Source: an uncultured Anaerolineales bacterium | GTDB taxonomy: Bacteria > Chloroflexota > Anaerolineae > B4-G1 > SLSP01 | Direction of reading: 5' to 3' | NCBI GenBank assembly: GCA_964468735.1 | Contig: CAYXVS010000003.1 | Coordinates: forward strand, 1-35,249 | DNA: 35,249 nt | In this document: positions 1-35,249 of the stretch, one piece after another | How the letters are laid out: every line of letters starts with the position of its first letter | Position numbering within the stretch: position 1 is the first letter of the stretch | Program-made: the position numbers and the translations under genes | The notes under the pieces: generated by a model | What the model was told of the DNA's origin: nothing | Databases searched by the model: none | Seen by the model: only the letters and a program-made list of their open reading frames with translations

Positions 1-141
1 TCTGGATTCTTCTGTCTCAGTCTCGCACGGATGTTCTGCGGCTTCACCGTGGCACGCTTCGATCTGCTCCGGGGTGCAGTCCTGTGGATCGCGCTTCTTC
101 TCAGGATGACAACATTCTGACCTTGCATCACGACAGCACAT
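1..141 (-). CDS. Cys/His-rich small protein, N-terminal part only (continues past window start); putative metal-binding partner of the ArsR regulator
   Basis: Hand translation of the minus strand from ATG at 141..139 gives MCCRDARSECCHPEKKRDPQDCTPEQIEACHGEAAEHPCETETEESR... It is 47 codons, open to position 1, with 7 Cys and 3 His. The ATG overlaps the last 14 nt of the arsR-like ORF (stop 130..128), which suggests translational coupling. It is absent from the ORF track because it is truncated. Confidence 0.45.
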   Translation of the reverse strand, partial: MCCRDARSECCHPEKKRDPQDCTPEQIEACHGEAAEHPCETETEESR

Positions 142-484
142 TATTCTCACCTCCTTTTGCTAGATTAGGTTTTTCTTTACAAATGACAAACTCCGAACCG
201 AGATGCTCGCGCGCGAGATCTTGGTAAACAGCCAGACGCTCCGAATCGAGAAAGTAGTGGAGCCGATACCCGCGCCGCTCAGCGTGCACCAGGCCCAGGT
301 CTTTGAGCACGCGCAGGTGTTGAGAGACGGCCGAATCCGTCACACCCAACTCGCGGGCCAGTCGCCCGACACACATCGCTTGCCCTGCTGACTCCTGTTG
401 AGTCAGCAGGGCGACCAATCGGAGCCGGGTTTCGTCTCCCAACGCTTTGAAAAACCGGGATAGACCTCGAAATGTATTGTCCAT
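128..484 (-). CDS. ArsR/SmtB-family metalloregulatory transcriptional repressor
   Basis: 118-aa ORF. Winged-HTH core LGDETRLRLVALL...CVGRLARELGVTDSAVSQHLRVLKDLGLVHAERRGYRLHYFL is typical of ArsR/SmtB. A Cys lies in the alpha3 region (AMCVG). Confidence 0.85.
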   Translation of the reverse strand: MDNTFRGLSRFFKALGDETRLRLVALLTQQESAGQAMCVGRLARELGVTDSAVSQHLRVLKDLGLVHAERRGYRLHYFLDSERLAVYQDLAREHLGSEFVICKEKPNLAKGGENNVLS

Positions 485-497
485 TGCTCTTTACCTA

Positions 498-515
498 AGT
501 ATTTAAGCGAATACT
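498..515. promoter_or_regulatory. Possible ArsR operator: 6-nt inverted repeat AGTATT-N6-AATACT between the -10 box and the arsR start
   Basis: agtatt (498..503) and aatact (510..515) are reverse complements separated by 6 nt. The site lies between the predicted -10 box and the ATG at 484. ArsR/SmtB repressors usually bind imperfect inverted repeats overlapping their own promoter. Confidence 0.3.
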
Positions 516-522
516 AAAATAG

Positions 523-550
523 ATTATAACAGAAATAGCCTGTAGGTCAA
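523..550 (-). promoter_or_regulatory. Sigma70-type promoter of the arsR operon (TTGACC - 16 nt - TATAAT)
   Basis: On the minus strand, TTGACC is at 550..545, the spacer is 16 nt, and TATAAT is at 528..523. This is about 40 nt upstream of the arsR ATG. Confidence 0.5.
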
Positions 551-674
551 TACCTTGCATCGCCCCTCAACCCGGTCCAGTGGGTTTTAATCATCGGGGG
601 AGCGCTGGTAGGGGGCGGGTGGCTGGAGGCCTTGAAGGCCTTTCGGTAACAGTTTATCTTATGAACAAAGCTTG

Positions 675-985
675 GCTCTTCAGGAATTCGCCGGTGCAGC
701 CGCCTAGGGAATTCGAAGCGGTTCGACCGAAAAAATCGTTCCGGAGGCTCCAGAGCGTCCTTAGCCAAGTTCAAGGCAAACGAAGTTGGGGTTGATGCGC
801 GCGATAAATCGCTTGGCATGCAACCTCGTGTATCTTGAACACCTCAGAGCTGCTTCATTTGCCCGCCTATGCCCCACTCGCACCGCGGTAACGACGTAAA
901 AAAGGTCTGCGATCCCCACAAACGCGCACATCTTCGCCGCTTTTAGGGCCGCTTAGGGGACTGTCCGGCAAAATCCAAAAGACCC
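675..985 (+). repeat. Dispersed non-coding repeat, copy 1 (segments 675..698 and 900..985 match 31343..31368 and 31420..31505)
   Basis: Hand alignment of 900..985 against 31420..31505 gives 76 of 86 nt identical in the same orientation. An upstream segment, ggctcttcaggaattcgccggtgca, matches ggctctccaggaattcgccgggtgca at 31343. The two segments are about 200 nt apart here (699..899) and about 50 nt apart in copy 2 (31369..31419). Confidence 0.7.
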
Positions 986-1083
986 GTTTTCTCTTTCAAG
1001 TTCGTGACGCCATCCACACCCCAGAAACTTATGCCGTTGCAGGGGACAATGATCGCGCATCGACCTCATCTTCATCCACTGCC

Positions 1084-2802
1084 TCACACCCCCAGCGCGT
1101 TGAAGATGCGCTGATAGCTGCGCACGGCGCGATCCCAGGAGAATTGGCGCAGCATCTCCGCGCCGGCGGCGATCATCTCCGCGTAGGCGCGCCGATCTTC
1201 CACGTAAAGGTCGGTCGCGTCCTGGAAGGCCCACGCCGCCTCGCGCACCAGCGCGTCGAAGAGCGGGACGCCCGTGCGCTCGACCACGCGGTCGCCGGGA
1301 TCGTACTCGCAGGCGACGATGTGCTCCCACCCCGCGAGGAGGTCCTCCCAGACGAGATCCGGCTCGCGGAAGAGGAAGCCCGTGGACGCGGCGCCCCGCG
1401 CGTGGTAGCGATCGGCGATGCGGCGCACGGTCCGGCCCATCACGCCGCTGGGATAGGGCGCGACCTGCTGCACCAGCCCGCCGGTCGCGCGCGCGACGAC
1501 GGGCATCCCCTTGGCGTAGCCCTCCGTCGCCGCGCCGAACGGCTCGTAGAGCGAGGCCATCACCAAGTAGGTGCTGCCGCGCATCAGTTCGAGGAAGCCG
1601 CGCGCCATCCGAAAGGGGAAGACCTTCACGTCGCCCGCGCGCTCCTCGGCCAGCGCCTGGAGGAAGTCCAAACCCGCCAACCCCTCGTCGCCGGGGATGG
1701 GCGTGAAGATGAACTTGGCGCGCCCCGGCGGCAAGTGGCGGATGGCCGCCGCGACGATGTCGTAGCCCTTCTGGCGCGGATCGTCCCGCCCGAAGCAGAG
1801 GAAGATCGGGCCGTCGAACGCCTCCAGATCCGCCAGCGCGCCCCACGCGGCCTCTGGCTGGTAGGCTTGCAGCACGGAGATCATCTCCTCGCGGCGGCGG
1901 GCCTTTTCCTCTATAATGGGCGCGACCTCGCCCCGTTGGGCGGCCGCAATGGCCTCGATGGGAAAATCTAACGGGGAGAAGAGTCCGTTATCGATGCCGA
2001 CGACGCCACGCTCCTGGAGCAGCGCTTGCAGGTGCGGGGCGTAGACGCGCGTGTGCAGCGGATTGCGCGTCAGTTCGGCGGCGAAGTTCTCAGAGACGGT
2101 GCAGAGCGGCCCGTCGGTGAAGGGGATCATCTTGGTGAGGACGGTCGGCCCCTCGACGGTGCGCCAGAAGATCTGCGCCAGCTCCTCATCGGATAACGGA
2201 TGATCGTAGGGGTTGTGCATCGTCAAGGTGCAGATGGCGGAGGCAATCCCCGGCTCCTTCTTGATCGTGAGCGCGGCCGAGGCAGTTTGCCAATCCTGCA
2301 AACTGACGAAGAGATCGGACGTGTGGCCCAGCGCCACCAGCGCCTTGGAGACCGCCGCGCAGAAGAAGAGCGCATCCTGCAACAGGCGCTCAGGATGCGC
2401 TGGGTTGAGATAGGGGTTGCAGGGCGCTGCGGCGGAGGGCGGATTGCGGCCGTCGCAGGGCGCATTGAAGAACGCCGCCGTATCGAGCAGGTAGGTGGTG
2501 AATCCGTCGGCAGCGACGTGCTGAAGGATCTCCACCTCGTGCTCCACTTTGGCGAAGCGGACGCTGTACGAGGTTCCAGTCGGTTCGATCTCGTCCGCGT
2601 TTTTATGATAGCGGGTGATCTGCTTAAAGTAGGGCGCGATGGTGAAGCAGGCGCCGCCTTCTTCTGATAAGGCCGCCATACGACGCGGCAAGCGCCGCAT
2701 CACAGCCGCCAGACCGCCCAGGGGCGCGAACTCACTCTCGAAGGTCACAAATACAACCGTGCGTTGCTCATTGTGGGGTTTTGCAGTTTGTATCAGGGCC
2801 AT
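1084..2802 (-). CDS. Glycogen/starch-synthase-like GT-B glycosyltransferase
   Basis: The N-terminus VVFVTFESEFAPLGGLAAVMRRLP resembles the GT5 starch-synthase catalytic-domain start (E-x-x-P-x-x-x-x-GGL). The C-terminus ASLYEPFGAATEGYAKGMPVVARATGGLVQQV is the E-x7-E/TGGL motif of GT-B retaining transferases. The start is moved to ATG 2802 (MALIQT...), which has AAAGGA about 10 nt upstream. The track start at 2844 remains possible. Confidence 0.65.
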   Translation of the reverse strand: MALIQTAKPHNEQRTVVFVTFESEFAPLGGLAAVMRRLPRRMAALSEEGGACFTIAPYFKQITRYHKNADEIEPTGTSYSVRFAKVEHEVEILQHVAADGFTTYLLDTAAFFNAPCDGRNPPSAAAPCNPYLNPAHPERLLQDALFFCAAVSKALVALGHTSDLFVSLQDWQTASAALTIKKEPGIASAICTLTMHNPYDHPLSDEELAQIFWRTVEGPTVLTKMIPFTDGPLCTVSENFAAELTRNPLHTRVYAPHLQALLQERGVVGIDNGLFSPLDFPIEAIAAAQRGEVAPIIEEKARRREEMISVLQAYQPEAAWGALADLEAFDGPIFLCFGRDDPRQKGYDIVAAAIRHLPPGRAKFIFTPIPGDEGLAGLDFLQALAEERAGDVKVFPFRMARGFLELMRGSTYLVMASLYEPFGAATEGYAKGMPVVARATGGLVQQVAPYPSGVMGRTVRRIADRYHARGAASTGFLFREPDLVWEDLLAGWEHIVACEYDPGDRVVERTGVPLFDALVREAAWAFQDATDLYVEDRRAYAEMIAAGAEMLRQFSWDRAVRSYQRIFNALGV

Positions 2803-2912
2803 AGCATGCCATCCTTTCACTGAATTTGGTTGCGTGATACACAACGCGATTTGGGGGAACTATCAAGATAGAGTATAGTGAGGATCAATGGGATGTCAAA
2901 AATTTTCGCGCC

Positions 2913-3012
2913 TCACCCTTGCGAAGGTTACGGATCGCTCCGCTTATCACAAGCCTCGCGTAAGTGAAAAGCGCCCTTTCGATCAAGACACGGCGCAACC
3001 TTCGCAAGGGTT
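2913..3012. repeat. Palindromic intergenic element, family B copy 1 (15-nt arms, 67-nt spacer)
   Basis: acccttgcgaaggtt (2915..2929) is the perfect reverse complement of aaccttcgcaagggt (2997..3011). The same arms, with the same 67-nt spacer length but different spacer sequence, recur at 32839..32935. Confidence 0.75.
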
Positions 3013-3114
3013 GGAAGTTAGGGGAAAAAGTACCCTCATCCGCCGGGGATGGTATAATTAAGGACTGAATCAGCGAACCCGTAGGTGAACACAGATCAAA
3101 AAGGGAGAATACCC

Positions 3115-3672
3115 ATGATGCAAGCTCTTGTCTCGATTTTGGATAATATGACCCACCGGCTCCTGACGAAGACGTGCATGCAACTGAAAGAGGAGTTCTG
3201 CGCGTGCGGTTTCTATGTGACGGAGTACCCGCATTTTTCGTACCAGGTGGCGGAGAGCTTTGATCTCGATGCGCTCGAGGCGCGGCTGGCAAAAGAAGCC
3301 CCGCAGTTGGCGCCCATCACGACGCGCGTGAGCGGCGTTGGGATCTTCTCCGGCCCCCACCCAATCATCTTCCTGCCGGTAGTGCGCACGTTGGAACTCA
3401 GCCATCTTCATCATCGGCTGTGGGAAATCTCCAACGACGCTGCGCATCAGATGGTCTTGCACTACCACGCCACGCGCTGGATTCCCCACATCACCTTGGC
3501 CCAGAAGGATGTCACCCACGACACGCTCCCCGACGTCATGCGCTGGCTGAACGACCGGACGTTCGAGTGGGAGATTCGAGTGGACAATCTGGCCCTGATT
3601 TATACCGAGGGCGAAGAAGACAAAGACACCGGCATGGCCTTTCGATTCGACTTGGGTAGTTCCAGGAATTAA
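3115..3672 (+). CDS. 2H phosphoesterase superfamily protein (LigT / 2'-5' RNA ligase-like)
   Basis: Two H-x-(S/T)-x motifs are present with the expected spacing: YPHFSYQV and IPHITLAQ. The start is set at ATG 3115, which has GGGAGA 6 nt upstream. The track GTG at 3085 is less likely. Confidence 0.55.
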   Translation: MMQALVSILDNMTHRLLTKTCMQLKEEFCACGFYVTEYPHFSYQVAESFDLDALEARLAKEAPQLAPITTRVSGVGIFSGPHPIIFLPVVRTLELSHLHHRLWEISNDAAHQMVLHYHATRWIPHITLAQKDVTHDTLPDVMRWLNDRTFEWEIRVDNLALIYTEGEEDKDTGMAFRFDLGSSRN

Positions 3673-3700
3673 AGGCTCCCCAACCGGATGCTTTTTCCTC

Positions 3701-3743
3701 GGAAAAATCGCTTGCATTTGGGAGATTCATTTTCTTGGAACGG
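3701..3743 (+). repeat. Intergenic repeat, family C arm motif (ggaaaaatcgcttgcaTTTGGGAGATTCATTTTCTTGGAACGG)
   Basis: 3717..3743 is the reverse complement of the motif ccgttccaagaa(a/g)ataaacctcccaaa found at 15206..15232 and 18355..18381. In all three places the TTTGGGAG..CTTGGAACGG reading is sense to the downstream gene. Confidence 0.65.
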
Positions 3744-3810
3744 CCTTGACCGGCGAAGAACGTATTGCGTAAAAAGCAAGCACATACAAACGTTGCGTCT
3801 TATATTATAT

Positions 3811-3937
3811 CAATTTACTTTTATGAGTAGATCAAGGTGCAACGCACTTGGACTTAAGTAACCGTTACGCCTGATGCCCTACATGCTCCGTGTTAAGCCC
3901 AAAAGTGCGTTGCACCTCACAAGACTAAACGGTTACC
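3811..3937 (+). repeat. Long-hairpin palindromic element, family A copy 1 (15-bp perfect stem, 53-nt loop)
   Basis: aggtgcaacgcactt (3835..3849) pairs perfectly with aagtgcgttgcacct (3903..3917). The flanks caatttacttttatgag... and ...cacaagactaaacggttacc are shared with the copies at 15256..15381 and 26202..26325. It lies in the 5' region of the comEA-like gene, in sense orientation. Confidence 0.8.
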
Positions 3938-3992
3938 TTATATTTGACGATTCACGCTTGACCCGACGCGAACTAGAGGATATGCTAATCCT

Positions 3993-4781
3993 ATGCTTCA
4001 AGACGAGAACCACCCCACGCCCCCCATAGCTGAGCGCATCGAGGCGCTGACCACGGCCCCGGCTGAGGACGAAGAGCAGCCCGACCGGGAGGAGATCGAG
4101 CGCCAGGTGCGCATCCAATATCGCGGCTATCTTGTGCTGGCGACGGTGATCGCGCTCATCGTCGGCGGCGTGATTGGGCATTTCACGCCCGGCGAGGCCA
4201 ATCCGCTGGCCGAGACACAGATCACGCCGCCGCCGTACTGGGGCCAGGTCTGCGTGACGCGCGAGCCGACAGAGGAGGATGAAGATGCGCCAGAGGGCGT
4301 GGATGCGCCGCCCACGGCGACGCCTCAGCCGCTGCGCATCTACGTCAGCGGCGCGGTGGTCGCGCCCGACGTGGTGGCGCTGCCGCCCGATAGTCTGCTC
4401 GCCGACGCGCTGGAGGCCGTCGGCGGCCCGACGGACGCGGCGGATATGGAGGCCCTCAACTTAGCGGCGCCGCTCTCCGATCACCAACACATCATCGTGC
4501 CGGATCGCGCGCGCATCGAAGCGCCCGCCGAAACGCCGCCAGAGACAGACGCCCCAGATGATGAACTCACCAGCGAGAAGATCAACATCAACCAAGCGAC
4601 GGCGGCGGAGCTGGAGACGCTGCCCCACATCGGCCCGGCGCTCGCTCAGCGCATCTTGGCGTACCGCGCCGAGCACGGCCCGTTTCCCACCACCGAGGCG
4701 CTGATGGAGGTCTCCGGCATCGGCCCCAACACCTACGAGCAGATCGCGCCGCTGGTGATGGTGACGACGGATGGAGATTAA
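3993..4781 (+). CDS. comEA: ComEA-family competence protein (membrane anchor, SLBB domain, helix-hairpin-helix DNA-binding domain)
   Basis: The protein has an N-terminal TM segment (YLVLATVIALIVGGVIGHF) and an SLBB-like region (LRIYVSGAVVAPDVVALPPDSLLADALEAVGG). The C-terminal (HhH)2 motif is ININQATAAELETLPHIGPALAQRILAYRAEHGPFPTTEALMEVSGIGPNTYEQI. Confidence 0.85.
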   Translation: MLQDENHPTPPIAERIEALTTAPAEDEEQPDREEIERQVRIQYRGYLVLATVIALIVGGVIGHFTPGEANPLAETQITPPPYWGQVCVTREPTEEDEDAPEGVDAPPTATPQPLRIYVSGAVVAPDVVALPPDSLLADALEAVGGPTDAADMEALNLAAPLSDHQHIIVPDRARIEAPAETPPETDAPDDELTSEKININQATAAELETLPHIGPALAQRILAYRAEHGPFPTTEALMEVSGIGPNTYEQIAPLVMVTTDGD

Positions 4782-4810
4782 AAGCTGGAAGTTGGAAGAT
4801 CCACTGGTTT

Positions 4811-4844
4811 AGACCTGACAGGTTTTCGAAAACCTGTCAGGTCT
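4811..4844. repeat. Perfect 34-nt palindrome (agacctgacaggttttcgaaaacctgtcaggtct)
   Basis: The sequence is self-complementary over all 34 nt. It sits between the comEA stop (4781) and the next start (4870). There is no downstream T-tract, so it is not a canonical intrinsic terminator. Confidence 0.85.
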
Positions 4845-4869
4845 GACCGATTGAACCATTACGATACGA

Positions 4870-6690
4870 ATGGAGAAAAAACATCGTATGCAAACCTTGA
4901 CCCAACGCATATTCCCCAAAACCACATCCCCCCGCGTGAGGCGGACCCGCCTCGCGCTCCTGCTCTGCCTCATCGTCGGATGGGGCGTGCTGCTGAGCGC
5001 GCACTTTTTGGCGTGGGATACCGCGCGCCATGTGCCGTTCCCCGGCTTCACGGTGGAGCCGAGCGGGGTGCTGACGCCCTTCGGGGACTCCTCGTGGGCG
5101 CGATTTGACGCCACGCCGCCGCTGGCCGAGCCGGAGCGCGTCATCGCCGTGGATGACCTCCCCATCCAGAACAACCGCCAATTGCAGCGCGTGCTCCGCA
5201 CCGAGTACCAGGTCGGCGGCGAGGCCTTCTTCACCTTCGACCAACCCGATGGCAGCCAGCGCACCGTCCTCCTGCCGCTTACCGCGTGGCCGATGGCCGA
5301 CTTCGCCAACATCTTCTTAGCGCCCTTCGCCACCGCACTCGTGATCATGGGCCTGGGCACGTGGGTGATGCTCTCCCAAAGCGACCAGCACAGCGTTGTC
5401 TTCGTCCTAGGCTCCATCGCCTTCGCCTGGGCGCTGGCCCTCATCTTCGACCTGACCGTCAGCGGCATCTTCCCCTGGCTCTGGATCGCGGCGATCACGA
5501 TGAGCGGCGTCTTCTTCGCCCAACTGGGACTGCGCTTCCCGCGCCCCGTGCGCCTCGTCCGGCGCCGCCCGTGGATCGTCTGGCTCTTCTACGGCATCGG
5601 CGGCCTGCTCCTGCTGACCGGCGAACTGACGCTCTATCACTGGCCCAGCTCGTGGGCCTTTATCCCCACGTGGCGCATCATCTACCTGGAAAACGCCCTG
5701 GGCATGCTCTTCTTCTTGGGGATGATGGTCCACCGCCTGCGCCGCCCGCCCTCCACCACCGTGCGCCGTCAAAGTCGCATCATCCTGATGGGCGCGACGC
5801 TGGCCTTCGGCCCCATCATCTTCTGGCAACTCTCCAACCTCTTCGGCGCGCCCCGGCCCTTCACCGGCATCTACGCGCCGTTCGCGCTCTTCTTCCCCGT
5901 GGCGCTGGCCTACGCCGTGCTCCGCTATCAACTGGCGGATGTGGACGCCGTCTTCGCGCGCGGCGTCACTTATGGGCTGATGACCCTCATGAGCCTGGGG
6001 CTGTACCTGCTGCTGGGCCGCCTGCTCGCCGACGCGCTCGCGCGCTTTGACATCTCGGCGGATCTGGTCTACCTCGCGCTCTTCATCTTAGGGCTGATCG
6101 TGACCTTCGATCCGGTGCGAAATTATCTCCAGGGCTGGGTGGATCGCCTCTTCCTGCGGACGCGGGTGGATTATCGCGCCGCGCTCCAATCGTTCAGCCA
6201 CCAGTTGACGGCGTCGCTTGCCCTGCCGCAGGTTTTGCGCGCGCTGGGCCAACAAATCGAGGCGTCGCTGCACGCGAGGGAAGCCGCCATCTGGCTTTAT
6301 GACGACGAGAGCGCCGGCTTCCGGCCCCACGGCGTGGGATTGGGCGCGCCGCCCGCAACGACCTGCGCCGAGACCGATCCCGTGGCGGCGCGGATCGCGG
6401 CGGAGGACTCGGCCTTCTTCTTGGAGCCGCACCGCTATCCCCAAGATGCAGCGCTGGCCGCGATGACGACCGACGCCGGCGAGATCTGCGTGCCGCTGCG
6501 CCGCCGCGAGCGGCTCATCGGGTGGCTGCTGGTGAGCGGGCGGCGCAGCGAGCGCCCCTACACGCCGGACGACCTGGCCTTCCTCTCCGCGCTGGCCGAT
6601 CAGTCGGCGTTGGCCGTGGAAAACGCGCGGCTCTTCGCCCAAATGACCCGCCAATTGACCCAAATGGGAGGAGAATCAACTTCAACATGA
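4870..6690 (+). CDS. Membrane sensor protein: PDZ-like periplasmic domain, polytopic TM region, C-terminal GAF domain, no recognisable output domain
   Basis: The PDZ-like stretch is ERVIAVDDLPIQNNRQLQRVLRTEYQVGGEAFFTFDQPDGSQRTVLLPL. It is followed by about 8 hydrophobic helices. The GAF-like C-terminus is LPQVLRALGQQIEASLHAREAAIWLYDD...ICVPLRRRERLIGWLLVSGRRSERPYTPDDLAFLSALADQSALAVENARLF. The stop overlaps the next gene's ATG (ATGA at 6687..6690). Confidence 0.65.
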   Translation: MEKKHRMQTLTQRIFPKTTSPRVRRTRLALLLCLIVGWGVLLSAHFLAWDTARHVPFPGFTVEPSGVLTPFGDSSWARFDATPPLAEPERVIAVDDLPIQNNRQLQRVLRTEYQVGGEAFFTFDQPDGSQRTVLLPLTAWPMADFANIFLAPFATALVIMGLGTWVMLSQSDQHSVVFVLGSIAFAWALALIFDLTVSGIFPWLWIAAITMSGVFFAQLGLRFPRPVRLVRRRPWIVWLFYGIGGLLLLTGELTLYHWPSSWAFIPTWRIIYLENALGMLFFLGMMVHRLRRPPSTTVRRQSRIILMGATLAFGPIIFWQLSNLFGAPRPFTGIYAPFALFFPVALAYAVLRYQLADVDAVFARGVTYGLMTLMSLGLYLLLGRLLADALARFDISADLVYLALFILGLIVTFDPVRNYLQGWVDRLFLRTRVDYRAALQSFSHQLTASLALPQVLRALGQQIEASLHAREAAIWLYDDESAGFRPHGVGLGAPPATTCAETDPVAARIAAEDSAFFLEPHRYPQDAALAAMTTDAGEICVPLRRRERLIGWLLVSGRRSERPYTPDDLAFLSALADQSALAVENARLFAQMTRQLTQMGGESTST

Positions 6691-9119
6691 TTGGATCCAT
6701 TTTGATCTGGTATCTCGTAGTGCAAGGATTTGCGCTGGCGGGCCTGCCGCTGGCCTTTGGATGGTTGCGCGCGCTGCCCTCGCGCGGTTACGCGGCGGCG
6801 AAAGCGCTGGGCGTGCTCTTAGTGGGCGTGCTCCTCTGGTGGGGCGGCATCCTGCACATCTGGGGCAACACCGCCGCCGCGACGTTGGTCGCGATGGGGG
6901 GGATCTTCGCCCTGGGCCTCTGGGCGATGCGCGGGCAGTGGGCGGACGTGCGGCCCTGGCAGCGCGAGCATCGCCGCTTTGTGCTCGTGACCGAGGCGCT
7001 CTTCTTGATGGCGCTGATCCTGTGGAGCTTCGTGCGCGCCTCGCAGCCCCAGTTGCAGACGGCGGGCGGCGAAAAGTGGATGGAAATCGCCTTCCTCAAC
7101 GCCGTCCTGCGCTCGCCCGCGATGCCGCCGCACGATCCGTGGCTCTCCGGCTACGCGATCTCCTACTACTACCTGGGCTATCACCTGCTGGGGATGATCA
7201 CGCGCCTGGCCGCGCTCCCCGCGTCCATCGCGTTCAACCTGGGGAACGCGGGCTGGTTCGCGCTGGCGGCGGCGACCGCCTACGGCGTCGCCTACGACCT
7301 GCTGAATCGGCGCGATGCGCTTCGTCCGCTCCTCGGCCCGGTGATGTTGCTCCTGGCGGGCAACGGCGCGGGCTTGTTGGAGGTGCTCCACGCGCGCGGC
7401 CTGCTCCCCGCCGCCTTCTGGCGCTGGCTGGACATCGTCAATTTGAACGCCGCGCCGGAGCCGCCCTACACCTGGGCGCCGACGCGCTTCTTCTGGTGGT
7501 GGCGCGCCTCGCGCGTGATCCGCGACATCACCCCCTGGGGCGATCATCAGGAGGTCATCGACGAATTCCCCGCCTTCAGCTTTATCTTGGGCGATATGCA
7601 CCCGCATCTTCTGGCGCTGCCCTTCGTCCTGCTCGTGATCGCCCTGGCGTTTCATCTCTATAAGCAGGCGCTCGAACGCGACGAACGGCCTCGCGAGGAT
7701 GCCCGTTGGTGGGCGTCCATCCCCAAGCTGAGCGGCTACGTCATCGTGCTGGGCACGTTGGGCTTCCTCAATACGTGGGATTTCCCCCTGGGCTGGGCGC
7801 TGCTGGTCGGCGCGCTCCTGATCGGCCATCTCCAGCGACGGCGCGCGGCTGAGCCGGACTGGCATCTCGCCGCGCTCTTTGATCTGGCGTGGGATCTAAA
7901 AATCGAGGCGATCTTCTTGGGCGTGGGCAGCCTGCTCTGCTACGCGCCCTTCTGGCTGGGCTTGCGCTCGCAGGCCGGCGGGATCCTGCCCAATCTCTTC
8001 AACGCCACGCGCCTGCCCCAATTCGTCGTGATGTTCACGCCGCTGCTGATCCCCGTCGGCGGCGTGATCGTGAACGGGGCGCGCCGGGCGCGCCTCTCCT
8101 GGAAGACCGTCGCCCAATGGGCCGCGCTGGGCCTCGTGGGGATCGCGGCGCTCAGCCTGTTGATCGGCTCCGTGACCGCCTATCCCTACTTGGTCATCAT
8201 CCTGAGGGGGGAATCGGTGCAGGGCTACAACCTGCCGCCGGAGATGGCGTTAGCGGCCCTGCGACGGCGGCTCGCGAATCCGTGGACGGCGCTCCTGCTG
8301 CTGGTCGGCGTCAGCGCCGGAGGATTGGCGCTTCTGGGCTTCGGGCGCGACTCACGCAATTCGGAGCAGTCCGCGCGCCCGCCGCATTCCAGAGCGGCCC
8401 CCTTCCCGCTGATGTTGGCGCTGCTGGGGCTGCTGCTCACCTTGGCGCCGGAGTTTGTCTTCCTCAAAGACATCTTCCACACCCGGATGAACACCATCTT
8501 CAAGTTCTATTTCCAGGCGTGGATCTTGTGGAGCGTGGCCGGCGCGTGGCAAGTCGCGCGCTGGCTCGAGCGCCCGCGCGGGCGCAAGTGGGCCGCGCTG
8601 GCCGGCGTCCTCATCCTGATCGGGATGGTCTACACCGGGCTGGCGATTCCCAAGCGCGCGGAGGAGCACGGCGCGCCGTGGACGCTGGACGGCGCGGCGT
8701 GGCTAGAAGAGAGCCATCCGGCGGATTACGCCGCGATCCAGTGGCTGAACGCGAACGTCGAAGGCCGACCCGTCATCGCGGAGACGCCGGGCGACGAGCG
8801 GCGCGCCTACACCTACGAGGGGCGCATCGCGGCGCACACGGGCCTGCCCACCGTGCTGGGCTGGGCCGACCATGAGAAGCAGTGGCGCGGGACCAGCGCA
8901 GAGCAGGATCGGCGCGCGCAGGCGCTGGAGGCGCTCTTCACCACGGAAAATCCGGAGCGCGCGCACGACGTCATCGCGCAGTATCAAATCGCCTACATCT
9001 ACATCGGCCCCGTGGAGCGCGCGCGCTATCCCGACGCGGGCCTGGCCAAATTCGCGGCGATGTTCCCCCGCGTCTACGAAAGCGCGCAGGTCGTGATTTA
9101 TCGGACGGGGCACCACTAG
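6687..9119 (+). CDS. DUF2298 / Chlor_Arch_YYY-domain polytopic membrane protein (GT-C-like)
   Basis: The motif SGYAISYYYLGYHLLG is the hallmark YYY signature of the TIGR03662-type domain, and the protein has many TM helices. The start is set at ATG 6687 (MIGSILIWYLVV...), which has GGGAGGAG at 6666..6673. The track's 5' extension (6522..6686) is an Arg/Ala-rich alternate-frame overlap of the preceding gene. Confidence 0.8.
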   Translation: MIGSILIWYLVVQGFALAGLPLAFGWLRALPSRGYAAAKALGVLLVGVLLWWGGILHIWGNTAAATLVAMGGIFALGLWAMRGQWADVRPWQREHRRFVLVTEALFLMALILWSFVRASQPQLQTAGGEKWMEIAFLNAVLRSPAMPPHDPWLSGYAISYYYLGYHLLGMITRLAALPASIAFNLGNAGWFALAAATAYGVAYDLLNRRDALRPLLGPVMLLLAGNGAGLLEVLHARGLLPAAFWRWLDIVNLNAAPEPPYTWAPTRFFWWWRASRVIRDITPWGDHQEVIDEFPAFSFILGDMHPHLLALPFVLLVIALAFHLYKQALERDERPREDARWWASIPKLSGYVIVLGTLGFLNTWDFPLGWALLVGALLIGHLQRRRAAEPDWHLAALFDLAWDLKIEAIFLGVGSLLCYAPFWLGLRSQAGGILPNLFNATRLPQFVVMFTPLLIPVGGVIVNGARRARLSWKTVAQWAALGLVGIAALSLLIGSVTAYPYLVIILRGESVQGYNLPPEMALAALRRRLANPWTALLLLVGVSAGGLALLGFGRDSRNSEQSARPPHSRAAPFPLMLALLGLLLTLAPEFVFLKDIFHTRMNTIFKFYFQAWILWSVAGAWQVARWLERPRGRKWAALAGVLILIGMVYTGLAIPKRAEEHGAPWTLDGAAWLEESHPADYAAIQWLNANVEGRPVIAETPGDERRAYTYEGRIAAHTGLPTVLGWADHEKQWRGTSAEQDRRAQALEALFTTENPERAHDVIAQYQIAYIYIGPVERARYPDAGLAKFAAMFPRVYESAQVVIYRTGHH

Positions 9120-9127
9120 CTCCACAA

Positions 9128-9221
9128 CCTTCCGGGAAGCTACGCGGGACCTTTTCAAGCAAACAACAGCGCTTACGAAGCAACCTTAGCCTGTAAGAGC
9201 CATGTTTAGCTTCCCGGAAGG
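9128..9221. repeat. Palindromic intergenic element (15-nt perfect arms, 64-nt spacer), possibly related to family B
   Basis: ccttccgggaagcta (9128..9142) is the perfect reverse complement of tagcttcccggaagg (9207..9221). It lies between the DUF2298 stop and the next start. Confidence 0.7.
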
Positions 9222-9267
9222 TGAGATGACTTTACGTAATACGAACAAGGAATACTGAGGTGTTTGT

Positions 9268-11004
9268 ATGACAATAAAACAATCACATTGGCCCTGGATC
9301 ATCTTACTTCTCATCGCGGCGGGCGCGCGCTTGATCGCGCTGGGACACGCGCCGCTTGGCCCTGACGAAGCCATACAAGCGGTGGCGGCGTTGGATATTC
9401 CGCGCGGGGTCGCGTGGCCCGCCGAGGTGGACAGCCCCCTGCTCCTGGTCGGCAACGGGCTGCTCTTCGCGCTCTTCGGCGCGTCGGAGAGCGTGGCGCG
9501 CCTCCTGCCCGCGCTGGCGGGCCTCGCCCTGGTCGCGATCCCGTGGCTGTGGCGGCGCGAGGTCGGCGACTTGGGCGCGGGGACGGCCTCCGCGCTGCTG
9601 ATCTTCTCGCCGCTGGCGCTCTTCGCCTCGCGGCGCGTGGAGAGCACCACCTTGGGCGTCTTAGGCGCGGGCTTGCTCCTCGCGGCCCTCTTCCTGGGCG
9701 AGCACGAGCGCCGTCCGTGGCAGCGCCCGCTCCTGATCGCCTGCGGCATCGCGCTCGGCGTGATCGGCGGGCCGGCATTCTACGATACGCTGCTCCCCGC
9801 CTTGAGCGCGTGGCTCATCTTTCGTTGGATATCAGAGAGCGAAGCCCAAGCGGTCTCGTCGATCATCTGGCGGCGGTGGCTGCGGCCCGTGGGACTGGGA
9901 GTGGCAGCAGCGTGGTGGGTCGCCATCGGTGCGGGGTTCTACTGGGGGCATTGGGGCCGCCTGGGTCAAGGGCTAGTCGCGTGGCTGAGCGCGTGGCGCA
10001 GCGTCGCGCCGGGCCAACTCGGCGTGATGTTGCTGATGCTCTACGAGCCGCTGACGCTGCTGCTGGCCGGCGTCGGCCTGATCTTCGCCATCCGCCGGTT
10101 CGCGCTGCGCCCGCTGATGTGGGCGTTGTGGGGGATGTTGACGCTGCTCCTGACCTCGATGCGGCCGGGCGTCCCCGCCACCGGCGTCATCGCTGCGCTG
10201 CTCCCGCTGACGCTGTTGGCCGGCTATGGCGCGAGACATCTTCCCCAGGCGATGACGCACGACCAGCGGTTGATGTTCGCGCTGCACGTCGCCGTCGGCT
10301 TGGTGCTGTGGATGACGGGCGGCCTGATGTTGGCGCGCTACACCGTGGTCGGCGCGACCGTCCAGGGGTGGCCGCTGGCGTTTTTGGGCCTGGCGGCGAT
10401 TTTGGCGCTGCAGGGGATCTTGGCCGTGCTCTTCGGCTTTAGCGCGCCGGCGAACATCGCGGCGCGGGGCGCGCTCCTGGCTGTGTGCGCCGTGGCTCTG
10501 GTGCTCCAGGTGAGCTTCGCGTGGGGATTGGCGTTTGTGCGCCCCGATGATCCCGCCGAATTGGCGATCACCGCGAGCGGCTCCCCCGATTTGGCGAATC
10601 TGCGCGCAGTCGCCACAGAGCTGATGTACCAGCGCGGGGAGCGACAGGACTCGTTCGCCGTCGCCATCGTCGATGCGGACGCCGCGCTCACGGCGCTGGC
10701 GCGCTGGCAATTCCGCGACTTCACGCAGGTCGAGGTGACGCCCGCGTGGCCCGCGTCCCCGCCCGATTTGGTCATCACCCCGGCGGAGGGCGCGCCCGCA
10801 ATGCCCGCAATGAGAGAAGCGCAAGCGCCCGAAGGCGCGTGGCGCGGCGCGAACTTCGTCGCCATCACTGGCGGCAAGTACTTCCTGCCGGGATGCCAGC
10901 CCGCCTTCCCGCCCATCTGCCCGCAGACCGTGACGTGGTATCTCTACCGGAATCTGCCAACTGTCTTCCCCTCGCAGGATGTGATTTTGTGGCATCGGCC
11001 ATAA
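9268..11004 (+). CDS. GT-C-fold / PMT_2-like polytopic membrane glycosyltransferase-family protein (TIGR03663-like)
   Basis: The N-terminus ...AAGARLIALGHAPLGPDEAIQAV... carries the DE motif in the first loop, as in ArnT/PMT_2-type proteins. About 11 TM helices are followed by a soluble C-terminal domain. GAGGTG lies 6 nt upstream of the ATG. This family commonly sits next to Chlor_Arch_YYY proteins. Confidence 0.6.
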   Translation: MTIKQSHWPWIILLLIAAGARLIALGHAPLGPDEAIQAVAALDIPRGVAWPAEVDSPLLLVGNGLLFALFGASESVARLLPALAGLALVAIPWLWRREVGDLGAGTASALLIFSPLALFASRRVESTTLGVLGAGLLLAALFLGEHERRPWQRPLLIACGIALGVIGGPAFYDTLLPALSAWLIFRWISESEAQAVSSIIWRRWLRPVGLGVAAAWWVAIGAGFYWGHWGRLGQGLVAWLSAWRSVAPGQLGVMLLMLYEPLTLLLAGVGLIFAIRRFALRPLMWALWGMLTLLLTSMRPGVPATGVIAALLPLTLLAGYGARHLPQAMTHDQRLMFALHVAVGLVLWMTGGLMLARYTVVGATVQGWPLAFLGLAAILALQGILAVLFGFSAPANIAARGALLAVCAVALVLQVSFAWGLAFVRPDDPAELAITASGSPDLANLRAVATELMYQRGERQDSFAVAIVDADAALTALARWQFRDFTQVEVTPAWPASPPDLVITPAEGAPAMPAMREAQAPEGAWRGANFVAITGGKYFLPGCQPAFPPICPQTVTWYLYRNLPTVFPSQDVILWHRP

Positions 11005-11016
11005 AGGAAAGAAAAT

Positions 11017-12249
11017 ATGCCCTCTAATAACTTAATGACAGACAAAGCACAGACATATCTCCAGCACTTATGCGTAGCGATCCCCAACCGGCGCGTGGGC
11101 AGCGAGGGCAATCGCGCGGCGACGGACTTCTTCGCCGGGACGGTCTCGGCCTTCGGCTTTGAGGTCGCCACACCGCGCTTCGAGTGCATCGACTGGCGCG
11201 AGGCGGGCGCCGATCTCACGGTGGGCGGGGTCTCTTTCGACAGTGATTTACACGTCAGCCCCTACTCCCTGGGCTGCGAGGCGCGCGCGCCGTTGGCCGT
11301 CGTCGCCTCGGTGGCGGAGTTGGAGGCCGCCAATCTCACCGACGCCATCGTCCTGCTGCGCGGGGAGATCACCAAGGAGCCGTTGATGCCCAAGAACTTC
11401 CCCTTCTACAACCCAGAAGCGCATCAACACATCATCCATCTACTGGAGAGCCAGCAACCGGCGGCCATCATCGCCGCGACGACGCGCAGCCCGGAGTTGG
11501 CAGGCGCGGTCTACCCCTTCCCCTTTATCGAGGATGGCGATGTGGACATTCCCTCCGTTTACGTGACAGAGGAGGCGGGGATGCGATTGGCCGAGCATGC
11601 CGGCGATATGGCGACGCTTGAGATCCGCGCCGCGCGCCGGGCCGCCACCGACGTCAACGTCATCGCCCGCAAGGGCGCCGATCCCCACCGGCGGGTCGTG
11701 CTCTTCGCGCACATCGACGCCAAAGACGGCACGCCGGGCGCGTTGGATAACGCCAGCGGGGTCACGGTGCTGCTGTTATTGGCGGAACTGCTGGCCGATT
11801 ACGCCGGCGACCTCGGCATCGAGATCGTGGCCTTAAACGGCGAGGATTATTACGACAATCCGGGCCAACGCCAATACCTCAGCCGCAACGCAAGCAGGTT
11901 CGAGGAGATCGTCCTGGGCGTCAACCTGGACGGCGGGGGCTATCATCGCGGGCGCACGGCCTACTCCCTGTACGGCTGCCCGCCCGCGCTGGCCGATCCC
12001 ATCCACGCGGCTTTTGATTCATACAGCACGCTGATCGAAGGGGAGCCGTGGTATCAGGGCGATCACGGCATCTTCCTGATGCACGAGCGCCCGACGCTGG
12101 CGCTGACCTCGGAGTTGCTGATGGAGATTATGACCAAGATCGTCCACACGTCCCGCGACAAGCCGGAGATCGTCGCAACGAATCAGCTCGTCGCTAGCGC
12201 GCGGGCGCTGCGGGATCTGGTGCGGAAGCTGAACTCACAGTGTGTATAG
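11017..12249 (+). CDS. M28-family zinc metallopeptidase (aminopeptidase-like)
   Basis: Three M28-type motifs are present: the metal ligands LFAHIDAKDGTPGALDNASGVTVLLLLAELL, then VALNGEDYY in the position of the EE motif, and the late IVHTSRD motif. The RBS AAAGGAAAG is upstream. Confidence 0.7.
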   Translation: MPSNNLMTDKAQTYLQHLCVAIPNRRVGSEGNRAATDFFAGTVSAFGFEVATPRFECIDWREAGADLTVGGVSFDSDLHVSPYSLGCEARAPLAVVASVAELEAANLTDAIVLLRGEITKEPLMPKNFPFYNPEAHQHIIHLLESQQPAAIIAATTRSPELAGAVYPFPFIEDGDVDIPSVYVTEEAGMRLAEHAGDMATLEIRAARRAATDVNVIARKGADPHRRVVLFAHIDAKDGTPGALDNASGVTVLLLLAELLADYAGDLGIEIVALNGEDYYDNPGQRQYLSRNASRFEEIVLGVNLDGGGYHRGRTAYSLYGCPPALADPIHAAFDSYSTLIEGEPWYQGDHGIFLMHERPTLALTSELLMEIMTKIVHTSRDKPEIVATNQLVASARALRDLVRKLNSQCV

Positions 12250-12288
12250 TATCCAGTCCAATCCTCGTGAACCAAGGAGCTACCCAAG

Positions 12289-12693
12289 ATGACCAAAGAG
12301 AAAAATGAAACTGTACATGTGTTGTTAGTGGAAGATCACGATCTTTTGCTAATGGCGATTGCGGATCTTATGGAATGTGAGGGCTACACGGTACATCAGG
12401 CCGCCAACGGTGTAGAAGCGATCCCCCTGTTGGCCCAATACAATATCGATGTAGCCCTTATCAACTGGGAGATGCCAGAAATGAATGGCCTGGAATTGTC
12501 AGATTATATGCATGAGAGACCTCGTTACGCTAAGATACCAATTGTGCTGTTTAGCGCCAAAGAAATAACGGAGGAAATCCTCCGCACTCACGGATTACAA
12601 GGCTTCTTTGAAAAGCCTTTTGATCCCACTGAATTATACCAAATCGTCCAGGATGTTTTGAAGGACGCCAAAACAACAAAGAAAAATCCGTGA
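12289..12693 (+). CDS. Stand-alone CheY-like receiver domain protein with Asn in place of the phospho-acceptor Asp (pseudo-receiver)
   Basis: The protein aligns with CheY throughout. VLLVEDHD matches the acidic pocket, IDVALINWEMPEMNGLEL aligns to GFVISDWNMPNMDGLEL, IVLFSAK matches the T87 position, and EKPF matches K109-P110. Codon AAC at 12463..12465 occupies the D57 position. AAGGAG lies 9 nt upstream of the ATG. Confidence 0.85.
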   Translation: MTKEKNETVHVLLVEDHDLLLMAIADLMECEGYTVHQAANGVEAIPLLAQYNIDVALINWEMPEMNGLELSDYMHERPRYAKIPIVLFSAKEITEEILRTHGLQGFFEKPFDPTELYQIVQDVLKDAKTTKKNP

Positions 12694-12775
12694 AGAGCAG
12701 ATCACTGGCGGGCTGAATCTGGGGAGACACACCTTTTGAGCCGGAGAACAACTAATATCTGGAGGAGAGAAAAAA

Positions 12776-13165
12776 ATGAGCGAGGGGAATGGAAGCAAAA
12801 CCGTCAATATCGTGCGCTGGATCGCGAGGATCTCCGCCGGGCTGACCGCCGCGCTGATCCTGATCATCTTTATCGGCGAAGGCATCTCAGAGGGATTTGA
12901 GTCGCTTCTCCACCTATCCACGCGCGAGTCCTTGATGATGGTCGCCTTCTTCGCCGTGTGGCTGGGCCTGGTGTTGGGCTGGCGCTGGGAACTGTACGGC
13001 GCGCTGCTCACCATCGGCGGGTTGATCGCCTTCTACCTGCTGGATTATCTCTTCTCCGGAACCTTTCCACGCGGGCCATTCTTCCTCCTCTTCGCTGCGC
13101 CCAGCCTGCTCTTTTTCTACTGCGGGCTACAGGAACGGAAGGCTGCGAGCGACGCGGGCGATTGA
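12776..13165 (+). CDS. Small integral membrane protein (about 4 TM helices), function unknown
   Basis: 129-aa ORF with GGAGGAG 7 nt upstream. It has four hydrophobic segments and is followed by an intrinsic terminator. Confidence 0.55.
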   Translation: MSEGNGSKTVNIVRWIARISAGLTAALILIIFIGEGISEGFESLLHLSTRESLMMVAFFAVWLGLVLGWRWELYGALLTIGGLIAFYLLDYLFSGTFPRGPFFLLFAAPSLLFFYCGLQERKAASDAGD

Positions 13166-13193
13166 TTCCAGCCTTCATAGGGTTGACGCTCGA

Positions 13194-13226
13194 CGGCCCC
13201 ATCCAAGACGGATGGGGCCGTTTTTA
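13194..13226 (+). terminator. Rho-independent terminator
   Basis: The stem pairs cggccccatcc (13194..13204) with ggatggggccg (13210..13220) around a 5-nt loop, followed by TTTTT (13221..13225). Confidence 0.75.
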
Positions 13227-13313
13227 GTTTCTGTTGGGCAACATGAGGTGAGAATCGCAACAAGGCTATGGAAACTGACAGTTTGCCTCCAGTCCAATCA
13301 GGACACAGGGCCT

Positions 13314-14249
13314 TCACATCAAACGGTCGTACAGCACCTCGAGGTTGATCGTGGGACAGACCGTGGCATCGCACTCTAAGGTCTGCGCGGCGGCCGCCAT
13401 GCCCAAACGGACAGCCTCGCCCGGCGAGACATCCTCCAGCAGGCCGAAGGCCACCGCCGCCGTCAACGCATCGCCCACGCCGGTGGCGTCCACCACATCG
13501 ACGGGGAACGCCGGCACGCGCCCGTTTTCCTCGGTGGTGGCATAGTACAATCCCTCGGCGCCCAGCGTGATGACGGCCAAATCGACGCCTAATTGCACCA
13601 ACCGCTGCGCCCCTTGGGCAATCGCCTCGTCGTTATCCAGGGTCTCGCCCAAGAGCGCCTCGGCCTCCAGCTTATCGGGCGTGAGCACGGTGATCTCCGG
13701 GAGGTAGGGGTGCAGGCGATGGGTCAACAGCGCCGCCGTGGGATCCACGCAGACCGGCGCCTCGTAGGTTCGGGTGAGCCGGAAGAGGGTGCGCAGGGCA
13801 TTGGCGGAGAGGTTCGCATCGATGCAGACCATATCCGCTGATTTGACCAATCCTCGGCGCTGATAGAGATAGCCCGGCGTGATCTGCCGGATGATCTCCA
13901 TGTCGTCAAAGCCGAGCCAGAATTCACCGTCCAGATGGTGCAGGCGGACATAAGAGCTGGTCGATTGATCCGGCACGACCAACACCTCGTCGGTGTTGAT
14001 CTGCAAGTGCTTGAGATTCTCCAGCAGGCGCTCGCCCCATTCGTCATCGCCCACGGCGGTGATGAACTGGACGTCGGCGCCCAGCCGCGCCATATTCTCC
14101 GCGATGTTGCGCGCCACGCCGCCCCACTCGCATCGAATCCGCCCCGGATTTGAGCGCCCCGGTTCCAAAGCAGGGGAGAGCGGCCAGACCTTCATATCTA
14201 ATCCGGCCGCGCCAATGACCAGCACCTGATGTTCGCTGCCATTCATCAT
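13314..14249 (-). CDS. PfkB-family kinase, pseudouridine kinase (YeiC/PsuK)-like
   Basis: The N-terminus is VLVIGAAGLDM. SNPGRIRCEWGGVARNIAENMARLGADVQFITAVGDD closely resembles E. coli YeiC (SNPGKIKFTPGGVGRNIAQNLALLG). The PfkB signature 2 is VVDATGVGDALTAAV. The ATG overlaps the stop of the upstream ORF (ATGA at 14249..14246). Confidence 0.75.
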   Translation of the reverse strand: MMNGSEHQVLVIGAAGLDMKVWPLSPALEPGRSNPGRIRCEWGGVARNIAENMARLGADVQFITAVGDDEWGERLLENLKHLQINTDEVLVVPDQSTSSYVRLHHLDGEFWLGFDDMEIIRQITPGYLYQRRGLVKSADMVCIDANLSANALRTLFRLTRTYEAPVCVDPTAALLTHRLHPYLPEITVLTPDKLEAEALLGETLDNDEAIAQGAQRLVQLGVDLAVITLGAEGLYYATTEENGRVPAFPVDVVDATGVGDALTAAVAFGLLEDVSPGEAVRLGMAAAAQTLECDATVCPTINLEVLYDRLM

Positions 14250-15202
14250 ACATCCTCCTGTTGCTCTCTGATAAGGGCCTGGGGGATGCCCACGAATCCC
14301 TCCGGCCGCCTGCGCGGACGAAAGACCACCCGCCCATCGGATCTCCGGGTAAAAGGTTGTTCCTCGCTCAAGCTAACCCCCTCGGCGGGCGACGCCTGCG
14401 ACGTCACTTGAAGCAAGAGGATATCCTCGGCCCGACTTTCGGGCAATAAATAGCCATCCGAGGGGATCTTAAGCGCGAGATAGTGCATCCCCGGATGGAG
14501 TTGCAAAAAAGAGAGCGGACCAATGTCTAAGGGGATCAACGTCGGCGGTAGATGGCGCCTGAGCACCTCGCCGGGCAGTGTGAGGTGAAAGGGGTAAATG
14601 GGATACGCGCCGGTCAGGACGACGACTTGGTTGATCAGTTCGTATAGCGGCGCGATGACGGTGAATTCATCCACGGGCAACTGCGATAACAGCGAGGTCA
14701 GGCTGGACATCCAACGCGCTACGGCCTGGCACGCCTGCACGCGGTCGGATCGATGTTGGAACCCCCAGAAGCGCTCGTTTTCCGCCAGGAGCGTGTGGGT
14801 CTGCGCGAAGGTCTGGCGCACTTTTTCTTCGAAGCGGAGGACGTAGTGGATGACGCCCTCGAAGTAGACGATCATCGCCTCGTTGTAGCGCGCGACCTGC
14901 GTCACCGAAAGCTCTATCGAATTCAAGGCCCAGCCGATCTGCTCGAGAGCCTCTTCCGGGCGCTGGAGACGCCACAGCACATCCGCCTGCAACGCCCGCG
15001 CCAGTGCGGCCGCCTCGCGCTGATGGGCCTGCCACGCGGTGGAGAAGATGCGCTCGGCGATAGCTAGCGCCTCCTCTAATCGCCCCTCTGCGACTGCGCG
15101 CCGCACATCTGTTTCCAGCGGATCGCGAAAATCCGCCGGGATGTCCTCCAGCGCCAACAGCGTCGATAACGTCAGCGCTTCAGGGAGACAGACAAAACGC
15201 AT
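14246..15202 (-). CDS. Hypothetical protein (318 aa): helical N-terminal half, beta-rich C-terminal half, no recognised catalytic motif
   Basis: This is a long ORF with coding-like composition. The start is moved to ATG 15202 (MRFVCLPEAL...) because the track's 11-codon extension is encoded by the family C repeat motif. The C-terminal segment HYLALKIPSDGYLLPESRAEDILLLQV...DGRVVFRP...GFVGIPQALI loosely resembles an S24/LexA-type beta-domain but lacks the Ser/Lys dyad. That resemblance is weak. Confidence 0.6.
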   Translation of the reverse strand: MRFVCLPEALTLSTLLALEDIPADFRDPLETDVRRAVAEGRLEEALAIAERIFSTAWQAHQREAAALARALQADVLWRLQRPEEALEQIGWALNSIELSVTQVARYNEAMIVYFEGVIHYVLRFEEKVRQTFAQTHTLLAENERFWGFQHRSDRVQACQAVARWMSSLTSLLSQLPVDEFTVIAPLYELINQVVVLTGAYPIYPFHLTLPGEVLRRHLPPTLIPLDIGPLSFLQLHPGMHYLALKIPSDGYLLPESRAEDILLLQVTSQASPAEGVSLSEEQPFTRRSDGRVVFRPRRRPEGFVGIPQALIREQQEDV

Positions 15203-15205
15203 AAG

Positions 15206-15420
15206 CCGTTCCAAGAAGATAAACCTCCCAAACACGACCTATTCTCTGGGGGTATCCATTTAGTTTCATGAGCAACCCAAGGTGCAACGCACTTGAACCA
15301 AAAGAAAAGTAACTCCTCATGCGTATATGCCTGGTGATAGGTCTAAAAGTGCGTTGCACCTCACAAGACTAAACGGTTGCCTCTGGGGAAAAGTATTGAG
15401 CTTGGGAGGTTTTAAATTTT
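15206..15420 (+). repeat. Composite nested palindromic element: family C outer arms enclosing family A copy 2
   Basis: The outer arms aaacctcccaa (15221..15231) and ttgggaggttt (15402..15412) are reverse complements. The inner family A core spans 15256..15381, with stem 15280..15294 pairing 15347..15361 (15/15) and a 52-nt loop. The orientation is antisense to both flanking minus-strand genes. Confidence 0.8.
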
Positions 15421-15436
15421 CAATCTCCATGACCTC

Positions 15437-16753
15437 TCAGGATGACGAGGGAAGCGCCCGTTGATCTTCAGACGCTTGCTCCTCAGAAGAAATTGGAGAA
15501 AGAACACTTACTCGCTCCTGCCCATATAAGTCGGTAATGATCTTTTTAAGGAAATTCGCCTGTTCAAACATCACACGGCGCACCGATGGATCCTGATCCG
15601 CCATCGATTGCAGCACGCTCAAAAATCGCAACAGGACCAATTGGGAAGTTTCCTCATCATCCTCTTGGTGTAGCTTTTGGATACCCGGCATCATCCCGGT
15701 GACCAATTCCACCTGCATCTGAACGCGGGCCTGATCAACCAGATGTTTCTGGACAACCTCACCTTCAGTAAGTTGCTGGGCCGCGAAATTCTGCCACTCG
15801 CTTTGCCAAGCTTCCAGCCATTGACGGGAAACAGCCTCTTCATCGGGCTGGATGGGCCCAAGTTGCACCTGCTCCACGATGATGCCCATCCCTTCGCCGC
15901 TCTTGCGCACAGCCTCAAAGATTTCCACCTCTAGTTGAGCAACAGGCGGCATAGCATCTTCGGACGAGGCTAAAAATTCATCCAAGTTGTATGTTTCCAA
16001 GCGATTGCGAATGGCGCTATCTAAGGAACCGCCGGAGATGCGGCCCGTCCAATCTTGAATCACCCCGCCGGCCTTACGACGCTTGATCGTCGCCGCTGTG
16101 ACGACCGCTTGCTCGTCAAAGGGATATGGCACATCTGAGGTTGGCTCTTGACCACCGTCATCGATACGAAAGCGGACACTGGCTTCACAGGAGATGGGGA
16201 TGCCATCGCGCGTCATCATCCCCACACTGACGGTTCGGCGCTGTGGACGCAGGTCGACCACATCCCACACCTTTTCAAAGGGGTCCAAGGTGTGAAAGCC
16301 CGGTCCCCAAACACGATACAGCTTCCCCAAGCGCGAGGTCACCACCGCCGAATCATGGCCCACGCTAAGGAAGCCGGGGCCACCGACTTTGCGCATCGTC
16401 GCCGGGCCATCGGGTGTAGCACGTCCCTTTTCCGCACGCCAGATGGGGTGAAGGGGTTTGCGCAAAGGAAGGCCAAACAGCACCAGGCGAACAAATTCCT
16501 CCGCATCCTTCTCCGACAGATCATAGAGTTGACGCAGGATTTGAATAAACAAGGTTCGCACATGCCAAACGCCAAACGCCAAGCTGGCCATAAAGCCCGC
16601 TATCGCTAACGGGAATTGCATCCGGCGCTCCAGAAGCATCTCCCGCAGCAAATGAGGCGCTACGACCAGAACCAGCGCCGCCATCACAATAGGAACGATG
16701 AGAATGATCAACCCAAAGAGAGAGAATGTCATGCGGCCTTTCTGCTCTGTCAT
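15437..16753 (-). CDS. SPFH/band-7 (stomatin-like) domain membrane protein, 2 N-terminal TM helices
   Basis: AVVTSRLGKLYRVWGPGFHTLDPFEKVWDVVDLRPQRRTVSVGMMTRDGIPISCEASVRFRIDD aligns well with the stomatin core (RLGR..GPG..PF.EK...VDLR.Q...V...T.D.VPV....V.FRV.D). The later segment is IRNRLETYNLDEFL...GIIVEQVQLGPIQP. AAGGAGG lies 7 nt upstream. The gene starts only 25 nt downstream of the preceding SPFH gene. Confidence 0.75.
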   Translation of the reverse strand: MTEQKGRMTFSLFGLIILIVPIVMAALVLVVAPHLLREMLLERRMQFPLAIAGFMASLAFGVWHVRTLFIQILRQLYDLSEKDAEEFVRLVLFGLPLRKPLHPIWRAEKGRATPDGPATMRKVGGPGFLSVGHDSAVVTSRLGKLYRVWGPGFHTLDPFEKVWDVVDLRPQRRTVSVGMMTRDGIPISCEASVRFRIDDGGQEPTSDVPYPFDEQAVVTAATIKRRKAGGVIQDWTGRISGGSLDSAIRNRLETYNLDEFLASSEDAMPPVAQLEVEIFEAVRKSGEGMGIIVEQVQLGPIQPDEEAVSRQWLEAWQSEWQNFAAQQLTEGEVVQKHLVDQARVQMQVELVTGMMPGIQKLHQEDDEETSQLVLLRFLSVLQSMADQDPSVRRVMFEQANFLKKIITDLYGQERVSVLSPISSEEQASEDQRALPSSS

Positions 16754-16778
16754 ACGAATGCCTCCTTCACTCCTACTC

Positions 16779-18275
16779 TCAACCTCGCTGCCATTTTACA
16801 ATTTGCCTATGCGCTTGTTCTATCGTCATCGTCACCGATTCCGGAAGCAACGCTTTGACATCCGGCGACCGCGCAATATGATCCAATGACTCGAGGAGCC
16901 GTACCGTCACCAAGGTACGAGCTTCTTTCGGGCTGAGGTCATTGAATTTCTTGGACTCTTCAAACAGGCCTTGCGTCAATTCCATCAGCATTTGCCCCCG
17001 CACACGTCCAAATTGTTTCTGGCGTTGAGCCAAGATTTTGCCGTTCTTTTTCATCATCTCACTGATCCACTGAGCCTTCCAGGCCTCGATGCGCTGCTTC
17101 ACAACGGTCTCATCCACCGGGATGATTTTGTTGCCCACGCCGCCGCCATCGATGCGGATGCCTTTCGGCTCGATCTCCTCTTTCACACGCTGCTTAACCT
17201 CCCCGCCAATCGCGCCGCGCGGCAATTGCTCGCCCATCGCGTACAGATCGTCCAAGCTATATCGCGCCACCACCTGTTTGACGTGATGCTTCGCGACGGT
17301 CAGCGGGAGATCTTCCCACGGCAGCGCCTGATGGGCGTCCAACGGGGTCTTGCCCTCCGGATTGACCTCAGCGGCGAAGACGGCCTTATAGGCCGCACTG
17401 CTTCGATAGGGCCACGTTTGCCCCAACTCCGGGACTCTCTCACCGGGATTAATGCGGAAAATCGAAGCGATCGGCAAGTTGACTTTGATGCCGTCGCGCG
17501 TCAGCGCCTCGACACGCTCCGCTCGGAGCTGCTGCCGGAGATCGACGACCGAATGCACTTGTTCCATTGCACTGGTCACGATGGTTCCTGGTCCAAAGAC
17601 GCCCCGGAACTTGGCGGAGTCCTTGATCGCTGCCGCGTTGTGGGGTTCTGTGATGACCAAGCCCGGCCCGCTGCCGTGAAATGGGTTCCCTTTGATCCGG
17701 GTCTTGGGTTCTCCATTAACGACGACAATCGAAGGCTTGGGGTAGGTCGTGAAAAATCCAGCGAAATATGCCAAGGCTTTCTTGCGATACCCTTCCATAT
17801 CCGGCGGGAAAGGGAATAATTCCGGCGCCCAGAAAAAGATCGCCAAGACCGTCAAAATGGGAGGGATGAGTAAGCTGGTGATAAAGAGTAAGATCAACAA
17901 CCAAGAGGCGTCGGAAAGTAAAAGTAAGGGCGCAAATAACAAGGATAAAAGTCCACAAGTGCCGACTAATCCCCACGCTACCCAGGCCGGGGTCACGCCT
18001 GTCCACCAGGCGAAGATCAGGAAGATGGTCAAAGGGAGACACGTAGAGACAACTAAGATGCCTACCCATCCTAAGATCGAAGGGCGAAGGATGCCGCCCC
18101 ACAAGATCCCCATCAGTGGCAGGAGCAATGGCCCACCCAGGTGCCACAGTAGCCAGAGGGCACGCGTCTCAGGTTGCACATACTCTTGGCTCACCTCCAG
18201 AGGATGTTTTTGTAGATATTCTTGTAGATAAAAGAATAACCCCAGGTAAATTAGCAAGATGATAAAATATAGCAT
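16779..18275 (-). CDS. SPFH/band-7-like domain membrane protein, polytopic N-terminus (about 5-6 TM helices); paralog of 15437..16753
   Basis: GPGLVITEPHNAAAIKDSAKFRGVFGPGTIVTSAMEQVHSVVDLRQQLRAERVEALTRDGIKVNLPIASIFRINPG parallels the SPFH core of the neighbouring gene. The later segment is VARYSLDDLYAM...GIRIDGGGVGNKIIPVDE...RIEAWKAQW. AAGGAGGA lies directly upstream of the ATG. Confidence 0.7.
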   Translation of the reverse strand: MLYFIILLIYLGLFFYLQEYLQKHPLEVSQEYVQPETRALWLLWHLGGPLLLPLMGILWGGILRPSILGWVGILVVSTCLPLTIFLIFAWWTGVTPAWVAWGLVGTCGLLSLLFAPLLLLSDASWLLILLFITSLLIPPILTVLAIFFWAPELFPFPPDMEGYRKKALAYFAGFFTTYPKPSIVVVNGEPKTRIKGNPFHGSGPGLVITEPHNAAAIKDSAKFRGVFGPGTIVTSAMEQVHSVVDLRQQLRAERVEALTRDGIKVNLPIASIFRINPGERVPELGQTWPYRSSAAYKAVFAAEVNPEGKTPLDAHQALPWEDLPLTVAKHHVKQVVARYSLDDLYAMGEQLPRGAIGGEVKQRVKEEIEPKGIRIDGGGVGNKIIPVDETVVKQRIEAWKAQWISEMMKKNGKILAQRQKQFGRVRGQMLMELTQGLFEESKKFNDLSPKEARTLVTVRLLESLDHIARSPDVKALLPESVTMTIEQAHRQIVKWQRG

Positions 18276-18354
18276 AGCATCCTCCTTGCACAGATTAGTA
18301 TCATCGAATCATTGAGGCCAATGGAGTACAAAACCGACTTATCTTTAACTTAGG

Positions 18355-18489
18355 CCGTTCCAAGAAAATAAACCTCCCAAAAACGAGTGGTTTTCTGCCT
18401 GTGGCCCTCCTTGGCCCTAAGGCCCAATGGCCGAGGGAAGGCCCCATGGCCGTGGGAGGGAAAAGTATCAGGTTTGGGAGATTTTAAAT
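18355..18489. repeat. Family C palindromic element with a different GC-rich core
   Basis: The left arm is ccgttccaagaaaataaacctcccaaaaacga (18355..18385). The right arm is gggaaaagtatcaggtttgggagattttaaat (18458..18489). Both match the outer arms at 15206.. and 15386.., but the interior is an unrelated ggcc-rich segment. Confidence 0.7.
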
Positions 18490-18574
18490 CCTGAAACTAC
18501 CTTAGCACAATACTTTTACTTAACTTTAGCACGAAACTACAAAAAAGGGAAATCCCGAACATACCAAGGCCAAC

Positions 18575-18627
18575 CTTATAAAATCAAAGGACGTGGAGAA
18601 GCTCAACGTTATAGCTTCTCCACGTCC
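18575..18627 (-). terminator. Strong rho-independent terminator after the 2502-aa gene
   Basis: A perfect 15-bp stem pairs ggacgtggagaagct (18589..18603) with agcttctccacgtcc (18613..18627) around a 9-nt loop. On the minus strand it is followed by TTTGATTTTATAAG. It lies about 20 nt past the stop codon at 18648. Confidence 0.8.
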
Positions 18628-18647
18628 CATCTCTCGCCGGAAACGGA

Positions 18648-21600
18648 TCAGTATTGCTTGAGAATCACGGGGAGATAGACCTCCGTGCCGCCGGGAAGTG
18701 CGTCGCGATCCACGGCTCGATTGTTTTCCTCGTTCCAGTCCTTGACAATCAACTCCGTGGTATAGCCAATGTCCACCCGATTGATGATCTCGCGGTGCGT
18801 CGACGGAATCGATTCCGCCAACTGGATGGCGAAGGTCACCCACCCGGATGCGCCGACATCCAGCGTGCCATCATTATCAGAAAGTCGGAAAACATACTGC
18901 CCATCCGCCACCCGGAGCCAGCGACCACTCATCCCTATGAGGGTCTGCGCGGAACCGCCATCGAAATTCACATATTCGCTGGGCGCGATGGTCTCCGTCA
19001 AGACAACATTGGAGACTGGCAACTCAGAGCTGGTGTGATTGGTGTAGGCGATGGTGTAAACCAATCGCTGCCCCGGCTCGACATCGGCGACGCCATCGTC
19101 TTTGCTCACCTGCACATCGATGCGAGGGGCCGGCGATTTGATGACGTCCACGCAGGCCATCTCCTGGCCTTGTGCGTCCGATGGCAATTGAATGGTGTTG
19201 CAATACTCGCCGGCTGCCAGGAAGGGATCGGTGGTCACGCGGAAGGTGACGGCGTACTCACCTGCGACGGGAAGGTCGATGCCGTCCCAGATGATGAGCT
19301 GGCGGTCGCCGGACTGCGTCACCTCCGCCGGCGCGATGCTGGCGCTCGCAAAGGTGAAGTCCGACGGAAGCGTGTCGGTGATCCGCACGCCGTTGATCGG
19401 GGCCGCGCTGTCGTTAAAGAGTCTGAGGGTGTAAGTAACGGCCCCCCCGGCCTCAACTTTCGTGGGTTTCACGTTCTTGCTCATTGAAAGGCCGCCACGC
19501 CGGACGCCGTCCACGTCACTATCGGCGTTGTTATCACGCTCGATCTCCAAGCTATCCGCGCCATCGTCCAATCTATAACCAATCTCAATGTGGTTCTCTA
19601 ACACCTCGATGTCGTCGGGGATGCTATCCGCCAGTGTAACCTGGAAGAATAACTCGCCTGACTGACCCGGTTGTAGCCCCGACGCAGGCTTCAATTCCAG
19701 CTTATAGACGCCGCCGCTGCCACTCCAATTACTGCTCTGGATCACGTCCGGCTGCATAAAGGTATCGGTGAGGATAATCGTATCGATGGGAGCATCTGAT
19801 TCGACCGCGTTGGTGTAGCGGATCGTGTAGTTCAAGGTGTCGCCGCCCGCGACCCAATCAACGCCATCGTTCTTGCTCACCTGCACATCCATCATAGGCA
19901 GCGCGGAGACATAGACGCGGCCTCCCAACGGCGTGACGGGAGATTGCAACTCGCCGTCCTGTTCGATTTGGACGGTGTTGGTGTAGTAGCCGGTCTGAGC
20001 GTAGCGATCGATGGTGGCGTTAAAGACCCATTCACGGGACTCCTCCGGCGCCATTGTAAATTCATTCGATGTAACCTGTTGTTGTCCCTCCGATGTGATG
20101 CCCGCCGGCAACGTGTCAATAACACGCACATCATGACTTTGATCGTTGCTGGTATTGTAGAGCGTGACGGTATAGATCAGGTCATCGCCGGCCTGGGGCC
20201 ATTGCGGAGAAGCGTCCTTCGTCACAAGCACTTTATCTCCTTCCCCAAGGATGATCGTCTCATCCACCGCCGAGTTATTTTCAACATTGGTCTCTCTCAC
20301 CCGCTCGGTTGTCGTGTAATCGATCTCCACGCGATTGAGTACGATAGTTTCCTCAGGGAGATCATCCGCAAGTCGCACCACGAAGGTCAGCTCGCCACTC
20401 GCCATCGCTGCTGGATCTTCAATGACATAGCGATACTGCCGGCCTCCAATCTGCGTCCAGTCCGAACTCAATACCTCCGCGACTTCCGGCGGCACCGTCT
20501 CCACCAGGGTCAAGGAGGAGAAGACCGGCTCATCAGATTCGGCTCTGTACTGGATAGTATAGGTGAGAATTTGCCCCGCCCCAACCCAGGTCATGTCATC
20601 GCTCTTGGTCACCTGCACATCCACGTTTGGCGGAGGTAAGACCTCTAAGCAGGCCAGGCCCTCGACCGGCGGTTGAACGATCGGCTCGCTGCCATCACGG
20701 GGATCGCGCAACACTTGGACAGCATTACACAGCGTGCCCGACTCGGCCCAAGGATCGACCCGCGCACGGAAGCGGAGTTGGGCTGAGTAATCCGCGAACA
20801 TGCGGTAAGACGACCACACCACCTTTTCATGCCCTGCCTCCGTCATTGTTATCGGACTAAGACCATACAAATCCTCGACGAAGGTGACGGAAATTGGCAA
20901 CGTGTCGGTGATCCAAAGATAGTACCCTTGAGCGTCATTGTTGATCAAAGTGACGGTATAGGTGACGAAATCACCGGGCCGCACGGCCATCGGCTCGACC
21001 TCCTTGCCGATCTGGATGCCGACCACGCCGCTGAGCACATCCGTATCAGGATCGTCGAAGTTGTTATTGTTCGAAAGGTCGACATCTATCGCCTCCTCAT
21101 CCGTGGTGAAGCCGACCTCAACGCGGTTGACAATCGCATCCACCGCCGGGATCGTCGGATGCACGCGCACCGGGAAGGCTACCGATCCGCCCTCGCCGGG
21201 TTCCAACACGCCCGTGATGACTTTCCGATATTTACCTTGCTCCAGCCGCTCCCATGTCAGATCGGGCGGGTCCAACTCATCCGGCCCGAGGACATAATTG
21301 CGCGGCTCGAAGGTATCGGTGATGATGATGCTTTCCACCTTGTAACCGGGCTTGTATTCTAATTGCTCCGGCTCAGCGTTCGTATAGGAAATGGTGTAGG
21401 TCAGCCATTGACCGGGCACCACCGTGGTGATGCCGTCCGTCTTGCCGATTTGCACGTCTAACTTTTGCAGGCCCTCGACCTGGACCTCGGCCAAGTTGGC
21501 GTGGTCGGGAAGCGCTCGTCCGGCCATATCCTCCACATAGACGCGATTGAACGCCGGACCGGTAGGGGCAATCTTCAAGACGCGCGCCTGGAATTGCAGC

Positions 21601-24600
21601 GTCCTCGTCACGCCCGGCTCCAGACGTATCGCCGACCAGACCACCTCTTCCTGCTCAAACGGCGGCGATCCATAGGTCCGAGTCGAGACATTTGTGGGAT
21701 CTATGGCGTTGGCGAAGACAAAGTCTGGCGGCAGCCGATCCACGACCTGCACGGTATAGGGATCTTGGATGTTGTCGGAGAGTCCTAAGCCAATGGTGTA
21801 GGTCACCAAGCGCCCGGCCTTGACGTTCGTCGGATCGGCCTGCTTGGTCACAGAGATAGGATCACGCCCCAACAGCAGATCAAAGTCCACGCTGACGTTG
21901 TTTTTAGGCGTCGCATCTGCCGTATTCGCATCCACCACGTAACCAATCTCAACCTGAGAGCGGATGCCAAGCTCCTCGTCTGGAACGTTATTGGCAACAC
22001 TGACAGTAAATGACATCACCCCCGTTTCGCCTGCCGTCATAGGCGATTCAATCGTGTGGACATACTGCCCGCTGCCCACCTCCTCCCAATCATCAGAGAT
22101 TAAATTAACCGATCCAGCCGGCTCGAGCGTTGTGGTCAAGATGACGGCCTGGAACGTGCTGGTATAGGTTTCATCCGAAGGAGCAGGGGAGCTGTTAGTA
22201 TAGTAGATCGTATAATCCAGCGTCTCACCTTCATTGACCCAGAAAGAGTCATCGCTATGACTGACTTCAGCATCCAAGCGCGGCAACTCAGTCACCCAGA
22301 CCCGCGCCAAGCCATCGCGCTCGGGCAGTCGCACATCGCCCATCTGTACTTGGACCGTGTTGGGGTAACTGCCCTCATAAGCCAGCCGATCCACCTGCAC
22401 AGGCAAGGGAACCTGTAGTTCTGCCCTCGGATCAATGGGCAATGCATCCCAAATCACCAACTGGTGACCATCTTGCCACTCCGTGTGCACGCCGCTCGGA
22501 TAGGGCGTCGCCAGGGTGAAGGAGACCGGGAGCGTATCCGTCACGATCAAGTCATAGGCATCGAAGGTCTGATTTTGGAACGTCAAGGTATAGGTCAACC
22601 GCTCGCCAGCGATCACGGTGTTTGGATCTGCGCTCTTCGAGACGTTGACGTTAGGTTTACCGAACACGTAGACCGGCGCCGTTGGGCCAGTATCGGAAAT
22701 ATCGACGGGGGTGCCGGTGCTGTCATTGAGCGCCTCGATCATCGCGTTGTTGTAATACTTGGCCGTGTAAAGATCTGCCCCCGTCTTCGCTGTGAAGACG
22801 AATTGCAGAGTATCACCACCATTTAGATTCCCAGAGACGCGCCACACCAGCATCTGAGGGTCGCTATCCGGTACAACCTCAGGCGGTTGCCCACTAACGA
22901 TTCCCTGGTACTCAAAGCCGCTGGGCAAGACATCTGTAATGACAATGTTGGATAATCGATAATCGGCGCCGTTGTACAAGTTGAGGGTATAGGTCACCAG
23001 ACTGTCGGTGTAAACCTCGCGCGGCGTCACATCCTTGTAGAATCCAATGCCGGAGACGACAAAGACCTCCACATTATCGGTATATTTTTCTGAAAGGCCC
23101 CAGTTGATCGGCGCTTCAGCATCGACCCAGTTGTGCTGTAATCCTAGCTGAGGCCCGGAACGCGCCTTAAAGCTGAGGTCCACGGATTCCTCCGGCCCAA
23201 TTTCATCCAAGGTCCACGAGGGCAGGAAGGTGTCCGGCTCCGGTGTGTCACCGACAACGTCGACGTAGCTCCATTTCTCCGGCAACACATCGGTGATGAC
23301 GACATTATGAACCACTGCGCCAGTTTGGTTTTCCACCTGGAGCACGTACAGCACCTCGTTGTAGGGAGCGACCTCCTCAACATCGGGTTCCTTCTGAATT
23401 TCTATCCCTTTGACCACCTCACCTTGATAGTGATAACGCACTCTTTGCGTTCCACCTCCTTCCCTGTCCACTTCATAGACGGCGGCGGGGATACAAATGG
23501 AGGGATCATCAACCGAGAGGGCTTGAACTTCACTGCGGAAGTTATCCTCTTCGTCTATCGCTTGCAACCTAGCTGTGATGATACGCTCTCCCCGAAGCGG
23601 AATCGTCAAATCATCCCAATAGACCACCCCCGGTTCGGCGTCACCGGGTGGCGTCGCGGTCGGCACGGAGGTCGAAAGGAGCGTGAAACGTTTGTCGCTT
23701 TTTTGGCCATAAGGAATCGTCCAGGCAAGCGTGATGCCGCTGACGGGCTGGATAGGCTCGGTCCGGTTATCACGCATCGTCAACGTCAAGACAACCTGCT
23801 CGTTGATCGCCACGGGATTAGGATAGAACTCCTGCAACAAGGAGACATGCGGATAGACATACACCCACGCCAATTCTGGCATATTCGTGCGCGTACCTTG
23901 ATCCTCCACAAAGAACTGAACGGTCCCCGGCCCTTGGAACGCCCCCTCTCCCTCTGGCCCCATGGCATTACACCAGTCTGTGTGCAGGCCGCTGCCCGTC
24001 GCCGAGACAGTGAAGGTGTGAGAAAAAGTATCCCCCGGATCGAGCGGCGTGGCAATCGGCCCGTGCTCATATAGATCATCACCATCCGCACGATCCGTCC
24101 ATTTTATATAGAAATTTTTAAACGGAAGGACGTCTTGATTCAGTGCATCTTCGTAACCCGTAACCGTGTAGACATCTTTAGACGAGACATTCCGAATCCT
24201 TGCCGTATAAGTGATCAGATCCCCCAGGACAACGGAGGTAGTCTCTGCGTACTTATTGATCCGGAAGGGGGTATCTGCCGTCACCCTCGCCCCCTTGAAG
24301 TCGCACATAATAGTCTCACCACTATACGCTGACATCTCATTCTGATACTTCTTCCCTGGGATACCGTTCACCTCGGCTTGGAAGGCAAAGGTGTAATATT
24401 CACCTGATGCCACGCCAGGTAAATTCCATACCACAATGCGGTCCGCACCTGGCAATGGGTCAAGCCCCGTAGTAGGCGTGACCATTTTGATAAAGGAGAA
24501 AAACCGTCCGGTCAATTTATCTAATGGCAAAGTATCTGTCAACACCAACGGGCCAGCGATATCTCTGGGGCCGATGTTCTCCACGCGAATTGTATAGGTC

Positions 24601-26156
24601 ACCGGCTCACCAATCATCTGGGTCTCCGGCTCAGCCTCTTTTGAGAGGAGAATCTCGGGCGCGATTTCCAAGATCGCCATTTCGTTATCATCGTGACCGG
24701 GATACACCTTGGGCAGCTCATCGGACAGAGCATCCAGCCCATTGGGATATTTAAGCCCTCGACACGTAGATGGCGTCACCGTCGGTGGGGTCGTCGCCGT
24801 CACTTGGAAGGTCATACTAATCAAACCATTCGCCGGCACCGACAGGTCCTCCCAAACAACGTAATTCCCCCCATTGAGATTCGGGTCTGGGCCAGCAAGC
24901 ATCCCAGAAAAGACAAAGGTCTTATAAAGGGTATCGGTAATCGTCAAGCTACTGTTTAGCTCTCGAGGAACGTAGGAGGGATTATGACGCGGATTGTAAA
25001 ACGTCAATGTGTATGTCACCGGCTGGCCGGGGTAAGCTGTGGTTTCCCCCTCTGGATCTGACGCGGTTGTGACGACCTTATCAAAAGGACTGAGAATTTT
25101 CAAGTCCGCATCCGATGTCGGATGTGCCATCACACGGTCATCCCACACGGTCACAAATTCCTCTCGATTCTCCAGGTCTATCCCACCTTCGTAAGCTGTA
25201 TCTTGTGGTAACCGCGCGGTGAAGGTCATATAAGCACCGGCCCCTGGCTGGAGCACATAGGTAGAGGGGAGTGTCCAGGTGATGTATCCACTGTCCACAT
25301 AGTTCACGGAGGAGACGTCGGAGGTCACGGTCAGTACTGATGTGCTCAATTCGTCGGGTAATTTTTCTACGACGTAAAGGTTCGAGGCCGGCCATGCATC
25401 TGGTCGCTCTTCCGTACTTAGATTTTTGACGTGAATTGTGTACGTCACCAAACGTCCAACGCGACACTCATCCCTCGGCGCTGGCACATCCTCGCCTTCA
25501 CCCCAATGCTCGATCTCCAGCAATGGGCCAACGACCATCGAACTGGCCAGGGGCGCCTGCGCGTCGCTGTAGCCCGCCAACTCCCCCACGACCGAATTCT
25601 CCACACTGGAGGGGCCTATTTCCTTTCCCCAAGGCTCATGCCCTTTCAGAGCAGGTTGCACCGTGATCGGCACCCGCGCGAGCAATTCGATTTCCACCAC
25701 CTCGCCTGGATCCATATCACTCAACCACCATGTCGCCTCGCCCCGGTGATTTTCGGTGTTAATGGTGTGCGTGAAATCCTCTACCGCACTGGGGGGATTG
25801 ACGATATAGCTATCATATTTCAACAAGATGCCATGCTCCCACCAGTTATCGGCATTGGGCATCTTCGTCGTCCACGAGTCATCCAATGTCACGCCACTTA
25901 GCGTGTCCTCCGTTGAAGTATTCGTCACCACGATGGTGAAGGTGACAATCTCGCCGGCAAAGGCCACATCCGGCGAGGTCTGCCCCACCTCCAGCGGGGT
26001 GGCCGCCGGCGCCGCGACCTCCCGGGGCAAGATAGCACCTTGCACCGGCCCCGTCAGCGCCGTCATCAGACCCCACAATCCAATCATCGCGCCCAGAACA
26101 GCCAATCCGATGCCATACGTCCTGCGCCTCATCTTCTTGCTCTCCCTAGTCTCCAT
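18648..26156 (-). CDS. Giant secreted/cell-surface protein (2502 aa) built of DUF11 (TIGR01451-type conserved repeat) and CARDB-like beta-sandwich repeats
   Basis: The signal-peptide-like N-terminus is KKMRRRTYGIGLAVLGAMIGLWGLMTALTGPVQGA. There are more than 15 occurrences of the DUF11 signature G-x-x-(V/L)-T-Y-T-(I/L)-x-(V/L)-x-N, for example GEIVTFTIVVTNTS, GRLVTYTIHVKNLS, GEPVTYTIRVENIG and GERLTYTLTFQNQT. The start is set at ATG 26156 (METRESKK...), which has GAAGGAGA 7 nt upstream. The 25-codon track extension is encoded by repeat family A. Confidence 0.85.
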   Translation of the reverse strand: METRESKKMRRRTYGIGLAVLGAMIGLWGLMTALTGPVQGAILPREVAAPAATPLEVGQTSPDVAFAGEIVTFTIVVTNTSTEDTLSGVTLDDSWTTKMPNADNWWEHGILLKYDSYIVNPPSAVEDFTHTINTENHRGEATWWLSDMDPGEVVEIELLARVPITVQPALKGHEPWGKEIGPSSVENSVVGELAGYSDAQAPLASSMVVGPLLEIEHWGEGEDVPAPRDECRVGRLVTYTIHVKNLSTEERPDAWPASNLYVVEKLPDELSTSVLTVTSDVSSVNYVDSGYITWTLPSTYVLQPGAGAYMTFTARLPQDTAYEGGIDLENREEFVTVWDDRVMAHPTSDADLKILSPFDKVVTTASDPEGETTAYPGQPVTYTLTFYNPRHNPSYVPRELNSSLTITDTLYKTFVFSGMLAGPDPNLNGGNYVVWEDLSVPANGLISMTFQVTATTPPTVTPSTCRGLKYPNGLDALSDELPKVYPGHDDNEMAILEIAPEILLSKEAEPETQMIGEPVTYTIRVENIGPRDIAGPLVLTDTLPLDKLTGRFFSFIKMVTPTTGLDPLPGADRIVVWNLPGVASGEYYTFAFQAEVNGIPGKKYQNEMSAYSGETIMCDFKGARVTADTPFRINKYAETTSVVLGDLITYTARIRNVSSKDVYTVTGYEDALNQDVLPFKNFYIKWTDRADGDDLYEHGPIATPLDPGDTFSHTFTVSATGSGLHTDWCNAMGPEGEGAFQGPGTVQFFVEDQGTRTNMPELAWVYVYPHVSLLQEFYPNPVAINEQVVLTLTMRDNRTEPIQPVSGITLAWTIPYGQKSDKRFTLLSTSVPTATPPGDAEPGVVYWDDLTIPLRGERIITARLQAIDEEDNFRSEVQALSVDDPSICIPAAVYEVDREGGGTQRVRYHYQGEVVKGIEIQKEPDVEEVAPYNEVLYVLQVENQTGAVVHNVVITDVLPEKWSYVDVVGDTPEPDTFLPSWTLDEIGPEESVDLSFKARSGPQLGLQHNWVDAEAPINWGLSEKYTDNVEVFVVSGIGFYKDVTPREVYTDSLVTYTLNLYNGADYRLSNIVITDVLPSGFEYQGIVSGQPPEVVPDSDPQMLVWRVSGNLNGGDTLQFVFTAKTGADLYTAKYYNNAMIEALNDSTGTPVDISDTGPTAPVYVFGKPNVNVSKSADPNTVIAGERLTYTLTFQNQTFDAYDLIVTDTLPVSFTLATPYPSGVHTEWQDGHQLVIWDALPIDPRAELQVPLPVQVDRLAYEGSYPNTVQVQMGDVRLPERDGLARVWVTELPRLDAEVSHSDDSFWVNEGETLDYTIYYTNSSPAPSDETYTSTFQAVILTTTLEPAGSVNLISDDWEEVGSGQYVHTIESPMTAGETGVMSFTVSVANNVPDEELGIRSQVEIGYVVDANTADATPKNNVSVDFDLLLGRDPISVTKQADPTNVKAGRLVTYTIGLGLSDNIQDPYTVQVVDRLPPDFVFANAIDPTNVSTRTYGSPPFEQEEVVWSAIRLEPGVTRTLQFQARVLKIAPTGPAFNRVYVEDMAGRALPDHANLAEVQVEGLQKLDVQIGKTDGITTVVPGQWLTYTISYTNAEPEQLEYKPGYKVESIIITDTFEPRNYVLGPDELDPPDLTWERLEQGKYRKVITGVLEPGEGGSVAFPVRVHPTIPAVDAIVNRVEVGFTTDEEAIDVDLSNNNNFDDPDTDVLSGVVGIQIGKEVEPMAVRPGDFVTYTVTLINNDAQGYYLWITDTLPISVTFVEDLYGLSPITMTEAGHEKVVWSSYRMFADYSAQLRFRARVDPWAESGTLCNAVQVLRDPRDGSEPIVQPPVEGLACLEVLPPPNVDVQVTKSDDMTWVGAGQILTYTIQYRAESDEPVFSSLTLVETVPPEVAEVLSSDWTQIGGRQYRYVIEDPAAMASGELTFVVRLADDLPEETIVLNRVEIDYTTTERVRETNVENNSAVDETIILGEGDKVLVTKDASPQWPQAGDDLIYTVTLYNTSNDQSHDVRVIDTLPAGITSEGQQQVTSNEFTMAPEESREWVFNATIDRYAQTGYYTNTVQIEQDGELQSPVTPLGGRVYVSALPMMDVQVSKNDGVDWVAGGDTLNYTIRYTNAVESDAPIDTIILTDTFMQPDVIQSSNWSGSGGVYKLELKPASGLQPGQSGELFFQVTLADSIPDDIEVLENHIEIGYRLDDGADSLEIERDNNADSDVDGVRRGGLSMSKNVKPTKVEAGGAVTYTLRLFNDSAAPINGVRITDTLPSDFTFASASIAPAEVTQSGDRQLIIWDGIDLPVAGEYAVTFRVTTDPFLAAGEYCNTIQLPSDAQGQEMACVDVIKSPAPRIDVQVSKDDGVADVEPGQRLVYTIAYTNHTSSELPVSNVVLTETIAPSEYVNFDGGSAQTLIGMSGRWLRVADGQYVFRLSDNDGTLDVGASGWVTFAIQLAESIPSTHREIINRVDIGYTTELIVKDWNEENNRAVDRDALPGGTEVYLPVILKQY

Positions 26157-26201
26157 TGCTCGTCTCCTTCTGTTTATGACTGTATGTGAGATAAATTTCC
26201 A

Positions 26202-26325
26202 GTAACCATTTAGTCTTGAGGTGCAACGCACTTTTGGGTTTATGACCAGATATTACTGCATGAGGCGTTGCTTTTCCTTCGGTTTAAGTGCGTTGCACCT
26301 TTGTCTGCTCATAGAACTAAAACAG
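26202..26325 (-). repeat. Long-hairpin palindromic element, family A copy 3 (15-bp perfect stem, 52-nt loop)
   Basis: The stem 26219..26233 (aggtgcaacgcactt) pairs with 26286..26300 (aagtgcgttgcacct). The flanks match the reverse complement of copy 2. It lies between the two giant genes, sense to them, in the 5' leader of the 2502-aa gene. Confidence 0.8.
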
Positions 26326-26342
26326 ATACCATTTCCAAACCA

Positions 26343-29300
26343 TCAGCTTTGCCGCACTATGACCGGTAAATAGATCATCCTCTCCGTCTGGCCCTCGATC
26401 AAAATCGGCGTCGTCGTCACGTTATTATCCTCGATGGCCTCTCGAATTAATCCGAAAGGCTTGCCCCATGGGGGTTGACCATATTCAGAGGTATCCACCT
26501 GGGCGTAGATGGCGTATTCGCCCTCAACAGGCGCCGACGCAGATTCACACGAGACGACCACCGACTCTCCTGCCGCCACCGGAGGCGCCAAGACATTACA
26601 ATACTCCTCCTCGTGATCAAACACGCTGCTGGGCGGCGTGGGCATCGCCGTTGACGCAAATGACTTGAGATAGACGCGCACCTCAAACAGATCCGTGTCC
26701 GTCTGACCCGTCCACAATTGGTCGGCGTCCAAATCCCCCTGATTCGCCACGGTCACATAGACGCGGGGCGGATCATCCTCCAGTAGATGGGTAGGCGTCA
26801 CTGCCATTTGGGTGATCACCAAATCCGGCCCGTGGACAGGATCACTATCCGTCGCCCGGTTGTTCTGGGGATTCGATTCCACCACATCCTCATCCGTCCG
26901 GTAGCCGATCTCCACGGTATTGCTGAGGACAAAGACCTCGTCATCGGGAATCGCGGTCGTCAGCGCGGCGCTCACACTCAACTCACCGCTCTCCATGGGA
27001 TCCAACGTGCCGACAGCGTAGGTGTAGCGACCGCCGCCTATCGGCGTCCACCCGGCGGCGTCCACCTCCACGGCGGAGGCCGGCGCTATCGTGTCGGTGA
27101 GCACCACATCCCGCAGCGTGATGCCATCGTCGGTGTCATTGGTGTAGCGCACGGTATAGATCACCTCCTGACCCGGCGTGATCCACGTTTCCCCGTCGTC
27201 CTTGGTCACCTGCGCATCGACGCGCGGCAATCCTGTCACGGAGACGGGCGCCAAGTTCGGATGATCGAAGTAAAAGCCGCCCACCAGCGTCTCCAGGCGA
27301 TTGTAATGCTTGCCGCTTGGCGTCATGCGCTCCGAGTGGACGCGGAAGGCCATCGTGATGGTCTCCTGCGGCTCGATATGGAGGCTTGGCCACACCAAGC
27401 GCGTCGGATGCCCAGAGAGCACATTGGGCGTCGCACCTGCCACGTGCGCATCGTAGGTGAAGTAATGGGGCAATGTGTCGGTGAGGGCGATGGTCTGCGC
27501 CGTATCCATCTCATTGAAGAGCGAGAGGGTATACGTGACCCTCTCCCCCGCTGTGATGCGCGACGGATGAGCGGTCTTTCTCACCATAACGGTGGGAATG
27601 CCCGCCACGTACACCGGCGCAGCATTCGCTATATCAGAGATGTCAACCAATTCTCCTGTATCTTGATCCTCGGCATAGACGGAGACGTGCGGGTTGTAAT
27701 AATCGCCGGACACCAACTCTTCACCCGTCCGCACACGGAACACAATCTGCAACCGATCATTTTTCTCCAATGGATCAGCAACCAGCCACTTGACCTGCTG
27801 CCCCTGCACCGCGATCTCCGGTGGGCCTTCAACAGTCTCCAAGAAGGTGAAGCCGCCGGGCAATGTCTCGGTTAACAAGATATTTGAAAGGATCTTATCG
27901 TTCGTGCCATTGAAGAGATTGATAGTATAAGTTACAACCTCGCCAGCCTTCACCTCCTCCGGTGAGACATCTTTAAAGAAGCCCACGCCGGGCGCTACGA
28001 AGACGCCGACGGTCTCGGTGTATTTCTTGTCCACCATCCAATGAATGGGGGCGGTGCATTCAACACCATTCCGCCACGTGCCAAGATCCGTATAGGCACG
28101 CGCCCGAAAGACGATCTCGACGATCGTCTCGGGCGGCAGTTCATCCCAAACCCACTGCAGAGGATCCTCACTGTAAGGCTCTGGCCCTGAGACCCAGTCC
28201 AGATATAGCCAATTGTCCGGCAGGATATCGATGACGACCACATCACGGACGGTTGCGCCGGTGGTGTTTTCAACCTCCATCAGGTATTCCACTTCGCCGT
28301 ACGGGCCAATTCTTTCGACATCCGGCTCCTTGTTGATCAACACGCCGGGCACTACATCCAGGGTCTTGCCATCGACTTTCTCCGCTGACGGCACGCAGAT
28401 AGCCGGATCATCGATCTCGGTGACGCGGGTCTTACTCTTGTAGCTCTGCTTGCGATCATCATCGGAGGCGAGCAGCGGCGCGCGCAACGTGAGCACCAAC
28501 TCCGTCGTCCCGCCGGCCGGCAACGTCAAATCGCTCCAATAATAAAGGTCGGAATCCTGAGACGAGGTCGGCAGCGAGGAAGCGACCAGCGTGAAGTCAC
28601 CTGGATTGGCGTTCGGCAATTCCCACTCCAACGTCATCCCCGTGATATCCGTCGTGGGCGCTGTGCGATTATCCTGTAGCGTAATCGTCAGCGTCACCAA
28701 CTCTCCCACCGCTACGGGATTGGGCGTCGCCGATTGGAGAATCGAGACGTGCGGGATGACGACAACGCTCGAATCTCGCAACTTATCCGCGTTTGTCCGC
28801 CACATCTCAGGCTCGCGCACATCGAAGAGAACGGTCGCCATGTCCTGCATCAAATCCTTCCCCTTGCCGCGATCCTCACACCAATCCGAGCCAAGCCCCG
28901 TGTCCTCCGGCAGACCGGTCGTGCGCACCTCAAACGTGTGATCCCAGGTCTCCCCCGGCGGCAACGACGCGGGCGGCGAGACGGTGTAGTTGTACTCATA
29001 ATCATCATCCGCCGGATCTGAGAAGAGAACGGAGGACAGATCATCGCGGAAGGCGGTCACGGTGTAAAGCGTCCGCGGCGAGATATTGAGGATATGAGCC
29101 TCGTATGATAGCAGTTCACCCTGGACAACCTCGCTTTGGAGTGCGGTCTTATTGATGCGAAACGGCGTATCGACCTCTACCCTCGTCTTATTGTCGTCAA
29201 TGATGGGGCAGATTCCCGTCTCCGCATTGTACGCCAACACATCATTGTAATATTTCACGTGAGCCACCCCGTCAACGACGGCCTGGAAGATCAATATATG

Positions 29301-31079
29301 CGACGCCCCCACATCCAGGCCGGGGAGGTTATCCCAGACGACGACGGCGCCATCGGAAAGCACCTGGGTCGGTAAGAAGGGGGCCGCCGTAGGCGCAACC
29401 ATCTCCTGGAAGGAGAAATAACGCCCGAACATCTCATCCATCGGCAAGACGTCCGTCAACACAATCGGGTCGGGGATGTATCGCTCTCCGACATTCTCCA
29501 AAGTGATGGTATAGGTCACCACCTCACCGGGAAGCTGCAAACTCGGCTCCACCCGTTTAGTAAGATCGATCTCCTTCTCGACGTCCAGCACCGCCATTTC
29601 ATTGTCATCGTGACCGATATAGGTGCCAAACCCAGGGATCACGGCCGTCGCCGTGACGCTGTTGGGGTAGGAATTAACGCAACCCGTCCACCCGGCGGAG
29701 GGCAAGGCCTGCGAAGGCACATCGACGCGATAGGACATCGTGATGGCTCCATTCGCTGCGACCTCCATATTGTCCCAGCGCAGATAAGAGCCTTCGATGA
29801 CATCCGGCGTCGAGCCAAGGAGCATCTCGGAGAACATGAACGTATTGTGAAGCCCATCTACCAATCGTAAGGCGTCGGCAAGAACGATATCGTGGTCGTG
29901 CAGCGGATTATAAAATGTGAGCGTATAGGTCACAGGACGGTTAGCATAGGTCGTCGCTGGCTGGTCAAGCGGGGGGCCGGTGGTGACGATCTTATCAAAG
30001 GGGCTGAGGATCCGCGTTCGTAACCTATCATTAGCGTTAGCCGGTCGCATCGGCATCCCGTCGGCCCAGGCCAACAACGACTCTTTGTCGTTCTCAAGAT
30101 ATTGCTTTCTTGGATTATAGTCTGTATCAGGTGGCACACGCGCGATGAACGTAACGGTGGTCGTCGCGCCCGGCGCCAAGTCGTTGGGCAACGTCCACGA
30201 GAGCACGCCCAGCGCGGGATCATACGCCGTGATCACCCCCGTCTGATCGGCCGTCACCTCGATCACCCTATCTTGAATTTGCTCCGGCAACGTCTCCTGC
30301 ACCACGAGATTACTGGCCCGGAAGACATCCGGGCGCTCCTCGCCATCCTCCTCCGTGACATTCTGAATCCGCACGGTGTAGGTCACCAGCCGCCCCACGC
30401 GGCAATGATCCTCCGGGGCGACCTCACCCTCCGCCATCTTGTCGATGCTCAACAATGGCCCAATCACCATCGCGCTGACGACCGGGGCCTCGACGTTCTC
30501 CTCGCCCGGAGCGGAGGCCACCACCGAGTTGGCGATGTTGCTGGGGCCGATGTCGTCCCACGGCTCGTGGGCTTTCAACGCCGGCTGCAACGTGATCGGC
30601 GCCGTGACGGAGAAGACAATCTCCACACTTTCTCCGGCGGCTAATGGATAAAGCGACCACGTCGCCTCGCCTCGGCGATCCAGCAACTCGATGGTCTGCG
30701 TGAACGCCTCGATGGCATTCGCGGGCGTCGCGACATAGCCGTTGAAATTCGCCAAAATACCGCGATCCCACCATTTATCTTTATTGGGATCAGCCTGTGG
30801 CGCGTTCGTCGTCCACGTATCGAACAACTCAATGCCGTTCACGGTTTCACCTGACGTGTTAGTCAACGCGATGGTGTAGGTCAGCACCTCACCTGCGAAC
30901 GCTGACGCCGTTCCCTTCTGTGACACCACGAATGAAGCTTGAGGCGCATTCGGCGCCGCCGCACTCTGCGTGGGCGAGATCAACGCCAATAACAACCCAC
31001 CTAACAACCCTGTGCCCCCGATGATCACCAGGGAGAGCACCACACGTCTAACCCAAATCGATTGACCTTCTGTAGTCAT
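26343..31079 (-). CDS. Giant secreted/cell-surface protein (1578 aa), DUF11-repeat protein with a C-terminal CARDB-like domain; paralog of 18648..26156
   Basis: The signal-peptide-like N-terminus is VRRVVLSLVIIGGTGLLGGLLLALISPTQSAAAP. DUF11 signatures include GEVLTYTIALTNTS, GRLVTYTVRIQNVT, NRPVTYTLTFYNPL, GEVVTYTITLENVG and GERVTYTLSLFNEM. The CARDB-like end is GPDLVITQMAVTP...RVYVTVANQGDLDA...IEDNN. AAAGGAG lies 8 nt upstream of the ATG. Confidence 0.85.
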   Translation of the reverse strand: MTTEGQSIWVRRVVLSLVIIGGTGLLGGLLLALISPTQSAAAPNAPQASFVVSQKGTASAFAGEVLTYTIALTNTSGETVNGIELFDTWTTNAPQADPNKDKWWDRGILANFNGYVATPANAIEAFTQTIELLDRRGEATWSLYPLAAGESVEIVFSVTAPITLQPALKAHEPWDDIGPSNIANSVVASAPGEENVEAPVVSAMVIGPLLSIDKMAEGEVAPEDHCRVGRLVTYTVRIQNVTEEDGEERPDVFRASNLVVQETLPEQIQDRVIEVTADQTGVITAYDPALGVLSWTLPNDLAPGATTTVTFIARVPPDTDYNPRKQYLENDKESLLAWADGMPMRPANANDRLRTRILSPFDKIVTTGPPLDQPATTYANRPVTYTLTFYNPLHDHDIVLADALRLVDGLHNTFMFSEMLLGSTPDVIEGSYLRWDNMEVAANGAITMSYRVDVPSQALPSAGWTGCVNSYPNSVTATAVIPGFGTYIGHDDNEMAVLDVEKEIDLTKRVEPSLQLPGEVVTYTITLENVGERYIPDPIVLTDVLPMDEMFGRYFSFQEMVAPTAAPFLPTQVLSDGAVVVWDNLPGLDVGASHILIFQAVVDGVAHVKYYNDVLAYNAETGICPIIDDNKTRVEVDTPFRINKTALQSEVVQGELLSYEAHILNISPRTLYTVTAFRDDLSSVLFSDPADDDYEYNYTVSPPASLPPGETWDHTFEVRTTGLPEDTGLGSDWCEDRGKGKDLMQDMATVLFDVREPEMWRTNADKLRDSSVVVIPHVSILQSATPNPVAVGELVTLTITLQDNRTAPTTDITGMTLEWELPNANPGDFTLVASSLPTSSQDSDLYYWSDLTLPAGGTTELVLTLRAPLLASDDDRKQSYKSKTRVTEIDDPAICVPSAEKVDGKTLDVVPGVLINKEPDVERIGPYGEVEYLMEVENTTGATVRDVVVIDILPDNWLYLDWVSGPEPYSEDPLQWVWDELPPETIVEIVFRARAYTDLGTWRNGVECTAPIHWMVDKKYTETVGVFVAPGVGFFKDVSPEEVKAGEVVTYTINLFNGTNDKILSNILLTETLPGGFTFLETVEGPPEIAVQGQQVKWLVADPLEKNDRLQIVFRVRTGEELVSGDYYNPHVSVYAEDQDTGELVDISDIANAAPVYVAGIPTVMVRKTAHPSRITAGERVTYTLSLFNEMDTAQTIALTDTLPHYFTYDAHVAGATPNVLSGHPTRLVWPSLHIEPQETITMAFRVHSERMTPSGKHYNRLETLVGGFYFDHPNLAPVSVTGLPRVDAQVTKDDGETWITPGQEVIYTVRYTNDTDDGITLRDVVLTDTIAPASAVEVDAAGWTPIGGGRYTYAVGTLDPMESGELSVSAALTTAIPDDEVFVLSNTVEIGYRTDEDVVESNPQNNRATDSDPVHGPDLVITQMAVTPTHLLEDDPPRVYVTVANQGDLDADQLWTGQTDTDLFEVRVYLKSFASTAMPTPPSSVFDHEEEYCNVLAPPVAAGESVVVSCESASAPVEGEYAIYAQVDTSEYGQPPWGKPFGLIREAIEDNNVTTTPILIEGQTERMIYLPVIVRQS

Positions 31080-31268
31080 GCTTTTACTCCTTTGGATTGC
31101 GAACCACTTTTAACTCAACAAAACAACAAAGAGGATAAAAATCTTGTCACAGATGTTTATAAGGGTGAGTGACGTAGGTTGCGAGTTGGCCGAAAGTCTT
31201 GTGTGCCCTATTGATATGATGTGGTAGGATTATGAATTTTTTTTCTGAGGGTGCCGACAATTAATTAG

Positions 31269-31296
31269 ATTATAGACCTACCCAAAACCCTGTCAA
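31269..31296 (-). promoter_or_regulatory. Consensus sigma70-type promoter for the giant-gene pair (TTGACA - 16 nt - TATAAT)
   Basis: On the minus strand, TTGACA is at 31296..31291, the spacer is 16 nt, and TATAAT is at 31274..31269. This implies a leader of about 180 nt before ATG 31079. Confidence 0.6.
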
Positions 31297-31342
31297 TTAA
31301 ATCTCACATCGGATAAACGAAAAAGTTACAAGGAAGTCTCGA

Positions 31343-31505
31343 GGCTCTCCAGGAATTCGCCGGGTGCAATCGCCAAGCGCTATTGCGCCCCCCCCCACCC
31401 ACAACTCATAACAACGCAGAAAAGGTCTGTGATCCCCACAAATGCGCACGTCTTCGCTGCTTTTAGGGCGGCTTAGGGAGTTGTCCGGCAAAATCCAACA
31501 GGCCC
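31343..31505 (+). repeat. Dispersed non-coding repeat, copy 2 (matches 675..698 and 900..985)
   Basis: See copy 1. The core is 76/86 nt identical. The 64-aa track ORF 31297..31491 lies on this repeat and is not credible as a gene. Confidence 0.7.
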
Positions 31506-31563
31506 AGTCTCAAATGCGATAACCCGCTGGTAATTAGGGACACTTTTCGCGTTTGAGCTTGGT

Positions 31564-31592
31564 TTGACAAATTATCCATCCTATGGCATAAT
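31564..31592 (+). promoter_or_regulatory. Sigma70-type promoter for the S1-domain gene (TTGACA - 17 nt - CATAAT)
   Basis: TTGACA is at 31564..31569, the spacer is 17 nt, and CATAAT is at 31587..31592. It is divergent from the giant-gene promoter and implies a leader of about 280 nt. Confidence 0.55.
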
Positions 31593-31736
31593 ATGTATCG
31601 AAGTGATATAGTTATATTCGAGCCCACCTGTGTGGCCGGCAAAGAGCTAGGCTAGTGTTCTGGAGGTAAATTTAGGAAAGGAAATTTCCGAAGTTCACCC
31701 CGGCGTATTCATCATAACACATACGTAATCATTCAG

Positions 31737-31798
31737 AGACCGACTTAGTGATGCCCAGCGCATGAAGCGGATGGTGGCAAACAAGTCGGTCTTTTGTT
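31737..31798 (+). promoter_or_regulatory. Terminator-like hairpin in the 5' leader of the S1-domain gene (possible attenuator)
   Basis: A 10-bp stem pairs agaccgactt (31737..31746) with aagtcggtct (31783..31792). The 36-nt interior has additional pairing (tgcc/ggca). The stem is followed by TTTGTT and lies about 80 nt upstream of ATG 31878. Confidence 0.35.
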
Positions 31799-31877
31799 AT
31801 GTCACACAGGACTCGAAGCTATGACGTCACTATCAAATAAACTTTTAAAGATCATGACACATTCAAAAGGAGGTAGA

Positions 31878-32720
31878 ATGCTTAGACGGCAAATGGATAA
31901 CATGAAGAAGAAGTTCAATTTCGCAGCGTTGCTCGAGAAGGATCGATATGATGAGGCGCGCCCGCATCGGGGCGAGGTACTGGAAACCGAAGTACTCTCC
32001 GTCAGCGACAAGGACGTGATCGTGGCGCTGAGCGGCAAGCACGACGGCATCATCACGCGCCAGGATTTGGATATGGTGGATGAGGATGTCCTCGAATCGC
32101 TCCATGTGGGGAAGCAGATCCCGGTGAAGGTGATCAAAGAATCGCCCAAATTGGGCGGGATCATGGTCTCTTTGAAGAAGGGGTTGGAGCAGCAGGATTG
32201 GCTGCGCGCCGAGCGGTTCTTGGAGAGCGGCGAGGTCTTCGATGGCGAGGTGCTGGATGTCAATCGAGGCGGCGTGTTGGTGAACTTCGGGCGTTTGCAG
32301 GCCTTCGTCCCGAACTCGCACCTGACCTCGATTCCACGTGGCTTGCACGGGGATCGCCTGCGCGAGGCGAAGGAAGAGCTGGTCGGGGAGACGCTCTCCC
32401 TGTCCGTGATCGAGGTGAAGCAGCGCCGTCGCCGCTTGATCGTCTCGGAGCGGGTGGCGGAGCAGAAAAACCGCAAGCAGTTGCTGCAAGAGCTGGCCGA
32501 GGGCGATATTCGCTCCGGCGTGGTGCAAAATGTGGTCGAATTCGGCGCCTTCGTCGACTTGGGCGGCATCGATGGCCTGATTCACATCTCGGAGCTGGAT
32601 TGGGACTACGTGGATAATCCCCGCTCCGTGGTGAAAGAGGGCGATGAGATTGAGGTCTACGTGCTCGATGTGGATCGCGAGAAAGAGCGCATCGCCCTGA
32701 GCCGCAAGCGCCTGATCTAA
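31878..32720 (+). CDS. S1 RNA-binding domain protein (three S1/OB domains; ribosomal protein S1-like)
   Basis: The three S1 repeats are GEVLETEVLSVSDKDVIVAL..HDGIITRQDL, GEVFDGEVLDVNRGGVLVNFGRLQAFVPNSHL, and GDIRSGVVQNVVEFGAFVDLGGIDGLIHISEL...GDEIEVYVLDVDREKERIALSRK. The start is set at ATG 31878, which has AAGGAGG 5 nt upstream. Confidence 0.8.
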   Translation: MLRRQMDNMKKKFNFAALLEKDRYDEARPHRGEVLETEVLSVSDKDVIVALSGKHDGIITRQDLDMVDEDVLESLHVGKQIPVKVIKESPKLGGIMVSLKKGLEQQDWLRAERFLESGEVFDGEVLDVNRGGVLVNFGRLQAFVPNSHLTSIPRGLHGDRLREAKEELVGETLSLSVIEVKQRRRRLIVSERVAEQKNRKQLLQELAEGDIRSGVVQNVVEFGAFVDLGGIDGLIHISELDWDYVDNPRSVVKEGDEIEVYVLDVDREKERIALSRKRLI

Positions 32721-32794
32721 CCCAAAGACGCGGCCCCGTCCCACATCGGCGTAAAGGCGCGAAGCTTATAGCAAAGCGCCCCCGCAAACGCAAA

Positions 32795-32834
32795 AATCCG
32801 AGCCTGCTGTACTTTAGCAGGCTCGGATTTTTTA
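32795..32834. terminator. Bidirectional rho-independent terminator (serves the S1-domain gene and the convergent SDR operon)
   Basis: The stem pairs aatccgagcctgct (32795..32808) with agcaggctcggatt (32816..32829) around a 7-nt loop. An A-run lies 5' and a T-run 3' (32828..32833). Confidence 0.8.
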
Positions 32835-32836
32835 TC

Positions 32837-32935
32837 TCACCCTTGCGAAGGTTAGCTACGCATCCTGCCCCAAAAGGTCTGTGTCCAGACCACAACGCGC
32901 GCCGGATAAAGTCCCTCTGGAACCTTCGCAAGGTT
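32837..32935. repeat. Palindromic intergenic element, family B copy 2 (14/15 arms, 67-nt spacer)
   Basis: The arms are acccttgcgaaggtt (32839..32853) and aaccttcgcaaggtt (32921..32935). They are the same arms and the same spacer length as 2915..3011. The spacer contains aaaaggtctgtg, reminiscent of the 900/31420 repeat. Confidence 0.75.
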
Positions 32936-32942
32936 TGCCGGG

Positions 32943-33740
32943 TTAAAACGCCTCGGCCAAGGTCATGACGCGCGGACATTTGCCGTCGATGTCGGTGAAG
33001 CCATACTCTTCGGCTAAGGCAGCAGTGTAGAGGATCTCGCCCGATTTGTCCATCACGTCGGGATCGGCGGCCAAGGCGGCGACGGCGCGCCCAACGAAGC
33101 GCGGCGATTCGGAGTTGCCCAGATCGAAATACTCTGCCGCCTGCATCACTTTCTCGGTGCGCACCAGGCCTGGATAGAGCGCGACGACCGCGACGTCGTA
33201 CGCCTCCAGCTCGAGCGCCATGTCGGCGGCCATCCGGTCGGTCGCGGCTTTGGCGACGCCGTAGATGGTGTTGGCGAGGTACTTTCGCCCCGCCCACGAC
33301 GAGATGTTGACGATCAGCCCGCTGCCCTGCTCGATCATCAGCGGCGCGGTGAATTGGCTGGCGACGAAGTGCGCCCGTCCCCCCGCCTCGAACATCGCAT
33401 CCCAGCGCCAACGCGGCTGCTGCCAAAAGGGCGTCTCCCACGTGTAGTCGCCATTCTCGATCATCCGGTCGTATCCGCCCCAGACGTTATTGACCAGCAC
33501 ATCGAGGCGCCCCTGCTCGGCGCGGATGCGCTCGAAGACCGCCGCAACCTCGTCATCGTGCCGATGATCGCAGCGCAGGGGGATGATGTTGCGCGGCAAC
33601 CACGTCTGATCCGGCGCGGTGCGTCCCGTGATGTAGACCGTCGCGCCCGCCTCCTGCAATCCCAGCGCGATGCCCTTCCCCACACCCCGGCTCGCGCCGG
33701 TGACCAGCGCCACTTTATCTTTTAAGATACTGGTGTTCAT
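32943..33740 (-). CDS. Short-chain dehydrogenase/reductase (SDR) family oxidoreductase
   Basis: KVALVTGASRGVGKGIALGL is the TGxxxGxG motif, NNVWG is also present, and the catalytic motif is YGVAKAATDRM (YxxxK). The start is set at ATG 33740, which has AGGTGA 5 nt upstream. The track GTG at 33749 is also possible. Confidence 0.85.
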   Translation of the reverse strand: MNTSILKDKVALVTGASRGVGKGIALGLQEAGATVYITGRTAPDQTWLPRNIIPLRCDHRHDDEVAAVFERIRAEQGRLDVLVNNVWGGYDRMIENGDYTWETPFWQQPRWRWDAMFEAGGRAHFVASQFTAPLMIEQGSGLIVNISSWAGRKYLANTIYGVAKAATDRMAADMALELEAYDVAVVALYPGLVRTEKVMQAAEYFDLGNSESPRFVGRAVAALAADPDVMDKSGEILYTAALAEEYGFTDIDGKCPRVMTLAEAF

Positions 33741-33749
33741 CGCGCTCAC

Positions 33750-34295
33750 CTACCCTTGCGGCGACGCAGCGGGCCGATTAAGCTCGACGGCATCGCCCAA
33801 TTGATAGGAGAGGCTCACATCGCCGATGGTGTACTCGGTGTAGGGACTGATCAGGTTGGGATGCGCTCTGAGGTACAGGGCCTGGCGGCGCTCGACGACG
33901 GCGAACTCAGTCTCCAGCGCGCCGTGTCCGGCCAGATCATAGTGGAGGCGATAGACGCCCTCCTCCGTCAACGACAACGTATACTCACCGGGAAACGTGA
34001 ACTCCTCCGGCTCTAACACCCCCAGCGTCATCACCTGGACGCGCGCCCGCACCTCCGCAGGCGCCGCTTGCTCGACGATCTTCACATCGCCGTAAACATC
34101 CTCATCCGGGACGAAGCGCTGCTCGCCGGCATTGTACGCCCCAATGCTGACAAGAACCTCGCCGGCCTCCAACATCGTCAACTTGACGCGCGGCTCGAGC
34201 TGCGCGGGCGCGGGCGACGGCGTACTCTGACACGCCGCCGCCGCGACTATCATCAAGATCATCACCGCCGACACTCCCAAGGTTCGGATTCTCAT
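33750..34295 (-). CDS. Putative lipoprotein, function unknown
   Basis: The signal peptide with a lipobox-like Cys is MRIRTLGVSAVMILMIVAAAAC-QSTP. The mature part is beta-rich. Confidence 0.6.
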   Translation of the reverse strand: MRIRTLGVSAVMILMIVAAAACQSTPSPAPAQLEPRVKLTMLEAGEVLVSIGAYNAGEQRFVPDEDVYGDVKIVEQAAPAEVRARVQVMTLGVLEPEEFTFPGEYTLSLTEEGVYRLHYDLAGHGALETEFAVVERRQALYLRAHPNLISPYTEYTIGDVSLSYQLGDAVELNRPAASPQG

Positions 34296-34325
34296 CGGGT
34301 CATCTCCATATCACTCCGTGATCGC

Positions 34326-34568
34326 TCAGTTGGCGAACAAAATTTCTAACAACGTACCAATATCGTCCCGACCTTCCAGCGTGCGGAGATTATAGACCTC
34401 GGTGTAGCCACAATTGCGGCACGAGACAAAAGCGTAACGATAGTTCTGCACCTCAAGGAGCCGCGAAAGCCCCGTCCCAGACATGGCCAAATGCTCGACG
34501 TGCGCGCCACGTTCACCGCACTTCGAGCACACAAACGATTCGGATAAACGACGATCAAGATCGGACAT
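34326..34568 (-). CDS. Zinc-ribbon protein (DUF2082 / zinc_ribbon_13-like)
   Basis: Two CxxC pairs are present: CSKCGERGAHVEHLAMSGTGLSRLLEVQNYRYAFVSCRNCGYTEVY. The architecture matches the small Zn-ribbon nucleic-acid-binding family. AAGGAGG lies 6 nt upstream. Confidence 0.6.
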   Translation of the reverse strand: MSDLDRRLSESFVCSKCGERGAHVEHLAMSGTGLSRLLEVQNYRYAFVSCRNCGYTEVYNLRTLEGRDDIGTLLEILFAN

Positions 34569-34835
34569 CAGGTGCCTCCTTTTGCTCTGATGGTAGCGTC
34601 AATTTGATTTTCACTCCTCATGGTACACGCCAAGCGCTCATGCCGCATCGGACATGTGGGCCATTCTAACCCGACCAGCCGACCAGGGTTTTTCCCTGGT
34701 CACATGACCAGGGCAGGAATCTGACGTCCGGTTGCCGCTTCATTCAATCTGATGTATCATCATTGTAAGACAGACTTGCAAGCCAAATCCACTTCATCCA
34801 CACAATTGAGAACCACTTTTATAAGGAGCTACCTG

Positions 34836-35249
34836 GTGACAAATAGAGAACCAGGCACAACCCATGCCATCAGCGACACTGGACCACTCATTTCTATCTT
34901 TCAATCCGACAGCTTTGACTTGGTAACCGCTATATTGCCCATCATTCACATTCCATCAGCATGTGAAACCGAACTGCTTCAACATGGATGGGATGAAGCC
35001 ATCCGATCCGCTACCCCGCTAATTAAGGTACATCCTCTCTCAAGATCCGAGAAAGCGATGAGTTGGACCATTGCACGGCGGATCGCATCTCATCCGCTAT
35101 CCCATGATCCCTTACCAGAAAATCACCTAGGCGAAGCCCAGGCAATGGCGCTAAGCATGCGACCCGAGTTTGCTCACGATATACTTCTACTGGATGAAAT
35201 GATCGCAGGAGCCGTAGCAAAAGAGATGCAGTTGAAGTTGTCTGGCTTT
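34836..35249 (+). CDS. PIN-domain protein (DUF3368/COG2405-like), 3'-truncated by the window end
   Basis: Hand translation from GTG 34836 (AAGGAG 7 nt upstream) gives VTNREPGTTHAISDTGPLISIFQSDSFDLVTAILP...HLGEAQAMALSMRPEFAHDILLLDEMIAGAVAKEMQLKLSGF. It is open to position 35249. The DTGPLI and GEAxAxAL...LLxDE motifs fit this PIN family. An in-frame ATG at 34752 is an alternative start. The ORF is not in the track because it has no stop in the window. Confidence 0.55.
   Translation, partial: MTNREPGTTHAISDTGPLISIFQSDSFDLVTAILPIIHIPSACETELLQHGWDEAIRSATPLIKVHPLSRSEKAMSWTIARRIASHPLSHDPLPENHLGEAQAMALSMRPEFAHDILLLDEMIAGAVAKEMQLKLSGF

Follow-up and report, generated by a model that had tools for sequence, protein, structure and literature searches.

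Giant DUF11-repeat proteins beside an SPFH-SPFH-TPR operon: probably two independent units in an Anaerolineales genome

Do genes for giant surface proteins and for membrane scaffolds that lie side by side on one strand belong to a common cell-envelope module? A 17-kb block from an uncultured Anaerolineales bacterium (GenBank assembly GCA_964468735.1, contig CAYXVS010000003.1) raises this question, with two giant DUF11-repeat proteins followed by two SPFH proteins, a 318-aa protein and a kinase. SPFH proteins are widespread in bacteria, FtsH being the partner of HflK/C and NfeD that of stomatin and flotillin. To our knowledge, the client or partner of an SPFH protein is known for only a few bacterial families. 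An earlier note on this DNA had put the whole block forward as a candidate for a single, undescribed envelope module.

Here we present an analysis of the 35,249-nt stretch that carries the block (the window) and of related loci. The block probably consists of two independent units side by side, the giant pair and an SPFH-SPFH-TPR(-kinase) operon. Both units belong to known kinds of system, the operon being a new variant among SPFH partner operons, and a functional link between the giants and the operon is unlikely.

Layout of the block and its transcription signals

The genes, the promoter and the terminator that the earlier note had placed on the minus strand were all recovered at their positions, and dispersed repeats do occupy the gaps, as it had described. 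In the direction of transcription, the features are:

31269..31296, minus strand: consensus sigma-70 promoter TTGACA-16-TATAAT, 12/12 hexamer matches, about 190 nt upstream of giant1; predicted function
26343..31079, minus strand: giant1, 1578 aa, DUF11 repeats (5 stretches), CARDB near the C-terminus, N-terminal hydrophobic anchor or signal, YLP-box tail ...MIYLPVIVRQS
26217..26321, no strand assigned: dispersed hairpin repeat, copy in the giant1-giant2 gap, about 105 nt, stems GGTGCAACGCACTT / AAGTGCGTTGCACC
18648..26156, minus strand: giant2, 2502 aa, 10 DUF11 stretches, isopeptide-domain signature, YLP-box-like tail ...VYLPVILKQY
18575..18627, minus strand: intrinsic terminator closing the giant transcription unit, perfect 16-bp stem and U-rich tail
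18523..18551, minus strand: promoter-like element TTCCCTTTTTTGTAGTTTCGTGCTAAAGT, extended -10 'TGCTAAAGT' behind a C/T tract; putative promoter
16779..18275, minus strand: SPFH-B, 498 aa, polytopic, of the SPFH/Band-7 type, with about 5-6 hydrophobic segments towards the N-terminus
15437..16753, minus strand: SPFH-A, 438 aa, SPFH/Band-7 paralog, 2 N-terminal hydrophobic segments
15253..15382, no strand assigned: dispersed hairpin repeat, copy between SPFH-A and the TPR gene, dG -46.6, no U-tail
14246..15202, minus strand: TPR-beta partner protein, 318 aa, TPR domain about 1-175, small beta domain about 180-312, no transmembrane segment
13314..14249, minus strand: kinase of the PfkB family (sugar or nucleoside substrate), ATGA overlap with the TPR gene

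The first unit would run from the sigma-70 promoter, which matches the consensus as claimed when read from 31296 to 31269, through the two paralogous giants to the strong terminator. The terminator hairpin has a dG of -31.6 kcal/mol (z = -5.5), a value equalled by none of 200 shuffles, and it is kept in three related loci (L001-L003).

Immediately past this terminator lies the motif TTCCCTTTTTT-N9-GTGCTAAAGT, and the SPFH operon is therefore probably its own transcription unit. Of 79 genome loci, 27 have the motif upstream of SPFH-B, as do 3 metagenome loci; within the ~1.5 Mb scanned it is confined to SPFH-B upstream regions. Judged by its sequence, this conserved element is a putative promoter private to the SPFH operon. 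A CIRCE/HrcA operator was considered for the element and rejected, as just a GTGCTAA half-site is present and its inverted partner is absent. The second unit would read as an Anaerolineae-specific operon with its own promoter-like element; it encodes SPFH-B, SPFH-A and a cytoplasmic TPR-beta protein, to which most lineages add a PfkB kinase.

Repeats have entered this part of the window. The SPFH-B leader, about 250 nt long, carries repeat insertions, and the hairpin repeat between SPFH-A and the TPR gene is an insertion: across that gap L001 and L002 align just at both ends and not over the repeat-bearing stretch. A further copy of the dispersed repeat lies at 3808-3938. Rfam and tRNA scans of the whole window gave no match.

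The giant DUF11 proteins

The two giants are paralogs, as had been claimed, with 41% identity across ~1490 aa. The open reading frame of giant2 spans 18648..26231; its likely start is the ATG at 26156, which has an AAGGAG Shine-Dalgarno sequence ahead of it and gives 2502 aa. Tandem DUF11 / TIGR01451 domains span most of both proteins. Pfam DUF11 matches giant1 at 1e-46 (158 bits, 5 stretches) and giant2 at 5e-95 (314 bits, 10 stretches), and TIGR01451 scores 108 and 228 bits, respectively. Giant1 adds a CARDB match (6e-7) and giant2 an isopeptide signature (TIGR04226, 69.2 bits against a cut-off of 30). An N-terminal hydrophobic stretch covers residues 8-31 of giant1 and 41-59 of giant2 (ORF numbering).

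Both giants and all intact orthologs end in a common tail, [YF][LM]P[LV][IV][LMV][RK]x(0-4), which is a candidate for the NCBIfam 'YLP-box putative sorting motif' (NF050076 / NF053834), itself a putative sorting signal only. The tail of giant1 scores 11.9 bits with NF053834, above the cut-off of 10, and 13.4 bits with NF050076, below the cut-off of 15; that of giant2 has no HMM match to the YLP-box models, and its YLPVILKQY fits by eye only. We know of no processing enzyme for the YLP-box, and a literature search on 'YLP-box' found no paper.

DUF11 chains, an N-terminal hydrophobic stretch and the putative YLP-box uphold the view that the giants are secreted or surface proteins. By analogy with GhlA of Litorilinea, they are most likely fibrillar appendages or adhesins on the cell surface. 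GhlA of Litorilinea aerophila, a protein of 6596 aa and 49 domains, and GhpA of Aureispira are grappling-hook filaments of DUF11 domains (PMC13319060). Like GhlA, each of our two proteins is a giant Chloroflexota protein with tandem DUF11 Ig-like domains and an N-terminal hydrophobic stretch, and this shared architecture points to a surface fibril. They fall short of GhlA in size (1578 and 2502 aa; 5 and 10 DUF11 stretches detected) and, unlike it, constitute a tandem paralog pair with a conserved ~350-aa head. By its described architecture, GhlA is their closest known relative. The giants are thereby placed with the recently described DUF11 surface filaments and with the putative YLP-box sorting motif.

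The SPFH-SPFH-TPR operon across Anaerolineae

With the SPFH-A protein as query, 79 species-level genome loci were fetched, whose titles name Anaerolineae, Anaerolineales, Thermoflexales/Thermoflexia or Chloroflexi(a)/Chloroflexota, one being an uncultured bacterium. SPFH-B is directly upstream of SPFH-A in 77 of them, and a TPR-beta gene directly downstream in 65 (by jackhmmer), while two further copies are truncated where the contig ends. In 55-57 loci the TPR gene is followed by PfkB. The median spacing is -4 nt from B to A, +12 nt from A to TPR and about -7 nt from TPR to PfkB, the latter estimated from alignment starts. Starting from three ordinary TPR-beta representatives, the C-terminus of SPFH-A was found directly upstream in all three and PfkB downstream in two. 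The SPFH duo and the 318-aa protein are thus a conserved unit, to which the kinase is attached in most genomes.

The TPR-beta protein and PfkB are the only conserved neighbours of the SPFH pair. Outside these four genes the neighbours vary and are of housekeeping type (his operon, Lon, Mur ligase, T2SSF (tad-like), GH2/GH3, PrmC/Sua5), with Lon divergent near the operon in one clade only. There is one cassette per locus in all except L050 and L071. What these loci show of the operon is its gene content and order, its operon-like spacing, its private upstream element and its independence from the giants. A literature search found no description of an SPFH-SPFH-TPR operon.

Both membrane proteins score above the Pfam cut-off of 23.6 for Band_7 (PF01145), SPFH-A with 60.9 bits and SPFH-B with 42.5 bits, and all 41 SPFH-B orthologs scanned match the family. 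As the earlier note had stated, the two genes are paralogous (26% identity, E = 3e-19) and separated by 25 nt, and their products are polytopic: a Kyte-Doolittle hydropathy scan, a crude method from which topology is predicted, counts 2 segments for SPFH-A and some 5-6 for SPFH-B, and the orthologs are likewise polytopic. The orientation of SPFH-A by the positive-inside rule is ambiguous. Every source name given for the 125 SPFH-A homologs is Anaerolineae, Anaerolineales or Chloroflexota, and the nearest solved relatives by sequence are the stomatin PH1511 (1e-6) and QmcA (9e-5). The invariant columns of SPFH-B all fall at position 155 or later, leaving none in its polytopic part.

By analogy with the cages of HflK/HflC (SPFH3), prohibitin 1/2 and flotillin 1/2, SPFH-A and SPFH-B would together build a hetero-oligomeric cage, or form a microdomain, in the membrane. 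Like the members of those pairs, the two are diverged SPFH paralogs that are membrane-anchored and have long helical C-terminal regions, and, like HflK/HflC, they are encoded by tandem genes that are probably co-translated. The likeness stops at several points. The pair here is polytopic whereas cages of the HflK/HflC type have a single transmembrane segment, no FtsH turned up when the neighbouring gene families were annotated, and, unlike all three cages, the operon includes a dedicated TPR-beta partner. The HflK/HflC equivalog signature was not found in either protein, the HflK model TIGR01933 giving SPFH-A 19.8 bits against a cut-off of 159.4 and SPFH-B no match.

The stomatin/QmcA-NfeD and flotillin-NfeD2 operons (YuaG-YuaF, YqiK-YqiJ) also join one or more SPFH genes and one dedicated non-SPFH partner in a tight operon. 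In contrast, the partner here is a soluble TPR-beta protein and not the 3-TM-plus-OB-fold NfeD. No NfeD was found, in line with the earlier note: PF01957 had no match at E <= 1 in 41 SPFH-B orthologs or 47 TPR-beta orthologs, and 32 beta domains taken in isolation gave none even at E <= 10. With these profile searches, the idea that the N-terminus of SPFH-B or the partner protein conceals an NfeD was rejected. In a 2009 survey, SPFH subfamilies 6-12 were found to be without conserved partners (Hinderhofer et al. 2009, PMC2636767).

The 318-aa protein had been called unknown. Its N-terminal half no longer is, being a TPR domain (TPR_12 matched in 30 of 47 orthologs), and is followed by the small C-terminal beta domain, which has no fold match. 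An AlphaFold2 model reached a pLDDT of 87.7 and a pTM of 0.85 with an alignment from a representative search, whereas a 24-sequence alignment left the C-terminal domain at pLDDT <50. Word-index homolog searches gave just 6 and then 24 relatives, TPR words having probably crowded out true ones. Foldseek with the full 318-aa model returned TPR matches only from the PDB, none below E = 1e-3; a PDB profile search for the beta domain gave nothing significant, and Pfam on isolated beta domains gave no match. Two candidate folds for this domain were rejected, each on a weak test with single-sequence templates. For an S24/LexA-like domain, hhalign aligned the expected motif of UmuD at 0.8% probability; for an AbrB/MazE swapped hairpin, an idea prompted by the pattern 'IPxxxxxxxGxxxGD' in the beta domain, it gave 0.1% (AbrB) and 0.3% (MazE). 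The orthologs begin MR.., which supports the ATG at 15202, and a hydropathy scan found no hydrophobic segment.

We infer that the TPR-beta protein is the dedicated partner of the SPFH pair. As a soluble protein it would stand where stomatin and flotillin operons have NfeD, and it may bring in clients, the co-translated kinase possibly among them. With an obligate polytopic SPFH pair, a TPR-beta partner that is soluble, and a promoter-like element of its own that is unusually well conserved, this class-wide Anaerolineae operon offers a testable case of a different SPFH partner logic, and does so within a phylum whose cell envelope is little understood.

Giants, kinase and defence as possible outputs of the cassette

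The adjacency of giants was scored on the 61 loci with at least 3 kb of upstream DNA. Giants lie upstream of the SPFH pair in 8 of them, and across the Anaerolineae loci the two are mostly not co-conserved. The single envelope module including the giants is therefore not borne out, and the module of a giant adhesin plus scaffold drops off the candidate list as unsupported.

The SPFH pair and the TPR-beta protein might still be a membrane platform that exports, sorts or anchors neighbouring YLP-box giants, making the 17-kb block one envelope module. In the window and in L001-5, L014, L020 and L026, the gene immediately upstream of SPFH-B encodes a giant; in L019 the giant is placed divergently. 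An unrelated ~1290-aa YLP-box family (cluster 26) takes the same position in L013, L017, L021 and L022, and YLP-box-tailed fragments do so in L015 and L087/L088. Some 16 YLP-tagged ORFs occur among ~1030 called genes, most at -1/-2 to SPFH-B, a count to be read against the background YLP-box frequency of these genomes. However, no giant is nearby in 53 of the 61 evaluable species, and the terminator and the private promoter element lie between the giants and the SPFH operon. Giants also occur without the trio. The metagenome contigs L091 and L094 carry a giant, a small ORF, PfkB and a helicase in that order, which is what L020 and L085 show once SPFH-SPFH-TPR is taken out; in L092, L100 and L102 a giant occurs and no cassette is close by. 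A search from the giant side gave 19 metagenome loci, including one co-directional and one divergent arrangement, as well as four arrangements that have enough flanking DNA but no adjacent SPFH pair. Giant carriers sit on several branches in one half of the SPFH-A tree, mixed with giant-less loci, which fits an ancestral adjacency followed by losses. Finally, the lack of invariant residues in the polytopic part of SPFH-B makes it unlikely as a sorting enzyme. We consider the platform unlikely; the giant-SPFH adjacency recurs in part of the tree, and inherited gene order explains this recurrence adequately.

In a more general form, the SPFH-B/SPFH-A/TPR-beta cassette would handle YLP-box proteins as such: it would insert them, sort them by their C-termini or anchor surface fibrils in the unusual envelope of Anaerolineae. 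This would explain why two unrelated YLP families appear repeatedly just upstream of its promoter. We regard the idea as a long shot; if true, the cassette would be the first cellular machinery for an orphan ultrashort signal, and YLP-box proteins a concrete client class for a bacterial SPFH cage.

The predicted overlap of the kinase gene with the 318-aa ORF is present (ATGA). The description of the kinase as PsuK-like stands for the PfkB family (Pfam 1.5e-49, 169 bits against a cut-off of 25.8) and fails for PsuK, the pseudouridine-kinase model NF007355 giving 175.9 bits against a cut-off of 540. The cassette could be a scaffold that localises or regulates this kinase at the membrane, with the kinase as its output. 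Such a role would suit the position of the TPR stop codon, which in 42 of 50 measured loci overlaps the point where PfkB is estimated to start, the intact GxGD-type catalytic motif in the sequence, and the rank of the kinase as best conserved of the four genes (in diverged loci 50-69% identical, SPFH-A 30-50%). That conservation, however, equally fits a housekeeping kinase merely sharing the transcript, and the two parts come apart. The trio lacks PfkB in a deep clade (L053, L055, L057, L058, L062), where PrmC and Sua5 come after the TPR gene; conversely, L091 and L094 have PfkB and no trio, and L027, L043, L060 and L065 have PfkB but lack the TPR gene. We find kinase output quite improbable.

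A conflict or anti-phage system with TPR-beta as membrane sensor or effector is very improbable: two metagenomic proteins (P0208, P0226) do fuse an N-terminal EAD7 effector-associated domain to the full TPR-beta module, and a proposed role of domains of this type is the recruitment of effectors to NTP-dependent conflict systems in multicellular prokaryotes (PMC7159879), but these fusions sit on 1.7-2.1-kb contigs too short for usable context, PADLOC has no match at E <= 0.01 for PfkB, TPR-beta, SPFH-A or SPFH-B, no mobile-element or NTPase genes were seen adjoining the cassette, and the cassette is nearly always single, with stable housekeeping flanks and a private promoter kept across deep divergence.

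One further observation concerns the DNA upstream of the operon. Counting both unrelated families, YLP-box-tagged proteins are encoded directly upstream of SPFH-B in about 14-15 species, a recurrence that pure coincidence does not obviously predict.

A conserved SPFH operon with its own promoter-like element

The 17-kb block on the minus strand holds the layout claimed in the earlier note, as confirmed by ORF calls and by Pfam and NCBIfam matches:

31296..31269, minus: sigma-70 promoter, perfect consensus (sequence match)
26343..31079, minus: giant1, 1578 aa (ORF; Pfam/NCBIfam)
18648..26156, minus: giant2, 2502 aa from ATG 26156, the likely start, which is preceded by AAGGAG (ORF 18648..26231)
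18575..18627, minus: terminator hairpin, 16-bp stem and U-rich tail (dG -31.6 kcal/mol, z = -5.5)
16779..18275, minus: SPFH-B (Band_7 match)
15437..16753, minus: SPFH-A (Band_7 match), 25 nt from SPFH-B
14246..15202, minus: 318-aa ORF, here called TPR-beta
13314..14249, minus: PfkB kinase gene (PfkB match), sharing an ATGA overlap with the 318-aa ORF

To follow these genes across genomes, we scanned one genome per GTDB species with a pattern from the alignment of SPFH-A homologs (n=125; source names, where given, are all Anaerolineae, Anaerolineales or Chloroflexota). This yielded 79 loci with flanks of up to 10 kb, annotated by tblastn with all window proteins and then by jackhmmer on the locus ORFs. 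SPFH-B lies directly 5′ of SPFH-A in 77 loci, and the remaining 2 end at a contig edge. TPR-beta follows SPFH-A directly in 65/79 loci, with 2 further copies clipped by contig ends, and PfkB comes next in 55-57/79. These genes are co-directional throughout and tightly packed, with median spacings of -4 nt (B to A), +12 nt (A to TPR-beta) and about -7 nt (TPR-beta to PfkB, from alignment starts); in 42 of 50 loci, the end of the TPR-beta reading frame (stop codon) and the estimated start of PfkB overlap. Clustering of the approximately 1030 called genes revealed no other conserved gene, and the flanks vary by clade (his-operon genes, Lon, Mur ligase, tad-like T2SSF, glycoside hydrolases, PrmC, Sua5). 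Two loci carry two SPFH-B/SPFH-A pairs flanking PfkB, in tandem in L050 (5277-11029) and inverted in L071 (3362-10003); a TPR-beta gene was detected in neither.

BLAST of the gap between giant2 and SPFH-B returned short matches located directly 5′ of SPFH-B in distant species. The aligned SPFH-B upstream regions share TTCCCTTTTTT-N~9-GTGCTAAAGT(G/T)A, which reads as a putative extended -10 box behind a C/T tract and usually ends 10-70 nt ahead of the SPFH-B start codon. A regular expression matched 27 genome loci, 3 metagenome loci (L085, L087 and L088) and the window at 18523..18551 (-), directly after the giants' terminator; sought on both strands of about 1.5 Mb, the element had no match except upstream of SPFH-B. 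From this sequence pattern we infer promoter function. The non-coding element is near-invariant even in loci whose SPFH-A proteins share just about 34-50% identity with that of the window, which argues strongly that the SPFH operon would be autonomous and specifically regulated. The SPFH-B leader spans about 250 nt in the window compared with about 35 nt in most species, and a second half-copy, GTGCTAAGGT, lies 24 nt downstream of the window element. Thus, SPFH-B/SPFH-A/TPR-beta(/PfkB) is a conserved operon with a dedicated promoter-like element; we found no description of such an SPFH-SPFH-TPR operon in the literature searched.

The two SPFH proteins share 26% identity and are polytopic across the family, and the invariant residues of SPFH-B all lie at position 155 or beyond, past the polytopic region. 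Among proteins of solved structure, archaeal stomatin and QmcA come closest to them in sequence, with marginal E-values, and the HflK model scores far under its cut-off. An NfeD partner is conserved in the SPFH1, SPFH2 and SPFH5 subfamilies according to a 2009 survey of prokaryotic SPFH operons, which could identify none for the small subfamilies (PMC2636767). The window pair instead has TPR-beta as its putative partner, and the lack of NfeD noticed earlier extends to 41 SPFH-B orthologs, among which there was no NfeD match.

Predicted surface proteins beside the operon

Both giants are built from DUF11/TIGR01451 repeats, with 10 significant stretches in giant2 and 5 in giant1 (Pfam, NCBIfam), and are 41% identical across about 1490 aa; giant1 additionally matches CARDB and giant2 an isopeptide-domain signature. 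Their N-termini contain a hydrophobic stretch, and their C-termini read YLPVI[VL][RK]Q[SY], encoded at 18648-18680 and 26343-26375. The general form, [IVF][YF][LM]P[LV][IVT][LMV][RK]x(0-4)-COOH, ends all intact giant orthologs and corresponds to the NCBIfam YLP-box putative sorting motif (NF050076 / NF053834), giant1 scoring above the NF053834 cut-off but below that of NF050076, and giant2 fitting by eye. Such tails occur in species-genome loci L001-L005, L012-L015, L017, L019-L022, L026 and L073 and in metagenome loci L085-L103. They also end unrelated large secreted proteins, most clearly those of cluster 26 (~1290 aa, Ig-like domains), and L012:5550-8348 and L073:13291-16107. We found no paper on the YLP-box in the literature searched and know of no enzyme that processes it. 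Hydrophobic stretch, DUF11 domains and YLP-box together uphold the earlier view of the giants as secreted or surface proteins. GhlA of Litorilinea aerophila (Chloroflexota), with 49 DUF11 domains, forms trimeric grappling-hook-like surface filaments (2026 study, PMC13319060). The window giants, likewise DUF11-built, most plausibly belong to the GhlA kind as smaller representatives.

The earlier note had grouped giants, SPFH pair and 318-aa protein in a candidate envelope module. When co-occurrence was checked from both sides, the SPFH pair and the 318-aa protein proved conserved together and the giants did not. By the co-conservation test which that note had itself set, a module including the giants is mostly refuted: they accompany the SPFH pair in just 8 of the 61 loci whose flank on the upstream side of SPFH-B reaches 3 kb or more, and also in L002, whose flank is shorter. 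The carriers fall on several branches in one half of the SPFH-A neighbour-joining tree, mixed with giant-less loci. Starting from the giants, we scanned metagenomes with their aligned, conserved ~350-aa head and obtained 19 loci. The order giant, SPFH-B, SPFH-A, TPR-beta, PfkB is repeated in L085, giant and cassette are divergent in L087 and L088, giants without a cassette nearby occur in L092, L100 and L102, and giants stand in tandem in L095. L091 and L094 (about 9779-19935) read giant, small ORF, PfkB, ResIII helicase, and the helicase shares 68% identity with its counterpart behind PfkB in L020. These two loci therefore keep the L020/L085 gene order but lack the SPFH-SPFH-TPR trio, and so the trio acts as a discrete unit, independent of giant and kinase. 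The other loci of this set have too little flanking DNA for judging. The small ORF L094:14654-15112 encodes a Pro/Thr-rich product ending in ...MPRTGSG, a hydrophobic stretch and RRRR, which looks like a putative LPXTG-type sortase signal.

Among the loci examined, about 14-15 species encode a YLP-box protein directly 5′ of the SPFH promoter-like element, and these proteins belong to two unrelated families. One ancestral arrangement and subsequent losses account for this placement, and we regard a functional link between the giants or other YLP-box proteins and the SPFH unit as very unlikely. The giants are ordinary, though recently characterised, DUF11/YLP-box surface proteins adjoining the cassette.

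The TPR-beta protein

We take ATG 15202 as the true start of TPR-beta because the GTG extension of its ORF is spurious, falling in a dispersed ~45-nt repeat, and because orthologs open with MR[FLW][VI]. An exhaustive profile search, clustered at 50%, left about 90 representatives of full length; in three ordinary ones that were checked, an SPFH-A match lies upstream in 3/3 and a PfkB match downstream in 2/3. In the AlphaFold2 model (79-sequence alignment; pLDDT 87.7, pTM 0.85), seven TPR-type helices cover residues ~1-175, and residues ~180-312 form a small beta domain. No hydrophobic segment was found, which predicts a cytoplasmic protein. The protein had been called unknown, a description that no longer holds for its N-terminal part: TPR_12 is matched by 30 of 47 orthologs and the PDB profile matches are TPR proteins. 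It does hold for the beta domain, for which Foldseek of the model against PDB gave TPR matches only and which in isolation had no match in a PDB profile search or Pfam scan. S24-like and AbrB/MazE-like assignments of this domain both failed in hhalign against single-sequence templates. The alignment of TPR-beta orthologs from the loci (A2) also gave weak Pfam adenosine-deaminase matches (PF00962; 4/47, best E = 1.7e-4).

Two metagenomic proteins, P0208 (601 aa) and P0226 (538 aa), from loci L081 and L080 whose contigs are too short for gene context, carry an N-terminal EAD7 domain (PF19960) fused ahead of the full TPR-beta module. EAD7-type domains are proposed effector recruiters in conflict systems (PMC7159879), and the fusions hint that the module may plug into NTP-dependent conflict systems. 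They would favour a defence role for the cassette, which is argued against, however, by its stable, housekeeping-type neighbourhoods and by a PADLOC search without a match.

Dispersed repeats and a second gene cluster

The gaps described earlier as repeat-filled do contain copies of two intergenic repeats, and a third repeat was found:

3808-3938, 15253-15382, 26217-26321, intergenic: hairpin repeat, about 105-130 nt; the inverted stems at its ends, GGTGCAACGCACTT / AAGTGCGTTGCACC, are exact over 14 nt
3704-3746 (plus), 15202-15248 (minus), 18351-18397 (minus), intergenic: ~45-nt repeat TTTGGGAGGTTTATYTTCTTGGAACGGC, ahead of TPR-beta, SPFH-B and ComEA-like genes
889-985, 31409-31505, intergenic: 97-nt repeat, two copies 30 kb apart, 87% identity

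For the hairpin repeat, 6 exact 14-mers were counted where 0.19 would be expected, its RNA fold has dG -46.6 with z = -4, and short matches to one arm lie in L003, L029 and L045. It resembles a MITE or a REP-type element that has inserted between genes.

On the plus strand, 6522-11004 encodes a membrane protein of the DUF2298 family (359 bits) and a polytopic protein of 578 aa without Pfam match, followed by genes for an M28 peptidase, a response regulator and a DUF7670 protein; this cluster is possibly envelope-related too.

Follow-up and report, generated by a model that had tools for sequence, protein, structure and literature searches.

A tandem gene pair for short and long CLIPPER-domain proteins, predicted surface stalks of two lengths, in an Anaerolineales bacterium

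Two giant tandem genes of an uncultured Anaerolineales bacterium encode the short and long versions of one bead-on-a-string fibre. This is a new example of a kind of protein that is already known. The window, i.e. the whole stretch of DNA analysed, comprises 35,249 nucleotides of the contig CAYXVS010000003.1 (assembly GCA_964468735.1). Both ORFs were found on the minus strand between positions 18648 and 31079, where the first-pass annotation had placed them. The upstream gene (26343..31079) encodes the short paralog S, an ORF of 1578 aa with a signal-like N-terminus, about ten CLIPPER-type Ig domains, a CARDB domain, and a YLP-box tail. The downstream gene (18648..26231) encodes the long paralog L, which has 2527 aa from a GTG start or 2502 aa from an ATG start. 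We consider it reasonably probable that S and L, an old tandem pair, are exported and form rod-like surface stalks of two lengths, which are stabilised by isopeptide bonds and directed to the cell envelope by the YLP-box.

The gene pair and the age of its duplication

Besides the GTG, two further start candidates were identified for L, the ATG at 26156 (M26) and the ATG at 26132 (M34). The real start is likely one of these two codons, because the N-termini of the orthologs begin at MRRRTYG or slightly upstream. A sigma-70-type sequence on the minus strand (TTGACA-16-TATAAT, 31269..31296), which matches the consensus at 12/12 positions, precedes the start codon of S by about 190 nt. The S-L gap of 111 nt (26232-26342) was searched for a terminator-like site, and none was found. 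The two genes are probably co-transcribed from this one candidate promoter, since it may serve both and the gap is short and contains no terminator-like site. Scans of the window with Rfam and for tRNAs gave no match.

S and L gave one collinear alignment in BLASTP (952 bits, E = 0, 41% identity, 1496 columns); a local alignment showed 44.7% identity over 1367 aligned residues. The first-pass annotation had described a core of about 1290 aa that is collinear module by module, with pairwise protein alignment as the check, and the single collinear alignment at 41-45% identity bears this description out. The nine landmark motifs listed there each occur once per protein, in identical order. The first X module was said to begin at residue 1291 in L and residue 1284 in S. 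The motif LPRVDAQV indeed begins at residue 1284 of S. The corresponding LPRLDAEV begins at residue 1316 of L from the GTG, or 1291 from the ATG at 26156; the count for L is right if the protein starts at M26.

At the nucleotide level, S and L are 54.2% identical. The identity at third codon positions is 38.6%, which is near saturation and uniform along the genes, and the longest identical run is 13 nt. The impression of clear divergence at the DNA level, which had been gained by eye, is therefore now backed by counts. The duplication was also called old. This age is supported by the near-saturated third positions, and by the occurrence of the S-then-L tandem in other Anaerolineae contigs whose S is only about 37% identical. 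Recent gene conversion between S and L was rejected, given the uniform identity and the saturated third positions. No tandem or dispersed DNA repeats were found in the array of L beyond 20-50 nt matches at conserved motifs, and recent duplication or slippage within the array was rejected on this basis.

The S-then-L tandem was found in at least three other contigs, where it is often followed by two SPFH genes. In the window, two SPFH/Band-7 genes identified by Pfam (16779-18275 and 15437-16753; block 15437..18275, minus strand) are directly downstream of L. Synteny comparison showed an SPFH block 3' of the fibre gene or genes in the loci L002/L018, L012, L013, and L017, and adjacent to them in L006 and L023. 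It is absent in L001, L003, L004, and L005. A fixed functional tie to the SPFH genes was not accepted, because the synteny is kept within the closer relatives only.

Domain architecture and isopeptide triads

All features described below are on the minus strand. Residues 1-45 of S (30945..31079) contain a basic n-region, a hydrophobic stretch of 22 residues, and then TQSA/AAP, as read from the translation; they are predicted to form a signal peptide or a signal anchor. The S core (residues 46-1160; 27600..30944) has eight divergent CLIPPER-like domains (D1-D8), which bear the landmark motifs. It is followed by Y0 (residues 1161-1283; 27231..27599; AF2 pLDDT above 90), a single X module (residues 1284-1417; 26829..27230), a CARDB-like domain (residues ~1418-1545; 26445..26828), and the C-terminal YLP-box IYLPVIVRQS (26346..26375). 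The CARDB-like domain, which is absent from L, scored 30 bits with PF07705 at residues 1418-1531 (cut-off 22.7). One X module, which was recovered by BLAST, a CARDB-like domain, and a tail are what had been read beyond the core of S.

The L core (residues 67-1191 in GTG numbering; 22659..26033) is collinear with the S core and is followed by Y0 (1192-1315; 22287..22658). The alternating array X1-Y1-X2-Y2-X3-Y3-X4-Y4-X5 was located at residues 1316-2527 (1212 aa; 18651..22286), with the order and length first proposed for it. The modules are X1 (1316-1455; 21867..22286), Y1 (1456-1587; 21471..21866), X2 (1588-1735; 21027..21470), Y2 (1736-1867; 20631..21026), X3 (1868-1997; 20241..20630), Y3 (1998-2110; 19902..20240), X4 (2111-2243; 19503..19901), Y4 (2244-2367; 19131..19502), and X5 (2368-2514; 18690..19130). 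The C-terminal YLP-box VYLPVILKQY (18651..18680) was read from the sequence. When the C-terminal array was compared with itself by BLAST, there was no match or the identity match only, and module queries were used instead. The X1 query identified four further X copies in L (E 1.5e-14 to 3.8e-20) and the X module of S (E 2e-22), whereas the Y modules matched it only at E >= 0.07. The Y1 query matched Y0, Y2, Y3, and Y4, interleaved with the X modules. The repeat units are 26-42% identical. In the module comparison, the single X of S pairs best with X5 of L, not with X1.

The first-pass annotation had also defined motifs at the two ends of the X modules, and these hold for some of the modules. 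The start pattern is matched, including its K, in X4, X5, and the X of S; X1 has H for K, X2 has LQKLD, and X3 has PNVD. The end motif is strict (VEIGY, IEIGY, or VDIGY) in X1, X4, and X5, and is changed to VEVGF in X2 and VEIDY in X3.

Profile searches matched both proteins with the DUF11 family PF01345 (L 314 bits in 10 stretches, S 158 bits in 5; cut-off 24.6) and with TIGR01451 (L 228 bits, S 108 bits). Both Pfam families suggested at first reading, DUF11 and CARDB, are thus present above their cut-offs, the latter in S. As isolated modules, X5 (26.8 bits) and the X of S (29.0 bits) pass the PF01345 cut-off; X2 (20.2 bits), X3 (22.7 bits), and X4 (16.6 bits) are under it, with nearly the whole model covered. 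X1 had no PF01345 match at E <= 1, and matched only DUF7927 (16.4 bits). In a segment-wise Pfam scan, the N-terminal core segments of both proteins gave weak DUF11 matches or none. TIGR04226 (RrgB_K2N_iso_D2) gave 69 bits summed over L (cut-off 30), with no single stretch passing, and 29.8 bits for S. These scores reflect the common K...N first-strand motif and were not taken as membership in this fimbrial D2 family.

The X modules can be compared with 9IFR, the crystal structure of the CLIPPER domain of Acinetobacter silvestris B9T28_05395 (10.1101/2025.04.25.650565). An X profile matched 9ifr_A at E = 2.6e-4, and its K, D/E, and N fell on the isopeptide Lys, the catalytic Asp strand, and Asn806; a single-sequence phmmer search against the PDB was marginal (E 0.16), and the profile search is clearer. 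In Y4, the K and D are likewise placed on the Lys and Asp of that structure. The single-domain fold model covers X4 alone. This AF2 model (pLDDT 97.7) has a predicted CnaA-like Ig beta-sandwich fold as in 9IFR, which was its top Foldseek PDB match (E 3.8e-7, TM 0.62/0.67, rmsd 5.1). The three-domain model of S (residues 1161-1578) gave generic multi-Ig matches with Foldseek, such as integrin legs and mastigonemes (TM ~0.2). The X module has no separate fold, but belongs to the DUF11 (now CLIPPER) domains as a divergent member. Two module types can indeed be recognised, as had been claimed, but X is a second, divergent DUF11/CLIPPER subtype and not a separate kind of module.

In 9IFR, an isopeptide bond links K715 and N806, and shifts the melting point from ~45 to ~80 degrees C with resistance to proteases; some DUF11 domains are without such a bond (10.1101/2025.04.25.650565). 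By chain count, the Asp of the LNDTL strand in 9IFR is one residue off the published 'Asp-748', and it is named here by its motif only. The Lys-Asp/Glu-Asn triad is conserved in three of three C-terminal modules of S, including Y0 (K1168-D1201-N1260) and X (K1293-D1329-N1387), and in 10 of 11 in L. The L triads include K1199-D1232-N1291 (Y0), K1463-D1498-N1562 (Y1), K1597-D1639-N1702 (X2), K1743-D1776-N1836 (Y2), K1876-E1911-N1966 (X3), K2005-D2039-N2085 (Y3), K2120-D2156-N2213 (X4), K2252-D2286-N2345 (Y4), and K2377-E2413-N2484 (X5). X1 fails at all three positions (H1325-T1367-S1425), and the orthologs P0002 and P0003 show the same loss. Across the family, the triad is found in 113/128 X modules and 172/212 Y modules; the S core also has conserved K/D/N candidates, and its domains D1, D5, and D6 are without a conserved triad. 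The whole triad was lost twice independently, as H-T/A-S in the L clade and as S-V-Y in P0021/23/25. Such joint loss would be expected of residues that function together. The domains with a triad probably form isopeptide bonds, as predicted from the aligned residues.

Length variation, orientation, and the YLP-box

The family survey comprised 61 relatives, all from MAGs, and the family is confined to MAGs of the Anaerolineae and Thermoflexales. The number of X modules in these proteins is 1, 2, 3, 4, or 5, and nearly all of them are part of a Y-X unit; the modular length expansion that had been proposed for the pair is borne out by this range. Many of the related genomes carry the S type alone or the L type alone. 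The ortholog identity is 65-86% in the array and 63-80% in the core, and the conservation is uniform along the protein. The idea of the array as a relaxed spacer was rejected, since its ortholog identity is no lower than that of the core.

The core phylogeny suggests that the Y-X repeat number changed several times independently. In this tree, the L clade groups with the S clade (96% bootstrap), never with the other long clade, and P0012 (three X modules) and P0031 (one X module) are sisters. Two further bipartition counts from the bootstrap were disregarded, as they are ill-defined on unrooted trees. Tentatively, the long form might instead have arisen once, anciently, and the higher similarity between the cores of L and S might be due to past gene conversion between the tandem copies. 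The module tree is consistent with this possibility: in it, the first X modules of the long proteins form a cluster across both superclades, and the terminal X modules of long proteins fall in with the single X modules of the short proteins. However, that tree is built on 133 columns without support values, and is susceptible to artefacts from long branches. The grouping of the L and S clades and the sister pair P0012-P0031 in the core tree also argue against a single origin, and the L-S identity is uniform, with no high-identity tracts and no identical run above the 13 nt given earlier. Several independent changes in repeat number remain the preferred reading.

No adhesive, ligand-binding, or enzymatic head domain was found in S or L, since Pfam and NCBIfam gave DUF11-type and CARDB domains only. 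The two proteins were classed as fibrillar stalk proteins and not as adhesins, because they have no recognisable adhesive domain. The proposal of a surface fibre, made at first reading, is supported by the DUF11/CLIPPER stalk-domain identity, the N-terminal signal-like segment, and the C-terminal putative sorting motif. The chain comprises about ten Ig-like CLIPPER domains plus a CARDB domain in S; in L, it has about 19 CLIPPER domains. The triads would form spontaneous intramolecular bonds and give stiff, covalently stapled stalks. The Y-then-X unit near the C-terminus, with one to five copies in the family (one in S and five in L), would set the fibre length. This length may be under selection, as had been suggested at first reading. 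The fibres might be ~40 nm (S) and ~70 nm (L) long, if each domain adds ~3.7 nm, a value derived from the 180 nm and 49 domains of the filament protein GhlA. The YLP-box would most likely direct S and L to the cell envelope or attach them there. In this arrangement, the variable Y-X array would lie close to the wall as a spacer and would hold the conserved 1290-residue core at two heights.

The NCBIfam YLP-box (NF050076/NF053834) is a curated model name only. Its pattern, [VIL]YLP[LV][VIL][LVM][RK], is found at the extreme C-terminus of S and L. The S tail scored 12.5 bits with NF053834 (ultrashort_CTERM, cut-off 10) and 13.1 bits with NF050076 (sort_motif_YLP, cut-off 15). The 35-residue peptide of the L tail had no HMMER match, though its VYLPVILKQY fits the motif by eye. 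The family alignment shows no variation at the Y, L, and P. Within the family, 60 of 61 proteins have the box, as do 16 of 59 distant DUF11 giants; other giants carry TM-plus-basic anchors at this position. It is also found on unrelated secreted-type proteins, including an M12 peptidase, a BNR protein, and a DUF4962 protein. No LPXTG-type sorting signal is present, and S and L end 7-8 residues after YLP without a hydrophobic helix. Literature searches on the YLP-box motif found no relevant paper, mechanism, or cognate enzyme. At the other end, both proteins have an N-terminal hydrophobic stretch of 20-22 residues, followed by QSA/A in S and VQG/A in L, which resemble signal-peptidase sites.

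These sites speak against a reverse orientation, in which the N-terminal segment would be an uncleaved membrane anchor, as was proposed for GhlA, and the array and C-terminus would be distal, with CARDB at the end of S and X5 at the end of L. In that arrangement, the YLP-box would be a tip element, e.g. a strand docking into a partner subunit or substrate. The hydrophobic stretch is long for a Sec signal peptide, and GhlA was described with an N-terminal transmembrane segment and without a signal peptide (10.1101/2025.08.19.671072). The YLP tail is also too short for a membrane span, and is disordered in the monomer model of S. However, its presence on unrelated secreted-type enzymes is more in keeping with a general sorting tag than with a tip specific to the fibre, and in the distant DUF11 giants it replaces the classical C-terminal TM-plus-basic anchors. 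The reverse orientation is considered unlikely, and the attachment of the stalks through their YLP-box end is preferred.

It is improbable that S and L form no separate fibres but co-assemble. In that case, the collinear cores of 1290 residues would bundle, as in the three-stranded GhlA filament, and a single filament of several strands would result, with L protruding past S. The genes are in tandem and probably co-transcribed, the pair is kept in several lineages, the cores are collinear domain for domain, and GhlA appears trimeric (10.1101/2025.08.19.671072). However, the cores are only ~45% identical, and the S and L types presumably each work alone, because many related genomes carry only one of them. 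An equally improbable reading makes S and L one machine and not redundant fibres, a stepped multi-stranded filament assembled through the cores or a two-tier coat. In it, an enzyme would process the YLP-box into a covalent link to the envelope, the conserved downstream SPFH pair would organise the membrane site of assembly, and the triad-less X1 at the junction of core and extension, where the triad was lost twice independently, would be a 'fuse', a deliberately unlocked extensible domain.

Known relatives and significance

The modules of S and L resemble 9IFR in their Pfam family, predicted CnaA-like beta-sandwich, aligned Lys/Asp-Glu/Asn residues, and tandem repetition in a very long exported protein. 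However, they are only 18% identical to it. They also have two alternating subtypes, of which X has an extra C-terminal E..NN.x.D.D segment, and their host is a Chloroflexota MAG, whereas that of 9IFR is a Gram-negative host-associated bacterium. Unlike fibrillar adhesins with CLIPPER domains, S and L lack both a recognisable adhesive head and an anchor of the OmpA-like or LPXTG type, and their bonds are predicted.

GhlA of Litorilinea aerophila (Chloroflexota, Caldilineae) is a 6596-residue DUF11 protein with 49 domains (180 nm), which forms a 'grappling-hook-like' polar filament that appears three-stranded (10.1101/2025.08.19.671072). As compared by description, GhlA shares with S and L the phylum, the giant bead-on-a-string DUF11 chain, the N-terminal hydrophobic segment, and the formation of surface filaments, which is predicted for S and L. 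It is about three to four times longer, and a short/long tandem and a strict Y-X alternation are undescribed for it.

S and L also resemble some wall-anchored proteins in having variable alternating two-domain units beside a C-terminal motif. In Gram-positive wall-anchored adhesins, such as SasG/Aap (G5-E) and Rib-domain proteins, variable repeats are located near the C-terminal sorting signal, sometimes as two-domain units. The repeat number in these adhesins sets the projection of the N-terminus, and the repeats are often near-identical in DNA and strain-variable. In contrast, S and L belong to other domain families, their units are 26-42% identical and vary between species, and there is no LPXTG signal or sortase.

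In summary, the S/L pair adds a further case to a domain family and a design principle that are both known, and leaves current concepts unchanged. The cell envelope of the Chloroflexota is unusual and poorly understood, and descriptions of their surface appendages have only begun to appear. The family provides a natural length series, in which the number of Y-X units varies from one to five while the scaffold is otherwise constant, with two lengths side by side in some genomes. This series might be used for testing the effects of fibre length in filamentous Anaerolineae. It also provides predicted isopeptide domains from a phylum beyond the usual Gram-positive examples, with natural triad-null variants as controls, and the S/L proteins may serve as substrates for working out the role of the YLP-box.

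Two collinear paralogs and the module array

The short (S) and long (L) paralogs are encoded by two large minus-strand ORFs, at 26343..31079 (1578 aa) and 18648..26231 (2527 aa counted from GTG), exactly where the first-pass annotation had placed them. They were described as collinear, and BLASTP indeed gave one collinear alignment (952 bits, 41% identity, 1496 columns); all nine proposed landmark motifs occur once per protein and in identical order. The start of L is ambiguous within 26132-26231 (minus strand), with candidates at GTG 26231, ATG 26156 (M26), and ATG 26132 (M34). One of the two ATGs is favoured, because the orthologs have their N-terminus at MRRRTYG or within a few residues upstream of it. 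The ATG at 26156 was evidently the start used in the first-pass annotation: LPRLDAEV, the beginning of its first module at residue 1291, lies at residue 1316 from GTG, and LPRVDAQV lies at residue 1284 of S, as it had counted. The array, estimated at about 1212 aa, covers L residues 1316-2527, which is 1212 aa (18651-22286).

In GTG numbering, the two alternating module types of L are Y0 (1192-1315), X1 (1316-1455; 21867-22286, minus strand), Y1 (1456-1587), X2 (1588-1735), Y2 (1736-1867), X3 (1868-1997), Y3 (1998-2110), X4 (2111-2243), Y4 (2244-2367), and X5 (2368-2514), followed by a tail of 13 residues. S contains Y0 (1161-1283), a single X (1284-1417), a CARDB domain (1418-1531), and its tail. 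The periodicity claimed for the C-terminal ~1200 aa of L was recovered with single-module BLAST queries. X1 alone retrieved the X module of S (E 2e-22) as well as X2 to X5, at 30-35% identity and E-values of 1.5e-14 to 3.8e-20; the Y modules appeared only at E >= 0.07. Y1 matched Y0, Y2, Y3, and Y4 in the gaps between the X modules. Since each lone query recovers the remaining copies, the repeat structure is real, not circular. The identities are 32-42% among X modules, 26-39% among Y modules, and 47% for the orthologous pair of Y-1 modules in L and S. The X module of S pairs best with L X5 and not with X1.

The S and L genes share 54% DNA identity (38.6% for third codon positions). This identity is evenly spread over the genes, and the longest stretch without a mismatch measures 13 nt. 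TRF and a repeat finder detected only motif-sized matches in the DNA, and no larger repeats. The duplication and the within-array repeats are therefore old, in agreement with the divergence previously judged by eye. Overall, the earlier observation and interpretation were essentially right.

CLIPPER fold and putative isopeptide triad

Both proteins match PF01345 (DUF11; 314 bits for L, 158 bits for S) and are assigned to TIGR01451 by NCBIfam. PF01345 is already named 'CLIPPER' in the precomputed Pfam labels of related loci; the renaming was accompanied by the crystal structure 9IFR, which has an intramolecular isopeptide bond (Lys715-Asn806) with a nearby Asp as the presumed catalyst (10.1101/2025.04.25.650565). 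The bond shields the domain from proteinase K, and it raises the melting temperature from ~45 to ~80 degrees C (10.1101/2025.04.25.650565).

The first-pass annotation had set the X modules apart from canonical DUF11 Y modules. The two types stand, but X is not a separate fold: scanned singly, most X modules match PF01345 across nearly the full model length, and X is therefore another subtype of that domain. S_X (29.0 bits) and X5 (26.8 bits) exceed the 24.6-bit cut-off, X2 to X4 (16.6-22.7 bits) fall under it, and X1 alone gave no match to PF01345. A profile of 40 X modules matches 9ifr_A (E = 2.6e-4), placing the K of 'VSK' on the Lys, the D/E of 'LTDT/LTET' on the LNDTL Asp, and the N of 'N.VEIGY' on Asn806; K and D of a Y module align with 9IFR as in X. 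The AF2 model of X4, built with the X-module alignment (pLDDT 97.7), has 9IFR as its top PDB fold match (E 3.8e-7, TM 0.62/0.67). The model of S 1161-1578 has pLDDT 84; Y0 and X exceed 90 in it, and its final 20 residues are disordered.

A piecewise Pfam scan divided the 1290-residue core into eight further CLIPPER-like domains, D1 to D8 (three above cut-off, three weak, two without match), and found no adhesive or catalytic domain in it. Judged from its sequence, the core does not form a separate head. Most of its domains have K/D/N candidates that are conserved in the family; D1, D5, and D6 have none.

The K-D/E-N triad is present in 10/11 C-terminal modules of L, and in Y-1, Y0, and X of S. 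Among the 61 relatives, it is kept in 113/128 X and 172/212 Y modules. The exception in L is X1, which has H1325, T1367, and S1425 at the triad positions; its orthologs likewise lack all three residues. All six modules of the relatives without the acidic residue also lack Lys and Asn. These losses go back to two independent events: H-T/A-S arose in the L clade, and S-V-Y in P0021/23/25. In either case the affected module is the first X of a long protein, at the core/array junction. Such joint loss is expected if the residues matter only together, so the triad appears to act as a unit; this indirectly supports bond formation in the remaining, triad-bearing modules. In the short members P0045-P0050, X has Val for the triad Lys and keeps Asp and Asn, a pattern suggesting that the presumed bond was lost there more recently, through a single residue.

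Family distribution and genomic surroundings

The relatives are all from Chloroflexota MAGs, annotated as Anaerolineae, Anaerolineales, or Thermoflexales; the nearest to S is from the 'GSL.Bin35' MAG (89%). Conservation among orthologs is even along the whole length of both proteins. The proposed modular length expansion is reflected in X-module numbers of 1, 2, 3, 4, or 5 per protein, nearly always arranged as Y-X units and in a few instances as Y-Y-X. The common form has one X and CARDB (~1550-1600 aa); long forms exist with and without terminal CARDB. The strict alternation seems largely specific to this family, because distant DUF11 giants (P0062-P0120) mostly have X-like and Y-like subtypes in long homotypic runs, by a rough 20-bit classification.

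S-then-L tandems also occur at L002/L018 (1606 + 2312 aa), at L013 (1608 + 2296 aa), and on the contig carrying P0003 and P0027; many related genomes have the short gene only, or a lone long gene. An NJ tree built from the core joins the L clade to the S clade with 96% bootstrap support, and in no case to the other long clade; P0012 (three X modules) and P0031 (one) are sisters. This topology points to repeated changes of unit number. In the module tree (133 columns, no support values), every long protein contributes its first X module to one common group, and the terminal X modules cluster with the lone X of the short forms. The two trees differ, and the long form may have arisen once or several times.

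A candidate sigma-70 promoter (TTGACA-16-TATAAT; 31269-31296, minus strand) matches the consensus perfectly ~190 nt upstream of S; a second match (11/12; 31564-31592, plus strand) faces the divergent S1-domain gene. No terminator-like site was found between S and L. Directly downstream of L are two SPFH/Band-7 genes (15437-18275, minus strand), then a hypothetical gene (329 aa; 14246-15235) and a PfkB kinase gene (13314-14249). This block lies 3' of the fibre gene(s) in L002, L012, L013, and L017 and adjacent in L006 and L023, and is absent around more distant members among the loci of relatives. It is conserved synteny; a functional link is putative. The gap between L and the first SPFH gene contains a 19-nt tandem repeat (18419-18457, 2.1 copies, AAGGCCCAATGGCCGAGGG).

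Elsewhere in the window, 6522-9119 (plus strand) encodes a large membrane protein that carries the 'chlor_Arch_YYY' domain of Chloroflexi/Archaea (TIGR03662, 513 bits; Pfam DUF2298), and downstream of it 9268-11004 (plus strand) encodes a protein with a weak Agl23-like match (TIGR03663, 67 bits, under cut-off); these are possible envelope glycosylation genes. At a distant Thermoflexales locus (L003 1-9806), a run of glycosyltransferase and PMT_2-type genes precedes the single fibre gene, which hints that the fibres or the nearby envelope might be glycosylated.

Termini and predicted stalks

S and L start with a basic stretch and a hydrophobic segment of 20-22 residues, after which comes a site of small residues (QSA/A in S, VQG/A in L); the whole could be a signal peptide or signal anchor. 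Both proteins end in [VI]YLPVI[VL][RK]Qx (26346-26375 in S, 18651-18680 in L, minus strand), the NCBIfam 'YLP-box putative sorting motif', a candidate ultrashort C-terminal signal. The S tail scores 12.5 bits with NF053834 (cut-off 10) and 13.1 bits with NF050076 (cut-off 15); the L tail fits the motif by eye and gave no HMM hit. The motif is present in 60/61 family members, with Y, L, and P invariant, and in 16/59 more distant DUF11 giants, among which other members bear C-terminal anchors of the classical TM-plus-basic type. It also occurs on unrelated secreted-type proteins at L005 5965-9963, L005 22141-23718, and L034 19165-20658 in the loci of relatives; the three comprise a reprolysin-like peptidase, one BNR protein, and one DUF4962/Ig protein. 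A literature search for the YLP-box found no publication and no processing enzyme.

In our best reading, by which we infer orientation, export, bond formation, and biological role, S and L would be two exported CLIPPER stalks of different length, both stapled by isopeptide bonds. The giant DUF11 filament protein GhlA of Litorilinea measures 180 nm for 49 domains, ~3.7 nm per domain (10.1101/2025.08.19.671072). On this basis, S would be ~40 nm and L ~70 nm long. In wall-anchored adhesins, repeat-number variation beside the sorting signal acts as a spacer. The variable Y-X array of S and L likewise adjoins a putative C-terminal sorting motif. The finding is tidy and useful, if unsurprising: the pair adds new, well-behaved members to a class of domains that was characterised recently, and for the tail motif of the pair a curated model already exists.
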